In this document: in pieces, positions 1 through 64,000 of the stretch
How the letters are laid out: each line of letters begins with the position of its first letter
Position numbering within the stretch: the first letter of the stretch is position 1
Assembly: GCF_023055435.1 (NCBI RefSeq)
Contig: NW_025964223.1
Coordinates: 42,098,001 to 42,162,000 of the forward strand
DNA length: 64,000 bases
Source of the DNA: Haliotis rufescens
Lineage: Eukaryota
Reading direction: 5' to 3'
Notes under the pieces: model-generated
Told to the model about the DNA's origin: nothing
Seen by the model: the letters and a program-made list of their open reading frames with translations, nothing else
The model's database searches: none
Program-made: the position numbers and the translations under genes

Positions 1-428
1 TACAGTTTCAGAGAGAGAATGAGGTTTAGGTTCACTTCACAACCACTGCCAACAGAACTCACCAGACTCGTCTATCTTAATACCGTCGTTTGTGAACCAT
101 GGATGAGCAAGCCTTGCCGGACATAAGAGACGGCACATTTTTGTGACTCAGGGTTGATATATGTATACTTAATTATATGTGTTCTGCAATAGATTTCATA
201 TTGACTGATAATTATACGCCGATGTGACCAAGTGTGCATTTTATCAGTGAGTGACAAATACATTCTGATAATGTTCCAATATCGGGGCGTTTTTCGTTCC
301 AAAGGGTTATCACCAATCATTGTTATGTGCATGGATGTCTAGGCAATCGATAGATCGATGTATTCGCCCAATGATGTATTCAGCTTCTGTATAATAATTT
401 GTCTTAATCGTCCAAGCTGTTCTTGTTT

Positions 429-627
429 AGGGGCCGACCATTCGATTTTCCGGGGGATGGGGTGCGGGGTGAATTCTTTAAAAAGATTATGCTTCATTGT
501 GGTGCAATGTGTTTTGTAGAAATACAATTGGCTCATAGTTTTAATTAAAAATATATCTGGTTTTGCAGCTGCAGTTGACGAAAATATCTGGTTTCGATAC
601 AAAATTGACTATCAAATGGTCGGCCCT
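429..627. mobile_element. MITE, about 200 bp
   Basis: Terminal inverted repeats AGGGGCCGACCATTCGAT / ATCAAATGGTCGGCCCT. Confidence 0.65.
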
Positions 628-1655
628 AATCAATATTCAAGCTATATGACGGCGATCTGATCGCAGTCGAGTATGGACCAGACAGTCAATCAATACGAAA
701 AGCATGGGTTATTGAAGACCAGTTCTAACCCGGATCTTTGCGGGGACTTAAGTGGCATTGCATCAGACTGACATGCATTTGTTGAAATATTTGTTTGTTG
801 TTCAACGCCGCACTCATAAATTTTCCAGCTATATGACGGCGGCCAGATTGACATGAACGTAGACAGTAAGTGACCAAACTCAAGGTTTATCCAGCTACGA
901 TAACTGAAGTAACTATATACATCGTATGTTGTTCCGTTCCTTCTTACAAAGCCAGAGTAAAAGTGGCCGTGGTTCCTAGATTCTCTCCGATTATGAACAT
1001 TGGTCTGTCCGCATCTTACCCCGCAGGTGGATTTCACTAAAGTATAGGATCCACCCAGGTCTCAGGTGTGAGCAGCGAACGCTTTAAACTAGCCTACCGA
1101 TAGTTCCCTTTTGAAATTAAAATGAATGATTCACCCGCAACCAACAGAAACTGATTAGAGTTGTATGCGTATTATTAACCAATCAAATGAGTCTAAACTG
1201 TCACTTAGGATCGATACTGTGAGTCAAAATCAGATCCGTTTTTCGGCCTCCATCGCCCTGCTATGGCTGGGATTTTCTGAAAGCGATGTAACCACCCACC
1301 TACCAACTCTCCCACAGCGTTGAAGAAGGCGCCGTTTCTCGTGGCCATTACGTTGGGCTTAATGATCCAGAAGGACAGAGGTTATGGAATGGAAACAATC
1401 TTTCAAGAATATGTCATCATCTCCGAGCATACGTTCTTCCCTGAATGTGCAACTGCTCTGTATGCGTGAGAAATGCGGGGCAAAATCCGACCACTGTGAA
1501 GGCTACTGTTGAACATGAAGAAAAATCAAGTTAACAATTAATGCTCCTGTAATTTCAAAATGTACAATGTCTCAGTGGCCGTAGTTTGCACAGGATTTCT
1601 CAGGCATACAAACATACCAGTATAGAACATTCAGCAAAGAACATTTCGTAAAAGT

Positions 1656-2001
1656 TGAGGTGAAAATGGGGTTTAACGTCGCGTCCAAGATTATTTCACT
1701 TATATAGCGACGCGCATACACGTGTGTGTGTGGCTGCTTATACTAGCCCGGACTGATGCCGATTTAGACTGCAAGCCCACTGAGATACCATGCCGCAGTT
1801 TAACATGAATACCCCACTCAGACACAGTATACTGACTCCGAGGCGACCAGTCCTTGTTTTAGCCCCTTAATGTCGAGCGCCAGACAGGGTAAGAACAAGT
1901 ACCATCATTTTAACGAGATTTGATATGAAGCTGTCGGGGATCGAACCCACGACCTCCCGCTCTCCGGGCGGACGCTCTACCACAAGACCACGGAGGCGGT
2001 C
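1656..2001 (-). mobile_element. tRNA-derived SINE family D (Meta-domain-like core)
   Basis: A/B boxes (GTGGTAGAGCG, GGTTCGATCC); tail GACGCGACGTTAAACCCC..CACCTC; matches the copy at 39149. Confidence 0.85.
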
Positions 2002-2442
2002 ACATATGGTTGGAGGTTAAATGTAGCAGATTGTAGAATAGTGTATATATGTGTGATTAAGTGTGAAATACAGCGATTTTAAGGGGAGAAATATTTTAAT
2101 TCATCAGGCGAATTAAATAAAATAAATTATGTATATAATTCCTTTTTCTCGTGAACTTTTTATAAAAAACTGTCTGGGCAGGGAGGTTTTGATAAATACA
2201 TTTTGCCGTTTGTCGTATATAATAATTGTAATGTACCACATATCGTCTTTTGGTCGGCTCGAAGTTTAAGGAGACGGCGAGCTCAATTAATATCACCCCT
2301 CTCTGTAACACGTCTTGTGTAAAACAAAAACATTGTTCAGGGCGAAGCAACTTTAGGTGCGGAAGGGTCATGAGGAACAAGTATTATAATAGTCTCATGA
2401 AAGAAAAGTGTCATTTCTGTGACAAACTTCCAATACCATGCA

Positions 2443-2692
2443 GGGGGCAGGGGTGGCCCAGTCGTCTAAGGCGCCGCGAGTTGCGTCCCTTGGGTACGCC
2501 AGAAACCTATCATTGTGGCTTCGAATCCCGGTTCGCCCCGATTATGTTTCTAGGTTTGTCAGCACCATACCCGTGCTCGTGGGTTTCACCTGCATCACTT
2601 CGGGCTTTCCTCCCACATTGAGCTGACACGGAATAACTGGAATACTGTCAAAAGCGGCGTTAAACCCAACTCACTCACTCACTCACTCACTC
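2443..2692 (+). mobile_element. tRNA(Leu)-like SINE family A
   Basis: GGTGGCCCAGTCGTCTAAGGCGCC head, TTCGAATCCC B box, tail AAAAGCGGCGTTAAACCCAAC(TCAC)n. Confidence 0.88.
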
Positions 2693-3507
2693 AATCCAAT
2701 TCCATCAAGTCATAATATAAGCCTGGTGTGGCGGTATTGGTATTGTGACGAGATAAGAAACAAGACATTTAGTGAATATATTTAAACGTATTTATTCTAA
2801 ACTATGTTTCATCATCAAATGTGAACGATACAATGACGCCTCAAATATCTAAGTACATTATTCTTTTTACACATCTTTCTCGAAAGCTGTACAACTGATT
2901 TCTATATTTTATTTTCAAATGAAATTATTACAATAAAAAATAACATTATATAATAATACATTATTGCGATTCAACTCCCCACAAATGCGATAACCATGAA
3001 CAAACCTTTAATGCTTCGTTTAGACATTACTTAATTTACATATCATCTCGTGCACTTTGTATAGAATGTGGCTGTTGCCGTTTTACCGATACTTATTTCA
3101 CTGTTTGAAATAACAAAAATATGTTATTAGTATCCTTAAATCGAAGGCCTATTTTTATCAATTTTGGATTTTATCGTTTTTATTGTTTTTCCTGTTACCG
3201 TTTTCGTATATTTTTATCGTTTATTCCATTTTGCAATGATCAGCAAATACAATCAGTGCAGCGATGACATGTGTATACGAGCGTAAGAGACCAATAAGGA
3301 AGTTATTCCGCCTGTCCCCTCTTGAGATTTTGTACAAACTTCGTCGCTACATGGCTGAAGAAATGCCGATGCGAAGTTAATTTTAACCCACTCACTCACT
3401 GTCCCATCTTCACTTGCTGCCTTGCAGGGTGCACGCATGATCATATTCACCGCCGTTACGCCGGCGCGCCATCTCACCCTGCATCCCTCACCCTGACCCC
3501 ACACGCT

Positions 3508-3665
3508 TTACATCAGGCTTGCAGCCCACTCAGTGACCCCGATCATCACAAACCCCAAGAAGGGCACCAGTGCCGGAAGTTGGCTGAACAGTGAGCGCCA
3601 CTTTGTTTCGTGGGAAGGTGATGCTGGAGGCGGGATGGCCATGGCTGCTTCTTCTCTCTCGGTAA
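3508..3665 (-). CDS. CBM20 gene coding exon 3 (Pro-rich linker plus hydrophobic tail)
   Basis: Acceptor TTTGCTTCAG at 3666, phase matches exon 2, stop TAA at 3510-3508. Confidence 0.75.
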
Positions 3666-5655
3666 CTGAAGCAAATGTAAACTTATAACATGATTGTGAT
3701 TTACCTTGTAAACAGACAAATCAAAATGCCAAACCATTCAGTTCACTGGACATCACTATAACATTATATAAAAGTCATATAGTCACGTGGAAAATACATA
3801 GCATGCTCAACGAAATAACGGTGACGATTTCCAGCCTCGGTCTAGAAATCAGAGCAATCTCTAACCGCTTAATTGATCTACATCATTAAATGTGAGTTAG
3901 CAGACCAATATTGCTAATATTGCCAATTGACGCCTTTAAGAAGCAGAGAGTCACTCACCTGCAAAATACTTGTCTTCGACAGTAGCATTTGCGATCCATT
4001 TGGTTGCTACATCCTGAGGCGCATTGCACGTCATCTGGCTGTAGTTGGCGATGTTCACTTTGGTCATGTCGACGTTTCTGTACATGGACACAGGGACACG
4101 GTGTTGGATGAGGGACTCGCTGTTCCATCTGGCTTCTATCACAAGACGCTCACAGTTGGTCTTCAGATGACGGTTCCAGCGCTCCTCCCAGCGTCTGACG
4201 GCTCCAGTCTCAGCGTCCAGAACCACCCACTTCCAGAGGTAGTTGACAGAACAGTCCAGAACAGTGTGAGCAATCCAGCACCCGGACTTATACGGGTTCT
4301 CTCTGGCGCGGATGGCGTTCTCTGGCTCCCAGGACCCGAGACAGGCCTCAGAACCCGCCACAGCCAACACCTCTCCTGGCTGACACTGGTATCGAGTGCG
4401 AATGTCTGCTCGGCATGTGCGGGAGATGAACTGAGAGTGTTTAAGACCCCATCGGACCTGCATAGTGCCGCCGAAGAAGTTCAGACTTGTCCTGCAACAG
4501 TTAAGTTCACACATACACCAGTCAGAAATTATTCAGTGGGAACGAATGTGTCCGTACAATCAGCTCTGTTTGAAGAAGCTGCGGCGATTGCACAACTAAA
4601 CACTGGTTCTAAATTTGGACCGATAAATGTTATTTATCATACGAGAAGAAGTCATGTTTTTGAAAGATCAGGTAAAGATAGTTACATTATTATCCTTCAA
4701 GGACAAAATAAATATCACATTCATGTGTGAAGTAAATCAAATTTATCTGTGTAAAATACGGTAGGTGCAGGATAAACAGTAACAACAATTATCATACATT
4801 AGATGGATTATCATGAGTAGGTACAGTAATAACAACAGAAGGATTATTTTGTAAAAAGATGGGCAGAGAACACGGATGAGGACGCCAATTAAACCGGTTG
4901 GAAAAATACTTAGCTGGGATGATTGGAAAACCTACTGCTAGGTAAATTTACAGTAGGCGGATGGGATGAAACAGCCTCGACCTCTTTATATGTGTACTTG
5001 GGCGTTTCACGATGTACTGATTTGATTTGATACTATATTAACTGATACTTGCCACGGGAACATATAGGGAAGGCTGCTCTTAAGACACTGATTGCATTAG
5101 AGCCTTTTATGGAAATAATTGACAACGTGCCATCAAACGTGTGTATGTTTCAAACACCCTGTAGGCCCTAGTTAAGCTGACGTAAATGTATTTGTACACA
5201 TCGCGGCTGATTTCGAAATAAAAAGGGGTAGGAAAGAAAAACGGACGTATTGTATCCATCGACTTGGGGAATTGAGTTGACACAGTATACCCAACTGATC
5301 ACATCGCAAATCTCATGTACTTGGGTGGAGAATGGTGCATGCTAATAACGAGGGTATGGAAAACTCACTGTCTGTTTCTAGCAGGGTCCCAGTACAAAAC
5401 CTGTGAATCATGCGTTGTCACCAGCCACGACCACGTGAACGTGGCCGATATGGGCAGATAACTCGTCACCTTCCACACGTCCTGCTCTGTCTCCGACGGC
5501 CCGGCAGTCAGCGTCTGAGGGATGTTCCAAGAGCCAAGGTCGGGGATCGAACCCAGGACTCCGAGTTTAACCCGGCTATCCGCTCTCATCGCGGCCTTCA
5601 CACCAGGGGGCAGGCCGTAGACCTGAAACACGACCTGTACAGTCAGGCCTGGCAT
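3508..5655 (-). CDS. Tandem CBM20 (starch/glycogen-binding) domain protein with C-terminal hydrophobic tail, 325 aa; complement(join(3508..3665,3959..4491,5369..5655))
   Basis: CBM20 signatures occur twice: LGVLGSIPDLGSWN..DVWKV..FTWSWLV..YWDPARNR and VLAVAGSEACLGSWE..GCWIA..YLWKWVV..RRWEERWNR. Introns are GT-AG and phase-compatible (CA|GTGAGT..TGCAG|G phase 2; G|GTGAGT..TTCAG|TT phase 1). The last exon encodes VTEREEAAMAIPPPASPSHETKWRSLFSQLPALVPFLGFVMIGVTEWAASLM*. Confidence 0.85.
3959..4491 (-). CDS. CBM20 gene coding exon 2 (second CBM20 domain)
   Basis: Acceptor TGTTGCAG at 4492 and donor GTGAGT at 3958; lies within ORF 3951..4514. Confidence 0.85.
5369..5655 (-). CDS. CBM20 gene coding exon 1 (first CBM20 domain)
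   Basis: MPGLTVQVVFQV...WDPARNRQ; donor GTGAGT at 5368. Confidence 0.85.
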
Positions 5656-5734
5656 CTCGGGGAAATACACACTGACAAAATAGCGACAGTCAGTTGAATG
5701 CGGCTGTGTATCTAGGCAGATAGACAACAATAAC

Positions 5735-5842
5735 GTCACGTGACACGCAGACTCAACCTCATGGTGTGACGTCATCATAGAGATACTTTCAAGCTGTGAC
5801 GTCATTGTGATTATAATCATGATTCAATTGTGACGTCACGTG
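5735..5842. promoter_or_regulatory. Candidate proximal promoter of the CBM20 gene: CLEAR/E-box plus three CRE sites
   Basis: GTCACGTGAC at 5735-5744; TGACGTCA at 5767-5774, 5797-5804 and 5831-5838 (the last overlaps CACGTG at 5837-5842); all lie 80-190 bp upstream of the ATG at 5655. Confidence 0.6.
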
Positions 5843-7141
5843 TTTGTGAAAGCAACGAGCAGCAGCACTCTGCTCGTCCCAGCCCAATATGACGTAGTCT
5901 GATGAATGAGAAATGTGTACCAGTGTTTTGTTTGTTGTTCAACGTAGTCTGTAAATAAGCGAGTTTGGATTAGACAATCCAGTGACAGACAGCATGAGCA
6001 TCGATCTAAGCATTGGGATACGATTACATGCATCAACTAAGTCAGCGAGCCTGAACACCCGATCCCGTTAGTTGCCTCTTACGACAAGCACAGTCGATCA
6101 AATGTGGCTACATATTTTAGAGGCTTTTTCGAGAGCAAAACAGAAACTTGGACAACATTTAACACTTTCAACCAGTCTTTCATTTTTCCACCATGGAGTT
6201 AAAAATTCAGTAATATGCAACTCGGTTAAATTGGAAAGTCAGAGGTTGACCCAGTACCAAGCAACCGCGATTCTCGCACAGCGTTGATTTTTCAAAACTA
6301 TGCGTCTGAACATAAACTCGGCACCCAGGATCCCATCGGTAATGTAGTAAATCACAATCAGACCCGAGTTGTATGCAACTCGCCGCCGTATGAATGGCGA
6401 GTTTTATACAACTTCAGTCCGTACAACTTATTGCATACAACAAATTGTATACAACTAGTTGTACCGTGTGAATGCCCCTTTAGTCCCCTCTTACGACAAT
6501 GCATGGGTTGCTGAAGGCAGTTCTGACCCGGATCTGCGACCAGCCGAATATACCGATTTTCCTACCAGCACATTTATTATTTCTTCGTTCCATTGTGATA
6601 AAATACTCTTCACCACGCAACTGTAGGGTCCCGACCTAAAGACACAACCTATAAAAAAACCGTCCAAGCAAATAACCCCGTTCTTTCACAGTTGAAACAA
6701 GCTGGAATTACACCAGAACTAGACTCAATTTGTTGTGTGTCACCTCAAGTACAACTTAGGACACCCTGTAGCACAAGGACAAACCTTCCGTTGTCTTAAT
6801 ACTCAGAATAAAACATTATTTCCAGCTAAAACATTATTATAACTATCTTGTAATTTGATTAATAGCTACGAAGGCTCGCTCTTACGAGGCCTGAAATTTA
6901 AAATTAGATGTATGCCTAAGTCCCGTTCAGAAGAGCCGTTCTGATTGATTGTTGATTTCAACCTCATGACCGAGAGACATTCTACGCAAAGTTGGTGAAA
7001 TGTTTGTCGATAAGATTTTAATCGGGTTATTTATTTACAAAATATGTTTAATATATATGCGTTTAAAATATTACAATAATGACAACCAAGTGACAGGGGA
7101 GGAAATATTCCCTCTTGGCCTGCAGAAACTGCATGATGTAA

Positions 7142-7413
7142 GAGTGAGTGATTTGTTGGGTTAACGCCGATTTTAACAGTATTCCAGTTATATCGCGGCG
7201 TGTCAGCTTAATATGGGAGGAAATGACGCAGGTCTCAGACGTTTACCACTTCGGTGAAACCCACGAGCACGGGTATGGTGCTGACAAACCTAGAAACATA
7301 ATCGGAGTGAACCGGGATTCGAACCCACAATCATAGGTTTCTGGCGTGCCCAAGGGACGCAACTCTGCACAGCGAATCGCGGCGCCTTAGACGACTGGGC
7401 CACCCGTGACCCC
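7142..7413 (-). mobile_element. SINE family A
   Basis: Reverse complement of the 2443 and 48690 copies. Confidence 0.88.
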
Positions 7414-9006
7414 TAACATGATGATTGTAAGAAACGAGTAGAACCGTTAAAATAGTTTTTTTTCCTGATTATATTCTTATGTAATTAGTTCCGTTGCTGT
7501 TCTTTCAAGCATAGGCGTGTCGAATGAAAGATCTCCACCAAGGCATCTGATTTGTTTCCTCTCAAAAACTGGCGTGATTGAAAAACACGATTATTTCAAA
7601 CATTGAACATTCATTTCAACAACAAAAGGGAGGAAGTATAAATTCTCACTTTACTCCAACGCTCACCACTTTCGGATGAGCGCGGTTTGATATCTAATTT
7701 AACATGTCATCAGAACAAGTATGGTTGACCGTAACTATATAGAAACAACAGTCGTGCAAATATAAAAATATAAATATCAGTATCCCATTTTGTTTTGGTG
7801 TCAATGAAAAGCAGTATCTTATTAAAAGGAGACTAAACGAGAACCAACTGGCGGTTACGTTAAGTCCACTTAGTCTGATTAGTTTCCTTTGCGTGATGAT
7901 TATCAATCTAGCGGTCAAGGATTACCACAATCAGAGACACAATTCATTCATATGCGGCCGGAATAGCCTCTGTTTTCGCGTTCGACAGGTGGAGTCCGCA
8001 AAAATATTGCAAATTTTAAGTTGATAATTTGTTCGTTGGTATTTTCTATACATTACTATACGGGCGGTGAAATTATCATAACAATTTTATGTATTTTAAA
8101 GAATGAAAGATTATATCATTTCTTCCCAGGTGCTTATATCACTTTATTGAATTGGGAGTGGGGGTGAACTCCACACGTGAGTTGAAATAACGTGATGAAT
8201 GTGATGAAATGGGACTTAACTTTGCAGTTTTAGTTATAGTTTTACAACTTTGGTATTTAAAATAACGAACTGCTAGACAGTATATGCACGTATCTGACTG
8301 TTTAATTTGTGCTTTCATTAGATATTGAAAGCCTGCATATCATGAATAGTCTCAACATAATAACGGTTACTATTGTGTCGTGTATGTTCATTATAATCTG
8401 TTGCACATTTCGTAGATTTTTTCTAGGTATTTGAATTACATTTTACAGTGATAAAACAAACATTTCTTGGTTCCAAATTCGACATACTTGTGTCGGCTAG
8501 AATGCAGCTGAAATGTCACTTAGATGAAAGAATCTCCTAGCTCCTATCTTTGATGATATCGGAAGCAAAGATTGATGTCGAGGTGACACATTAAACGCTT
8601 CATGTCATATGCGTGTTTTCGTTGATTGGACAAAGTAAGAAAAATTCTTACGCAAAGCATATAGCATTTGGCAAGACAGTTACTGTAGACAAGGTTGTGC
8701 TTAGCTTTGTATATTCAAAAACATATTGACGGGATGAAGAGCTAATGTTTAAGGCTTTTTATCTTCTCGCCGAAGAATAAAATTTACAACATAAACAATG
8801 TAATTGGTGCAAGTGGTAGTAAAATCACCACGTGCAGTACAAAATGTGGCTTTAGTGAATCATCTTACAAAACCCATACAAACCAAAGACAACATGAAAT
8901 ATAAAGCATGCAATAGGGAGCCTACAGTGATTTTTGTCCTATGGAATGTTTAAATTTGAGAATCATCTCCCGAATGAAATGCAGTTTTAGTTTTGCACGA
9001 ACCAAA

Positions 9007-9117
9007 ATGGCTGCGCCCTTGACAAGGCATGTGCCGGTTTGTGTACCAATGTTGCAACAGATTGGATTGTTATCCAGATTGTCAACAAGCACAAACCCAG
9101 ATAATAACAACAAGAAG
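9007..9117 (+). CDS. WARS2: WARS2 exon 1 (mitochondrial targeting peptide)
   Basis: AAAATGGCTGCG start context; donor AAG|GTACAT. Confidence 0.8.
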
Positions 9118-12100
9118 GTACATCCATCATATAGTGAGCTGACGCGTTATTAATCGTATTTAATTATAGAAAATGAGACCTACGTGTAATATGTCTGTCC
9201 TAATTTCGATCACTTTAGATCTTCAAAATTGTATTTCTGAATTATATTGGGAGTAGCTTGGAGACTTTGCCAGGGCCAGGGTCTTTAAATATGAGTCTTA
9301 ACTGATAAGAACACCCACCTAATATACACATCGTCATAGGCACGATACGCAAGCATACGAAAAAAACCAAATTGTCAGCTTTAAATTATCTTTGTTTGAA
9401 AAAGAAAAAAAACAAAACACCACGCCCCTTCCATCGGTACAAAAACAGTTTGTATCATGGGGACACAACACTGTTTGCACGAGTCAGATAGTCATGAACA
9501 AGTGCATGTGCACAAATTGTTTCAGTTACTATAAGAGGCCAGTGTTATACAGCCACGTTTAAACAAGTGTTAGTCACAGCTCCAGGTGCATATTTGCATA
9601 AAATATGCAAATTAAATCACCATAATCCAATCAATTTTGCGTTGTGTGCCCACAAGTACACATGATAAAAAATTAATAACCGAAATGAAATATATAGTAA
9701 GTAAACAACAGGCACATGTACAACACTGTATTTCCCAGTATAGCATAAAATTTTCAGCTTGCGTAGGCATACACGCATATATATTTAAAGATCTTTACTT
9801 ACTGACTGAATACAGGCATCATAAAAATACATGCAGTGAATTATCCACAGAATAGAAGTAAAATTAATTTCAAACATGTCATTGTTGTACAAAACCCAAG
9901 AGGGTAAAACTATATTGAATACCAAATAAAATAAGTATCAACATGATCAATACCCAATCTGAATGATAACATCATAACGTGAGTGAGTATGGTTTTACGC
10001 CGCTTTTAGCAATATTCCAGCAATATCTCCACAGGGGACACCAGAAATGGGCTTCACACATTGTACCCATGTCGGGTGTTTGGCGTGACGAGTGAACGCT
10101 TTAACTATCAGGCTACCCAACCACCCTTGTGAGCAAATGACAAATGCTAAAACAATTCTCTTGAGCACTTGTTAGTTGTTTGTTTTCTAAACGTTCCACT
10201 CCATGTGACAAAAAGTCTGTAGAGGATTGTTGGTTGTATATACTGAGCTGTAGATAAGCTTTTGGTTATTTGGGTATTTTCCCCAGGGTTTTGATTTTGA
10301 TTGGGTATTAGTAGTGGGACGATATTCCGATGCATCGCTGGATTGCGATTTTTTACTTCTCGATACAAGTATCGATCACAATCGCACACTAAGTAAAAAG
10401 TATCAATTCTTACCTAATATGTATTTTTTGATAAATGTTACACCAGTCATTGGATTACTAGTGACAATAAGTAGTGAATATGTTCATATTTTCATCCACT
10501 GCGCCATACTTGACACTGCCAACTGTAAATTGTTAGTGTGCAAGGTATTTGGCTGTCCTGTCTATTAAAAAAGATGGCTTACAGACCACAGCTAAGAGCA
10601 CATGCAAGTATCGTGATACATATTGGATCGTGAGCAAGGTATCGTGATACATATCGGATCGCACAGTTGGTGTATCGTCCCAGCCCTATTGGGTATCCAC
10701 AATTTTAGAGGGTATTCAAATCTTTTTCACCCACCTGTTTCTTGACATTTGGGTATTTTAACTTAAAATCTGTTTTGGTACATTCCCCTTAATCATTTAA
10801 AACTATGTGAATAGTTGTATAACCGCAATGATAACCCGCTGATACACAATAATGTTTTCTGACAGTTGTAATATATGCAATTTTTTATCTAATAGCTGTA
10901 ATTTTATTTCAATAGCTTGTTTATAGATTTTGCTTTAAAAGAGTAAAAGAGAAAGAATTGCTAACTAACAGATGCAATTCTTTTTCAGGCTTCCAAGTTT
11001 GCACATTGTCCCCGAAGAGTATTTTCTGGAATACAGCCAACTGGCATCCCTCACATAGGCAACTACGTTGGCGCCATTAAGAACTGGGTTCAGCTGCAGA
11101 AGAAGTATGATGATGTCATCTTCAGCATCGTAGACCTCCATTCAATAACAGTACCTCAGGATCCAGCTGGCCTCAGGTGTGACATCCTTACAAGCCTTGA
11201 TGCTGTCATGTTTATAGGACCCGTGAAGATCCGGGGTAGAATAGGTCTTCAGCAACCCATGCTTGCCGTAAAAGGCGACTATACTTGTCGTAAAAGGCGA
11301 CTAATGGGATCGGGTGGTCAGGCTCACTGACTTGGTAGATGCATGTCATCGATCCCAATGTGGATTGATGCTCATGATATCAATCACTGGATTGTCTGGT
11401 CCAGACTTGATTATTTACAGACCGCCGTCATGTAGCTGGAATATTGCTGAGTGCGGCGTTAAACAACAAACCAACCAAAGCAATGTCATGTGTATAGAGG
11501 CACAGAGGTCCAGTCGGCCAATCTGCAATGAAGACTCCCCAGGACTCCCCAAATGTTGTTTCAAATCCTTACTCATTTTCTGTTTGTTCGCCCAACCAAG
11601 GCCCAGGTTTAATTCCCATATTGGCCATGATATTTCTAAAATTGACATAAAAACATACTTTATCACTCACTCAGATGTTATGTCAATCAACATGGTAATG
11701 TTTCCTGTGAGAATTCATGGAAAAAACTTCTAAAGATTTACCATTTTTCTGAGAATATCTTTCAGTTCGAACCTGTGGGGATGCCTGTGCCCAGCACCCT
11801 ATGTTTGTGATAGACACGACTAAATGGATCAGATGGCCAGACTCTGTTACGTGTTTGACTACATGTCTTTGTATCTCAACTGTGTAGATCGATGTTCATG
11901 ATGTCAATTACTAGATTTATTAGTCTTCTTCAGACTCGATTATTTACTGACTGTTGTTTAGTAGCTGGAATTTGCTGAGTACAGCATAAAACAACAAAGA
12001 AACAAAAAACAAAACCTTTAAAGTTCAACAGTCATAAAATCCAAGGTAGATTAGGTCTTCAGCAACCCATGCTTGCTGTAAGAGGCGACTGAGCTTGTCG

Positions 12101-15100
12101 TAAGAGGCGACTAACGAGATCGGGTGGTCAGGCTCGCTGACCTGGTTGATGCATGTCATCGTATCCCAATTGCATAGATTATGTCCATGATATCAATCAC
12201 AGGATTGTTTGGTCCAGACTCGATTATATACAACCGCCGTCATATAGCTGGTATATTGCTGAGTTTGGCTTAAACAACAAACAAACAAACTCTAACTGCA
12301 TGCCCTCAAGACCAGCACGTTTTGTTTCCAGGGAGAATGTCCTGGACATGACAGCCTGCCTGCTTGCATGTGGTATAGACCCAGGGAAAAGCATCCTCTT
12401 TCAGCAATCTGCAGTAAGTGTTACCAGTATTATCACACAATAAGATTGTCATAAGTCTCATGATGAAGAAGATTAGGAGACATGCCAGAAAATATACCAG
12501 GCAAGCCTTCAACATGTTCAAGATTAAATATATCAATTGTCGGTGGCGGATCCAGAGGTGGGTTCTGGGAGAGGCAACACCTGCCCCACCTTTTTTTTTT
12601 ACGTTTTGTATGCACATTTCCTACTATTTAAGATGTTTATGTGATCATTAATGTAAACTTATCAGTGTTTGAAATAATTTTAAAACCCACCAAGACAGTC
12701 AGACATGTGGCCCATAAATGTTGCCTGCCCATCTTCAAGTTACCTGCCCGTATTCAGACATTATAAATATTGAAAAATCATGAAAATTAAGAGACAATTC
12801 TTGTCCATGTTCAGTTGAAATTATGCAAACAATTACTTGAGAATCTACGAGGAGTTATAATAAAGCTGAATACATAAGTAGTCTTAAAATTATCTGCCAG
12901 ACAGTCGGGCAGGTGGAAGACAACTTCATGCAGCCCGACTGAAAAGTTACCAGCCACGGTTAGGCGGGCCGGCAGCTTCAGACATTATGAAATATTAACA
13001 AGTGGCCCAAGTAAAACACTCTAATTTTAAGAATCTTGGATCCACCCCTGCATTGTTGTCCATGGTGACTTAAATTATGATATGACTCCCATGTGCATAG
13101 ACATTTAGCAAGTTATGGTAGATTGAAACAGTGAGTGAGTTTGGTTTGATGCTACTTTGATCAGCATATTAAGTTAAATGTTGGTTTGTCAGCTTGATGT
13201 GGGAAGAAAACTCAACGTAAGTCAGATTTTAGACATTTTTACCAAGAAAAATAATCAGGGGAGGAATTCAAAACCATGAGTGTTGGTTTCTGTTAAGCCT
13301 AAGGGACACAACTCTGCACAACACTGATTGGGCTTAGTGTAAGACAGATTTACTTCCGTAAGGTGAGGTCGACCTCCTGAACATAATGTATGTGGGGCCT
13401 GTGTTAGAAAACTATAGGTGTAGTCGTGGTAATTGCCTGGGTGGCATTGATCTTTGCTCATGATTTCAGTCACTGGTTTATCTTGTCCAGACATTGAGAG
13501 GCCACCATCATGTAGCAATAATATTGCAGGCTCTAGGGTATAACAACATTCAGACCCTCACTAAGTGTGTCACGATGACCCTGTGTTTTTTTCACCGGTT
13601 AATCAACTCTGATGATGGACCAGTTGACTGAAGCAGACCAAAAATCCCTGTAATTCACACATCCAAAAGCATGATATGAGGGAATATCATTATTGTGCTG
13701 TTAGTAAATTGAACATCACTGTCTGTAGCCATGGCAACTCCTCAGGGGACTTATTGGGGAATATTAAGAGCTGTGCAAAATGAGTCCACCCGTGCCAAAC
13801 TTGACTGGAATTTCAGAATTATATTTTGTCTGGCCCAGCAAGTGCATCATCCAATTAAAATCGTGTAACTAAATTGATATCCGGTTCGTAAACATGGCTA
13901 CTGACGAGCAGATTTTGGTCGATTTTCAAGATTTCCAAATCTTTTCATGTTCTTTTTAACGTGCTCAAATGATTTGATACACTTCGCGAGACTAGATCTA
14001 TTTTATTACAAGAAAAATCTTGATTATTGATGAGATTGTCTTGCCTGGGCACCACTATTCTGATTAAATCAAATGCAAGGGATATGAGAGGTGGAATCTG
14101 ATTTGTCAGTAGGAGGGATATAGAAGGGACATAACTCAAGCCCTACTCACTCACAATCTCTCTATAAAGTGTACTTGTATATGTTAATCAGGTGTCCCAG
14201 CATGCAGAGCTGAACTGGATATTGAGCAGCCTGTGTACTCTACCTCGACTCAATCATCTGCCCCAGTGGAGGGTAAGTGTCGTCACATTCTCGTCATAGA
14301 TGGTCGGCTCAGAGTCTGTATAATGTGTCTGAGTGGACCATCCATATTAAACTATGTCATGGTATTTCAGTGGACTTACACTTTAAAACTGGCATATGTC
14401 TGGACTAATACAAGCAGCCACACACACACCTGCATGCACATTGCTGTACATGGTAAATAGACCCGTGAAGATCCAGGGTAGAATACCGGTAGGTCTTCAG
14501 CAACCCATGTTTGCCATAAGAGGCGACTATGCTTGTGGTATGAGGCGACTTACGGGATTGGGTAGTCAGGCTCGCTGGCTTGGTTGATGCATGTCATCGA
14601 TCCCAATTGTGTGGATCGATGCTCATGTTGTCAATCACTGGATTGTCTGGTCCAGACTCGATTATTTACAGACCGCCGTCATATAGCTGAAATATTGCTG
14701 AGTGCGGCCTTAAACAACAAACAAACAACATGTTAAATAATTCTTAACGCTACATTTCACCTCACCTAACCCTGCCACACCCCACCTCACCCCACCCCAG
14801 ATTTTCATGCCGCCTTGGGGTATTCATGAGTGGGGTATTCATGTTAAAGGGCAGCATGGTATCTAAGTTGGCTAGCTCTATTCCAGACTAGTAGAGGCAG
14901 ACACACACATGCACACACATGCATGCACGTCGCTAACCCTGTTTCACCTCACATCACATTGATATTAATCTTTTTGTTTCAGGAGAAATCTGAAAGGCTG
15001 AAGGACCCCAGTGTTGGTCTGTTCACCTACCCTATCCTCCAGACAGCTGACATCATCCTGTACAAGTAGGTTCTCTCCACTGAATCAAATCACATGGATG

Positions 15101-18100
15101 TAACTGCATTCATTAAAGCAAGGGGCAGTCGGGTAGCCTTGTGGTTGAAGCGTTTGCTCGTCACGCAGAAGGCCCAGGTTCAATTCCTCACATAGGTACA
15201 ATGTGTGAAGCCCATTTCTGGTGTCCCCCCACTGTGATTTTCCTGGAATATTGCTAAAATCGACGTAAATTCTTATCCACTAACTCACTCATTAATGCAA
15301 GGTAGCACACATGCCCCAGTGGCACTGCAGCCTGCTGCAAAGCAAAACAGCTTGACCCGTGCTGGTTTTCTACAAATCTCATTAAATTCAGATGTTTTCC
15401 TCCATGTACTCCGATATGGTATCTCTGTCTGTTAAGACCATTTTGTTCAGAACTTTTCTTTTCTTTCCCGAGATCCCCAAAGGGCTGATATGGGGGCCTC
15501 GGGGTGATATGGGGTATGATATGAAACGGTCATCTAATGACCTCTAAATATCATTACCTTGGGAAAATAGAATGCTGCTCATGCTATCACCCACTGGTTT
15601 CACTGGTTTATTTGAAGGCTGTAATGACATACATTGAATATTGTTGCCTGCAGTATGTAGCATTCAAATTGTCTATGAATCAGATACATACAAGACCCGT
15701 GAAGATCCGGGGAAGAATAGGTCTTCAGCAACCCATGCTTGTCGTAAAAGGCGACTCTGCTTGTCGTAAAATGGCGACTAACAGGATCGGGTGGTCAGAC
15801 TTGCTGACTTGGTTTATGCATGTCATGGGTCCCAATTGCGCAATCACTGTATTGTCTGGTCCAGGCTCGATTATTTACAGACCGCCGTCATATAGCTGTA
15901 ATATTGCTGAATGCGTATCAAGCTACGTAATTGGGAAATGGTGACATGCATCAACCATGACGTCACACAGCATAACCATTAGATCTATATTCTTTCCTGG
16001 AAATCCCATGGGTAAGTGGTGCATTGATGAATAGTTGCAGGTTGAACACAACCAAATGTTTTCCATAGACTTCTATAGAAACGTTATATCTTGAAAAAAA
16101 TTAACTAAGCATTCACCAGCTATTACATGTACATGTGTGCACAGTCTGACCTTAACACAGCATAGTTGCCTTTAACAGCAAGCATGGGTTCAGCAACCCA
16201 TGCTTGCCGTAAGAGGCGACTATGCTTGTCGTAAAAGAATACTAAAGGGATCGGGTGGTCAGACCCGCTGACTTGGTTGATGCATGGCATCGATCCCAAT
16301 TGCGTGGATCGATGCTCATGATATCAATCACTGGATTGTCTGGTCCAGACTCGATTATTTACAGACCGCCGTCATATACTTGTAATATTGCTGAGTGCGG
16401 CGTTAAACAACAAACCAACAAACCAACCTTAGCACAGCAATAAAAAGAAAGTATCTGACTGGCTTAATCCTTTTTCAGAGTACACAAAACACATCACCCC
16501 ACATCCGCACCAAATGTCACTTGCTTGAAAATATCCGTAGTCACATTCAGCATAAGACATCATTAAAAAAAGAAAAACACAGTCTTTTTAAATCACTGGA
16601 TCGATGTACATTTAAAAACATATAAATCTTACACAAAATCCTCCAATCACATGTGAAGGCTCGCTACAAAAACTGTTGGTCGGAAGCTGATTCTGATTTG
16701 GTGTAGAACTTGTGCAGCCTTTGTGTCGTCGAGTCCTACAGAACATCAGTAACTTGCATTTTGTCAAAACAAATCAGAAACAGAATGAAGTCGTTATTTG
16801 GAGCATGTCACCTTGAAAAAATCTAATGACTCTACTTAGTATCCATCACTTATTTGTCTGTCGAATGTTTTGCTTGCCAGGGCGACGGACGTGCCCGTAG
16901 GAGATGACCAGATACATCACATCGAGCTGGCCAGAGATCTCGCCAAGGCTTTCAATAGAACATTCCAGGTCATATTTCCTAGACCTGAAGTTCTTTCAAG
17001 TAAGATGTTTTTCATGAATCGTATCTGTATCAGATTCTGTCTTGGATTGGCCACATTAATAGGATCACTGTCAGTGATGAATAATTACAAGTAAAACTGT
17101 AAAGGAATTTCATCTGACATACTCTGAATTCCCAAATCTCATGTAGAAAGACATTAACACCAGACTCATTGATGAAAGAAATAGGAATCATTATTTGTGT
17201 ACTGCAACATAATTTGATCTGAGTAAATGTAGAGTTGTGTCCCTTTGAAAAGTTCACTAAAGGATTGAAGTTATATTTGTTGACGTTCATCAGCTGATGA
17301 AGACAGTGCCTCACATGAGCAAATTCCATGATGTGTGAAGCATTATAAAAAATTATTTAAGTTTATCAAAGCTTTTCTAAAACCCAACCTAAAGGGATTC
17401 CGGATATTGGCCTCCAGTAAGCCAGTAAACTTTGTATTATACTTGGGTGGTCACACTCGGTGATTTGGTTGATTTCGATGGATTTAACACTGAGTGTAGA
17501 TTGAAATGTACCATTGCTTATGAAAGAAAGATGTTAATAAAATCCATTGATGCCTATATCATCAAAGCTATCATCTAATCTGTAAATACAGTGGGAACAT
17601 GTATCAACAAAATTTGATACTCTTATCAGTGAAAAAATGGAAATAACTTGATAGTGATTGGTACCTCATGAAATCATACTGTTTTTCCCTTCACGTTTGT
17701 AAGTGAATTGTATATGCTGCTGAATATTTCAGCTCCATCATGATGGCCTGTAGATTATTGAGTGTGGGCCAGCTGAATAATCAGCTTTTCGCAGGATGAA
17801 TCAGCCAGGTCACACACTACCCAATCTTAATAAGTCAGGCTCGTGCAACAATCATGGGATAACATGGAATACCCACAGGGTAGATCATTGGATGAATTAT
17901 TCAGAAATTACAGTGACACCATCAGCCGGTCACACACCACTCTTGCAATAATCATGGGATAACATGGAATACCCACAGGGTAGATCGTTGGATGAATTAT
18001 TCAGAAATTACAATGACATGATCAGCTGGTCACACACCACTCTGGCAACAATCATGGGATAACATGAGATACCTACAGGGTAGGTTGTTGGATGAATTAT

Positions 18101-20027
18101 TCAGAAATTACAATGACATGATCAGCTGGTCACACACCACTCTTGCAACAATCATGGGATAACATGAGATACCTACAGGGTAGGTTGTTGGATGAATTAT
18201 TCAGAAATTACAATGACATGATCAGCTGGTCACACACCACTCTGGCAACAATCATGGGATAACATGGAATACCTACAGGGTAGGTTGTTGGATGAATTAT
18301 TCAGAAATTACAATGACATGATCAGCTGGTCACACACCACTCTGGCAACAATCATGGGATAACATGGAATACCTACAGGGTAGGTTGTTGGATGAATTAT
18401 TCAGAAATTACAATGACATGATCAGCTGGTCACACACCACTCTGGCAACAATCATGGGATAACATGGAATACCTACAGGGTAGGTTGTTGGATGAATTAT
18501 TCAGAAATTACAATGACATGATCAGCTGGTCACACACCACTCTTGCAACAATCGTGAGATAACATGGAATACCTGCAGGGTAGGTTGTTGGATGAATTAT
18601 TCAGAAATTACAATGACATGATCAGCTGGTCACACACCACTCTGGCAACAATCATGGGATAACATGGAATACCTACAGGGTAGGTTGTTGGATGAATTAT
18701 TCAGAAATTACAATGACATGATCAGCTGGTCACACACCACTCTGGCAACAATCATGGGATAACATGGAATACCTACAGGGTAGGTTGTTGGATGAATTAT
18801 TCAGAAATTACAATGACATGATCAGCTGGTCACACACCACTCTGGCAACAATCATGGGATAACATGGAATACCTACAGGGTAGGTTGTTGGATGAATTAT
18901 TCAGAAATTACAATGACATGATCAGCTGGTCACACACCACTCTGGCAACAATCATGGGATAACATGGGATACCTACAGGGTAGGTTGTTGGATGAATTAT
19001 TCAGAAATTACAATGACACAATCAGCTGGTCACACACCACTCTTGCAACAATCATGGGATAACATGGAATACCTACAGGGTAGGTTGTTGGATGAATTAT
19101 TCAGAAATTGCAATGACACGATCAGCCGGTAACATACCACTCTGGCAACAATCATGGGATAACATGGAATACCTACAGGGTAGGTTGTTGGATGAATTAT
19201 TCAGAAATTACAATGACACGATCAGCAGTCACACACCACTCTTGTAACAATCATGGGATAACATGGAATACCCACAGGGATGAATTGTTCAGAAATTACA
19301 ATGACACGATCAGCCGGTAACATACCACTCTTGCAACAATCATGGGATAACATGGAATACCCACAGGGTAGATCATTGGATGAATTGTTCAGAAATTACA
19401 ATGACACGATCAGCCGGTCACACACCACTCTTGCAACAATCATGGGATAACATGGAATAACTACAGGGATGAACTGATCAGAAATTACAATTCCTTGAAA
19501 TGTATGGAGACTGGTACAACTTCGTCCTCAAACACAGCATGATTGTAAATGTTTCATTCTTTGTTATCTTCTCTTCAGGTGATGCACCAAGGATCAAAAG
19601 TTTGAGAAATCCAGAAAACAAAATGAGTAAATCAGAACCAAATGCAAAAGGTCGCATCGACCTGACAGACAGTCCCGATGAGATCCGAGAGAAGATAAAG
19701 AAGGCAGTCACTGACTTTACAGCAGTGTTGTCCTATGAGCCCGAGGAAAGGCCAGGTGTGTCTAATCTGATTGACGTCCACTCCTCGCTCACTGGCCTGG
19801 TGCAGGAGGAGATATGCGAGGAGAACATGTTGTTGAGTAAAAGTGACTATAAAGCCAAGTTGGCTGACATTGTCATTGAACAGTTGGCTCCAATTAGAGA
19901 GAATGTGCTGAAACTAAAGGGAGATAAGTCTCACCTGGAACAAGTGTTGAAAAGTGGGAATGAGAGAGCCAGGGAAATAGCGGAAGAAACTATGAAGGAA
20001 GTGAAGAAGGCTGTAGGGTTGTCATGA
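9007..20027 (+). CDS. WARS2: Tryptophanyl-tRNA synthetase, mitochondrial, 370 aa; join(9007..9117,10989..11176,12332..12413,14192..14272,14983..15065,16881..16999,19579..20027)
   Basis: Bacterial-type TrpRS motifs: [17 protein letters not shown] (HIGH-like), [65 protein letters not shown]. The N-terminus MAAPLTRH... has an acid-poor, presequence-like composition. All six introns are GT-AG with consistent phases; total 1113 nt. Confidence 0.96.
9979..10125 (-). mobile_element. tRNA(Asp)-like SINE family C
   Basis: Tail AATATTGCTAAAAGCGGCGTAAAACCATACTCACTCAC; body GGGTACAATGTGTGAAGCCCATTTCTGGTGTCCCC. Confidence 0.8.
10309..10688. mobile_element. hAT-type MITE with 8-bp TSD (WARS2 intron 1)
   Basis: TSD TTGGGTAT at 10301-10308 and 10689-10696; ends TAGTAGTGGGACGATA / TATCGTCCCAGCCCTA. 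Confidence 0.75.
10989..11176 (+). CDS. WARS2: WARS2 exon 2 (HIGN motif)
   Basis: [37 protein letters not shown]...[14 protein letters not shown]. Confidence 0.95.
11218..11478 (+). mobile_element. Short retroposon family B (no tRNA head)
   Basis: GACCCGTGAAGATCCGGGGTAGAATAGGTC start; tail AATATTGCTGAGTGCGGCGTTAAACAACAAAC; degenerate TSD TGTCATGT.TATAG. Confidence 0.88.
12030..12290 (+). mobile_element. Retroposon family B
   Basis: Matches family B consensus. Confidence 0.8.
12332..12413 (+). CDS. WARS2: WARS2 exon 3
   Basis: [27 protein letters not shown]; flanked by TTTCCAG and GTAAGT. Confidence 0.95.
12541..13050. mobile_element. MITE with GGCGGATCCA-type ends (WARS2 intron 3), probably with a nested insertion
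   Basis: CGGTGGCGGATCCAG ... TGGATCCACCCCTG inverted ends. Confidence 0.5.
14192..14272 (+). CDS. WARS2: WARS2 exon 4
   Basis: [27 protein letters not shown]; flanked by ATCAG and GTAAGT. Confidence 0.93.
14460..14729 (+). mobile_element. Retroposon family B
   Basis: Full length; TSD ACATG.TAAATA. Confidence 0.88.
14983..15065 (+). CDS. WARS2: WARS2 exon 5
   Basis: [28 protein letters not shown]; flanked by TTTCAG and GTAGGT. Confidence 0.95.
15122..15290 (+). mobile_element. SINE family C
   Basis: GGGTAGCCTTGTGGTT A box, GGTTCAATTCC B box. Confidence 0.82.
15694..15917 (+). mobile_element. Retroposon family B
   Basis: Matches consensus, with an internal deletion. Confidence 0.82.
16189..16426 (+). 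mobile_element. Retroposon family B, 5'-truncated
   Basis: Matches consensus. Confidence 0.82.
16881..16999 (+). CDS. WARS2: WARS2 exon 6
   Basis: [39 protein letters not shown]. Confidence 0.95.
17800..19490. repeat. Intronic tandem repeat, 100-bp unit, about 16-17 copies (WARS2 intron 6)
   Basis: Unit ATCAGCTGGTCACACACCACTCTGGCAACAATCATGGGATAACATGGAATACCTACAGGGTAGGTTGTTGGATGAATTATTCAGAAATTACAATGACATG repeated head-to-tail; central copies near-identical, edge copies diverged. Confidence 0.97.
19579..20027 (+). CDS. WARS2: WARS2 exon 7 (KMSKS motif and anticodon-binding domain)
   Basis: [21 protein letters not shown]...VKKAVGLS*. Confidence 0.96.
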
Positions 20028-21091
20028 CAACAGCTAGCTCAGCTGTAATTACGGAACACTAACAAAGGACCAGTCTTAGTCATATTTGAGTGTTGTTCAA
20101 GAAAATACGCAATTGTATTGTATACATCATTCTATCATGAATTTGGAAATTACACAGTTTGTATTAGTCATTCAGGGGTTATCAAATCACAATAAACCCC
20201 CTCTGATTGAAACAGCCAATTTATTGACCGCATCACCATGGAAACTGATATTTAATGAACAGAACTTCTGTTTCAATCATAACCAGTAGGCATTTCAAAA
20301 TAATTATGTGTATAGTTATAGATTACTAAATGCAAAGTTGCAGTTACTTCAATATTCAAAGTGTGCATGGCAATAGTTGAAGAACATGTTGTATATGCCT
20401 ATGTCAGTTTGAGTGGATGCTTTTATGAAACTGGAAGAATGGACAAAAACTACTGAAAACCATAACAAAAATGGAACATCGAGGTGATGGTATCAGCTAC
20501 CCAAAACACACCGCTGAATGCAATCAGTGGTTGCACATGCAATACATTACAAGTAACAATCAGTGTGTTATATTATAAAATAGTTAATTTCAGATGCAAC
20601 TTAATTGCACTCTTGAAAATTGAAAATGCGATTTTTTTAGAAATATTTCTGTGTGACCCCTAAATAATGACACAGTGTAACTGAATTTTACCTTCGTGCT
20701 GTTTCTCTTGATCATTTTCAGTCTGGAATTAATGTATTCTACAAAGTTGATATGTTGCCATTGAGTGATTTTGGGAACTTTATTTTTTGCTTGGTTGATC
20801 TGGATTTTGTAGAAGAACATTAAGCTGTATAATCATGATAATAACCCAAAACTGTGACTGCCATATTTGACTCTGAGCTTAGGTTTCTCAACTTTTGATA
20901 GGATATTCTATCTGAGTGTCTAGCCTGGGGACATGGATTGAGATAAATATGTTTTTTATATTGCCTTGGAGCTCAGACAACTTGAGTTTAAGAGATTCAA
21001 ATAAAAATAAACACAAATATTAAATTCTCTTAGTTGTTATTCTTTTCAATACTTTTCTGAAATATTTAATTTAATCATCCAGTGGAAGGTA

Positions 21092-22471
21092 TTAGTTCAG
21101 GAAATGCAGCAATGTGTGACCTCCTCCGCTTTCAACCATTGGTTTATCTATTCCTCCTTTGCTATCAACCAGTAGTTTATCTGACCCTCCTTCGCTATCA
21201 ACCAGTAGTTCATCAGGCCCTTCTTTGTCATCACCCAGTTGTTTATCTGGTCCTCCTTTGCCATCAACCATTAGTTTATCTGGCCTTCCTTTGTCATCAA
21301 CTAGTTGTTTATCTGGCCCTTCTTTGTCATCAACCAGTTGTTTATCTGACCCTCCTTTGTCATCATCCAGTTGTTTATCTGGTCCTTTGTCATCAACCAT
21401 TAGTTTATCTGGCCTTCCTTTGTCATCAACTGGTTGTTTATCTGGCCCTTCTTTGTCATCAACCAGTCGTTTATCTGACCTTTCTTTGTCATCACCCAGT
21501 TGTTTATCTGACCCTCCTTCGCTATTAACCAGTAGTTTATCTGGCCCTCCTTTGTCATCAACCAGTAGTTTATCTGACCCTCCTTCACTATCAACCAGTT
21601 GTTTATCTGGCCCTTTTTTGACATCAACCAGTAGTTTATCTGGCCCTCCTTTGTCACCAACCAGTTGTTTATCTGGCCCTCCTTTGTCATCAACCCGTAG
21701 TTTATCTGACCCTCCTTCTCTATCAACCAGTTGTTTATCTGGCTCTTCTTTGTGATTAACCAGGAGTTCATCTTGCCCTCCTTTGTCATCAACCAGTTGT
21801 TTATCTGACCCTTCTTTGTCATCAACCAGTTGTTTATCTGACCTTTCTTTGTCATAACCCAGTTGTTTATCTGACCCTCCTTCGCTATCAACCAGTAGTT
21901 TATCTGGCCCTCCTTTGTCACCAACCTGTAGTTTATCTGACCCTCCTTCGCTATCAACCAGTAGTTCATCTGGCCCTTCTTTGTCATCAACCAGTTGTTT
22001 ATCTGACCCTTCTTTGTCATCAACCAGTAGTTTATCTGGCCCTCCTTTGTCACCAACCTGTAGTTTATCTGACCCTCCTTCGCTATCAACCAGTAGTTCA
22101 TCTGGCCCTTCTTTGTCATCAACCAGTTGTTTATCTGGCTCTTCTTTGTCATTAACCAGGAGTTCATCTGGCCCTCCTTTGTCATCAACCAGTTGTTTAT
22201 CTGGCCCTTCTTTGTCATCAACCTGTAGTTTATCTGACCCTCCTTCGCTATCAACCAGTAGTTCATCTGACCCTTCTTTGTCATCAACCAGTTGTTTATC
22301 TGGCCCTTCTTTGTCATCAACCTGTAGTTCATCTGACCCTCCTTCGCTATCAACCAGTAGTTTATCTGGTCCTTCTTTGTCATCAACCAGTTGTTTATCT
22401 GGTCCTTCTTTGTCATTAACGAGGTTTATATGGTTTATCGAGATAGTACCAGCATATGCTAAAAACATCAT
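21092..22471 (-). other. 459-aa repetitive ORF (DDKEGPDKQLV)n through the 33-bp minisatellite; coding status unproven
   Basis: ATG-to-TAA open frame across the whole array, but several other frames are also open, so this may be a by-product of the repeat. Confidence 0.3.
21130..22430. repeat. 33-bp minisatellite, about 39 copies
   Basis: Unit approximately CTTTGTCATCAACCAGTTGTTTATCTGGCCCTT, with a few recurring variants. Confidence 0.95.
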
Positions 22472-23978
22472 CTTTGGTCATAAGTGTGTTGAAAGAGGTT
22501 CTCTTGGAGTTGAACATTTTAGCCAATTTTATGATAATTTTTGTACGGTATATGCAAACCTTTCCTTGATTGTATAATTTCAGATTTCCAGCGATCTGTA
22601 AAGGGCCCTTATCGTACCTCTTCCTTTACTGATTGTGTGTTGAAGGGTTAGTCCATCCAATAGATTGATGTGGATGTTAAAAGTACTACAGGGTTTTCTA
22701 GTTCAAGTGTGTTCGGATGTACAAAATGAGTGCTGAATATGGATAATTCCTCAGATTTGGCTGATGAAGATGTTTCCTTTCGCCTCACGGCATATATCAA
22801 TGTTCACACTGTTGATCACTCGCTTGGCAGCGCTCTGTAGACCACGTAAGTAGAAAATACGCTGACTGCAGGATTAACTTCAAACAAGCACCACTCCCGT
22901 TCCTTATTTTTTTTAAACAAATCTTTTTCACGAAAGTATCTACTTCTACACAATTATGCTAAAGATCTAAGGAAGTGTTGAATGCTAGACTTATCAAAAG
23001 TACCCTTTACAGCGAGATAATTACATTTACGACTTTTAACTTCCCTGTACTGAAAGCCAATGCATGTACATCGGCAAGTTCATAAATCAAACTTGAACCG
23101 TTTCATGTTTTAAAGTGTGTTTTTACATAATATTACATTTCACAGACACTTCAACCGACAACACTCCAATTGCTTTACCAACCCGCACGAAGTTTGACTA
23201 GAAAGATATTTACTTACTCTGTGTCAACAAGAACCTTTCATTTTGCCGAGATGGGGATTATGTTTCAAGTTAAAGTAAGTTGACAAAGCATTTAGGGACT
23301 AAGTACATTTAAGGAGAACCAAATACTCAAGAAAAAATAGAGGCTTTATTTTGATATATTGTTCTCGTACTTTACACGAGTGCATGTGGTTATCTTTCTG
23401 CCCTGCTTTGAGAAAGTGACCTGACTAATCGCTGCCTAAACAATATGACACAAGGCGAACAAGAATACGTGAAACTTAAAACCATTCAGAAATTCACAAG
23501 CTGATTCTATATTCGCCCTAAGCTATTCAAACACGGCGTTCACCAATTATCAGAAGTACAATCTTGACCACTTGCTTCTACAGGACTTGTTTAACTGATC
23601 GGTACGATTGCGTAAAGCATGTTGTGTACACTGATCCGACAGGGTTTTCTTTAGAATTATAAACGTATTTATCGAATGCTGTCGTACCCTGTGTATAGTC
23701 AGACGCAAGACGGTTAAGTGAATTTTTTAAAAAGGGACTGTCGGTCATGTTCAGAGTACAGGATCATATATTCTCCATGTTCCAATTGTACACCTGTGTG
23801 CTTGTGTTTGGGATTTCTTCCCACGGCGTTTTCGACATTTAGGTCGAAAAGACATACAGTCTACGTTTACGTGATCGGAATATGATATTAGATCTCCAAA
23901 TCATCGAAAGACTATGTCTAGCTGCCGTCAGACTGTAATTGATTTGTGAAGAGAGCAACAATTAGCATCAGGGACGCA

Positions 23979-24878
23979 ATGGATGATCTGTCGTACAAGC
24001 TCCAGGTGTTTCACACTGTTAACGAATATAAGGCCCATCGTTTAAACAGGACCGAACAGTGCAAACTTGAATCTGCTCGGACCTTGATCCATAGGGAGAA
24101 GACTCTCTATGAGAAAGACTTTCAGCTTCGAGTTCAGAAACTTAAAACTCGACAGCAAGAGATGAAAAGGGACGTGGATGTAGGCACTGATGACGAGAGG
24201 AAGGAGTTGCCCGATTCAGCGAGATCGTCATCGCTTCGATTCAGGGGCTGTAAATCTGCTCGCCTACCTAAGAGTGAGGAGTGTTCTCTATGTGACCGGA
24301 TTACTGACATAGTTCTTAAGTACGAGGCAGAGAAGCGTCCAAAGAACACAGCAACGTATTCCACGTCTACGAATCTGCGCCAATCTGACAGCCATGTCAG
24401 ACAGTTTCTGGAGTCTATAGAAACAACGGTGATGCCTTTGAAGTGGGACGTTACCTCTGGGAGTTTTATGGATGCTGGAAGAATAAATTTAGACGGACGT
24501 TGCAAAGATGGGATGCTTAGTATGAAGACTGATAAGAACCCAGATATAAACCCATCTCAGAAAAGACTGATCAGAGAATCCACCAAAATGCTTCCACCAG
24601 ACGACATGGGTCACGTGTGTACGACCTTGACCTCGGCCAAAAGTCGACGAACGTTTCCCGCCAAGATTGAAATTCAAAGGAAGGTTGGCGAGTTTGTACA
24701 GTCACAAGAGGTGTACAATAGGTCGAATCCTATCAATGAAGACATCGTTGTTCAGTGCGAGGCCTTTCGTCTCCATAGCGGCAACAGGGTGGACCGAAAA
24801 CCACCACATTTCGTCAGTAGGCGGGAAGCCATGATTTCTGAAGTCTTGGAGAAACTAGGAATGACAAGAGCCAACTAG
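23979..24878 (+). CDS. Uncharacterised single-ORF protein (299 aa), N-terminal coiled-coil; orphan family member A
   Basis: Long non-repetitive ORF in AT-rich DNA; shares VFHTVNEYKAHRLNRTEQCKL and IQRKVGEF motifs with ORFs at 46264 and 53052. Confidence 0.75.
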   Translation: MDDLSYKLQVFHTVNEYKAHRLNRTEQCKLESARTLIHREKTLYEKDFQLRVQKLKTRQQEMKRDVDVGTDDERKELPDSARSSSLRFRGCKSARLPKSEECSLCDRITDIVLKYEAEKRPKNTATYSTSTNLRQSDSHVRQFLESIETTVMPLKWDVTSGSFMDAGRINLDGRCKDGMLSMKTDKNPDINPSQKRLIRESTKMLPPDDMGHVCTTLTSAKSRRTFPAKIEIQRKVGEFVQSQEVYNRSNPINEDIVVQCEAFRLHSGNRVDRKPPHFVSRREAMISEVLEKLGMTRAN

Positions 24879-26943
24879 CCATCGCACGGTTGCTTCTTTT
24901 TCAATGTTGAACTTCGATCGTAAACGACAAGTGCAGCTTCACTTATTGTTGTAGATCCATGTCCAAGCGAAATGTGGATGGTGTCCTCTTGGATATTCCT
25001 GCAAAACGCGATATGTAAATCAGGTACATCAGTTAAGGTCTGGTATCAGACATTTAACGTTTAGTGAAAGTTGAATGCTTAACATATGCAATATGCACGC
25101 TTTTTGTACTTTAGGCCTGAAACCTATAGTGACAGTCACAAACCGCAGCTGATCAAACTGTTCAAAATGAACAGATACGAAACAATCCTACGTCGTAGCT
25201 GTGCAAAACGTCACGCAGTATTATGGAAACAAGTCCAGGTCCGTTAATTCATGCGGCTATCTGTTCGCGAGGCAGCGGAGAAAGCACAGAGAAACAGACA
25301 TCGATATTTAAGTTACATTTTACTTTTCATGAAAGTGGTATGTAATCGAATGAAATACTTATTCTATGACAAATTCTTGTGATGGAATTTTGTTGCTCTT
25401 ATAATTATTCTTAGCAATGACAAGGTGATTACATAGTGTTGTTTTTTTTCAACTGTTTAAGTCAGACTGTAATATAATCGATATCTTTTTAATCATCCTT
25501 AACATCTTCCTGCATTTCTCCCCTACCATCACAATGGTTGGATAAACGTCATTTATCTAATTTTATAACGGATCTGATAGTTTACCCCAGAATCTCTCTG
25601 AAATAAGAACCGCCTTACTCTCAGGATCTACAAGTGAGGTTGGTTGAGCAGCAGAGTAGTTTATTTGTTCGCTCGCAATGTCGAATCCCCATGATTGAAG
25701 CCATATTTTGGTGATCCCGTCGTCATAATATTTCAGGAATATTGCCAGAAGCGGCGGAAGACTATACTCTTTTACGCCTTAACAACACAATAAGTTGTGC
25801 GAGTCGTGTATAACACACAATGTAATAGTACTTCAGTAATATGACGGCGTGGCAGCTTAATGTGGGAGGACATGCCAAAATGATTTTAGCGATAACTACG
25901 AGGGATGATTAAATAGCTTTATCTGTGGTTATGGGATCATTTCACTGACTTAGTCAAGAACCTCTTCACAGCGAATTGCAGCACATTGGATCAATGAACC
26001 ACCGGTTTTCCCTTTAGTGAGTGAGTGTATTTCAGTGATATCACAGCGTGTCAGCTTGATGTGGCAGGAACGCCCGCAGTGATGCAGGTGTCGGACATTT
26101 ACCACTTTGGTGAAGCCAAAGAGCACGGTACGATGCTGACAAACCCAGACACATAATCTAGGCGAAGCCGCGATCAATATTGTCTGGCAGATCTAAAGGA
26201 CGCAACTCCGCTAAGCGAATTAAGGAGCCTCAGACGACGGGGCCACCTGCAGACGGTGATTTTGCTACATGGTAATTGTATGATTGTGCAATGTCGTTAA
26301 ATTTTGTCCCAGTTATTGTAGTGTTCAGTCAGTAGTGGTGTTACGTTTTATGAGAACCGCGACCATGTACCTCAGGGACGAGTTCATATGTCCACCCACA
26401 CGCACGCAGAGACGCAAGCAGTTATACTCGCACTCTAAAAATATAATGAAAATTATGATATCCTCAAAGAAACTTTCGGAAATAATTTTTTAAACACAAT
26501 TCATTGTTCCTCCGCACAAATATTTTCAAAACAAAGCAAACCGGTAGTTGTGAAGAGGCCACACCAACACCAACTAGCCATTCGAACCGAACCATGCCCT
26601 TTCGCCTGACGAGGTAACACATGAACCATTATCATATGAACATCATATGACACTTTTCACAATGACATGGTGAGTGAGAACCTGAGTGAATGTTGTTTTA
26701 CGACAAAGTCATTATTTAGTTATATTACGACATACTGAAAATAACTGAATCAGAAACAGGCTGACAGGTGGTTGATGGTATGAACACAACACCGTCAGAC
26801 TACAGTGACCAATAATCAGACATGTCACACATTGTGACCATTCGCTCCCCATTAGTCTAGTCTTTCAAGCTGTTGACACTGTTTCTTCCTAGGAGTTCCC
26901 TCAGGTGTCAGAATGACATGGATATACCTACTTACTTCACATT

Positions 26944-27212
26944 GGGGCACGGGTGGCACAGTCGTTTAAGGCGCCGCGATTCGCCGCGTTGCGTCCCTTG
27001 GGCACGCAAAACCTATGATTATGGGTTCGAATCCCGGTCCGACCCGATTGTGTTTCTAGGTTTGTCAGCACCATACCCGTACTCGTGGGTCCCACCGAAG
27101 TGGTAAACGTCTTAGACCTGCATCACTTCGGGCTTTCCTCCCACATTAAGCTGACGCGCCGCGATATAACTGGAATACTGTTAAAAGCGGCGTTAAACCC
27201 AACTCATTCACT
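26944..27212 (+). mobile_element. SINE family A
   Basis: Same head, body and tail. Confidence 0.88.
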
Positions 27213-28092
27213 CCTACTTCATATGATTTCCACGGTTAAGTGTGGTCTTAGATTCAGGTTCCGCTTACTTAGGGTCGTGTGCAGGTGACTATGTGTCGTT
27301 GTCCAGCATGAACCGCGACATGTTACAATTGTTTTGGTTCCGTGGAAAGCAAATTCCATACATGCCATGGTCATTGCTGTGCAAAGATATCCAAGGCAAC
27401 ATAATTCGCCTGTACATTGTTTTCCTCACGCGTGCCCTGATCTTATTATCGTTGGTTGGAATCCCAGATTCGACCTGATTTAATTAGAACAATGGTTTGT
27501 CATCACGATAAACATGCCAGTGGGTTCATCAAAGTGGTAAACGTCCATGTGGACTCTAGTTGCTGCTCGGAAAGTTTGGATCAGTTTCATGTTATAGGTG
27601 CATGTTACAGTACGTTTTCATTTATAATTCAAATCAAATCAGACAATGTTATACAAATATTCAGAATAAAATATGTTTTGAACATTTTGTAGAAGCTTTG
27701 ACCATTTCAGAACGAACAAATGCCGTCATCTATTGTGAATCATCTCAAATCCACTGTACATGGCCTGCAATAATTCACGACTAGGAACATAAGAAACCTG
27801 TCCAAATTCTGTAAAATCATGGTGTCATTGTTTAAATCTATCAAGTAACTCTCCCTCTTTCTGAATTGCACATATATTGCTACCATAGTAAATCTGTATA
27901 AATATGCATGCATGCTCGGCCAAGATGTTTTTGTATATATTCTTTATTTATATGTATATGTTTTATGTTGTTGAAATAATTTTGTACCTCTGATGCCGCT
28001 GATAGCGGCCTGAGCGTGAATAAAGTTCAATTCAGATTGTGCAAGGTTATCACTATGCTTTTTACAAGCTGTTCCCAGCGCTGTCCCAGATC

Positions 28093-28100
28093 TATAAAAG
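28093..28100 (+). promoter_or_regulatory. TATA box of the IgGFcBD-ZP gene
   Basis: TATAAAAG about 70 bp upstream of the signal-peptide ATG at 28165. Confidence 0.5.
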
Positions 28101-28164
28101 GGCTTAAGTTGCCCACATGTTTTGTTCTCAGCAGTGATCGGGCTACGAAAGCAAACCGACAGCT

Positions 28165-31100
28165 ATGGAGAATATCCTGAAGTTGTTTTGGCTTATGTTT
28201 TCCTATAATCAGATATGCATGGGTAAGTTTCGATACCTTCAATTCTAAATATTGTACCTACAACTGTAATTGTACATTCAGCCATGGGTGGGAAAAATTA
28301 TCGATTGTTATTGGTCATCAGGTCCAAATCACACTAACAACCTCTGTTTGAAACAAATAATTTAAAGGCTGCATCAGCTCACAAGTTTTCTCACCAAGTG
28401 TCGGCAGACATATTGAAATAATGCTATGTACGATTATATGTGACGACACTGGCCAGAAAACACGACATAAAGCTAGGACTTTGAGTGTCCAAGGTTAAGT
28501 AACATTGGAGCGCTGGAAATTATAGTAGTTTTGCATCCGACCATGACGTCATATTTTCAGCGTCACAATGAGCGACGTGAAGTCGTAACAAAGACGTACT
28601 GTGCAGAGCTAAACTTGGAAAGGCTTGCTCACGTTGTTTACTGGTGCCCATTTATGTTGTTTACGAAGTAGTAATGTGTAATTACACTCTTTTAATGCCT
28701 GTCACGCATGGGGATAAAGTACACTGATGCAAGGTATCAATATGTGTTGGCACATACAGCGCCTTTGCGTTGAAAGACTATCATCGGCTTTTCCTTGAAT
28801 CAGATCAACAGCCCACAGCTACGTGTTCGGTGCCAAATTCAATTTTACGCAGGTAAATCTACTGGTAACCTAGCGCTACATTTAAAGGCACAGCATGTTT
28901 ATCTCCAAAATGTGTCTTCACATGTATGATACAATCGAGACAAATAAGCGACACGAATGACGTTTTAATCAACGAAAACATAATTTCACTTATGATGTAT
29001 TGCAGCTTTCACGGATACAAAAGGAAGAACATTTTCTCTGGCATTCTTTCCCGAATACATCACTCCTGCAACAAGTGATCTTCGAAACATTCTGTACTTC
29101 TCATCCACCCTTGACGGTGGTTGTACTGTGAACTACAATGACGGGACAAGACATCAGACTAATGTGCATGTTATCGCGGGCGATGTGGTAAAGCTGGCTT
29201 TACCTGACACAACACAGCTCCTAACTGGAACAAGAGTTGAACATAAGGCCATTTATGTCAACTGTTCCACCGAAATAGCTCTTTATGGCCACAATAAATA
29301 CGCTCTTGGGAGAGACACCTCAGACGCATTCACTGTTTTGACAGATGAAATGTTGTCAACGGATTATCTCGTTGCAAGTGTCGAGAAAACTGCAAACCTT
29401 GGCGTTGTGGCCACGCGAGACAATACTACTATTTCAGTGACCCTCAATGCAACATGTGATTATGTATTCAACAGTGTACGATATGGAGATGGAGATACAG
29501 TCAGTGTTACACTTGGTTATGGTGACGTATTTCAGTTAGGTTTAGCATCTACAGATGGTAAATGTGATTTAGGAGGAACCCGAATCCATTCTAATCATCA
29601 AGTCGCAGTGTTTTCTGGGGCTTTGTATGTCTGGGAACTTGACCTTGCTGCAGGTCACATGGTCAGTCAGGTTCCTCCAGAGAATGCATTTACGAAAACA
29701 GTAATTGCACCTAAAGTCGAAACTGATGAACCAGGAGGAATGACGTTGCGTGTATTGGCACGTGAGAACAATACAGTTGTGACTATAACAAGGGAAGAAG
29801 CAAATGGGACGATAGTGACTTCGTCTACATCACTGAATACAGCAGAGTTTGAAGACATCAATTCCGATTTAAGCGCTGACGTCATTGTACAGAGCAACAG
29901 GCCGATAATGTGTATCCAGAACATCTATTTCAGAAGAAGAGGAGGTTCGTCATTGTTTGTGCCAGGAACGGACCTTTATGACAACAACTACATTGTAGAG
30001 AGTTTGGATTTGGATGGCGTGAGCTCAGATGGCCCTTTTATTACTATCATGTCAGAGGTGTCATCATTTATGGATGTTCGTGTAAATGGCCAGCAACGTG
30101 ATGATATCAAATGGACTAATCTCACCACGGTACCATACGCTGTTGGCGTACTAAGGATACAACCCAAACAACCGTATGTTGTCAACAGTTCATCACCAAT
30201 CCTAGTCAGGCTTCACGAAAGATTATACCTGGAGTCATATAGCTACAATGCAGGATATCGTCTTCCATCTTTTCCAAAAAAGCGTAAGTTTAATATCCTT
30301 TTTTAGAATTGTGTTCTGTGCGAAGTTGATGACATACTATCATACTACTTTTACGATTCCCAAATTTAAACGCGGTGGTAACCCCGAAATCGGTACGTAC
30401 TGAACTAGATTGTGAAATTAGTAAATTACCCCCCAAGATCAATGAACAGTCAACACATTGTATTGACGTACACCGGATCAGGTTTACAATAATCATAAAC
30501 ATCAATACAGTGGATCAAAATATTTGGCAGTAGTGATATACAATAGCGAGATAATCCCAATTACATAAGTCAGTGCACTCACGGCATGGATAAAGAATTT
30601 ACATTACACTATGACAAATACCCGGTTGCATTTTAACAGCTTTGACAAGTAATTTTTTTTTATTTGTCTCACATGGTCTCGCACGAACTTACAACAATTC
30701 AGTGGAGGCACTGCAGTATTCTGGCAGACATGTTGAGTAAATGTTTCAGTAAACTTTGAGTAGACATAACCAAACGTGCATTAATAACGGACAGAGGTTA
30801 AGTTGGAACTTAGTAGGATTGAATGCAATATTTTGTCATTGAAACACCCTCTGATAAGCGTAGCATGTTGAGCATCAGAGTGGGAGGTACCATTAGCATT
30901 ATGAGTGAGAGACACGTACTCAGTAATATGTGATGGGGGTCAATGCATCGAAAGATTGTATATACACCTGGTTATACAATGACCTATAGCTCGTCACATT
31001 GCCTGCGTCATTCGTTTCTCGTCGTACCAGCGTACACCACCATGGCCTGTACAGCTACTGGTTCACCGGACAAGGCAAGACAAACGTGACTAAGTCATTG

Positions 31101-33954
31101 CATTTCAATCAAATAACTTAAATATTCCCTGAAGAGTCATTGATATGGTTTTCGTGTTTTTGCGTTTGTTCATTTGTAGGTTACCCTGTGAATTATATTT
31201 TTAACCTTAAAACCGGGATTTGTCTTCCATGTTATATAGCTTAATAAAACCACATGACGTCTCCAATGAAAGTTAAATGAACGTCATTGCAAATAAAAGT
31301 GACAAAACCATTTCCATAGCCACGAGAAATCTTTGTTAAAAGCAGAGTCGTTCTTAGCATACGATTAAATATGTAAACATGTCCTATCAACAGAACACTG
31401 CCGATCATTACAATGTAAGCCGCCTTTGGCATTACGCCAGTAATATGACGTCGGTTTGACGAACGAATGAACACTTAAATGAATAGGCTACCCAAACGCC
31501 TCTTCGACACACTGAGCTTGTATATATTGTCTGCTATGAAGTGTTAGAATAATAAGTGCTAATTGTGTGTACATATTTTGTAATTACTTACTTCATTGTT
31601 AATTAAGCACTAACTTGGCACCTGTATGTGTTCAATATACCCACCTCTACTTGTATTTCTACTGAATGCATACACCTTCTACTTGTTCCAGTAACAAATG
31701 CCATCGAACTCAAATGCTTAGCAAAGGGCTGGTTTGTGACGCTAAATGTAGATGTATTATACAACGTTACCCTGTCTCACATCTACATGGGGCAGAGCAA
31801 GTGTACCGGAACACTTCATGGGAATCAACTCATATTCAACCAGTCTTACACTGAATGCCATACAGAAACAAGTGTAAGTACACATGGATGTGGCAACATG
31901 TTTCTTTGAATACCGTATGGTATCAATAGATGCAGCATATGTAATTGAAGTGCAGCAACCATGCTAGGTTCTAACCCTCTACTAACAGGCAGCTGCTACA
32001 GTTATGTAATCGTTTTCTAACGCTATCAGTACCATAAGTTACAAACGAGTTCCATTTGTGCGATAAACACAAGATCATACCAATTGACGACAGGGGTGTC
32101 GCGTAAAAACCTTTGTAAATGACTTCATCAATAGTGGATCTTGCCGAAACGATTGGTAAAATATTCGTTTATAAGGGCCGGCATGGTCCGAAACAATGAC
32201 AATTTGAGGGAGTCTTGACCGCTCCCCTTGCAGCACGTGGCTCAGTTCGACTAACGTAACGGGTGGCCTTTGACGTCGCCGTAAATGTGTCCCGAGCATG
32301 TCCCAGACGTGGAACGTGCATGTCCTGAGCATGTTTCAATGGTGGAAATGTCAGGACGATACGTGCACTGTGGGCACGAACATTATCGTCTAGAAAGACA
32401 ATACGTGGACCAGCATTGTGCACAAACCACACACTACTGGGCCAGTGGGTTCTTTCAGTAGGCCGATAAATACCATTTTGTGTCTGAAAACCTGTTCTAA
32501 AGTCTGTAGGTCAAAGACGAGACACATTAAACATTTTGGCTACTTCTCGCTGAGTTCTACGAGTTTGAAACATGGCAATAGCCTAAAGCGTCTATCACAT
32601 TGAAGACAACCCATTCCCAATCTGATCTCAAATACTGCATTAAAGTATGAGTAGAGAGCTAACTTGTCTCTCTGGATAATGAAAATCAACAGAACGAATG
32701 GCCCAGAGCTAATTGACGACATTTCACTGAAATGTCAAAAGCAATTATCACCCCTACCCACGTGCACCCACATACAATGTTTTGGGTGTCATGGGGAGAT
32801 AGGTGTCCGTTCTCAAGCCGTTCAATCTCTAGCAGACATTTTTTCAAAGCTGATCGTATTTCTGTCTACCGATGAAAAGATATATATTTCATGATCCCTA
32901 CTATATTTTGAGAGTAAATGTTTATATGTCTGAAATTCAGCAACACTGGGAAGGATACATATCATATTTCAAAATCAGTCTTCATAATTTGCATGACAAC
33001 CTTTTTGTCTATCATATTAATAATTTGAACTCATTTCCAACCGTGTATGTTCATGTACCCTTTCTGTGTCTTAATGTTCTAGGTTTCCAACGGCATGGTT
33101 ATGTTCAAGAATAGAGTCATGTTTGTGGCTCTGTCCCCTGACAATGTGGTCAGACATGTCATCTGGCTGCACAGCATCAGTTGTTCGGAACCAGTGGATG
33201 GAACAAATGCTGTCCTCATTTATCCAGATTTCAATGAAACAGTAACTGGTAGTTCCACTGGACACATACAAGGTCCCAGCTTCGACATATCTCTTTTCAA
33301 AGACGCTTCATATCAGCATCTATTTTCTGGCAACCATGCCCAAGCTAAGATCGGAGAGCCAGTGTATGTTCAGGTCTCCTCATCCGTTAGTCCCAACACC
33401 ATCATGGTGTTGCGTTCCTGCGACGCCCAAATCGGCAATGGGAAAGAAGTACCTCATCCTCTGATTGAAAATGGGTAAGTATGATCTATCATTGGATTTA
33501 TCAAAAAGGACAAGATGGTTACTTTAAATAAAGTATAAATGATATAAATGATTTCATTGGATTTATCAAAAAGGACAAGATGGTTACTTTAAATAAAGTA
33601 AGCAATTTGACAATATTGATGGGGATCCTTGAAGACGATATTTTGTAACATCCGAACAAAAGAGCATGACAATTAACTCTATGTGGCACTGTTTGCTGTT
33701 GTTGTTTAACGTAACAGTCACATTAACTATGTAAATATGTAAATAATCGACTCACAACGATGTGCGGTCACACGCAAACACCTAGTAACCTTGCCATTCG
33801 ATCCAAGTAGTCGCTTCTTACGACAAGCTTAGGATTCAGGGGACCTATTCTCTAACCTGGTTAAGTGGCTGCATTTTCAAAATATAGTTGTATGTTTAGA
33901 AAACTCATTGGACTTTGTGTAACCATGCGTACAACATTGTACTTATTCAGTACA

Positions 33955-34015
<61 letters not shown>

Positions 34016-34769
34016 TTATTTTTTTTTATTTACGGATTAAAATGAAAAAATGCAGCATAGAAGGTTTTGGTGATCCTGGCATAGTCAGGCTGGTTAGGCT
34101 CATCATCAGCTCAGGGCTTTGTCCCCTCTACATGCTGGCCAGACAGCGAATGGGACTTCTCCCAGCAAGTCAAACCCTCCCTCAACTTTTCAGAGAATGT
34201 GAAGACTCCCCAACACTGCAGCCTTCTGCATTACCCATATTGTCAGAAGGGCTGTATTCTGGGTAGCAAACCCGGGTACTCTCCCGATGTCAGTCAACAT
34301 AATGGGAGGTACTAAACCTAATGCACCGAGAACAATGGGGAGTCTGACAATTTGGTACTTGGGATGCAAACGTGACATTTTGAAAGCGAGGTCCGCATAT
34401 TTGTCATGTTTTTCCTCACAGGGGACAGAAAATTTAATAATATAAATGATTTCATTGGATTTATCAAAACGGACAATATCAGGTTTGTTGGCCTGGATAC
34501 GCCTGAGGCTGTAAATGGGTTATTATTATAATTATTATTATTATAATTATTATTATTATTATTATTATTATTACAGGTGTGCTGTCGATGCCCGCACTCA
34601 AATTCTCGTGACGCGTAACTCCGTGACCAGGTTTGAGTTTGAAATGTTTGACCTGCCTGAAGAACAGGACGGCATCTACGTCACTTGTCACGTGACATTC
34701 TGTGACCAAAGTGACTTCTCCGACAAGTGTAAGCAGCAGTGTCACACAAGTCCTCACATCATTGGCTAA
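28165..34769 (+). CDS. Secreted protein with IgGFc-binding N-terminal domain and zona pellucida (ZP) module, about 700 aa; join(28165..28222,29006..30283,31692..31873,33083..33474,34577..34769)
   Basis: Exon 1 is signal-peptide-like (MENILKLFWLMFSYNQICM). Exon 2 has IgGFcBD motifs (DTKGRTFSLAF, SDAFTVL..LSTDY, VVATRDNTTISV, DLGGTRIHSNHQVAVFSG, HMVSQVPP, ESYSYNAG). Exons 3-5 carry the ZP-N/ZP-C cysteine pattern (KC..KCTG..YTECHT, LRSCDA, LIENGCAVD, RFEFEMF, IYVTCHVTFC..C...C). All junctions are GT-AG and phase-compatible; a small extra exon in 30284-31691 cannot be excluded. Confidence 0.85.
29006..30283 (+). CDS. IgGFc-binding domain exon
   Basis: Extends ORF 29128..30306 back to the acceptor TTGCAG at 29005; donor C|GTAAGT at 30284. 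Confidence 0.9.
31692..31873 (+). CDS. ZP-N exon
   Basis: TNAIELKCLAKGWFV...SYTECHTETS; flanked by TTCCAG and GTAAGT. Confidence 0.85.
32030..32760 (-). mobile_element. Highly decayed Tc1-like transposase relic in the ZP-gene intron
   Basis: Fragments VFLDDNVRAHSARIV and FHVWDMLG...QRPPVTLVELSHVLQ resemble the Tc1 DDE C-terminal half; boundaries approximate. Confidence 0.65.
33083..33474 (+). CDS. ZP-N/ZP-C exon
   Basis: VSNGMVMFKNRV...IGEPVYVQV...LRSCDA...LIENG; flanked by TTCTAG and GTAAGT. Confidence 0.88.
33955..34018. repeat. (TAT)n microsatellite
   Basis: Direct reading. Confidence 0.95.
34520..34573. repeat. (TAT)n microsatellite abutting a splice acceptor
   Basis: Direct reading; ends immediately before CAG at 34574-34576. 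Confidence 0.95.
34577..34769 (+). CDS. ZP-C terminal exon
   Basis: CAVDART...RFEFEMFD...IYVTCHVTFCDQSDFSDKCKQQCHTSPHIIG*. Confidence 0.88.
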
Positions 34770-35574
34770 CACATATTACATGAGTAGATGTGTCAAAGTT
34801 AAATAAGTGACTCCAAAACGATTAAATGGTACAGTTGTCTGACGTGATGGGCGAGGCAGGGGTATGTAATTGTCTTATAGTGTAGCTTCAATACGATAAT
34901 TAAATACGATATTATTTGGTGGATATTAACATGTGCATATGTGAGTCACATCTGTATAGATAAATCGCGGGATTTAATTTGGTTCGTGTTACATGTGTAT
35001 GTTTGTGTTAATGTATCAAGACAACTGATTTCTTGTTTTTTTAATTAGTTTTACCGTAATTGTTGAATATATGTAAAGTATGTAGCTTCAAAACGATCAT
35101 TTGGAATTTGATTTGTATATTCAAATATTTCATGTTTATGCTTATGTCAAATATGTGCAGGCGTGGGATTGTGTATACGTTTCATGCGCGAATGATTTTA
35201 ATGTACAATTGTAAATGTACACTTGCTACGTCCTCAGTGGTTAAAGTGTTATATTTCAATAAATGCTTTGGTCTTTATTTGTCAAAAGAACTTTTTATGG
35301 ACTTTTATTTTAAAGTTTGTACAAGTGAGATGTTACATTTGGTTTGAAATGATCTGTGGCTGTTTTAGAGAGGTGTAGTGTTTCAGTTTTGTCTTATTCC
35401 ATCGTTATTGCTAGGGATATATTTCCTCTTTCTGCTTATTACATTTTGAATCATTGAGATTAACATTGGCAACTCTCATTTCCCTGTCTATATTAGTCTG
35501 GAATTGATTGAAAAAAAAAGGGGGGGGGGGGGGGGTCAGTTTTTCGAAATTGTTAATTCTCAAGGATGGTAAAA

Positions 35575-35775
35575 GGTGTCGCACGCAATCGGTATCCCAA
35601 CGCATACATCTTGTATGCATCTCGCTTTGTCACTCAATAAGAGTGGCTTGTGGCGGGAACCTTCTTTCATCTAGTGAAAGGTGGAAGTACTACGACTTCC
35701 TGTCTCCTGTCTCCTAGCTATAGCCATGTCTCGAGAAGCTTCTACTGTCGGAGTTCTTGTTAAGGCCGATATCAT
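35575..35775 (-). pseudogene. Fragmentary paralog of the 46264-47406 gene (5' part, internally deleted)
   Basis: GACTTCCTGTCTC...AGCCATGTCTCGAGAAGCTTCTACTG matches 47282-47326; CGCAATCGGTATC matches the 38-kb pseudogene. Confidence 0.7.
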
Positions 35776-37579
35776 TGTCATTGCTGTTCAAAGATATATA
35801 TGGTATCAACGTGCGCTGTGCAGAGTTTCCCTATGTTCTATGATCTAATTATCGTTGGTTGGAATCCCACATTCGGCCTGATTCAGAACAATGGTTTGTC
35901 AGCAAGACATACATGCCAGTGGGTTCAGCAAAGTGGTTTACTTCCTTGTGGACACCAGTTGCTGCTCGGAAAGCTTTGATCAGTTTCAAGTTGTCGGAGC
36001 ATGTTTCCTATAACACGTGTGGGAGACTAGGGACAAAGCCCTATCTTAAACGTCAAACATTTAGGCGTCGTATTACAGACATACATATACATTTAAAAAT
36101 TGACTTTCATTTTATGTGAGTCTATTGGAGTATGAACCTTCAGAGTGAGGGACAAACTGTATGGACGTCGGAGCTTGTTTGGCCCTCACTCTATAAAGGT
36201 TCATACTCCAGTGAACTCATTCCTTCGTTTTGATTACTCGGATCGGTCGTGGAGCGGATATTGTGAACGATGGTGCAGTCAAACACTCTGATTTTTCTCA
36301 ATGTACACTATCACGTTGAGTTCAAGGGTCAATTTGACCAGGAACAACGCTTAAGTTGACATTTGAGCAAGGGAATACGTCGAATTGTGTCGTTCATACA
36401 CTTATGAACGTCAGTTTTGGAGTTATTTGACCGACCTCTCATCCAATGGAAAAGCCGTATGTCATGTTAACTCCAAATTATAAAAAAAATACATAACTTA
36501 TAGTAACTTCAAATATGTCAAAAGGACAAGCACCCTTATATATTAGATTACGATAATCGACACAAAAGACGACTGGTCAAGTCAAGGTCAACCCGAAAAA
36601 GCAAAGCCCTTCAAATTTTGAGTAAGAAGTTTCTTACTTAAACGACAGCTCTTCATCACACAGAAACGCTTGCTCCTTGGAAAACCCTCTATGATAATAC
36701 GTTAAATATGTCATGTCTTTTGAAATTACTGCAGGTACATTCTGACTCGTCAGTCAGAGGTATCAAACCTCTATAACCATCACACCGCGGATGCTAATAT
36801 GTATAGAAAAGTACTCGTTTCTCATTGCCGGAAGAGGTTTTTAAATACTTACATATACAATTATACGTTACAAAATGCAGACCATGTTTTAGACTTTGAA
36901 ATATGGCGCTAGTCCCTAGCCGACTGTGACGTAATATGTTAACGTTGTCTTATCAAATGTCTGTGCTGCACTTTCAATGCCTGTTTTATCTACGGTAAAG
37001 TAAAATTATTTTGAACAAAAAATGTTATGTAACACCAAACTTTGTTTAATAGCTATTATCGGTGTTCACTTAATTCAGTTGGAGAACCCACTTAAAACAT
37101 TGATCCAACTCCCTGTCGCTTTGCACAATACCTTAGCTGAATCCAAGGAGAATGGAGATACACATACGGTGATTTTAAAGCGGGGCTGGGTTAAATTAAT
37201 GATTGAAACATTGAAAACACAATTACAGGAGCATCTGGGCTTGAGTCAGACGACCCGATAGATACCATAATTACATACCCCGAAAGCTCCCATCGCAAAG
37301 ACATAGTTATATTTTAACTACCAGACTCCCTGCCTCCGACTTCTCAAACGGTTTGCCCAATGTGGTCGCAACTGGGTGCTTGGGGACACATTCTACCCCG
37401 GGTACGCAGGGGACACGTCCTTTCATGCAAAGAATTGTTTTGCATTCTTTTTTGTTGAACACCGAAAGACAGTGTTGACATTGTATCGAACTCAACTTAA
37501 TTAATTCATGTGGCATGGTCATTGTTTTAATTCGTACATGTACAGGTCCAATTGGATATGCCGACTGTTTGGTTGTCTT

Positions 37580-38325
37580 ATTTTGCTTTCGTTCCAAGAT
37601 ATACAAAATAACTTTATAAGTCTGACTGACAATATGACTCCAACGTTCATCACTTGTCAAAATACAAATTCGTTGTCTCCTTTGATACTTACCCTTTTGA
37701 TAATAATTAAACACCTAATTATTGATCTGAAATGAAGTCGAACTTTTCTTGGATCCCTTCGATTTCAACTAAACAGTGTTAAACTTTAATAAATCTTGTA
37801 CTGTCATTTCACATTTAATTCGATAGGAATTACCTATAATAGTTATTGTATTTGATAGATTATTAATATGAGACGCCAATATAATTTCTAGCATAATCAC
37901 AGCTTTATCTCTATGACGTGTCGACAAAAGCATATAAGTTTCGAAATTGTTATTTTTCGAGGATGCACGCAATCGGTATCTCAATGCATCAAAGTTTATT
38001 ACCCAAGAGGAATGTTGTGTGTAACCGCATGTCCTATACATTCCGAGTTGTTTTTGTTTCTTATCTAACTTAATTTAGTTTTTGTAGGTAAGTTTTTTTG
38101 CATGATTATGTTTTTCTTGCGTACGTCTCGCTTTGTAGCAAACACTGCTGTTGGCGGGGGGCCCCCTGTCATCCACTGTAAGGTATAGTATGATGACTTC
38201 TTGTCTCCTCTATCCGTGCCAGTTCTCAAGAAACTTCTACTGCTTGATCTACTGGCGGAGTTCCTGGTTAAGGCCAATGTCTGTACCGACTCCGATCTCC
38301 CGCTGTGGTATACATCTTGCACCAC
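37580..38325 (-). pseudogene. Frameshifted paralog of the 46264-47406 gene
   Basis: MVQDVYHSGRSESVQTLALTRNSASRSSSRSFLRTGTDR vs MDDGYHSRRPESRQMLAMTRNSTSGFGSRSFLRHGSDR; QHSSWVINFDALRYRL vs QHSSRVIRCDALRFRL; LTSDERWSHIVSQTYKVILY vs LTSEKLRFQDSQDKVSDY; spread over three ORF pieces separated by stops or frameshifts. Confidence 0.85.
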
Positions 38326-38515
38326 TTTGTAGTGGGTAATATTAGAGACACTAAACAGATTTGAACGGCATTAACATCGCGCGTGTGTCACAGACTATAG
38401 TTCCTTGTCGATTGTAAACTTTAGTTGATACCACCAGTCAATACGCCGTGATCGTTGGTTTGAATTCATCACTCGCCCTGGTCATGCCCTTTGGCTTCAC
38501 CAAAGTAGCAAAGTA

Positions 38516-38761
38516 ACCCATGCTTGCCGTAAAAAAGCGACTGTGCTTGTCGTAAGAGGCGACTTATGGGATCGGGTGGTCATCAGGCTCGCTGACTTGG
38601 TTAATGCATGTCATCGATCCCGATTGCGTGGATCGATGTTCATGATGTCAATCACTGGATTGTCTGGTCCAGAATCGATTATTTACATTCCGCCGTCATA
38701 TAGCTGGAATATTGCTGAGTGTGGCGTTAAACAACAAACAAACAAACAAAACAAAACAAAC
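38516..38761 (+). mobile_element. Retroposon family B with TSD
   Basis: TSD ACCAAAGTAGCAAA on both sides. Confidence 0.85.
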
Positions 38762-39148
38762 ATACCAAAGTAGCAAACGTCTCGACTCGCATCAACACGG
38801 CTTTCGTGAATTATTAAACTGAGATGCGGTGATTTAACGTAAATACTAATCAAGACAATACTCACAAATCAGGTAAATGACAAAATAAAATAAAGCCTAA
38901 TTTTCAGATGTGGAAGACCAGAGTCAAGACAAATGGTGTCCTTCGTTATTCTCAACGTCAGTGTATATTCTGTGTCCACATTAGTAACGTTTCTCACATC
39001 TACATGACAACGGTAACATGAGTAGGAACAATACGGGGAGAGCAGCTCATATTCATGATCAACATGTCCTACAACGACTGTCACACGAAATCAAGTGTCT
39101 GTATCCGAATACATATTTTCTGCTTCTCAACGGACATGACTGAGATGA

Positions 39149-39499
39149 GTTGAGGTGAAATGGGGTTTAACGTCGCGTCCAAGATTATTGCACTTATATA
39201 GCGACGTGCATGTACGTGTATGTGTTTGTGTGGCAGCTTGTACTAGTCCGGACTGATGCCGATTTATAGTGCTAGCTTACTGAGATACCATGCCGCAGTT
39301 TAACATGAATACCCCACTCAGACACAGTATACTGACTCCGAGCCGACCAGTCCTTGTTTTAGTTCCTTTATGCCGAGCGCCAGACAGGGTAACAACAAGT
39401 ACCATCTTTTAACGTCTTTTGGTATGACGCGGCCGGGGATTGAACCCTGGACCTTCCGCTCTCCGGGCGAACGCTCTACCACTAGACCGCGGAGGCGGT
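39149..39499 (-). mobile_element. SINE family D, full length with TSD
   Basis: TSD TGACTGAGATGA on both sides; core GGCCGCGTCATACCAAAAGACGTTAAAAGATGGTAC. Confidence 0.9.
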
Positions 39500-39899
39500 T
39501 GACTGAGATGAAACGTATTCAAACCATGGCTCTTGTTTCAAATCGGGGATTAACCGACTGTCTAACCAGATAAACACCTGACGGCACTACTATCCAAATA
39601 AAAAAGAACATGTGATTCTGCACATAAAATTCCATTCGCAGTAATAACATTTTCACGATTGTTGATACGGATATTGGGGGAGATGTTTATATCTCCCATC
39701 GTGCCGGCAGATGAAGTTGTGTATGAAGGGATTAACTGGTCTTTTGTGACGATCTTCGGGACCATTTTGCCGCGAACCAGAATCAGAATCAGTTTATTCT
39801 CAGAAACCACAAAAGGTGGCACAAGAGCATATTACAATAAATAATTATGCATATGTACAAAAAGCAGACAAGATGGCAATTAATAACAACATGTGATTA

Positions 39900-40500
39900 C
39901 CTAGCATTTTTAATACCACTACACAATCCGACTCCTGCCAACTTCCTGAACCTCTTATAGAGTCGAACATCGTCACTCCTATGGCCAGTTGTGCGTGTGT
40001 TGCGCACGTAGCGCAGCGAGTGATTCGAGTAGAATCCTGAAAAAATGAAACATCAGTTTTCAAACAAGTTCATCTGCTCATCAGTTTCTATTCCTTTCGT
40101 CACTTTATAATGTCAATAAAACTAAATAGGCTCAGGAGGTGACTGGATATTAACTAGATAACATACCATCGGCCGATACCTTCTTTATTTACCATCAATT
40201 GGTTCATGATCGCAGCATCGCAGAGCAGTAAACATTAGAATATACTGCCCTCAAAAAGTAGGGGATAATCGAAAATAAATATGACGTACTGAACACAGGG
40301 AGGATCCGGATACACAGAGTGAACCTCTGACACACTGGCAGCTGGCCTCCGAACAAGCATTGCAGTGACGTTGCATACTCCGTTTTATCTCCGTCGTAAT
40401 CTATAAGGGGTTTGCTGCTTTTCATCTTGAAGGGCCAGGCCAAGTACCGGAAAATCTCTGGATGGTGGTCGTTGCCACTGTACAGTTTGCGAAGCACAAC
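39900..40500 (-). mobile_element. Crypton-like tyrosine recombinase relic
   Basis: Exon-like piece 40036-39900 reads GFYSNHSLR/ATCAT...TGHRSDDVRLYKR (HxxR, H and Y catalytic motifs of tyrosine recombinases, with one frameshift); the upstream part is only weakly similar. Confidence 0.6.
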
Positions 40501-40544
40501 CCATACGTGTTATCTAAGTAGAGGCAACGTCCGCTTCCAATATA

Positions 40545-41860
40545 CGCTCTTCAAAAAAAGAAACGCACAGGTAGATTTTTAGTCAATGTATTGTACTTAT
40601 AAAGTCGATATATTTAATTTAATATCATAGATACACATATGACATTTTGAAGCTCCATAGTCACATGTTGTCGTCGTACAAAGGCATTGAAAACTGTTCA
40701 TTGTCATGTAACTTAAGGCCACAAGGTTGCGCTGAACTCAGTATCTCGTGTGACCGCCCCGGGCAGTAATCACGGATCTGCATCTCCTCGGCACTGACTA
40801 GATAAGTGTGCGAATTCTGTCCTGCGGAATTCTGCGCCATTCTGCTTGTAACGCGTTGGTTAGTTGTGGGAGTCTCTGCGGCGTGTTCTGACGTTGACGT
40901 ACACGTCGATCGAGATCATCACAGAAGTGTTCGATTGGGTTGAGATCTGGAGATCTCGGCGGCCAGGGCAAGACGTTGATGTTGGCATTATGAGGGTAGT
41001 CCACCGTGACACGAGCTGTTTGCGGTGGAGCGTTGTCCTGTTGAAACAGCTCCCTCTGGCGGTCAATGTTTGGTAGAAGGTGAGGTTGAAGAATTTGATG
41101 ATTCATGTAGCGATTTGCTGTCAAATATCCCTTAACCACAACCAAGTCAGATCTCGTGGTGTAGATCTCGTGTGGCGATGGATCTGTTCAAAACAGGAAC
41201 GATAACTGGTCTCCTGGGTCGGATTTCAGCCTCGCAATGATGGTTATTGACAGTCTGGTCCGATATCCTCCTCAAACCAGGGATGCGTCCTGCAGTCTCC
41301 GTAGCTGTGGCATAGCGATGACTTAGGTGGAACAGTCGAATGCAGCGATCCTGAGCAGGGATGGTAACTCTTGGTCGGCCGGTTCTCGGACGGTCTGTAG
41401 TGGAGTTGAAATGTGTGTAACGGTCCCAAAGGCGACAAATGGTGCTGTGGTGGACGTTGAAGTGGCGTGCAACAGAAGACTGCAATTCCCCCTCTTTGGA
41501 TACGTCCTGTGGCGATGTTCCGAAAGGCAGCGCTGAGTCTCTCCTTTTTCGAACTTGAAAAATGTTGACAATTGAATGACAAATTATTGGCTTATGCTTG
41601 CCTTTTTATAGCCACTACCACGAGTTACGAATGCCATAACTTGCACGTGCATTTTGCTTTACTGTATTCCTCCAAGTGTGGAAACAATGCCGTTTAAGAC
41701 ATTGCAAAGCGACAATGGCTGCGTTTTGACGCACCGTTTGTCGACTACCAGGTCACCAACATTTTCCAATAACATATATCCAATTTATATACCGGACTTT
41801 TGTGTAGTCAGGTTCAAAGAACTACACGCTACCTGTGCGTTTCTTTATTTTTGAAGAGTG
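40545..41860 (-). mobile_element. Tc1 (DD34E) DNA transposon with TIRs and TA target duplication; transposase broken and internally deleted
   Basis: TIRs C(G/A)CTCTTCAAAAA(T)AAAGAAACGCACAGGTAG at both ends, flanked by TA; HTH region QSSVARHFNVHHSTICRLW..DRPRTGRPRVT; QQDNAPPQTA..WPPRSPDLNPIEH with 34 residues between D and E; the first catalytic D region is missing. Confidence 0.93.
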
Positions 41861-42169
41861 TATAGGTTTGTAAATAATTGAGTGTGGGCCAGGTAATCCA
41901 GTAATTGACATCATGAGCATCGAGCCTCTATAGGTGGTCAAGAATGATGTCATCAAGGTGAACTCTGGTTGGTGTTAACAACACAAAGGCCAGTGCAGCA
42001 AACAACACAACATGACTGGTGTCGATGTTTTTTCGGGTAGTAGATACCAGTGGTAGATGTGGAGTTCTGACAATATTAATCAAGATGCATGATCGCAGGT
42101 GGCTGATGGCGTCAGCACACCTTCGTACAACCGGCATCGAAGTCCAACATCAATCGGGATTCATCGCTG

Positions 42170-42535
42170 AACATCACATATACCATTGGACATCACCCCT
42201 TGGTGTTTACATTTCACAAGTTGCGGGATACAAGCAAGCATGCTCTTACCATCAAGATGTCAAAGAGCGTCATACGACTCTCGGTCAGAAGTTGTTTGAT
42301 CAAGGTTACAACATTCAAGGCCTCAGCAAAGCTTTCAAAACGTTTTACGGTTGACATGAGGAGGACATTTCAAAATTTGAAGCATCAGTGACAAAAGTTA
42401 TGTCCGATGCAATTCTCTATTTTGACATGTATCATACGTTCCCTTGCTTTGACTTGCCTTTGCATGTGTTTGGGACGGTAGCCATCGGTGGAGCAGGATA
42501 CGCTCACCTTCTCGCGAACACCTGATGTCATGACT
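42170..42535 (+). mobile_element. Penelope-like retroelement 3' fragment (RT C-terminal region)
   Basis: GVYISQVAGYKQACSYHQDVKERHTTLGQKLFDQGYNIQGLSKAFKTFYG resembles the GVYISQLIRYARACS..KLL.QGY..KFYG pattern of invertebrate PLE RTs; followed by GGTGGAGCAGGATACGCTCACCTTC..GAACACCTG. Confidence 0.65.
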
Positions 42536-43257
42536 ATTAGATAGTGATTAATAAAAACATGTTCATGGTATAGTCGGAATCGTTCAATCGACTCAGAGAT
42601 ATCTACTGAATATGTAAAGGCGTGTGTCGCATTATTTATTAATTATTTAGGTAATAGCTGTATGAACAACGTTAAGGCCAGTTTACTCTTAAGAAATGTG
42701 CCGAATACAGTTATTTTTTCAAATACATAAGATCATTGTACTATGTCTCTGAACTAGTAGCTTGTACACCCCTTCAAATCAAGTGTATAATGTACCGATA
42801 AGAGAGAGGTCATGAACATGCCTCGAATGTGGCGCGGGTAGCTTGGCATGCCTCACACGTTGTATTTACCAAGGAGACACGAATTATGACGTGGAACCTT
42901 GAGTGCTTTAGAGTGAAAAGTAAGAGTGACTGGTTGAGAGTGACTTTCGTCTGTTGAGAAGGTGTTGTCATTCCACGGTACATGTCCTCGACTCCTGTGT
43001 ATTGCCCCTTCGTGGGGTTTCGGGGGCACGTGGGGCCCAAGTATGCCGTGCATGTCGTAAGTGTCGACTGAAGTTCTTCGGGTGGTCAGACTCGATGACA
43101 TGACTCATCTATCATCCTACACGATGGCATTGATATTTGCACATGTTTCTAGTGTTAGTTTACCTGCCCTGACTTGATTATTTACAGACCGCTGTGGTAA
43201 AGTGCAATACTACTGGCTTCAGACAGCATTCACTCATCCTCTATTGTCGTATTCCGT

Positions 43258-43531
43258 GATCTAGTGGTGGAGCGTCCGCCCGGCCGCGTCATACCAAAAG
43301 ACGTTAAAAGATGGTACTCGGCATTAAGGGGCTAAAACAAGGACTGGTCGGCTCGGAGTCATGATCAGTTCACTGTGTCTGAGTGGGGTATTCATGTGAA
43401 ACTGCGGCTAACTCTATAAATCGACATCAGTTCGGACAAGTAGCTACATACACACACACGTGCATGCACATCGCTATATAAGTGCAATAATCTTGGAGGC
43501 GACGTTAAACCCCATTTCACCTCACCTCACC
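43258..43531 (+). mobile_element. SINE family D, internally deleted
   Basis: Same core and tail as the 39149 copy. Confidence 0.8.
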
Positions 43532-43967
43532 TATTGTCGTGTTCGGCTGTGGCCGCTCTCTAGACTTACATCTTAATCAAAAGTAATCTGGCAAACGGGT
43601 GAACAAGATGCCTAAAGCGCCACATAGTGCTGTTCAAAGTTGCGTCCGTTACGCGTGTCAGAATCATTGGTACGAATCCAAGACTATGACTATAATATGT
43701 ATTAGTTTGGCAACAGCAAAACCATATGTATGATGTGCATCACCTGGGTATTCCTCCTACATGAAGCTGTCACACTTTGATGAAACTGAAATACTATTCA
43801 AAGCAGTGTTAAGCCCACATCTTTCATTCACTATTCTGGATTGAACGATCCCAAAACTACAGGCCCTTGTGTCGTTGCCTAAATATTTCTAGATCAATTA
43901 ATATCAAGAGTGTCAAAAATGCACACTCCGTACAACACCATTCTGCTTATATCGCTGTTTCTAAAGT

Positions 43968-44216
43968 TTGTTTGTTTGTTTGTTGTTTAACGCCGCACTC
44001 AGCAATAATCCAGCTATATGGCGGTGGTCTGTAAGTAATCGAGTAGTTAGCGACATGAGCATCGATCCACGCAATTGGGATCGATGACATGCATCAACCA
44101 ATTCAGCGAGCCTGACCACCCGATCCCGTTAGTCGCCTCTTACAACGAGCCGCCTTTTACGTCAAGCATGGCCATGGGTTGCTGAAGACCTATTCTACCC
44201 CGGATCTTCACGGGTC
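43968..44216 (-). mobile_element. Retroposon family B with 13-bp TSD
   Basis: TSD CTGTTTCTAAAGT at 43955-43967 and 44217-44229. Confidence 0.9.
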
Positions 44217-44320
44217 CTGTTTCTAAAGTGTAATTGCAAATCAGGCACAAAACCCTTGTCTTGGGTGATTATTCTATCGATTCCAATACATGACTCCTCC
44301 AAAGTCTTTATTGCTATGAT

Positions 44321-44481
44321 GGGCGGTCGGGTAGCGTAGTGGTTAAAGCGTTAGCTCTTCACGCCGAAGACCGGGGTTCGATTCCCGTCATGGGTACAAT
44401 GAGTGAAGCCTATTTCTGGTGTCCCCTGCCGTGATATTGCTGGAATATTGCTAAAAGCGGCGTAAAACTATACTCACTCAC
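44321..44481 (+). mobile_element. SINE family C
   Basis: Full length; GGTTCGATTCCC B box. Confidence 0.85.
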
Positions 44482-45777
44482 TTTATGAAATAATATCGAC
44501 CGAAAGCCGTCTACTCGCCACTTTGAAGCCAACCGAGCACACATGACCGACATCTGACCCGCGCAGAAAGGCCCACGTGCAACGAAGCAGTTTTGTTTCC
44601 TGATCATGAGGTGCAAAGAAAGGACACATTGTTTACACCATTGGATATTATTTCATCAATATTGATTTGGAAAATGCATGTTCTTTCGTGTTTCTGCTAT
44701 CTTGAGAAAAGGCTTTGCTTAATCTTAGCGATGTGTATGACAAAGCAAAACTTACTTTCTCAATCTCAATATATGTTTACGAAGGAATGAAATAAAGTAT
44801 AAACAGACAAACGTCAATAAAACACGGAGACCCTTTCGGGTGTGAAGTCTTATGCTTTACTATACAGGATATGCGAGAAGAGCCTATCTATAGGGGTATT
44901 CTTCACGTCGTATGGTGTTAATATTACCGAGTATACCGTGCACCTTCTTCAAAGTGTAGACACTCCTTGATATATCAATAATTCTCTAAGTGACTTCGCC
45001 GAGTGTCCTTGTCCTGATAACGATATTTTATAACACTACGTAATAAATCATTTCAGACTTCAGGAGAAGGCCAGGCTTCACTCATAGAGTACAGTAATAT
45101 AAATATACAACGAATTCTGGGGAAATATTTGAAAATTGTCCTGTCATGATCAACAGGTCCCATTTAATCTTATATACTTTACAGTGTGAGGGGTAGCAAC
45201 AAAATCATCTTTGGCCTCTATCCAGCGATCTTAAACTTGGTGGGGTGAAGGGGAATGGTCATTAACGTCGCGTTCAAGATTATTTCACTTGTATAGCGAT
45301 GTGCATGACCGTGGGGGTGTGGCTGATTGTACCAGTCCTGACTTATACCGGTTTGATAGTGTCGCAGTTTAACGTAGATGCCCCACTCAGACACTGTAAA
45401 CTGACTCCTAGCCAGCCTCAATGCCGAGTGCCAGGCAGGGCAACAACAACTTACGCGAGATGACCAAAACGTCGAGATTATCGTCGTAAATGAAAGTACA
45501 ATCTTTTTCAAATCATTGTGAAATAACCGATTTCTTATTTACTAAATAGCGATCTATAAATGATAAACATCCCAGCTTGACCTTTTTGCTTAGCGTTTAC
45601 TACCCGCATCAAAGTTGTTCATGCATGTTTAATTCGAGTACACGTTTATGGCACTGTATTCGTTACGAAATATAATATCGTAATCACATTGTTTTGTTTC
45701 GATTAAACAAGCGTTATTACAACTATCCGTTTTGCCCAGCTGCGTTCTTGTGACGTGTATGCATGCATCCCTCCCAG

Positions 45778-46013
45778 GGACCTGTGAAGATCCGGGGTAG
45801 AATAGGTCTTCAGCAACCCATGTTTGCCGTAAAAGTAGACTTACGGGATCAGACTCGCTGACATGGTTGATACATGTCAGCTTATCCCAATTGCTTGGAC
45901 AGATACTCATGATATTGATCACTGAGTTGTCTGGCCGATTATTGAAAGATCGCCATCATATAGCTGGAATATTGCTGAGTGCGGCTTTAAACAACAAACA
46001 AACAAACAACAAA
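45778..46013 (+). mobile_element. Retroposon family B
   Basis: Matches consensus. Confidence 0.82.
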
Positions 46014-46263
46014 CTTAATGAAATGGTCATATTCTTTTTGTGACTCAATATAATCAATCGGACCACAAAGACATATTTTTACTAAAGGTAAGTACCAGTC
46101 AAGTATAAACGCACTAAGATCACATCAACAAAGCTCGTTAGACTTGACTTCGACATTTCAATAACAACAGAAACATAAATGAAACTTATGATATATCTCA
46201 TTACAATTGCCATAAGCACAAGCATTATTACAACATCAAAGTAAATGCCTGCATTCACATCCC

Positions 46264-47406
46264 TTATGATGTCGAAGTGGTTGTTCTTTTGTACTCCACA
46301 TCATGACATGTCTCGGTCTTTGTGGAAAATCCACATATTGCAAGGTGACGCACATAATCAGACACTTTATCCTGGCTGTCTTGGAACCTCAGCTTTTCAG
46401 ATGTCAAAGCGTTCTTCAAATTACGAGTCGGGTTGTAAAGAGATACCAATTTACTTTCAGCAGGGATCACCTTGGAAGGATCGTCCAATGTTGTCCTCGA
46501 CCTCAGAAAGGAATATTCTGGATTACTCCATCGTACTTTCTTGCCCGAAGCTTTCTTTTTGGATAAAATGGATGAACTGACACTGTTATGCCCGTGCGAA
46601 TCTTCCCTATTATCCTGTATGGAAGCACCAAAGTCACCATTCCGTACATTGTCAGATATATCTTGTTTTGAACTGTCTTTTAGTTGGTGAAGATGTGAAC
46701 CATTGTCAGCCGCTTTAATCCGATCATCCTGTTCCTTATCAACGTTCAACTTAGTGTGATACTGTAAATCCGGAACACGGACAGGACTCGTCTCCAGCCT
46801 TTTATACCCAACTGTACTCTGTGCCTCTCCGATGTAACGTCTGAGACTGCTATTTCTGTGCAAGGAGGAATGTGTAGTTTGCCTGGTCGGGGTAAGTTGT
46901 ACCATCGAGGTTTGTCGTTCGGGTGAAGACGCTACTATGCATGATAAAGTGTCATCCCCAACAGGTGAACATTTCAGTCCAGTAATATTTCCCACATGTC
47001 CCGACTGTATTGACCGATGACGAGGCATCTGCTTGTAGTTTCCCCAAACACAGAACTTCAAGGGTGTTAAATGAGGAAATCGTGTTGAATGTAACCGGAA
47101 TCTCAGCGCATCACATCTAATCACCCGAGATGAATGCTGTTTATGTAATCGGATGTCATCCAGATCAGAATTTAACTTACTCTGTATGATTTTGTTTTTC
47201 CTGTATGCATCTCTCTCATTATCGCTCCAGAACACAGCGGGTGGTGGCAGTCTCCTCTCGTCCACTGCAAGGTGGAACTGAGACTTCCTGTCTCTATCCG
47301 AGCCATGTCTCAAGAAGCTTCTGCTGCCGAAACCACTGGTAGAGTTCCTGGTCATTGCCAACATCTGTCTCGACTCCGGCCGTCTGCTATGGTATCCATC
47401 GTCCAT
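46264..47406 (-). CDS. Uncharacterised single-ORF protein (380 aa); orphan family member B
   Basis: Intact ATG-to-stop ORF; motifs VFWSDNERDAYRKNKIIQSKL and SQDKVSDY; two decayed paralogs nearby. Confidence 0.78.
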   Translation of the reverse strand: MDDGYHSRRPESRQMLAMTRNSTSGFGSRSFLRHGSDRDRKSQFHLAVDERRLPPPAVFWSDNERDAYRKNKIIQSKLNSDLDDIRLHKQHSSRVIRCDALRFRLHSTRFPHLTPLKFCVWGNYKQMPRHRSIQSGHVGNITGLKCSPVGDDTLSCIVASSPERQTSMVQLTPTRQTTHSSLHRNSSLRRYIGEAQSTVGYKRLETSPVRVPDLQYHTKLNVDKEQDDRIKAADNGSHLHQLKDSSKQDISDNVRNGDFGASIQDNREDSHGHNSVSSSILSKKKASGKKVRWSNPEYSFLRSRTTLDDPSKVIPAESKLVSLYNPTRNLKNALTSEKLRFQDSQDKVSDYVRHLAICGFSTKTETCHDVEYKRTTTSTS

Positions 47407-48689
47407 CCCTCGTTATGTGCGGGGATAATGCCACTAATTATCGTGTCTCTAGCTAACGTGGATGTTAACAAAATTATTTTAAAATAATCGTTTTTCCAAA
47501 ACGATTGTCGGATCCTCCAGATCCTCAGTATTCAGTCTTCAGGCGTACGCACAATATAGACAAAGCTACCCAGACAGTGTAATGTGTGCGTCTGGACACC
47601 TACCATTTACCTTGGGCTTATATGAGACACCCATAATCATTACCTAGATTTCAAAATCTTTATCTTGTTAATATACTACGACCCATGCCGAGGAGTAAGG
47701 AATACGTACAAGACAAATGATTAAATAATCTAGCTAAAGTACCCTCTCTTGTCAATAATCAATAAAGTCGATATCGATGATTAATGGCCACGTATCGATA
47801 AAACAAATAATATAGATGCATATTATATATATATTAACCAGATGAATATTACAGTTGATAATATTTTTCTGCTTTGATACATACATATACTTACAAATCC
47901 TGGGTACTTCTTAATTTTATTATTTTGATTTACATGAGGAGTGTAATGAAAACGAGAGCATTAATTTGACAATCTATACATAACTATTATTGTTCAATGC
48001 TGGGATAGATTATTAATGTGTTCTTTCAACGTGACAGGATGTTGTGTGTGATAACATGATTACGAACTTGAAAATTTAAGATGTTGCTACCCAAACCTCC
48101 ATTCAGTTTATGTATATCAGATCCTTATCAATTCAAGCCGGAAAAATTAATCACCTTGTGTGACTAGAGATTATGCCGGGGACAATTAATGGTGACATGC
48201 ACTGATCCCAAAGGCAAATATTGATTCTTTCGGTGATTTACCTCCGCCAAGACAAATAGGATTATATTTACCATTCGAGGAAATATTGATTGAAAACCAG
48301 CGATCAGGTAATTGGAGATTGACTAGGTATAATGTTAATAGCCATCTCAGCATGATCCAAAATATTATATGACAATTTTTCACAACGCAGTAGTCACATA
48401 GGTGACAGTTGGTAACATGTATTTACTCCATATCGTTGATTGATAATATAGCTCATGGGCCATGGCGCGAAGATAGAGCGTCAACCTTATCAAGCCATGG
48501 ATTTCGCATGTTATCTATGCTGGGACGTATTGTGCCCTCAAGTACCTATTATCTTTCATTGAATGACATGCTGTGAGTGTTCTTGGGCAATAACGTTCTT
48601 GACATTAATCCTACATGTATGTGACGACTGATAAATGTTATTCCAAACATATATAAAAATCACCTCTGTAAATTAGTTTGCCGTACCAA

Positions 48690-48968
48690 GGGGGCACGGG
48701 TGGCCCAGTTGTCTAAGGCGCCGCGATTCGCTGTGCAGAGTTGCGTCCCTTGGGCACGCCAGAAACCTATGATTGTGGGTTCGAATCCCGGTTCGCCCCG
48801 ATTATGTTTCTTGGTTTGTCAGCACCATACCCGTGCTCGTAGGTTTCACCGGAGAGGTCAACGTCTGGGACCTGCATCACTTCGGGTTTTCCTCCCACAT
48901 TAAGCTGACACGCCGTGATATAACTTGAATAATGTTAAAAGCGGCGTTAAACCCAACTCACTCACTCA
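48690..48968 (+). mobile_element. SINE family A
   Basis: Full length. Confidence 0.9.
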
Positions 48969-49272
48969 CCAGATAAAAGCAAGATATCTTAAACATACTT
49001 ATTTGATTTTTAAATCCCGAGCTATATGTTATTACGAACAGGTCGGACACCTGCACATGCGATACGAAATATTTTAACCAGAGGTGTGACGCTGTTTTAA
49101 TCGAAATCATCAATTTACTTTGAGAAACGTAACGTAAAAATTTACTATTTATTATTTTAATCACAAATATGACTTATTTTTATGTAAATGTTCACGTGAC
49201 CTGGAATTGCACTCTGTGTCTACTAATTGACTTGGATTCTCCTTCAGAAGGTGTATATATGATCATGAGGCA

Positions 49273-49593
49273 AGGTGAGGTGAGGTGAAATGGGATTTAA
49301 TGTCGCGTTCAAGATTATTGCACTTTTATAGCTACTATGTGGCTACTTGTACCAGCCCGAACCCAAGCCGGTTTTATAGTGCTAGCCCATTGAGACACCA
49401 TGCCGCGGTTTAACATGGATACCCAACTCAGCCACGGTATATAGACTTGTTTTATCCACTCAATGCCTAGCACCAGGCAAGGTAACAACAAGTACCATCT
49501 TTAACGTCTTTTTGGTATGACCCGGCCAGGGGATCGAACCCCGACCTCACGCCCCCCTGGCAGACGCTCTATCCACTAGAGCATGGAGGTGGT
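49273..49593 (-). mobile_element. SINE family D, diverged
   Basis: Same core and tail. Confidence 0.8.
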
Positions 49594-49685
49594 TCATGTA
49601 TATATGAATGTACTCGTGGGGGTAGGGTGTGTTGTGTGACTGGTGGGCATATTGAACATGCCTCGTGGTAGTCAATATCTGGCCT

Positions 49686-49977
49686 GTGAGTGAGTGAGTG
49701 AGTGAGTGAGTTGGGTTTACCGCCGCTTTTAACAGTATTCCAGTTATATCGCGGCTTGTCAGCTTAATGTGGGAGGAAAGCCCGAAGTGATGCAGGTCTT
49801 AGACGTTTACCACTTTGGTGAAACCCACGAGCACGGGTATGGTGCTGACAAACCTAGAAACATAATCGGGGCGAACCGGGATTCGAATCCACAATCTTAG
49901 GTTTCTGGCGTGCCCAAGGGACGCAACTCTGCACAGCGAATCGCGGCGCCTTAGACGACTGGGCCACCCGTGCCCCC
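49686..49977 (-). mobile_element. SINE family A, full length with 12-bp TSD
   Basis: TSD TCTGGCCTGTGA at 49678-49689 and 49979-49990. Confidence 0.92.
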
Positions 49978-50753
49978 TTCTGGCCTGTGACCTTATGCTT
50001 TACGTCCGCTTTGTATATAACACCTATAGCAACGCGTTGCCACAAGCCCTTGTGGCCAGGCAAATTCGATGATACCAAATGTGCTATGTAATATGGGTGT
50101 TTTATCGAGTGGCCTGACGACCGGTTGAGTAATTCTGTGTAGATTTGCGTCTATTAGTTACCGAATCCGATAATCGTGGGTTCGAATCCCAGATTCGTCC
50201 TGAGTATGATTCTGCTTAGTCAGCACCCTTGCCTCACCAGCAAAAGGGTAAACGTCTAGTACCTGTATCACTTTGTGAGTTTTCAAATCACATAATGCGG
50301 ACACACCGCGATATTACTGAAGTGTTGTTCACTCACTCACTATGGGCTAGGCTAACTATACCAGTTGAATACCCGACAACTATATCCAAATATATATTTT
50401 TCCCGATTATTATAGGAGTTTTATCAACGTTTATCATTTTGGTTTGATATGTCTGAGTATATGTGAGTACGCGAGTGAAAGCTTGGGAGTGTGAATCACC
50501 TTTATACAACAATGTTTGTCATTTATTTGTTGATATATATTTCATGTTTTACAGTTTATGATAAAGCACAAGGTATATTGTAATTCGGTATCTATCAACT
50601 TAATACATGATTTACCACTAGAAACTGACAAAATGTTTAGCGCTCTTATCTTTGTCTTAACAATGCTACCTTGACCATAGTCTGAAATCAATGATCTATG
50701 CACCTATTTAACTTCCTTTGCCTATCAGTTTGATGTGAAAGGTACAAACACAT

Positions 50754-51025
50754 AGTGAGTGAGTGAATTTGGTTTAATGCCGCTTTTAACAGTATTCCAG
50801 TTATATCGCGGCTTGTCAGCTTAATGTGGGAGGAAAGCCCGAGGTGATGCAGGTCTTAGACGTTTACCACTTCGGTGAAACCCACGAGCACGGGTATGGT
50901 ACTGACAAACCTAGAAACATAATCGGGTCGAACCGGGATTCGAACCCACAATCCTAGGTTTCTGGCGTGCCTTACTCTGCACAACGAATCGCGGCGCTTT
51001 AGACGACTGGGCCACCCGTGCCCCC
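50754..51025 (-). mobile_element. SINE family A
   Basis: Near full length. Confidence 0.88.
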
Positions 51026-51654
51026 TGAAAGCTTGGGAACTTATATCCGTCATGGTCGTCAACATTCCTACTGCACTATGGCCTATGGACAATCTAGGCT
51101 TCGTCAGGTTTCTTAGGGTTACAAGGGCAACGATTCACACTGTCGAGACACCATGATACACAATCTACCAGGTTACTCAACGTAATCACTTGTTATCTAA
51201 CGACAACCAATGGGGGTTACTGGAGGCATATTCTGCCACATTGGGGATTAATATTTGCAGATACACTGTGCATGCCGTATAATGTATTAGTAACAAGCAG
51301 AATATGTGAACTGTGATTGACTAAAGCCTTTCGTGACGTGAGACAAATATGGGTGTGCTTCAACGTATGTGCATACAGACACTTGGTCAGAGTCAAGAGT
51401 GGTTCTACTGCATATTTCTTTGCAGCTGTTGTGTCAACAAAATAAGTGTCAGGAACAAGCTCAGTGATTATATGTAGGTGTAGCAGATTGAAAAATATAT
51501 TGATTTACCACTTTGATAATATTTCGTGCAGAGACATATGCTACTGCGTTATCGTGCGCATAGGCTTTGGTAAATACCCGAGGGCACTGTATCAGTGGAA
51601 TGCGTTACAAATCTCAAACCCACTACCTACCACTACCACTACTACCTGTACAAC

Positions 51655-51827
51655 CTCAGATCTTTACCACTTCGGTTATATCGCGGCGTGTCAGCTTAAT
51701 GTGGGAGGAAAGCCCGAAGTGATGCAGGTCTCAGACATTTACCATCATAGGTTTCTGGCGTGCCCAAGGGATGCAACTCTGCACAGCTAATCGCGGCGCC
51801 TTAGACGACTGGGCCGTCCGTGCCCCC
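51655..51827 (-). mobile_element. SINE family A, rearranged and deleted
   Basis: Head and tail segments joined; the B-box segment is missing. Confidence 0.75.
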
Positions 51828-51902
51828 TATCACTGTATGAGAAAGAGCATACACGAGAAAACATCATACAACATAAAACATCAAGACTATGTCACAACAT
51901 CA

Positions 51903-52063
51903 GGGGGCGGTGGGTAGCCTAGTGGTTAAAGCGTTCGCTCGTCATGCCGAAGACCCGGGTTCAATTCACCACATGGGTACAATGTGTAAAGCCCATTTCT
52001 GGTGTCCCCCGCTGTGATATTGCTTGAATATTGCTAAAAGTGGCGTAAAACCAAACTCACTCA
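51903..52063 (+). mobile_element. SINE family C
   Basis: Full length; ACATCAG on both flanks. Confidence 0.85.
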
Positions 52064-53051
52064 CTACATCAGAGAGCACATGTCATTACACCAGAAAGCA
52101 CAATATACTTTACCAGAGTGTTACTATATTCACACAAGACAAATATGCACACTTTGGGAAACTACAGTTCAGTTCAAATAGGGTCATTCGGACGTAACAT
52201 GCACTTTACTATTCCTTTAAAACACCAACCGCACAAAATGCACCATAATGTCCTTCTAAACTTCTAAGGGCCGCTGACACAGTGATCACGGTAGCCCTTG
52301 TATCCTGACATCCCGACAATGTTAATGTACACTCATGTCAACACGTTGTATCGTGGTGTACCGTGATCCCTGATAAGCTGTTGACAGCATACAGGCGAAG
52401 GCTGAGGGTCTGCAGATGCCTCCTTCTCACCGATACAACATATCTCTCACGCCACAGAGGGGAGGAAAGACTTTTATCAAAGCATATCATAAACCATCAT
52501 AAAAGCGTCATATTATGCGATAAGCATTTAAGATTGTCCCTTAATAATCCCCATAAATCGGTAATGGCTGGTGACAGAAGCTTATTTATAGAAAAATATT
52601 TGCCGATAGTCAACATCTTGTCCTACCTTGTTATCAATGACTGCTTCAGACTGTAATAAAATCTGGCTAATTTGATAGCAATTCTCCGATTATCAAGCAC
52701 TTGACTTGACGCTGCCAGGCCCTTGGGAAAGGTAGCGACATATCATTTTGTTGGCTTCCTGCAAGCGACCTTTGACTTTGGACTTGAAATACCAACACAG
52801 GTAAGCAATACAGTAGGAAACTTAAAGCCCCTCTTAAAATATCAAGTGCTCCGATAAAGAAGGTATAAAGGGCACGGAATACACTTGTTCCTACACTAGT
52901 GGCGTGTCACTTCAGACAAAATGTTCATCTTGCTGTGATTGTTACCACGACGGTGATATAAGATGTTGGACTTCATGTGTCTGCCTTAACAAGAACTGTG
53001 TCGCGGTGAATTTCATTGAATTTGTTTTCATGGATTAAGCAACAAATAACT

Positions 53052-54449
53052 ATGTCCAAAATAACGCCAAAGGGTGTTAAAGTATTCACCGACGGGGAAG
53101 TGTTAGCAAGGGCAAAAAATCGCCACGAGGAAAGAACTCTTAATCTTCATCTGAAACATCTTCAAGAAAAACACCACGTTCTTGAGGACTCATTGAAAAA
53201 GGAAAAGCAGTATCTTCTGGAAATCAGACGAAACAGTTTTAAAACATCCGGTAGAAGTCCACTTGTTGAGGATCTTTATTGTCAGGGAAACGTATCAATG
53301 TCTAAATCCCATCAAGTCCTGTCGATGCATTTCCGAAAACCCTGGGCTTTCACGTTTGCTGAGACATCCTACAACGCCGTGTATAACGATACATTTGACC
53401 CTTATATGTATCGTCGACCAAGTGTTCGGGATTCCAGCCCTATTTTGCCAAGGGTTGGCTGTAAGTCTGCACCAGCTGGACCTAGGCAAGGAGGCAAGTG
53501 TCCCAACGTGTGCCGCCCAGTGACCTCCTTCAACCACAGAAACAATATAACCTCTCCAGAGCAGAAACACCATGCTTTTCATTTACAAACAGAGCATGTA
53601 AAGGATGGTCCTTCCCAATGTGCAGACAGAAAGGAAGATGGAACAGATGTAGTACAATACGGAACTCAACGACCACATTCAGCTGTAAGGAAAAACACAC
53701 ATGATGGCGGTTCAGTTATGAGAAAGAATAGGAAACAAAGATCACTTTCAGTGGCAAGGACAACACGAGGTGGCGGTGCAGTTCAAATGCTGCCTGAGAA
53801 ACAGAGATCACACTCAGTTGCAGGAATGGAATATCGTGCTAATCCGCTCTCCGGGTTTGATGAAGTAGACTTCAACAACCAAACTGTTTGTTCCTTGTAT
53901 TCAGCATCTGCCTTACTTGAAAAGGCAGTTCCTTTAACAGCTGTTAAGTCGACCATAGAACAGGTAAACAGTAATCAAACGAGCAATCAAAGTAAAAATG
54001 ACTTTCAGGATTCAAAGAAAGTTCCTGTCGACGTAAGTTCAAATTCCGATTCCGCAAGAGGTCTTAACGAAGGTGTGACTATGTGTGATGAGGATGTGGA
54101 TCCCTCAGTTGATACCTCTAAAGATGACAAGAGCTACATACTATTTAAAGGAAAGAGGATTCACAACTACGTCAGGCCTCAGGATCGATATCGACATGAC
54201 CCTTTTAAGGAAGTCCGACGGGAAAGTTTAGTTAGAAAGGTTTCAATAGAAAATCCTGTATTTCTAAATGGGTGCCGAGAAACAAATTTCAATTTTGGAT
54301 CGAATTTTCCAAAATCGGCACGTGACCGCGCTCTTCGACAATTGGTGGAGACAAATACTATAACAGCTGCTGAACGTAGAAGACAGGTTTTTAATAATGC
54401 TTCATTGCAGCGGCGAGTAGAAGACTTCTGTCAATCGAAGGAAGTATAG
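53052..54449 (+). CDS. Uncharacterised single-ORF protein (465 aa), N-terminal coiled-coil; orphan family member C
   Basis: Intact long ORF from ATG 53052; motifs VFTDGEVLARAKNRHEERTL and LQRRVEDF. Confidence 0.8.
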   Translation: MSKITPKGVKVFTDGEVLARAKNRHEERTLNLHLKHLQEKHHVLEDSLKKEKQYLLEIRRNSFKTSGRSPLVEDLYCQGNVSMSKSHQVLSMHFRKPWAFTFAETSYNAVYNDTFDPYMYRRPSVRDSSPILPRVGCKSAPAGPRQGGKCPNVCRPVTSFNHRNNITSPEQKHHAFHLQTEHVKDGPSQCADRKEDGTDVVQYGTQRPHSAVRKNTHDGGSVMRKNRKQRSLSVARTTRGGGAVQMLPEKQRSHSVAGMEYRANPLSGFDEVDFNNQTVCSLYSASALLEKAVPLTAVKSTIEQVNSNQTSNQSKNDFQDSKKVPVDVSSNSDSARGLNEGVTMCDEDVDPSVDTSKDDKSYILFKGKRIHNYVRPQDRYRHDPFKEVRRESLVRKVSIENPVFLNGCRETNFNFGSNFPKSARDRALRQLVETNTITAAERRRQVFNNASLQRRVEDFCQSKEV

Positions 54450-54819
54450 ATTATGTATATGGTATTTACGCACATTTCCTTGCTTAAAATGTACTTGGCT
54501 GCACGAACCAGTAGATTTGCAATAGTGCTAACCCTCAAACAGTTGAATGTATTGTATACCGTGAAATCCTGTTATTCGCCCGGATTAATTACTATTGTTA
54601 CGTAATGCCATGTGTTATGTGTAGATGTTCCTTATCGTCTTCAATCCCGAAAGCAGGGAACAGACTGATGTGGTTCCACTGTACATTAGGTGTTGACTGT
54701 GCAAGGTAATGTTACTTTTTTAGGAAATGTTTATCTGAATTGCTACAATGTCCGCACTTATGGCAAACAAATGTGTGACTGTGTGCATACATACACACAC
54801 TCACGCACGTGCGCTTGCA

Positions 54820-54821
<2 letters not shown>

Positions 54822-54887
<66 letters not shown>
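54822..54887. repeat. (CA)n microsatellite
   Basis: Direct reading. Confidence 0.97.
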
Positions 54888-54893
<6 letters not shown>

Positions 54894-57800
54894 TACATAC
54901 ATCATACATTCGTTTGAAGTAATATACTATTCCGTCACTATAATACTGAATGTATACAGAAGACTGAATCATAAACAGATTATTGCATCCCTCGCATCGT
55001 TTGTTATTGCACGTAACTGTTTGTATGATTGCTGGAAGTTTGTTAGAAACACGCTCAATCATTCATTCGGTCCCAGTATTGATGTCATTTTTTAGCTGCT
55101 TGTAGGACATGTTTCCTATGATTACTTAATTCATGTTCCCGCACCGAAAAGAAATTCTATGCTTCTGTTGCAAAAGTAAATTTCTTGTCTGGACACATGA
55201 ATATATGTCCGATATGGTAAGAGGACAGTTGCTAAGAACCCAGTTTACCCAGACCCAAATATAGCGTGACGTCGACCTTTACTTGTGGCGAGTACTACTA
55301 TGACGGCAGAAATATTCCACAAAAACCTGGGCTGTGGATTAATGATAGTTGAAAAATGTTAGGTCTATGGATTGTCACTTCCATTTAGTTTTGACTTTTT
55401 TAATTAAATGAGACAACGATCATTCTTGAAACGTTGAAGTTTTGCATGAATAAGCTAATTTACACTCATACTTCAGAAAACACATATTTGCAAAGTTTAC
55501 AACAATCATACAGATACGTATCAATCACTACATTCCAGTTTACTTATTTTATCCCTTTCGCTGTCTCTGGAATACACCAGACAGAGCAATGTTTTAAACC
55601 ACAGTGAACACTTTTCTATGTTAATCGAATCTGGCTAAATTTGTCATTAATCACCAACAGCGGAGGGGATGATGTAAATCCGGCTGGGGTCCATGCAGGT
55701 AGCAAAAGTACTGTAAGTCCCCATGAACCCTTGCATGGTGATCTACCTTCAGCCACTGGCAATGTATAACCCTTTTTTATATAGTACCGTTACTTATAGT
55801 GATATCTTTTTATGGTTTTATGCTAGTTTCAAATATTAATCTGTGATATTCTAGTAATTTTACTGTCCATCGAAGACAGGTTTTTATTTAGTTTGAATAT
55901 ATGCATTAAAAATGTATAACGTCTCGTCACGATACGGCTGAAATATTGCCGATGTGACTTAAAGCATTAACTCACTCACTCACTATCTTAATCGTGTCAG
56001 CTTTTAAATAATCTAATTCGATCCCAGCAAACTAGAGGTTGATTGATTTCACATAATCAGCCGTATCACACATACGACCTTTATTGGTTAGCTCTTACGA
56101 AGCGAATTTGTATATTTGAAATATTCCAACCGGAATCACTTTAGGCTCTATACATGTAGATTGCTCCAAAGTAAAATCATGGTTCATCTGTTGCACACTC
56201 AGTCTTACCTACCCAGGAGTGACAACTTACATTAATCTAGAGCTTATTTCATATCAAATTATGAATTCAACGCCTCAGTCAATAAAATACTATCATAAAA
56301 CCCACATGATTTTCACTGAATAGTTGAACTTGTAATTGCTTGCAACTTAATTACTGCTCATTGCTCTAGAGTAAGTACCCTTTCAACATGGATGTCAGAA
56401 TGTCCAAAGTGAGCTACATGGCCGTAGTTTAGTAGACTGAATTGCAAGCAAATATTTTCTTGCAAAGCTCTATTTCCCCTTTTTCGCAAAAATACCCACT
56501 TTATTTATAAAACATCATTTATAGCTGTAGACATATACATGTATCATTTGTCAGTTGGTGGGGCTGTTGGGTAGCCAGGTTGCTTTGTTTGTTGTTTAAC
56601 GCCGCACTCAGCAATATTCCAGCTATATGACAGCGGTCTATAAATAATCGCGTCTGGACCAGACAATCCAGTGATTGACATCACGAGCATCGATCCACGC
56701 AATTCGGATACGATGACATGGGATCTATGTGTGACGGCTATTTGCAGTTTCCCCCCCCCCTTCCGTCATATTTCTGGAATGTTGCAAAAAGCGGCGTAAA
56801 ATCATAGTCACTCATTCTTCCGTTGGCAACAAAGCCCTTGCTATAATCACAAGAAATTCCTAAAAAACTGTGTCGACTGTAAAGCAATCGCATGTATGTG
56901 TCGAAATTTAGAGGAAACATCCAAGACCACTGAACCTTGTTTTCTATGCGCATCAGTCTGAGACTTTTATTCCAACAAGACCATACAACGTTCTATACTA
57001 GAACGTGTACAACCACACCGTCATTTGATTCACACTTTCGAATTTGGATTTTACCATTATTTATCAAAAGCATCGAGGCCCAGATTCGTTCTGATTATTT
57101 TTCTAAGTTCGCCAAACAGATACAAATCTAAAACTTGCATCACTTCGGGCTTGCCTCCTCGGTGATTTAACTGAAATACTGTTCAAAGAGGCATTAAACC
57201 AAATTTGTTTCTTTTTTATCATTGAAAGCTTAGATTTCATTGGAGTATTTTATAAATTTTTCCACCCCAAAGCGAGGAATATACCAATGCTAATTAAATT
57301 CGTGGGGGTAGTAAAAAAACAGGGACTATATGCGTTCCGTACACATAATCTTTAGCGAAATGCTATCGTTTACCTCGTACGTATCTATATCCAAATCTAA
57401 ACTATTGCATACCTACGTATTCAGTGCAAGCTGTTTAAGAGCGTATAAATCCTTAGAGACAAATTAATTAATTCAGTTGACAACAGTAAGAAACAGATTG
57501 ACAGATTTCAATCTGAAATCATAAATAAATCCAAACTGGCGCACCTTAAAACAACCAAAGTTCCTGTAGCATTTCAAAGCTATTTTATCCGTGCATGTAA
57601 AACAAATGTGTTAGTGTGTAGATCACAAGGCGCGCACGTTTAGAAACATGTCAATATTGACATGCCAGGTGTTTTGGCAAATAATTGTACCGCTACCTGT
57701 CTATTTCTCTATATGTTCATGTATAAAGTCCTGTGTGGTAGTTTATGATCGTTTATATTGAGATCATACGACTTTTCTAACCCGTTTTATGGATGAATTT

Positions 57801-59155
57801 GATTGAATTATATGTACGTATGTTCTACAAATGTAGGTGTAAATGCTCATTTGGTGTTTTATTGCATCATGATAGCCTAATCAAACAAGCTCAGCGCATT
57901 TATTGCCTGACTACCCATTAAAGGCCATAGGGACAACACTTATCTTTCAACAAGAAATAAAGTAAACGACAAATGATTTACGTTGATGAGATGACGTGTC
58001 AGTATTCATATGAATCATTTATTTGTCATTCGTTGCAGTTTATTGTCTATTAATCTAATGATATTACTGACAGTATGTTTGAAATGGATTTTAACGAACA
58101 GTTTCAGCTCAAATAATAGCTTATATCTGTTTCTTTATTTCTAAGTGCTGCATCCAGCAAGACTCCAGCTATATGGCGACAACCTGTGAATTTGGAGTCT
58201 GGACCAGACAATTTATATGTTGAGCAACGATACACGCCGTCGGTTACGATGACACGCAATCAATAAAATCACAAAATATATATATTTGTTTTGGGGGGTG
58301 TCCAATTTTAACCCGGATTTCTCATGGGGGTATCATATGGTAGAAGACCAGAATGTCCTTCACAGTGCTGCGTCGTCCATCCTATCCGCCGTTCTCGGAT
58401 AAATGACTTCAACAGCTATCAATTGATTTTGACCAAATTTGGTCGATAGATAGCCAAATAGATGAGCCCGCTCCAATCGGTCAATAATGAGTAGTTCATA
58501 GATCACATGATCATTCGTGAATGGTTGTGGTTCCCTTTCTACTGCTACGACAAAATTTATACAAATGGAATTGTACAGAATGTATGATAGTTTAAAGTCA
58601 GTCATACAAAACAGGTTATATGTTTGATAATTACCAAATCAAATCGGCCCATGATTACTGGACAAGACTACATAAACATAAGAGAGATTCCGTTCGCAGA
58701 TATTGAAAGTGTGTATTCGAATTTGAGTAGTATATAGTCCCTCATACAAAACAATCAAGGTCCACAAAAACCAACAATGATAACGAAAGGTCACATGACA
58801 ATATCCATTAATGGACAATTCCTTCGGACGACATCATATTGCAACACGCTAATGACTGGTGATGGGAGATATTGATGAGATTTTGTTGTAACCATGTTCA
58901 ATTTGTAGAGACATCATATTTAAGGGCGGGCGAAATACAAAAGACAGGTAAACTAGTCAATGCCGAATACAAACATGCAGTTGAGTACGAATCTAAAATG
59001 ATCTCTCTTTTATTGTGTTGCTGTGTTTACTGCATTAATAAAGTAATTCATATTTCGACCATAACATCAATGAAGATATTGTTAAGTGACTAACATGAAG
59101 CGACGAATATTTTGCAAAAACAGAAATAATCTATTTACAGAAATGTTTGCAAATT

Positions 59156-59423
59156 GTTTTTGTTTGGTTTGTTGTTTAACGCCACAATCAGCAATATTCC
59201 AGCTATATGACGTCTGTCTGTAAATAATCGAGTCTGGACCAGACAATCCAGTGATTGACATCATGAGCATCGATCCACGCAATTGGGATACGCCGACATG
59301 TATCAACCAAGTCAGCGAGCCTGACCACCCGATCCCGTTCGTCGCCTCTTACGACATCCATATCGGCCTTTTACGGCAAGCATGGGTTGATGGAGACCTA
59401 TTCTACCCCGGATCTTCACGGGT
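59156..59423 (-). mobile_element. Retroposon family B
   Basis: Near full length. Confidence 0.85.
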
Positions 59424-61227
59424 TGTATGTATAATGTGTGAGATGGCCTTGCAAAGACGTCATTAATTATGGCCCATCAAAACATACAGCACACATTCTA
59501 AACACATATGTGTGAGAACGAATTACAGGTCCGTGATAGGCAACTCCATGGTGATGACCTGAGGTCAGATTATGACGGACTGATTGTAATTCATTTATAC
59601 GTTTCTCGAATTCACCTTGAAATCTATGGTTTTAGAGAGTTGATAAATGTTCATTGATCCTATCGATTTTACTTTATCATCTTCGCCTTGACAATCCACA
59701 GAAATAGCTGATACGTTTGTTGTGGAGGGTCACACTAGGTATGAGTAGCCGTAACAGTAAGTCGGGTGACGTCACGCATGACCTTTGTGTAACGTATTGA
59801 TGCGCCACTGCTGAAACATACATAAAATTGTGTGTGTTAGGGTGTGTAAGAAATAGATTACTGCATTCGTGCCTGTCATGTAACGTTTATCTTACAAATC
59901 GTTGTTTCAATACGTATCGACGTAGATATGTTTGGAGTGAGTGAGTGAGTGAGTATGGTTTTATGCCGCTTTTTAGCAATATTCCAGCAATCTCACAGCG
60001 GGACACCAGAAATGGGCTTCGCACATTGTACCCAAGATATGTTTGGAGACAACTCGCTGTTAGATAAATGGTATATGACAGACACTTATGTAGCAATCTC
60101 TATGTATCAGATCTGCCTTGTTTATGGATGTATTTAACATAGTGAATGTTGTTTATATGGTGAATCGGGAGAAAAAAAAATAAAATGGCCTGTTGATGCA
60201 AAAAAATGACCTTTACGTTGTTTGCATTTCTTTCTCGTGCGCACCAATCATTATGCGTAAAGTTATCATTCTTGTTGATGCTCGTATTGTGCACCGGTGA
60301 TATATTGTAAAATTGCTCCTTTGGATTTCTGTATTCAATTCTTTTACAACGATGTTTCTAATCAAAACGTGTTGTATATATTAGCTATATTGACACAATT
60401 GTGCGCATGTATATGTCCACGTACTTTTCACTAAAAGGCAACCAACATTTTACAATCAGTTTGTGAATGTGCCATTCACAAGGAACATAATGAACTACCA
60501 AAATATCGCCCGTTAATTCGGTTACATTTCACAAACTGATTTGATGGCCAGCTGAGGACCTTTCACACGGTGAGTGTCCCGATTCCCTGTTATCATAGGC
60601 CTTATAAATGCGTTTCTTATTTGCTTTTCTATTTTTTTGTATTTGATGCGTTTGATTATTGGTGTATTCAATGTGCTAGTGCACTCGTTATACAGTAAGT
60701 GTGTTTATGCAAACATTACCAAACTGTGTACCAAGTTGTTTATATGGGCGACACACACCATGACCTTGTTCAACACGGAAGTTCACCCGCATTGCTCCTG
60801 CACGCGGCAACATGAAGTGGTGAACAGATAAAGTACTGTCGGAAATGTTAGAAGAAATGCTTTTCTGGATTCATTTAATAAATACGAATCATTGGGCTAT
60901 GGAAATAGCATATATCAAAATAACGTAAATCTACCTAATCTAGCATGTCCTAACTGACACTGTGATTGGCCTACAGGGGTACTTTTGCATGTAAAATGAT
61001 GATGAGCTTCTGACAGGTGCAAATGTCACCTGAGTTGGGGGTGCTCTGAAAATATTGCTGTTATTATACTTTATTGAGATATGTGTTGACGGGGTTACCA
61101 AGTAAGATTGTACTGCATTATATTTGCGTGGACAAAATGATGGAATAGTTAACATCTATGAAACGGGATGAGTATTGGAAGGTTGTTTTTCTTAATAGGT
61201 AAGTATGTGTTGTTCTACAGATGATTT

Positions 61228-62330
61228 ATTTCTCCCATGCAGCTGATGCCGTATCTGGGTCTGTTCTATCACCCAAAGGTATGATAACTGATGCAACAAG
61301 GTTGATGTCTGCGCCCTCACGTTGGCGGTCCTAACGTTCTGTTTCAAGAACGTGATCTTCAGCTTTTTGCTGTTCCTCTGGTGTGATTCTAGCTAAGGCT
61401 GCGTTGTGTTATGTCTTGCCACGAACCCTTCACAGTTAGCTCAGATAAGCTCAAAAGGGATGAGCTCACAATGCATGACTGGCGTACGTGATACAACGTG
61501 GCCTTGCTGTGTCGCTGTCTTGAACTTTACTGGTTTCTTATTCAGGCGAATTTTCTCCAAGAGTTGAACTTACGTTTTATAAGGCCTGAAGTCGAAATTG
61601 CAGATATTCTTGTATTGTCGTCTACAGACTACTCATGGTTGGCGTGACAGTATCTGCTTCCCGGATGGCGTTATCCATGACAATGAATCTGGGGTTGTTT
61701 TTATTGGCAGTAACTGATGTCACAACCAGTCTATGAACACATCCCCGTTCATTTCCTTGTGATAATCACCAGTTTTCTTTTTCCGCCTCGAAAACTAGCC
61801 CACATCCATCAATCAACCCAAGATCACGGGTTTTGGCGTGCATGACAATGATACGATTACCTTTAACTGATGGGTGTCAGCGTGTTTTTCGTCCATCTGG
61901 TTGTAGCCACATGTAGTCAGGGGAATGATTCTTTTTCACCCAGGCTTCATCAAGTTAAATGATCTAGACCTGAAAGCCCTGACTGCAATAGTCATGAATT
62001 GTGCGGAGATGATGTGAATATTTTTTCACCTGAAACGGCCCTGTTCTCGCGTTCACTGTATCGAGTTCTCATCTCGTGGAGAACATCAATTAGTGTAGTC
62101 CGGCAAACATTAATTGTGTCTTTAATTTCCACCCGAAGGGGGTACCTTCTGCCCATAAAGCTTGCCGGTTTCGAATGGGAAGTGACTGGCCCTGAGCAGC
62201 AAACCGAAATCCTTCGGTTTCACTTTTCAGGCCTGCCGACTTCATCCAAAGGAAGAACTGTGCAGAGTTTCTGATCTTCATAACACTGCACATTAACTCG
62301 ATGCAGTGGTGGTTCTGAAAGCCCCTCCCA
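61228..62330 (-). mobile_element. IS630-Tc1-mariner transposase pseudogene with long D-E spacing (DD82E/Sailor-like)
   Basis: Manual translation across frameshifts gives LDEAWVKKNHSPDYMW, KGNRIIVMHA..GLIDGCGLVF, GDYHKEMNGDVFIDW, FIVMDNA and QGHVVSRTPVMHCELIPFELI; about 74 codons remain between the second D and the E. Confidence 0.75.
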
Positions 62331-62399
62331 GAAAAACTGCGAAATAAACATTGACATTGAGATTATACCCATATACTTGGCTCGTTTAAGAAACTGTGG

Positions 62400-62952
62400 A
62401 ATGCCTTGTTTTCATCATGAGTCTTGACATGCTTCACAAGAGGGTCATCAGGAAAATAAATATGTGCAAAAAGTGCACAATACAATTCTATCATGAAGAT
62501 TAACCAAACCACGCCCTTCCATTATAAGTGGTAAATATCAGTGATTGAGAGAAGTGCGATGGTGATGGGATCTATTGTCTGACATGATTCTCTGTGTACG
62601 AATACGAAAGGACGGGTACAGCATACATATATGTGGCTTTATCTTTGTTGTGAGGGTGAACTCCAATTTTTCATCAATCTACATTTGTATTCTGCCCGAA
62701 GTTTGTCTTTTGATATAGGCATTCTGGAGTTTGTGTTTAACCTTCATCCCTAAGTACGTATAAGCCTGATCTTCCACGAGATGACCAATAACTCCTTGCC
62801 CAAGTAAACTCTCTCTCCTACCCTGCCACGTTTCTGATGAAGAATGTTACATTTGTCAAGCCCAAAAGACATGCCAATATATTAAGAACTCGACAATGGG
62901 AATATTTTTAGTGTGGATTCGTCTTTGGCAATGTGTTCAAGGTCATCCATTG

Positions 62953-62987
<35 letters not shown>

Positions 62988-63139
62988 AGTATGGTTTTAC
63001 GCCGCTTATAGCAATATTCCAGCAATATCCAGCAATATCACGGCTTCACACATTGTACCCATGTCGGGAATCGAACCCGGGTCTTCGGCGTGACGAGCGA
63101 ACGCTTTAGCCACTAGGCTACCCGACTGCCCCAGTAGTT

Positions 63140-63173
<34 letters not shown>

Positions 63174-63300
63174 AACGGAGTCACATGCGCATATTTGTAT
63201 AATCCATTTCAGACTTCCCTCGTTGGACTTAACAATTGTTGTTTTCGGTCGAATTTATCTCCTGTAAAATTGTCGATAGGACTCATTGTGACTGAAGTAC
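62400..63300 (-). mobile_element. R4/Dong-like non-LTR retrotransposon RT relic, split by (GTA)n and a SINE
   Basis: MDDLEHIAKDESTL (YMDD-type motif at 62950), YIGMSFGLDKC, KDKLRAEYKCRL, YAVPVLSY, DDPLVKHVKTHDENK. Confidence 0.65.
62984..63132 (-). mobile_element. SINE family C inside a (GTA)n microsatellite
   Basis: (GTA)n tracts on both sides (62954-62985 and 63133-63173). Confidence 0.85.
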
Positions 63301-63429
63301 TTCATACCTCAGTTAGGTACATGTAGATCGGTTATACTTGATATTCCCCGAGATGTTAGAAGATGTCGCTTGTTGTTCCTCTGCATTGCCATCGGTATTA
63401 AGGACATAGGCGTTGGGTGTTAAGGGCAT

Positions 63430-63690
63430 AAAACAAGGACTGGTCAGCTCGGAGTCAGTATAATGTATTTGAGAAGAGAGTCCATGTCAAACAGCCTCTT
63501 TGTGTTGCAGTGGACAAGCACTATGAAACAGACACATGCCCGGACTAGTACAAGCATCCGCACACACATACACACACACACATGCACGCACGCACGCACG
63601 CACGCACGCACACATACGCACACGTGCATGCATGCATGTTGCTAAGTGAAATCATTTTGAAAGCGGAATTAAATCCACCTCACCTCACCA
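63430..63690 (+). mobile_element. SINE family D 3' part with expanded CA/CGCA repeat
   Basis: AAAACAAGGACTGGTCAGCTCGGAGTCAGTAT...CACCTCACCTCACC. Confidence 0.7.
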
Positions 63691-63796
63691 ACTACAGTGA
63701 AATAGACAAGGCACGTTCACCCAGCTTTTAATACATAATTTTACGTATGCTTCACGATTTGCACGATCGACAAACAGAAATCCTCTGTTCAACAAA

Positions 63797-63983
63797 GTGA
63801 ATGAGTGAGTTTGGTTTAACGCCGCTTTTAACAGTATTCCAGTTATATCACGGCGTGTCAGCTAAATGTGCGAGGAAATCCCGAAGTGATGCAGGTCTCA
63901 GACGTTTACTACTTCGGAGGACGGGTATGGTGCTGACAAACCTAGAAAAATAATCGGGGCGAACCGGGATTCGAACCCACAAT
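63797..63983 (-). mobile_element. SINE family A, 5'-truncated
   Basis: Tail and body match. Confidence 0.82.
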
Positions 63984-64000
63984 TATATGTTTGATATGCC

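Follow-up and report, generated by a model that had tools for sequence, protein, structure and literature searches.

A two-CBM20 STBD1-gamma-class protein of Haliotis rufescens with a predicted C-terminal membrane-binding helix

The 64,000-nucleotide stretch of Haliotis rufescens DNA analysed here (the window) carries on its minus strand a gene for a 325-residue protein with two CBM20 domains, a linker and a hydrophobic C-terminal tail. The reading we prefer, and hold to be somewhat more probable than its negation, is that this STBD1-gamma-class protein would bind glycogen mainly through its second CBM20 domain, be held at a membrane by its C-terminal helix, and hand glycogen to autophagy through a weak ATG8 contact. 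In such a mechanism domain 2 would grip glycogen by both of its sugar-binding sites, as in human STBD1, and domain 1 would bind weakly or play a structural role. The tail would insert into or rest on the ER or phagophore membrane, like the C-terminal helix of yeast Atg45, and the ATG8 contact, if made at all, would be a weak one through which glycogen is passed on. The preliminary description of this DNA had proposed a membrane-anchored glycogen adaptor, and the core of that idea stands, as a non-catalytic, STBD1-related protein with apparently unequal domains and a tail that is likely to bind membranes. Its novelty, its convergence with STBD1 and its two named LIRs are not supported.

Gene structure and the two CBM20 domains

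The gene is made up of the following features, given in window positions:

5369..5655, minus strand: exon 1, codons 1-96, encoding most of CBM20 domain 1 and ending in a phase-2 GT donor
4492..5368, minus strand: intron 1, 877 nt, GT..AG, skipped in X1, X2 and X3 contigs
3959..4491, minus strand: exon 2, codons 96-274, encoding the end of domain 1, CBM20 domain 2 and the start of the linker
3666..3958, minus strand: intron 2, 293 nt, GT..AG, interrupting the V274 codon, skipped in X1, X2 and X3 contigs
3508..3665, minus strand: exon 3, codons 274-325 and the TAA stop, encoding a Pro-rich stretch and the hydrophobic tail
2900..3507, minus strand: probable 3' UTR, with contigs on 2900-3443 and one contig running from 3629 past the stop to 3426

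Translation starts at an ATG at 5655, and the spliced coding sequence of 978 nt gives 325 residues, all of which (325/325) are identical to the H. rufescens RefSeq protein XP_046325485.2 (LOC124110282; P0003). At the predicted sites both introns are absent from contigs of three of the four runs examined (X1, X2 and X3; 24 runs were listed), and the stop codon is crossed by a single X2 contig (3629 to 3426). The X1-X3 contigs come from two studies, and that they are RNA is a software guess; the run search turned up none recorded as RNA, a blank that carries no information about expression. Because they differ from the locus by a few letters per 100, they would come from relatives or paralogues. 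The spliced contigs, from three of the four runs examined, contain no extra enzyme exon and continue past the stop codon, and candidate polyA signals lie at 2791, 2908, 3179 and 3220. Thus the exons, the GT-AG introns, the RefSeq identity and the intron-skipping contigs all agree with the three-exon product first proposed for this locus. The gene is real, looks expressed and is already catalogued. An alternative acceptor at 4485, which would give a 323-residue product, was dropped since contigs and RefSeq favour 4491. Separately, one X8 contig (depth 5.4) omits 432 nt at 3660-4093 with plus-strand GT..AG ends, and may reflect a spliced transcript from the opposite strand or an artefact of assembly.

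The Pfam CBM_20 profile matches the spliced protein twice, at 37.3 bits in exon 1 and 42.1 bits in exon 2 against a cut-off of 23.3, the two matches that had been expected. A Pfam scan of the whole protein returned no family besides these two stretches, and no phosphatase or GDPD catalytic domain. AlphaFold, run on a 32-row alignment, gave two confident beta-sandwiches (block pLDDT mostly 82-96 up to residue 230; pTM 0.61) followed by residues 232-325 at pLDDT <50, in keeping with the original claim of a doubled CBM20 protein that lacks a catalytic domain. In Foldseek the domain 2 model superposes on the CBM20 of human STBD1 (8x8k) with TM 0.92 and rmsd 1.4 A, and on that of GPCPD1 (2z0b) with TM 0.80 and rmsd 3.1 A; bacterial CGTases outrank 8x8k in Foldseek E-value. 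In a sequence search of solved structures, 8x8k was the best among five matches for domain 2.

The CBM20 of human STBD1 has two sugar-binding sites, site 1 formed by W293, K322, W334 and N339 and site 2 by H271, Y272, R333 and W355, and site 2 is described as not conserved in laforin or GPCPD1 (PMC11406230). Mutation data in the same paper cover N339, R333, H271 and E336, but not K322. We located the equivalent residues in an alignment of 166 domains:

4113..4421, minus strand: CBM20 domain 2, residues 120-222, with site 1 W150/K183/W197/N202 and site 2 Y130/R196/E199/W218
5428..5430, minus strand: S76, replacing the site-1 lysine in domain 1

Domain 2 has all four human site-1 residues and retains three of the four site-2 side chains (Y130, R196 and W218), with the histidine replaced by R129 and E199 present at the position of E336. 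Domain 1 keeps three of four residues at site 1 (W43, W89 and N94), and at site 2 W110 is the sole residue retained, the arginine being Y88. The serine noted earlier in place of the usual lysine does fall at the site-1 lysine position. Among related two-CBM20 proteins, 17 of 18 first domains lack this lysine and 16 of 18 second domains have it, as do 118 of 130 other domains; the rows behind these counts are related and do not represent independent events. A quick tree of 70 rows groups the 12 first domains at 90 and the 12 second domains at 98, a pattern that suggests a single ancient duplication; the named two-CBM20 members of these groups include Haliotis, Lottia and Lymnaea. Unequal binding by the two domains is therefore a prediction that the alignment supports, with the sites of domain 2 kept and domain 1 degenerate, and the conserved degeneration of domain 1 may be new.

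The linker and the C-terminal tail

Three features between domain 2 and the stop codon bear on the adaptor model:

3959..3968, finished in exon 3, minus strand: LIR-like core YFAV (residues 271-274), a weak candidate
3589..3600, minus strand: LIR-like core WRSL (residues 296-299), in a basic context and overlapping the start of the tail; unlikely to be a LIR
3532..3594, minus strand: predicted membrane-binding helix of the tail, 21 uncharged residues (298-318) with seven more residues after it

The linker had been called acidic, but its composition is balanced overall, with eight D/E, eight K/R and six P in residues 223-298. Both LIR-like cores are present as letters, but such cores occur near chance frequency (three in the 80-residue linker, 223-302, where shuffling predicts 1.1; P=0.07) and the two are not retained in sister paralogues. 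YFAV, which is immediately preceded by a lysine, is retained in 9/9 close Haliotis sequences that are at least 79% identical overall, and Y271 is a proline in 7/7 sister paralogues. At position 296, three of five H. asinina copies have leucine in place of the tryptophan, and the sister family has Tyr or His. An extended-LIR pattern has no match in the linker, a weak negative given that three vertebrate-type STBD1 controls likewise gave no match in their linkers. Modelling of residues 231-300 in complex with P0166, a limpet GABARAPL2 stand-in 93% identical to the abalone exon searched, scored 0.02 and 0.10 where the mark is 0.34, in a run whose controls were not folded, and weighs neither for nor against contact. 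Abalone has four ATG8 proteins, and the two-CBM20 protein may still bind ATG8, because oyster STBD1, which likewise has loose cores only, co-precipitates GABARAPL2.

The letters that are conserved in the linker, F-x-[VI]-T-E, are out of LIR register. Read by eye as an FFAT or a PxIxIT site, YFAVTE fitted the consensus poorly. As a separate observation, a post hoc motif, F-x-[VI]-[TDN]-[EL] (window 3959-3968 plus 3658-3665), recurs in the two-CBM20 linkers of Haliotis and Lottia (P0011, P0026 twice, and P0027); the linker pattern F[AVT][VI][TDN][EL] is found in 4 of 63 proteins against 0.23 expected, a circular comparison in that the pattern was built from those four.

The weakness of the LIR evidence and the out-of-register linker letters would both suit a tether or scaffold that has no part in autophagy and holds glycogen at the ER. 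Mammalian RGL/PPP1R3A at the sarcoplasmic reticulum offers the same order of parts, its glycogen-binding domain lying at the N-terminus and a hydrophobic segment for that membrane at the C-terminus (PMC2214798). However, the abalone protein has no RVxF PP1 motif, and the single tested mollusc homologue, the oyster STBD1 with its CBM20 at the N-terminus, binds glycogen, co-precipitates GABARAPL2 and acts in glycophagy (Ren et al. 2026, PMC12913940). We regard an autophagy-free tether as unlikely.

In the adaptor that we favour, the tail would supply the membrane contact. Its KD19 maximum is 1.90 at residues 299-317, and the moment is low (0.23) over the most hydrophobic window; nor is its hydrophobic moment significant (p=0.10). 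All eight further full-length close relatives, drawn from three Haliotis species, keep the tail, with KD19 of 1.45-1.92. Its summed insertion cost in the abalone protein comes to 4.3 compared with -1.8 to 3.1 for five vertebrate-type STBD1 anchors, the abalone tail contains two prolines and one glutamine, and the uncharged stretch shrinks to 16-17 residues in two relatives. AlphaFold placed no confident helix in the tail. In the sister paralogues, where the last intron sits at the place matching intron 2, the homologous tail is charged and amphipathic (KD19 0.78, moment 0.55, shuffle p=0.03), and because of this we put a true transmembrane anchor in the abalone protein at about an even chance. 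On these measures the tail is about as likely to be a monotopic membrane helix as a weak tail anchor. Thus the tail anchor of the preliminary description holds as far as a hydrophobic C-terminus goes, whereas anchoring itself, with its marginal insertion cost, is borderline.

The marginal insertion energy, the prolines, the charged homologous tail of the sister paralogues and the absence of a tail from other paralogues could instead indicate a soluble glycogen adaptor, in which the hydrophobic tail would serve self-association or protein binding and not membrane insertion. Oyster STBD1 is indeed published as soluble (PMC12913940). Against this stand the 21 uncharged residues of the abalone tail and the clear transmembrane-type tails of the limpet and clam relatives P0045, P0110 and P0047, and we judge a soluble adaptor decidedly improbable.

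Tails were also surveyed across the family. Our homologue search, over 1.84 billion representatives, returned 115 matches, from which the tail survey started with 63 animal-side proteins, excluding vertebrate-type STBD1 and two unplaced rows, counting close copies of the abalone protein once and adding oyster STBD1. Removal of the 25 of 63 with fewer than 45 residues after the last CBM20 left 38. C-terminal helices were found in 18 of these 38, ten transmembrane-like and eight amphipathic. Among internal windows taken from these proteins 5 of 193 scored likewise, and among non-animal-side tails 0 of 22, "non-animal" here being a label from tree side and Pfam context and not from taxonomy. At two stricter cut-offs, 14/38 and 11/38 tails score against 0/193 internal windows, and among source-named proteins 12 of 15 tails score. 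All cut-offs were set post hoc with the tails already seen, and some unnamed rows may be intron read-through. The other 20 of the 38, including long pulmonate-type proteins, are without such a tail, as is the two-CBM20 paralogue family P0015. The last 45 residues of oyster STBD1 contain an amphipathic helix (moment 0.54, shuffle p=0.035) that meets the loosest cut-off only; P0033 clusters with the experimentally tested oyster gene LOC105333128. The third AIM proposed for the oyster protein (177-180; PMC12913940) falls within this helix.

A C-terminal membrane helix, predicted in about half of the animal relatives, may be new. The pattern resembles yeast Atg45 and, as far as tail predictions go, questions the published view of mollusc STBD1 as soluble. 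A bolder reading, which we offer tentatively as possible and not as probable, is that lophotrochozoan STBD1, the tested oyster protein included, is not free and soluble and instead bears an overlooked C-terminal membrane helix, ranging from amphipathic to fully transmembrane. The ancestral bilaterian receptor would then have been Atg45-like (glycogen domain, linker, membrane helix), vertebrates would have flipped the whole topology rather than gained an anchor, and in the abalone lineage the amphipathic helix would have become a tail anchor that follows a working and a degenerate CBM20. If the tail does bind membranes, the published claim that mollusc STBD1 has no hydrophobic region and acts free in the cytosol would be corrected, and the account of vertebrate STBD1 would change from gain of an anchor to a swap of ends. 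Glycogen handling matters to abalone and oyster quality in aquaculture. There would also be a second reading of the domain-swap mutant in PMC12913940, since relocating its CBM20 to the C-terminal end shifts the tail helix as well.

Copies, published classes and origin

The H. rufescens genome gave 31 matches to the abalone protein and 15 to the Pfam family, and the CBM20 family in abalone turns over quickly. Birth-and-death patterns are common in recognition families. Together with the 31 matches, several of which have stops or frameshifts, and the five and seven near-copies annotated in H. asinina, this could suggest a fast-turnover, expanded abalone family that has departed from glycogen turnover, for example to sense other alpha-glucans. 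Domain 2, however, retains the STBD1 glycogen branch-point site, and the protein is likely to be cytosolic because its N-terminus is the CBM20 itself, without a hydrophobic leader; we find such a departure very doubtful.

Two near-copies lie about 1.4 Mb away, at C445:43513330-43516076 (L017, L020 and L030) and C445:43499089-43500610 (L018, L027 and L057). One of the two has stops in exon 1, around which the RefSeq model P0010 (292 aa) appears to be spliced, losing most of domain 1, and in the other exon 2 is frameshifted. The exon for the hydrophobic tail is kept in both. Further CBM20 copies or fragments, several with stops, are found on C223, C2, C1, C135, C179, C334, C556, C605, C24, C35 and C615. 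Within the window, a very high-copy repeat, covered by thousands of contigs, lies at 5950-6100, about 300 nt upstream of the start codon. Head to head with the CBM20 gene are class I Trp/Tyr tRNA synthetase exons at 10968-11330 and 19473-20024 (plus strand); the synthetase is probably mitochondrial TrpRS, with a possible start near 9030. An IgGFc_binding domain ORF at 28996-30303 (plus strand) is followed by a ZP-C domain ORF at 33083-33475 (plus strand), and the two are possibly one secreted protein. Long open frames with no Pfam match occur at 21095-22477 (minus strand; a repeat-rich stretch open in several frames), 23943-24875 (plus strand), 46267-47412 (minus strand) and 53010-54446 (plus strand).

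The class to which the protein belongs has been described. Ren et al. 2026 (PMC12913940) report lophotrochozoan STBD1 with an N-terminal CBM20 and name the two-CBM20 class, which occurs in the razor clam (Sinonovacula) and some gastropods, STBD1-gamma. Their table tallies two alpha, four gamma and one GPCPD1 for H. rufescens, and their alignment has seven H. rufescens entries, XP_046325485.2 among them, with a row that covers domain 2 only. As the species table lists no accessions, we infer from its two CBM20 domains that XP_046325485.2 is an STBD1-gamma. The inverted, doubled CBM20 layout is thus already in print as the STBD1-alpha and -gamma architecture and, contrary to what had been supposed, is not new, and the family assignment itself adds nothing for a protein already catalogued. 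According to the same paper, oysters lack the hydrophobic region of vertebrate STBD1, and mollusc STBD1 binds glycogen in free form; its authors ran TMHMM. A keyword search of its main text and six supplements found no mention of a C-terminal hydrophobic or amphipathic tail, which may be drawn in the supplementary-figure PDF, and further literature listings showed no other paper on such a tail. A side match from the homologue search, the 5420-aa P0012 of Lineus longissimus (XP_064623499.1) with eight CBM20-like stretches, matches the STBD1-delta class of PMC12913940.

An independent origin from another CBM20 protein, converging on the adaptor role, had been thought possible. Room for it is left by CBM20 trees of about 105 columns with modest support, from a sample without laforin or GPCPD1, and by a reviewer of PMC12913940 who questioned the deep evolutionary scenario. 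Homology with STBD1 nevertheless appears to fit better than convergence, which is unlikely because the STBD1-specific site 2 is kept in domain 2, the published tree (PMC12913940) places such proteins within the STBD1 clade, and our own trees fit homology without proving it. In two quick trees (105 columns, without laforin or GPCPD1) animal CBM20 domains split from the rest at 95 and 85 SH-aLRT, with the STBD1 domains of molluscs and of vertebrates on the same side in each. The best solved match of domain 2 is the human STBD1 CBM20, ten vertebrate STBD1-type proteins (one of them named) are among the 115 matches, and a Pfam scan of 113 of the 115 (P0002 and P0012 left out) detected neither a GDPD domain nor a laforin phosphatase domain. 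We give an independent origin hardly any credence.

Comparison with known systems

The closest system is the published STBD1-gamma of gastropods and Sinonovacula (PMC12913940), which is of the same class, with two CBM20 domains and no enzyme domain. Oyster STBD1-alpha (LOC105333128) shares with the abalone protein the N-terminal CBM20, the same site-1 residues, loose [YF]xx[LVI] motifs only, and a predicted helix within the last 45 residues, which in the oyster is amphipathic and not uniformly hydrophobic. It differs in having one CBM20 and 194 residues, and its glycogen binding and GABARAPL2 co-precipitation have been tested experimentally (PMC12913940), whereas the abalone protein is known from sequence. 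Vertebrate STBD1 (STBD1-beta) likewise has CBM20 sites 1 and 2, as in abalone domain 2, is non-catalytic and carries one hydrophobic end. In contrast to the abalone protein, its transmembrane helix is N-terminal, its LIR is an acidic W-type one of solved structure, and its single CBM20 is C-terminal; the first 40 residues of the abalone protein, where the CBM20s begin, reach a KD19 maximum of only 0.96 and hold no transmembrane helix.

RGL/PPP1R3A differs from the abalone protein in having a PP1-binding domain and in being much longer. Its glycogen-binding domain is a CBM21. Yeast Atg45 has a glycogen-binding N-terminal half and needs both its AIM and its C-terminal amphipathic membrane helix (PMC11145338), and it shares with the abalone protein the order of parts: glycogen-binding half, candidate AIM, C-terminal membrane helix. 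It is different in its length of 189 residues and in that its AIM and helix were tested by mutation, and its authors found no sequence homology to STBD1 (PMC11145338). With Atg45 and RGL as precedents, a glycogen domain followed by a membrane helix, as predicted for the abalone protein, is a topology already known to biology.

What the first reader, a model, noticed from the sequence alone, without database searches (positions are those of the whole stretch)
23979..54449. Cluster of three divergent single-ORF orphan genes sharing a bipartite signature: a probable undescribed protein family
Seen: three long intact ORFs that look unrelated overall align at both ends. N-terminal, leading into a predicted coiled-coil: VFHTVNEYKAHRLNRTEQCKL (23979), VFWSDNERDAYRKNKIIQSKL (46264), VF-TDGEVLARAKNRHEERTL (53052), consensus VF.[ST].[NG]E..A...N.....L. 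C-terminal: IQRKVGEFVQS, SQDKVSDYVRH, LQRRVEDFCQS, consensus Q.[KR]V.[DE][FY]. Members A and C also share GCKSA. The middles are S/R-rich, probably disordered, and differ in length. All three lie within 31 kb in mixed orientation, with two dead copies between them. Inference: an old, fast-evolving tandem family built as conserved helix, disordered linker, conserved helix, typical of adaptors that clamp one partner. A germline or ciliary role is a guess from composition only.
Basis: partly seen in the sequence, partly recalled or inferred. Interest (0 to 1): 0.75.

Follow-up and report, generated by a model that had tools for sequence, protein, structure and literature searches.

The report
Abalone helical gene with divergent neighbours
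Three intact single-exon genes in an abalone genome are real, but only one belongs to a mollusc-wide unnamed protein family, and each of the other two shares just one short end-piece with it, so this is an ordinary fast-evolving gene cluster of unknown function.

Summary
The window is abalone DNA: ORF B is 100% identical to a Haliotis rufescens protein over 82% of its length.

**The ORFs are real.**
- A is 299 aa, B 380 aa and C 465 aa. The longest open frame in 50 simulated windows was 201 codons.

**Conservation and transcription.**
- A and B are intact in H. asinina (79% and 70% aligned identity).
- C is unannotated. Contigs from four runs cover only 52910-54775, unspliced, starting just downstream of a TATAAAG.

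**A is not an orphan.**
- A profile of A found 19 proteins at E<=1e-3.
- Five carry species names: the H. asinina orthologue, two bivalves and two other gastropods. All are called "hypothetical" or "uncharacterized".
- The family has no Pfam model and no relative in the PDB.
- It has about six conserved blocks, not two.

**The shared bipartite signature holds only in part.** I tested it with block profiles built from the 16 non-abalone members.
- B carries the N-block: 1-3 of 3000 shuffles reach its score. It has no C-block.
- C carries the C-block: 6-11 of 3000 shuffles. Its N-block score is at chance (429-584 of 3000), although its predicted helix 14-65 matches A's helix 14-68.
- B and C show no direct similarity.
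- The two dead copies are fragments of B's N-terminus.

**Best reading.** A is a conserved parent gene. B and C are abalone-restricted, strongly diverged partial relatives. Function is unknown, and interest is modest.

The parts
23979..24878 (+). Gene A: single-exon CDS of 299 aa. It is the abalone member of a mollusc-wide unnamed helical protein family.
   Evidence: The ORF is. Orthologues are 94% (H. cracherodii) and 73% (H. asinina) identical by BLASTP. The profile search gave 19 hits at E<=1e-3. Against block profiles built from the 16 non-abalone members, A scores 71.0 bits (N-block) and 21.7 bits (C-block).
24006..24068 (+). A N-block (residues 10-30, VFHTVNEYKAHRLNRTEQCKL), at the start of the predicted helix 14-68.
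   Evidence: Alignment A3 has A19, N23 and E26 invariant and E16 and L30 at 90% or more. AlphaFold2 pLDDT is 94-98 over residues 11-60.
24246..24260 (+). A GCKSA pentapeptide. It lies 7 residues upstream of the family's CxxC pair (C102, C105).
24663..24773 (+). A C-block (residues 229-265, the Q.R[VI]..F..Q..[FY]N[KR]..P. motif followed by E..R), in helices 227-249 and 254-268.
   Evidence: F239 invariant, R264 at 90% or more. One search gives pLDDT 90-95.
46264..47406 (-). Gene B: 380-aa open frame, seen only in Haliotis by the searches run. It keeps only the family N-block.
   Evidence: H. rufescens model 100% identical over 82% of the query; H. asinina 67%. One search gives 70% aligned identity with no frame break.
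47167..47235 (-). B N-block (residues 58-80, VFWSDNERDAYRKNKIIQSKLNS).
   Evidence: With the 18-sequence block profile, 0 of 3000 shuffles reach its score, and the same holds for the H. asinina orthologue. With the 16 non-abalone sequences the counts are 3 and 1 of 3000, and 1 and 0 of 3000 for the orthologue. hhalign gives P=0.032.
39848..40039 (-). Distant exon used by the public H. rufescens model of B. That model splices out of the ORF at about 46471 and so replaces the C-terminus that is conserved in H. asinina.
   Evidence: tblastn of the model's tail: 98.4% identity over 64 aa, E=3e-40.
38089..38322 (-). Dead partial copy of B's N-terminus. It has no ATG and ends in a stop after about 80 residues.
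   Evidence: 46% identity, E=1.5e-9. (E=1.5e-12).
35645..35869 (-). Second dead partial copy of B's N-terminus, with in-frame stops.
   Evidence: 61.8% identity over 34 aa, E=4e-5.
53052..54449 (+). Gene C: single-exon CDS of 465 aa. It was not found as a protein in the public sets. It is probably a diverged, C-terminally truncated relative of A.
   Evidence: The ORF is. None of 6841 candidates scored as a homologue. It is single-copy in the genome. Contigs of 4 runs cover it without a frameshift and with one in-frame +6 insertion.
53082..53141 (+). C N-terminal motif (residues 11-30, VFTDGEVLARAKNRHEERTL), at the start of the predicted helix 14-65.
   Evidence: Its position and helix match A. 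Its profile score is at chance: 426 of 3000 and 429-584 of 3000.
53457..53471 (+). C GCKSA pentapeptide, followed 9 residues later by CPNVC.
   Evidence: the sequence is.
54357..54446 (+). C C-block (residues 436-465, ending LQRRVEDFCQSKEV and then the stop codon).
   Evidence: BLASTP against A gives E=5e-4 and hhalign gives 6e-4. Shuffles reaching its score: 1 of 3000 and 6-11 of 3000 with the non-abalone profile. No family-like sequence follows the stop in any frame.
52864..52870 (+). TATAAAG, 40-52 bp upstream of the leftmost contig ends. It is a candidate core promoter of C.
   Evidence: motif scan; contigs begin at 52910, 52922, 52986 and 53015.
52910..54775 (+). Stretch covered by contigs of four public runs. 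It is the probable unspliced transcript of C, cut at the (CA)n repeat.
   Evidence: tables 2 and 8. Depth is zero at 52202-52869 in all four runs.

Best explanation
**Gene A (shown).** Gene A is the abalone orthologue of a conserved, so far unnamed, mollusc-wide protein family. Members are basic proteins of about 300-500 aa. Their build is:
- an N-terminal helix of about 55 residues that opens with the motif [VF].[ST]..E[YF]KA..LNR.EQ.KL;
- disordered Ser/Arg-rich linkers of variable length;
- a short CxxC helix and an FSDxQ helix;
- a C-terminal group of three helices carrying Q.R[IV]..FC..Q..FNK..P.P and a final EV..LG.

**Genes B and C (inferred).**
- They are single-exon genes seen only in abalone, within 30 kb of A.
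- Most likely they descend from old, partial or heavily diverged tandem duplicates of A.
- C keeps A's layout: the motif at residues 11-30, a helix at 14-65, GCKSA plus a Cys pair, and the C-block. It ends right after the C-block and so lacks the last ~55 residues of the family.
- B keeps only the N-block behind a 57-residue extension. B later spawned two dead N-terminal fragments.

**How it works (inferred, low certainty).**
- The long N-helix is a coiled-coil pairing element.
- The C-terminal helices bind a partner.
- The linkers are flexible and may be phospho-regulated.
- B and C would each present only one of A's two interaction surfaces.
For: **A as a family member.**
- The HMMER profile of A found 19 proteins at E<=1e-3, of which 3 at <=1e-10.
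- The hits that carry species names are from Haliotis asinina (the orthologue), Pinctada imbricata, Mya arenaria, Batillaria attramentaria and Plakobranchus ocellatus.
- The six blocks are visible in the 18-row alignment.
- Profiles built without any abalone sequence score A at 71.0 and 21.7 bits.

**Structure.**
- A has helix 14-68 at pLDDT 94-98 and C-terminal helices at 90-95. Residues 72-99 and 153-191 are below 50.
- C, folded from a single sequence, has helix 14-65 at pLDDT 80-95, residues 69-419 mostly below 50, and helices 421-461.

**B N-block.**
- 0 of 3000 shuffles reach its score, and 0 of 3000 for its H. asinina orthologue.
- With the non-abalone profile the counts are 3 and 1 of 3000 (global and window shuffles), and 1 and 0 of 3000 for the orthologue.
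- The full family HMM gives E=3.7e-4 at Z=1.

**C C-block.**
- 1 of 3000 shuffles and 6-11 of 3000.
- BLASTP 5e-4, hhalign 6e-4, 0 of 500 shuffles.
- C has FC where abalone A has FV, as most non-abalone members do. So the match is not a recent copy of A.

**The genes are real.**
- Open frames far exceed chance.
- A and B are intact in H. asinina.
- C is covered by unspliced contigs in 4 runs from 4 coded organisms. The only indel inside the ORF is in frame.
- 11 of the 29 listed variant sites in C are synonymous, against 22% expected. That gives dN/dS of about 0.47, binomial P=0.04.
Against: - The B and C block scores are only 5-10 bits and would never surface in a database search.
- The genome-wide search with the family profile found only A, among 7 scored candidates.
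- The whole-family HMM gives C E=0.34, and 2309 of 3000 shuffles do as well as C. For B the count is 22 of 3000, and for its orthologue 110 of 3000.
- C's N-block score is at chance.
- B's C-terminal motif gets no score.
- Blocks 2, 3 and 6 are not detectable in B or C.
- Collinear chains are not significant: 63, 144 and 36 of 500.
- The runs laid on C are only guessed to be RNA, and they were chosen because they hold C.
- No read evidence was obtained for A or B.
- No data bear on function.
Confidence: 0.6

Rival explanations
1. B and C are unrelated abalone-restricted genes, either born de novo or diverged from unknown parents, that merely lie near A. On this reading the N-block and C-block resemblances are chance or convergence between helix-forming, basic sequences.
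For: - Block scores are only 5-10 bits.
- hhalign probabilities are 0.1-28%.
- The genome-wide profile search finds only A.
- Chain tests are not significant.
- Each gene shows only one block at a significant level.
Against: - Profiles built only from non-abalone species still single out B's N-block (0-3 of 3000 shuffles, in two orthologues) and C's C-block (6-11 of 3000). This includes shuffles that keep local composition.
- The blocks sit where the family has them.
- C's motif offset and helix 14-65 mirror A's 14-68.
- GCKSA plus a Cys pair is collinear in A and C.
- All three genes lie within 31 kb.
Confidence: 0.27
2. One reading: A, B and C are three equal members of one orphan family defined by a bipartite N-plus-C signature.
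For: - The motifs exist as quoted.
Against: - A is not an orphan.
- B's C-motif gets no score and C's N-motif scores at chance.
- B against C shows no similarity.
- The family has further conserved blocks that B and C lack.
Confidence: 0.08
3. One or more of the ORFs are not genes. They could be untranscribed relics or exons of larger genes.
For: - C is absent from the public protein sets searched.
- The public H. rufescens model of B splices out of the ORF to an exon 6.4 kb away.
- The RNA status of the runs is a guess.
Against: - Open frames of 311-479 codons compare with a maximum of 201 in simulations.
- A and B are intact at 70-79% aligned identity in H. asinina, with the helices conserved and the linkers not.
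- C's contigs start just downstream of a TATA box, are unspliced, and leave the unique flanks uncovered in all 4 runs.
Confidence: 0.05

Closest known systems
Unnamed mollusc protein family represented by Pinctada imbricata KAK3098535.1, Mya arenaria XP_052812029.1, Batillaria attramentaria KAK7503169.1 and Plakobranchus ocellatus GFN89899.1 (all labelled hypothetical or uncharacterized)
   Same: A shares all conserved blocks with these proteins: the N-block with its long helix, the CxxC helix, the helix-3 block, the C-block and the terminal EV..LG. B shares the N-block only and C the C-block only.
   Different: B and C lack four or five of the six blocks and have much longer unrelated middles. 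The family has no Pfam model, no solved relative and no paper that cites these accessions.
TEX33 / CIMIP4 (Pfam PF15400), a ciliary microtubule inner protein
   Same: It is the nearest ESM Atlas cluster to C by language-model features, at score 0.82. Both are small basic proteins.
   Different: A third of shuffled proteins reach a score of 0.8. Pfam hmmscan of C at E<=1 does not list PF15400. This is a lead only.
Sds3 / SUDS3-like coiled-coil proteins (Pfam PF08598)
   Same: These are the nearest ESM Atlas clusters to A, at 0.84-0.85. Both have a long helix.
   Different: None of the 18 family members scanned matches PF08598 at E<=1. The Atlas score is below the 0.9 level that the tool treats as more than a lead.
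CCDC190-like coiled-coil proteins
   Same: Only a general resemblance: a short basic protein with an N-terminal helix.
   Different: No Pfam family of any kind reaches threshold for A, B, C or the 18 family members. I could not make a direct comparison.

Membership tests
Unnamed mollusc helical family (alignment A3) | N-block [VF].[ST]..E[YF]KA..LNR.EQ.KL at the start of a long helix | tested here: met
   Against the profile of 16 non-abalone members, A scores 71.0 bits. B scores 7.8 bits, reached by 3 and 1 of 3000 shuffles; its H. asinina orthologue scores 9.6 bits, reached by 1 and 0 of 3000. The feature is met for A, weakly met for B, and not met by score for C (0.3 bits; 429-584 of 3000), although C's helix 14-65 sits in the same place.
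Unnamed mollusc helical family (alignment A3) | C-block Q.R[IV]..F[CL]..Q..FN[KR]..P.P | tested here: met
   A scores 21.7 bits. C scores 5.1 bits, reached by 6 and 11 of 3000 shuffles, and 8.5 bits, reached by 1 of 3000, with the 18-row profile. B and its orthologue get no score at all, so the feature is not met for B.
Unnamed mollusc helical family (alignment A3) | CxxC helix (C..C..IQ.II..YE) and FSDxQ..F...LE helix | tested here: not met
   Both are present in A. In B and C the block 2 and block 3 profiles score at chance: 216-1000 of 1000 shuffles do as well. C has only GCKSA followed by CPNVC.
Unnamed mollusc helical family (alignment A3) | Terminal block ..EV...LG. at the C-terminus | tested here: not met
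   It is present in A. In B, 113 of 1000 shuffles do as well. C and the B orthologue get no score. C's frame stops right after the C-block and nothing family-like follows in any frame.
Unnamed mollusc helical family (alignment A3) | Detected by the whole-family profile | tested here: inconclusive
   At Z=1, A has E=3.5e-83, B 3.7e-4, the B orthologue 0.0042 and C 0.34. The six-frame search of the abalone's own genome returns only A.
TEX33/CIMIP4 (PF15400) | Match to the Pfam model | tested here: not met
   PF15400 is not listed for C at E<=1. The only support is an ESM Atlas score of 0.82.
Sds3-like (PF08598) | Match to the Pfam model | tested here: not met
   0 of 18 family members match at E<=1.
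CCDC190-like | Sequence similarity to CCDC190 | not testable with these tools
Pfam scans gave no coiled-coil family above threshold.

The most novel reading that the evidence does not exclude
A is a two-surface helical adaptor: an N-terminal pairing helix plus a C-terminal partner-binding bundle. B and C are naturally occurring 'half copies' that each keep one surface. Abalone would have retained them as competitors or modulators of A's complexes. This would be a worked example of orphan genes born from a conserved neighbour by duplication and near-total divergence, leaving only one interaction module recognisable.
Probability: 0.12. Interest if true: 0.55.

Novelty: new member of a known kind. 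Interest (0 to 1): 0.3.

Why it matters
The result defines a mollusc-wide protein family that has no Pfam model, no solved relative and no literature that I could find. It also gives the family's block structure, which could seed a family model.

It offers a small, concrete case for the debate on where taxon-restricted genes come from. Two abalone-only genes lie beside a conserved gene and retain only one short block each.

It does not reveal a new mechanism or system, and nothing here points to a function. The value is for annotation and for studies of gene birth and rapid divergence in molluscs.

Tried and rejected
**Searches and tests that led nowhere**
- Pfam on A, B and C: only chance hits far below cut-off, at E 0.12-0.66.
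- Pfam on all 18 family members: no family matched by more than one member.
- The family profile against PDB sequences: best E=0.33.
- Foldseek of the A model against the PDB: 0 matches at E<=0.001 and 26 at E<=10, all long-helix noise. With pTM 0.27 the model cannot show whether the N and C helices pack together, and the tool gives no PAE.
- ESM Atlas: TEX33 at 0.82 for C and Sds3 at 0.85 for A. Both are below the level the tool treats as evidence.
- Word-indexed homologue search for C: none of 6841 candidates scored.
- Collinear-chain test of ungapped HSPs: not significant for any pair. The threshold was low, so the test is noisy.
- I tested whether B's N-terminal extension carries the 'SSVWGS' motif of the long-N (mostly bivalve) members. 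It adds nothing for B itself (172 of 1000 shuffles). The H. asinina orthologue scores better (10 of 1000), but its best stretch is the N-block region at residues 61-81.
- A residues 257-267 resemble B residues 95-107 (VVQCEAFRLHS against VIRCDALRFRLHS). I did not count this, for three reasons. It is not collinear. The family C-block profile gives B no score. It is weaker between the H. asinina orthologues.
- Literature, search listings only: 0 papers hold any of six accession or locus names. A search on abalone sperm proteome terms listed 3 irrelevant papers. I opened no paper and saw no supplements.
- Earlier scan notes: two notes on this window concern the CBM20 gene at 3.5-5.8 kb and do not bear on this finding. 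Word searches gave nothing on this cluster.

**Rows left out**
- Alignment A3 uses the window's A plus 17 of the 20 retrieved family proteins (P0001, P0002 and P0005-P0022).
- P0001 (H. cracherodii) was dropped as near-identical to A.
- P0012 (129 aa) and P0015 (89 aa) were dropped as fragments.

**Not done**
- No read evidence for A or B.
- No dN/dS for A or B, because only orthologue proteins were available, not DNA.
- No synteny with WARS2 in other molluscs, because no eukaryote genome collection was available.
- The variant table is truncated ('108 more are not shown'), so the 11:18 count is a sample.

Full report
**What the window is.** It holds 64 kb of animal DNA with no N, on a contig of a 1.33-Gb genome in 615 contigs. 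ORF B is 100% identical over 82% of its length to a Haliotis rufescens protein. The nearest relatives of A and B are from H. cracherodii and H. asinina. So this is an abalone, at or very near H. rufescens. Earlier scan notes on other pieces of the same genome also call it red abalone.

**Checking the observation.**
A runs 23946-24878 (+) with its first ATG at 23979, giving 299 aa. B runs 46264-47406 (-), 380 aa. C runs 53016-54449 (+) with its first ATG at 53052, giving 465 aa.
- Their open frames of 311, 382 and 479 codons compare with a mean longest frame of 159 and a maximum of 201 in 50 first-order Markov simulations of the window.
- Each is single-copy in the genome.
- The quoted peptides and the shared GCKSA are present.
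- The 'two dead copies' exist, at 38089-38322 (-) and 35645-35869 (-). Both copy only B's N-terminal ~80-110 residues. The first lacks a start codon and ends early; the second has in-frame stops.
- All three proteins are basic (pI 9.3-9.8), with 9-13% Ser and 9-10% Arg.

**Are they genes?**
- A has full-length intact orthologues in H. cracherodii (96% aligned identity) and H. asinina (79%). B has one in H. asinina (70%).
- Conservation is uneven in the way expected for coding sequence under selection.
  - A's N helix is 91% identical to H. asinina, helix 3 is 100% and the C part 84%. Its linkers are 34-59%.
  - B's residues 53-128 are 87% identical against 56% in the middle.
- The public H. 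rufescens model of B leaves the ORF at about 46471 and splices to an exon at 39848-40039 (-). That replaces a C-terminus which is conserved in H. asinina, so the unspliced frame is probably the real product.
- C matched no public protein: none of 6841 candidates scored. For that reason I spent the single reads call on it.
  - Twenty of the 24 listed runs hold part of C, 8 of them at least half of its words. None is on record as RNA; 14 of the holders are guessed to be RNA.
  - Contigs of four runs from four coded organisms lie only on 52910-54775. Depth is zero at 52202-52869 and at 51200-51533, and contigs break at the (CA)n repeat.
  - No splice joint falls in the gene. One contig of 1645 nt spans 52922-54566.
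  - The only indel inside the ORF is an in-frame 6-base insertion in one run.
  - A TATAAAG sits at 52864, 40-52 bp before the two leftmost contig ends.
- Caveats on the C evidence:
  - The runs were chosen because they hold C, and their RNA nature is a guess.
  - Contig totals of 59-101 Mb, with longest contigs of 11-18 kb for a 1.33-Gb genome, fit transcriptomes better than genomic libraries. That is my inference.
- Of the 29 variant places listed inside C, 11 are synonymous and 18 are not. About 22% synonymous is expected, so dN/dS is about 0.47 with binomial P=0.04. The table was truncated, so this is a sample.

**A is not an orphan.**
- A HMMER profile of the three abalone A sequences, run against 1.84 billion representatives, found 19 proteins at E<=1e-3. 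Three are at <=1e-10, and one of those (<=1e-30) is the H. asinina orthologue.
- The hits that carry names come from H. asinina (the orthologue itself), two bivalves (Pinctada imbricata, Mya arenaria) and two other gastropods (Batillaria attramentaria, with two records, and Plakobranchus ocellatus). All are 'hypothetical' or 'uncharacterized'. The rest are unnamed contigs.
- An 18-row alignment (three rows left out, see Tried and rejected) shows six conserved blocks:
  1. the N-block, opening a long helix;
  2. C..C..IQ.II..YE;
  3. (HS.C.)FSD.Q.R.F...LE;
  4. Q.R[IV]..FC..Q..FNK..P.P;
  5. E..R;
  6. ..EV...LG.
- AlphaFold2 on this alignment gives A a helix at 14-68 (pLDDT 94-98) and helices at 103-119, 137-151, 227-249, 254-268 and 281-292. 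Disordered stretches lie at 72-99 and 153-191. Mean pLDDT is 66 and pTM 0.27.
- No Pfam family matches more than one of the 18 members.
- The family profile finds no PDB sequence below E=0.33.
- Foldseek finds nothing at E<=0.001.
- No paper holds any of six accession names (listing only).

**Do B and C belong to it?**
- Pairwise evidence is thin.
  - BLASTP shows only the A-C C-terminal match (13 of 30 identical, E=5e-4). The A-B and B-C N-terminal alignments have E=17 and 8.9.
  - hhalign gives 0.021 for A-B (N-term), 6e-4 for A-C (C-term) and 0.45 for B-C. With the 18-row family it gives 0.032 for B and 0.03 for C, both at the N-term.
  - The whole-family HMM at Z=1 gives B 3.7e-4, its orthologue 0.0042 and C 0.34. 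Shuffles reach those scores in 22, 110 and 2309 of 3000 trials.
  - A six-frame search of the whole abalone genome with the family profile returns only A.
- I then cut the N-block and the C-block out of the alignment and scored B, its orthologue and C against shuffles.
  - With all 18 rows: B N-block 0 of 3000 and its orthologue 0 of 3000. The B C-block gets no score. C N-block 426 of 3000. C C-block 1 of 3000.
  - With only the 16 non-abalone rows, so independent of A, using global and 25-residue window shuffles: B N-block 3 and 1 of 3000, and its orthologue 1 and 0 of 3000. The B C-block gets no score. C N-block 429 and 584 of 3000. C C-block 6 and 11 of 3000. A serves as the positive control at 71.0 and 21.7 bits.
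  - Blocks 2, 3 and 6 are at chance or absent in both B and C.
- The bipartite signature is therefore not shared by all three. B has the N end and C has the C end.
- C has extra, softer support:
  - Its motif starts at residue 11 (A: residue 10).
  - Its single-sequence AlphaFold2 helix runs 14-65 (A: 14-68), followed by about 350 low-confidence residues and helices at 421-461.
  - GCKSA is followed by a Cys pair in both A and C.
  - C keeps the FC of the family consensus where abalone A has FV.
  - C stops directly after the C-block, and nothing family-like follows in any frame.

**Most likely explanation.**
- A is the conserved parent.
- C is probably an old tandem duplicate that kept the layout but diverged almost beyond recognition and lost the last ~55 residues. 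My estimate is about 0.8.
- B probably shares only the N-terminal helix start with the family, behind a 57-residue extension. My estimate is about 0.65. B has itself been partly copied twice nearby.
- B predates the split from H. asinina. C was seen in four coded organisms.
- How the proteins work is inference only. I read them as a pairing helix, flexible basic linkers and a small C-terminal helical module, that is, a scaffold or adaptor. Nothing here tests a germline or ciliary role.

**Comparison with what is known.**
- The only family that A demonstrably belongs to is the unnamed mollusc one.
- TEX33/CIMIP4 and Sds3 are language-model leads below the tool's own threshold, and Pfam does not support them.
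- CCDC190 could not be compared directly.
- The general phenomenon is well known: a conserved gene flanked by fast-evolving, taxon-restricted, intronless relatives and dead fragments.

**Verdict.**
- This is a real but ordinary cluster. The family definition for A is new as a description.
- The relation of B and C to it is plausible but rests on matches of 5-10 bits.
- Interest is 0.3.

Noticed in passing
window 19500-20027 (+): This ORF matches the C-terminal part of Pfam tRNA-synt_1b, the class I Trp/Tyr tRNA synthetases (E=1.4e-12).
   Followed up: partly
window 21092-22471 (-): A 459-aa open frame is made of about 39 tandem 33-bp units that encode an 11-residue acidic repeat (consensus near DDKEGPDKQLV). 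It lies between the synthetase exon and gene A and has no Pfam match.
   Followed up: partly
window 17845-19468: A 100-bp tandem repeat of 16.4 copies at 94% match lies directly upstream of the synthetase exon.
   Followed up: no
window 29128-30306 (+) and 33095-33478 (+): A 392-aa ORF carries an IgGFc_binding domain (E=2.4e-31) and a 127-aa ORF carries a ZP-C domain (E=3e-6). They are probably exons of one secreted or ZP-type gene lying between A and the dead B copies.
   Followed up: no
window 40798-41485 (-): Broken remnants of a DDE_3 transposase (E=1.3e-7) sit next to the distant exon (39848-40039) that the public H. rufescens model of B uses.
   Followed up: no
window 51534-52201: A repeat with tRNA-like ends is covered at enormous depth, with many rearranged joints, in all four runs. 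It looks like an abundant SINE-type element just upstream of gene C.
   Followed up: no
alignment A3, columns about 313-425 (family members P0011, P0013, P0014, P0017, P0019, P0020, P0022): In the long-N (mostly bivalve) members the CxxC pair is followed about 24-27 residues later by H..C. This gives a possible C2HC zinc-binding arrangement. It is not conserved in the gastropod members or in abalone A.
   Followed up: no
window 24747-24779 (A residues 257-267) and 47086-47124 (-) (B residues 95-107): There is a non-collinear resemblance, VVQCEAFRLHS against VIRCDALRFRLHS. It is weaker between the H. asinina orthologues and the family profile does not support it, so it is probably chance.
   Followed up: partly
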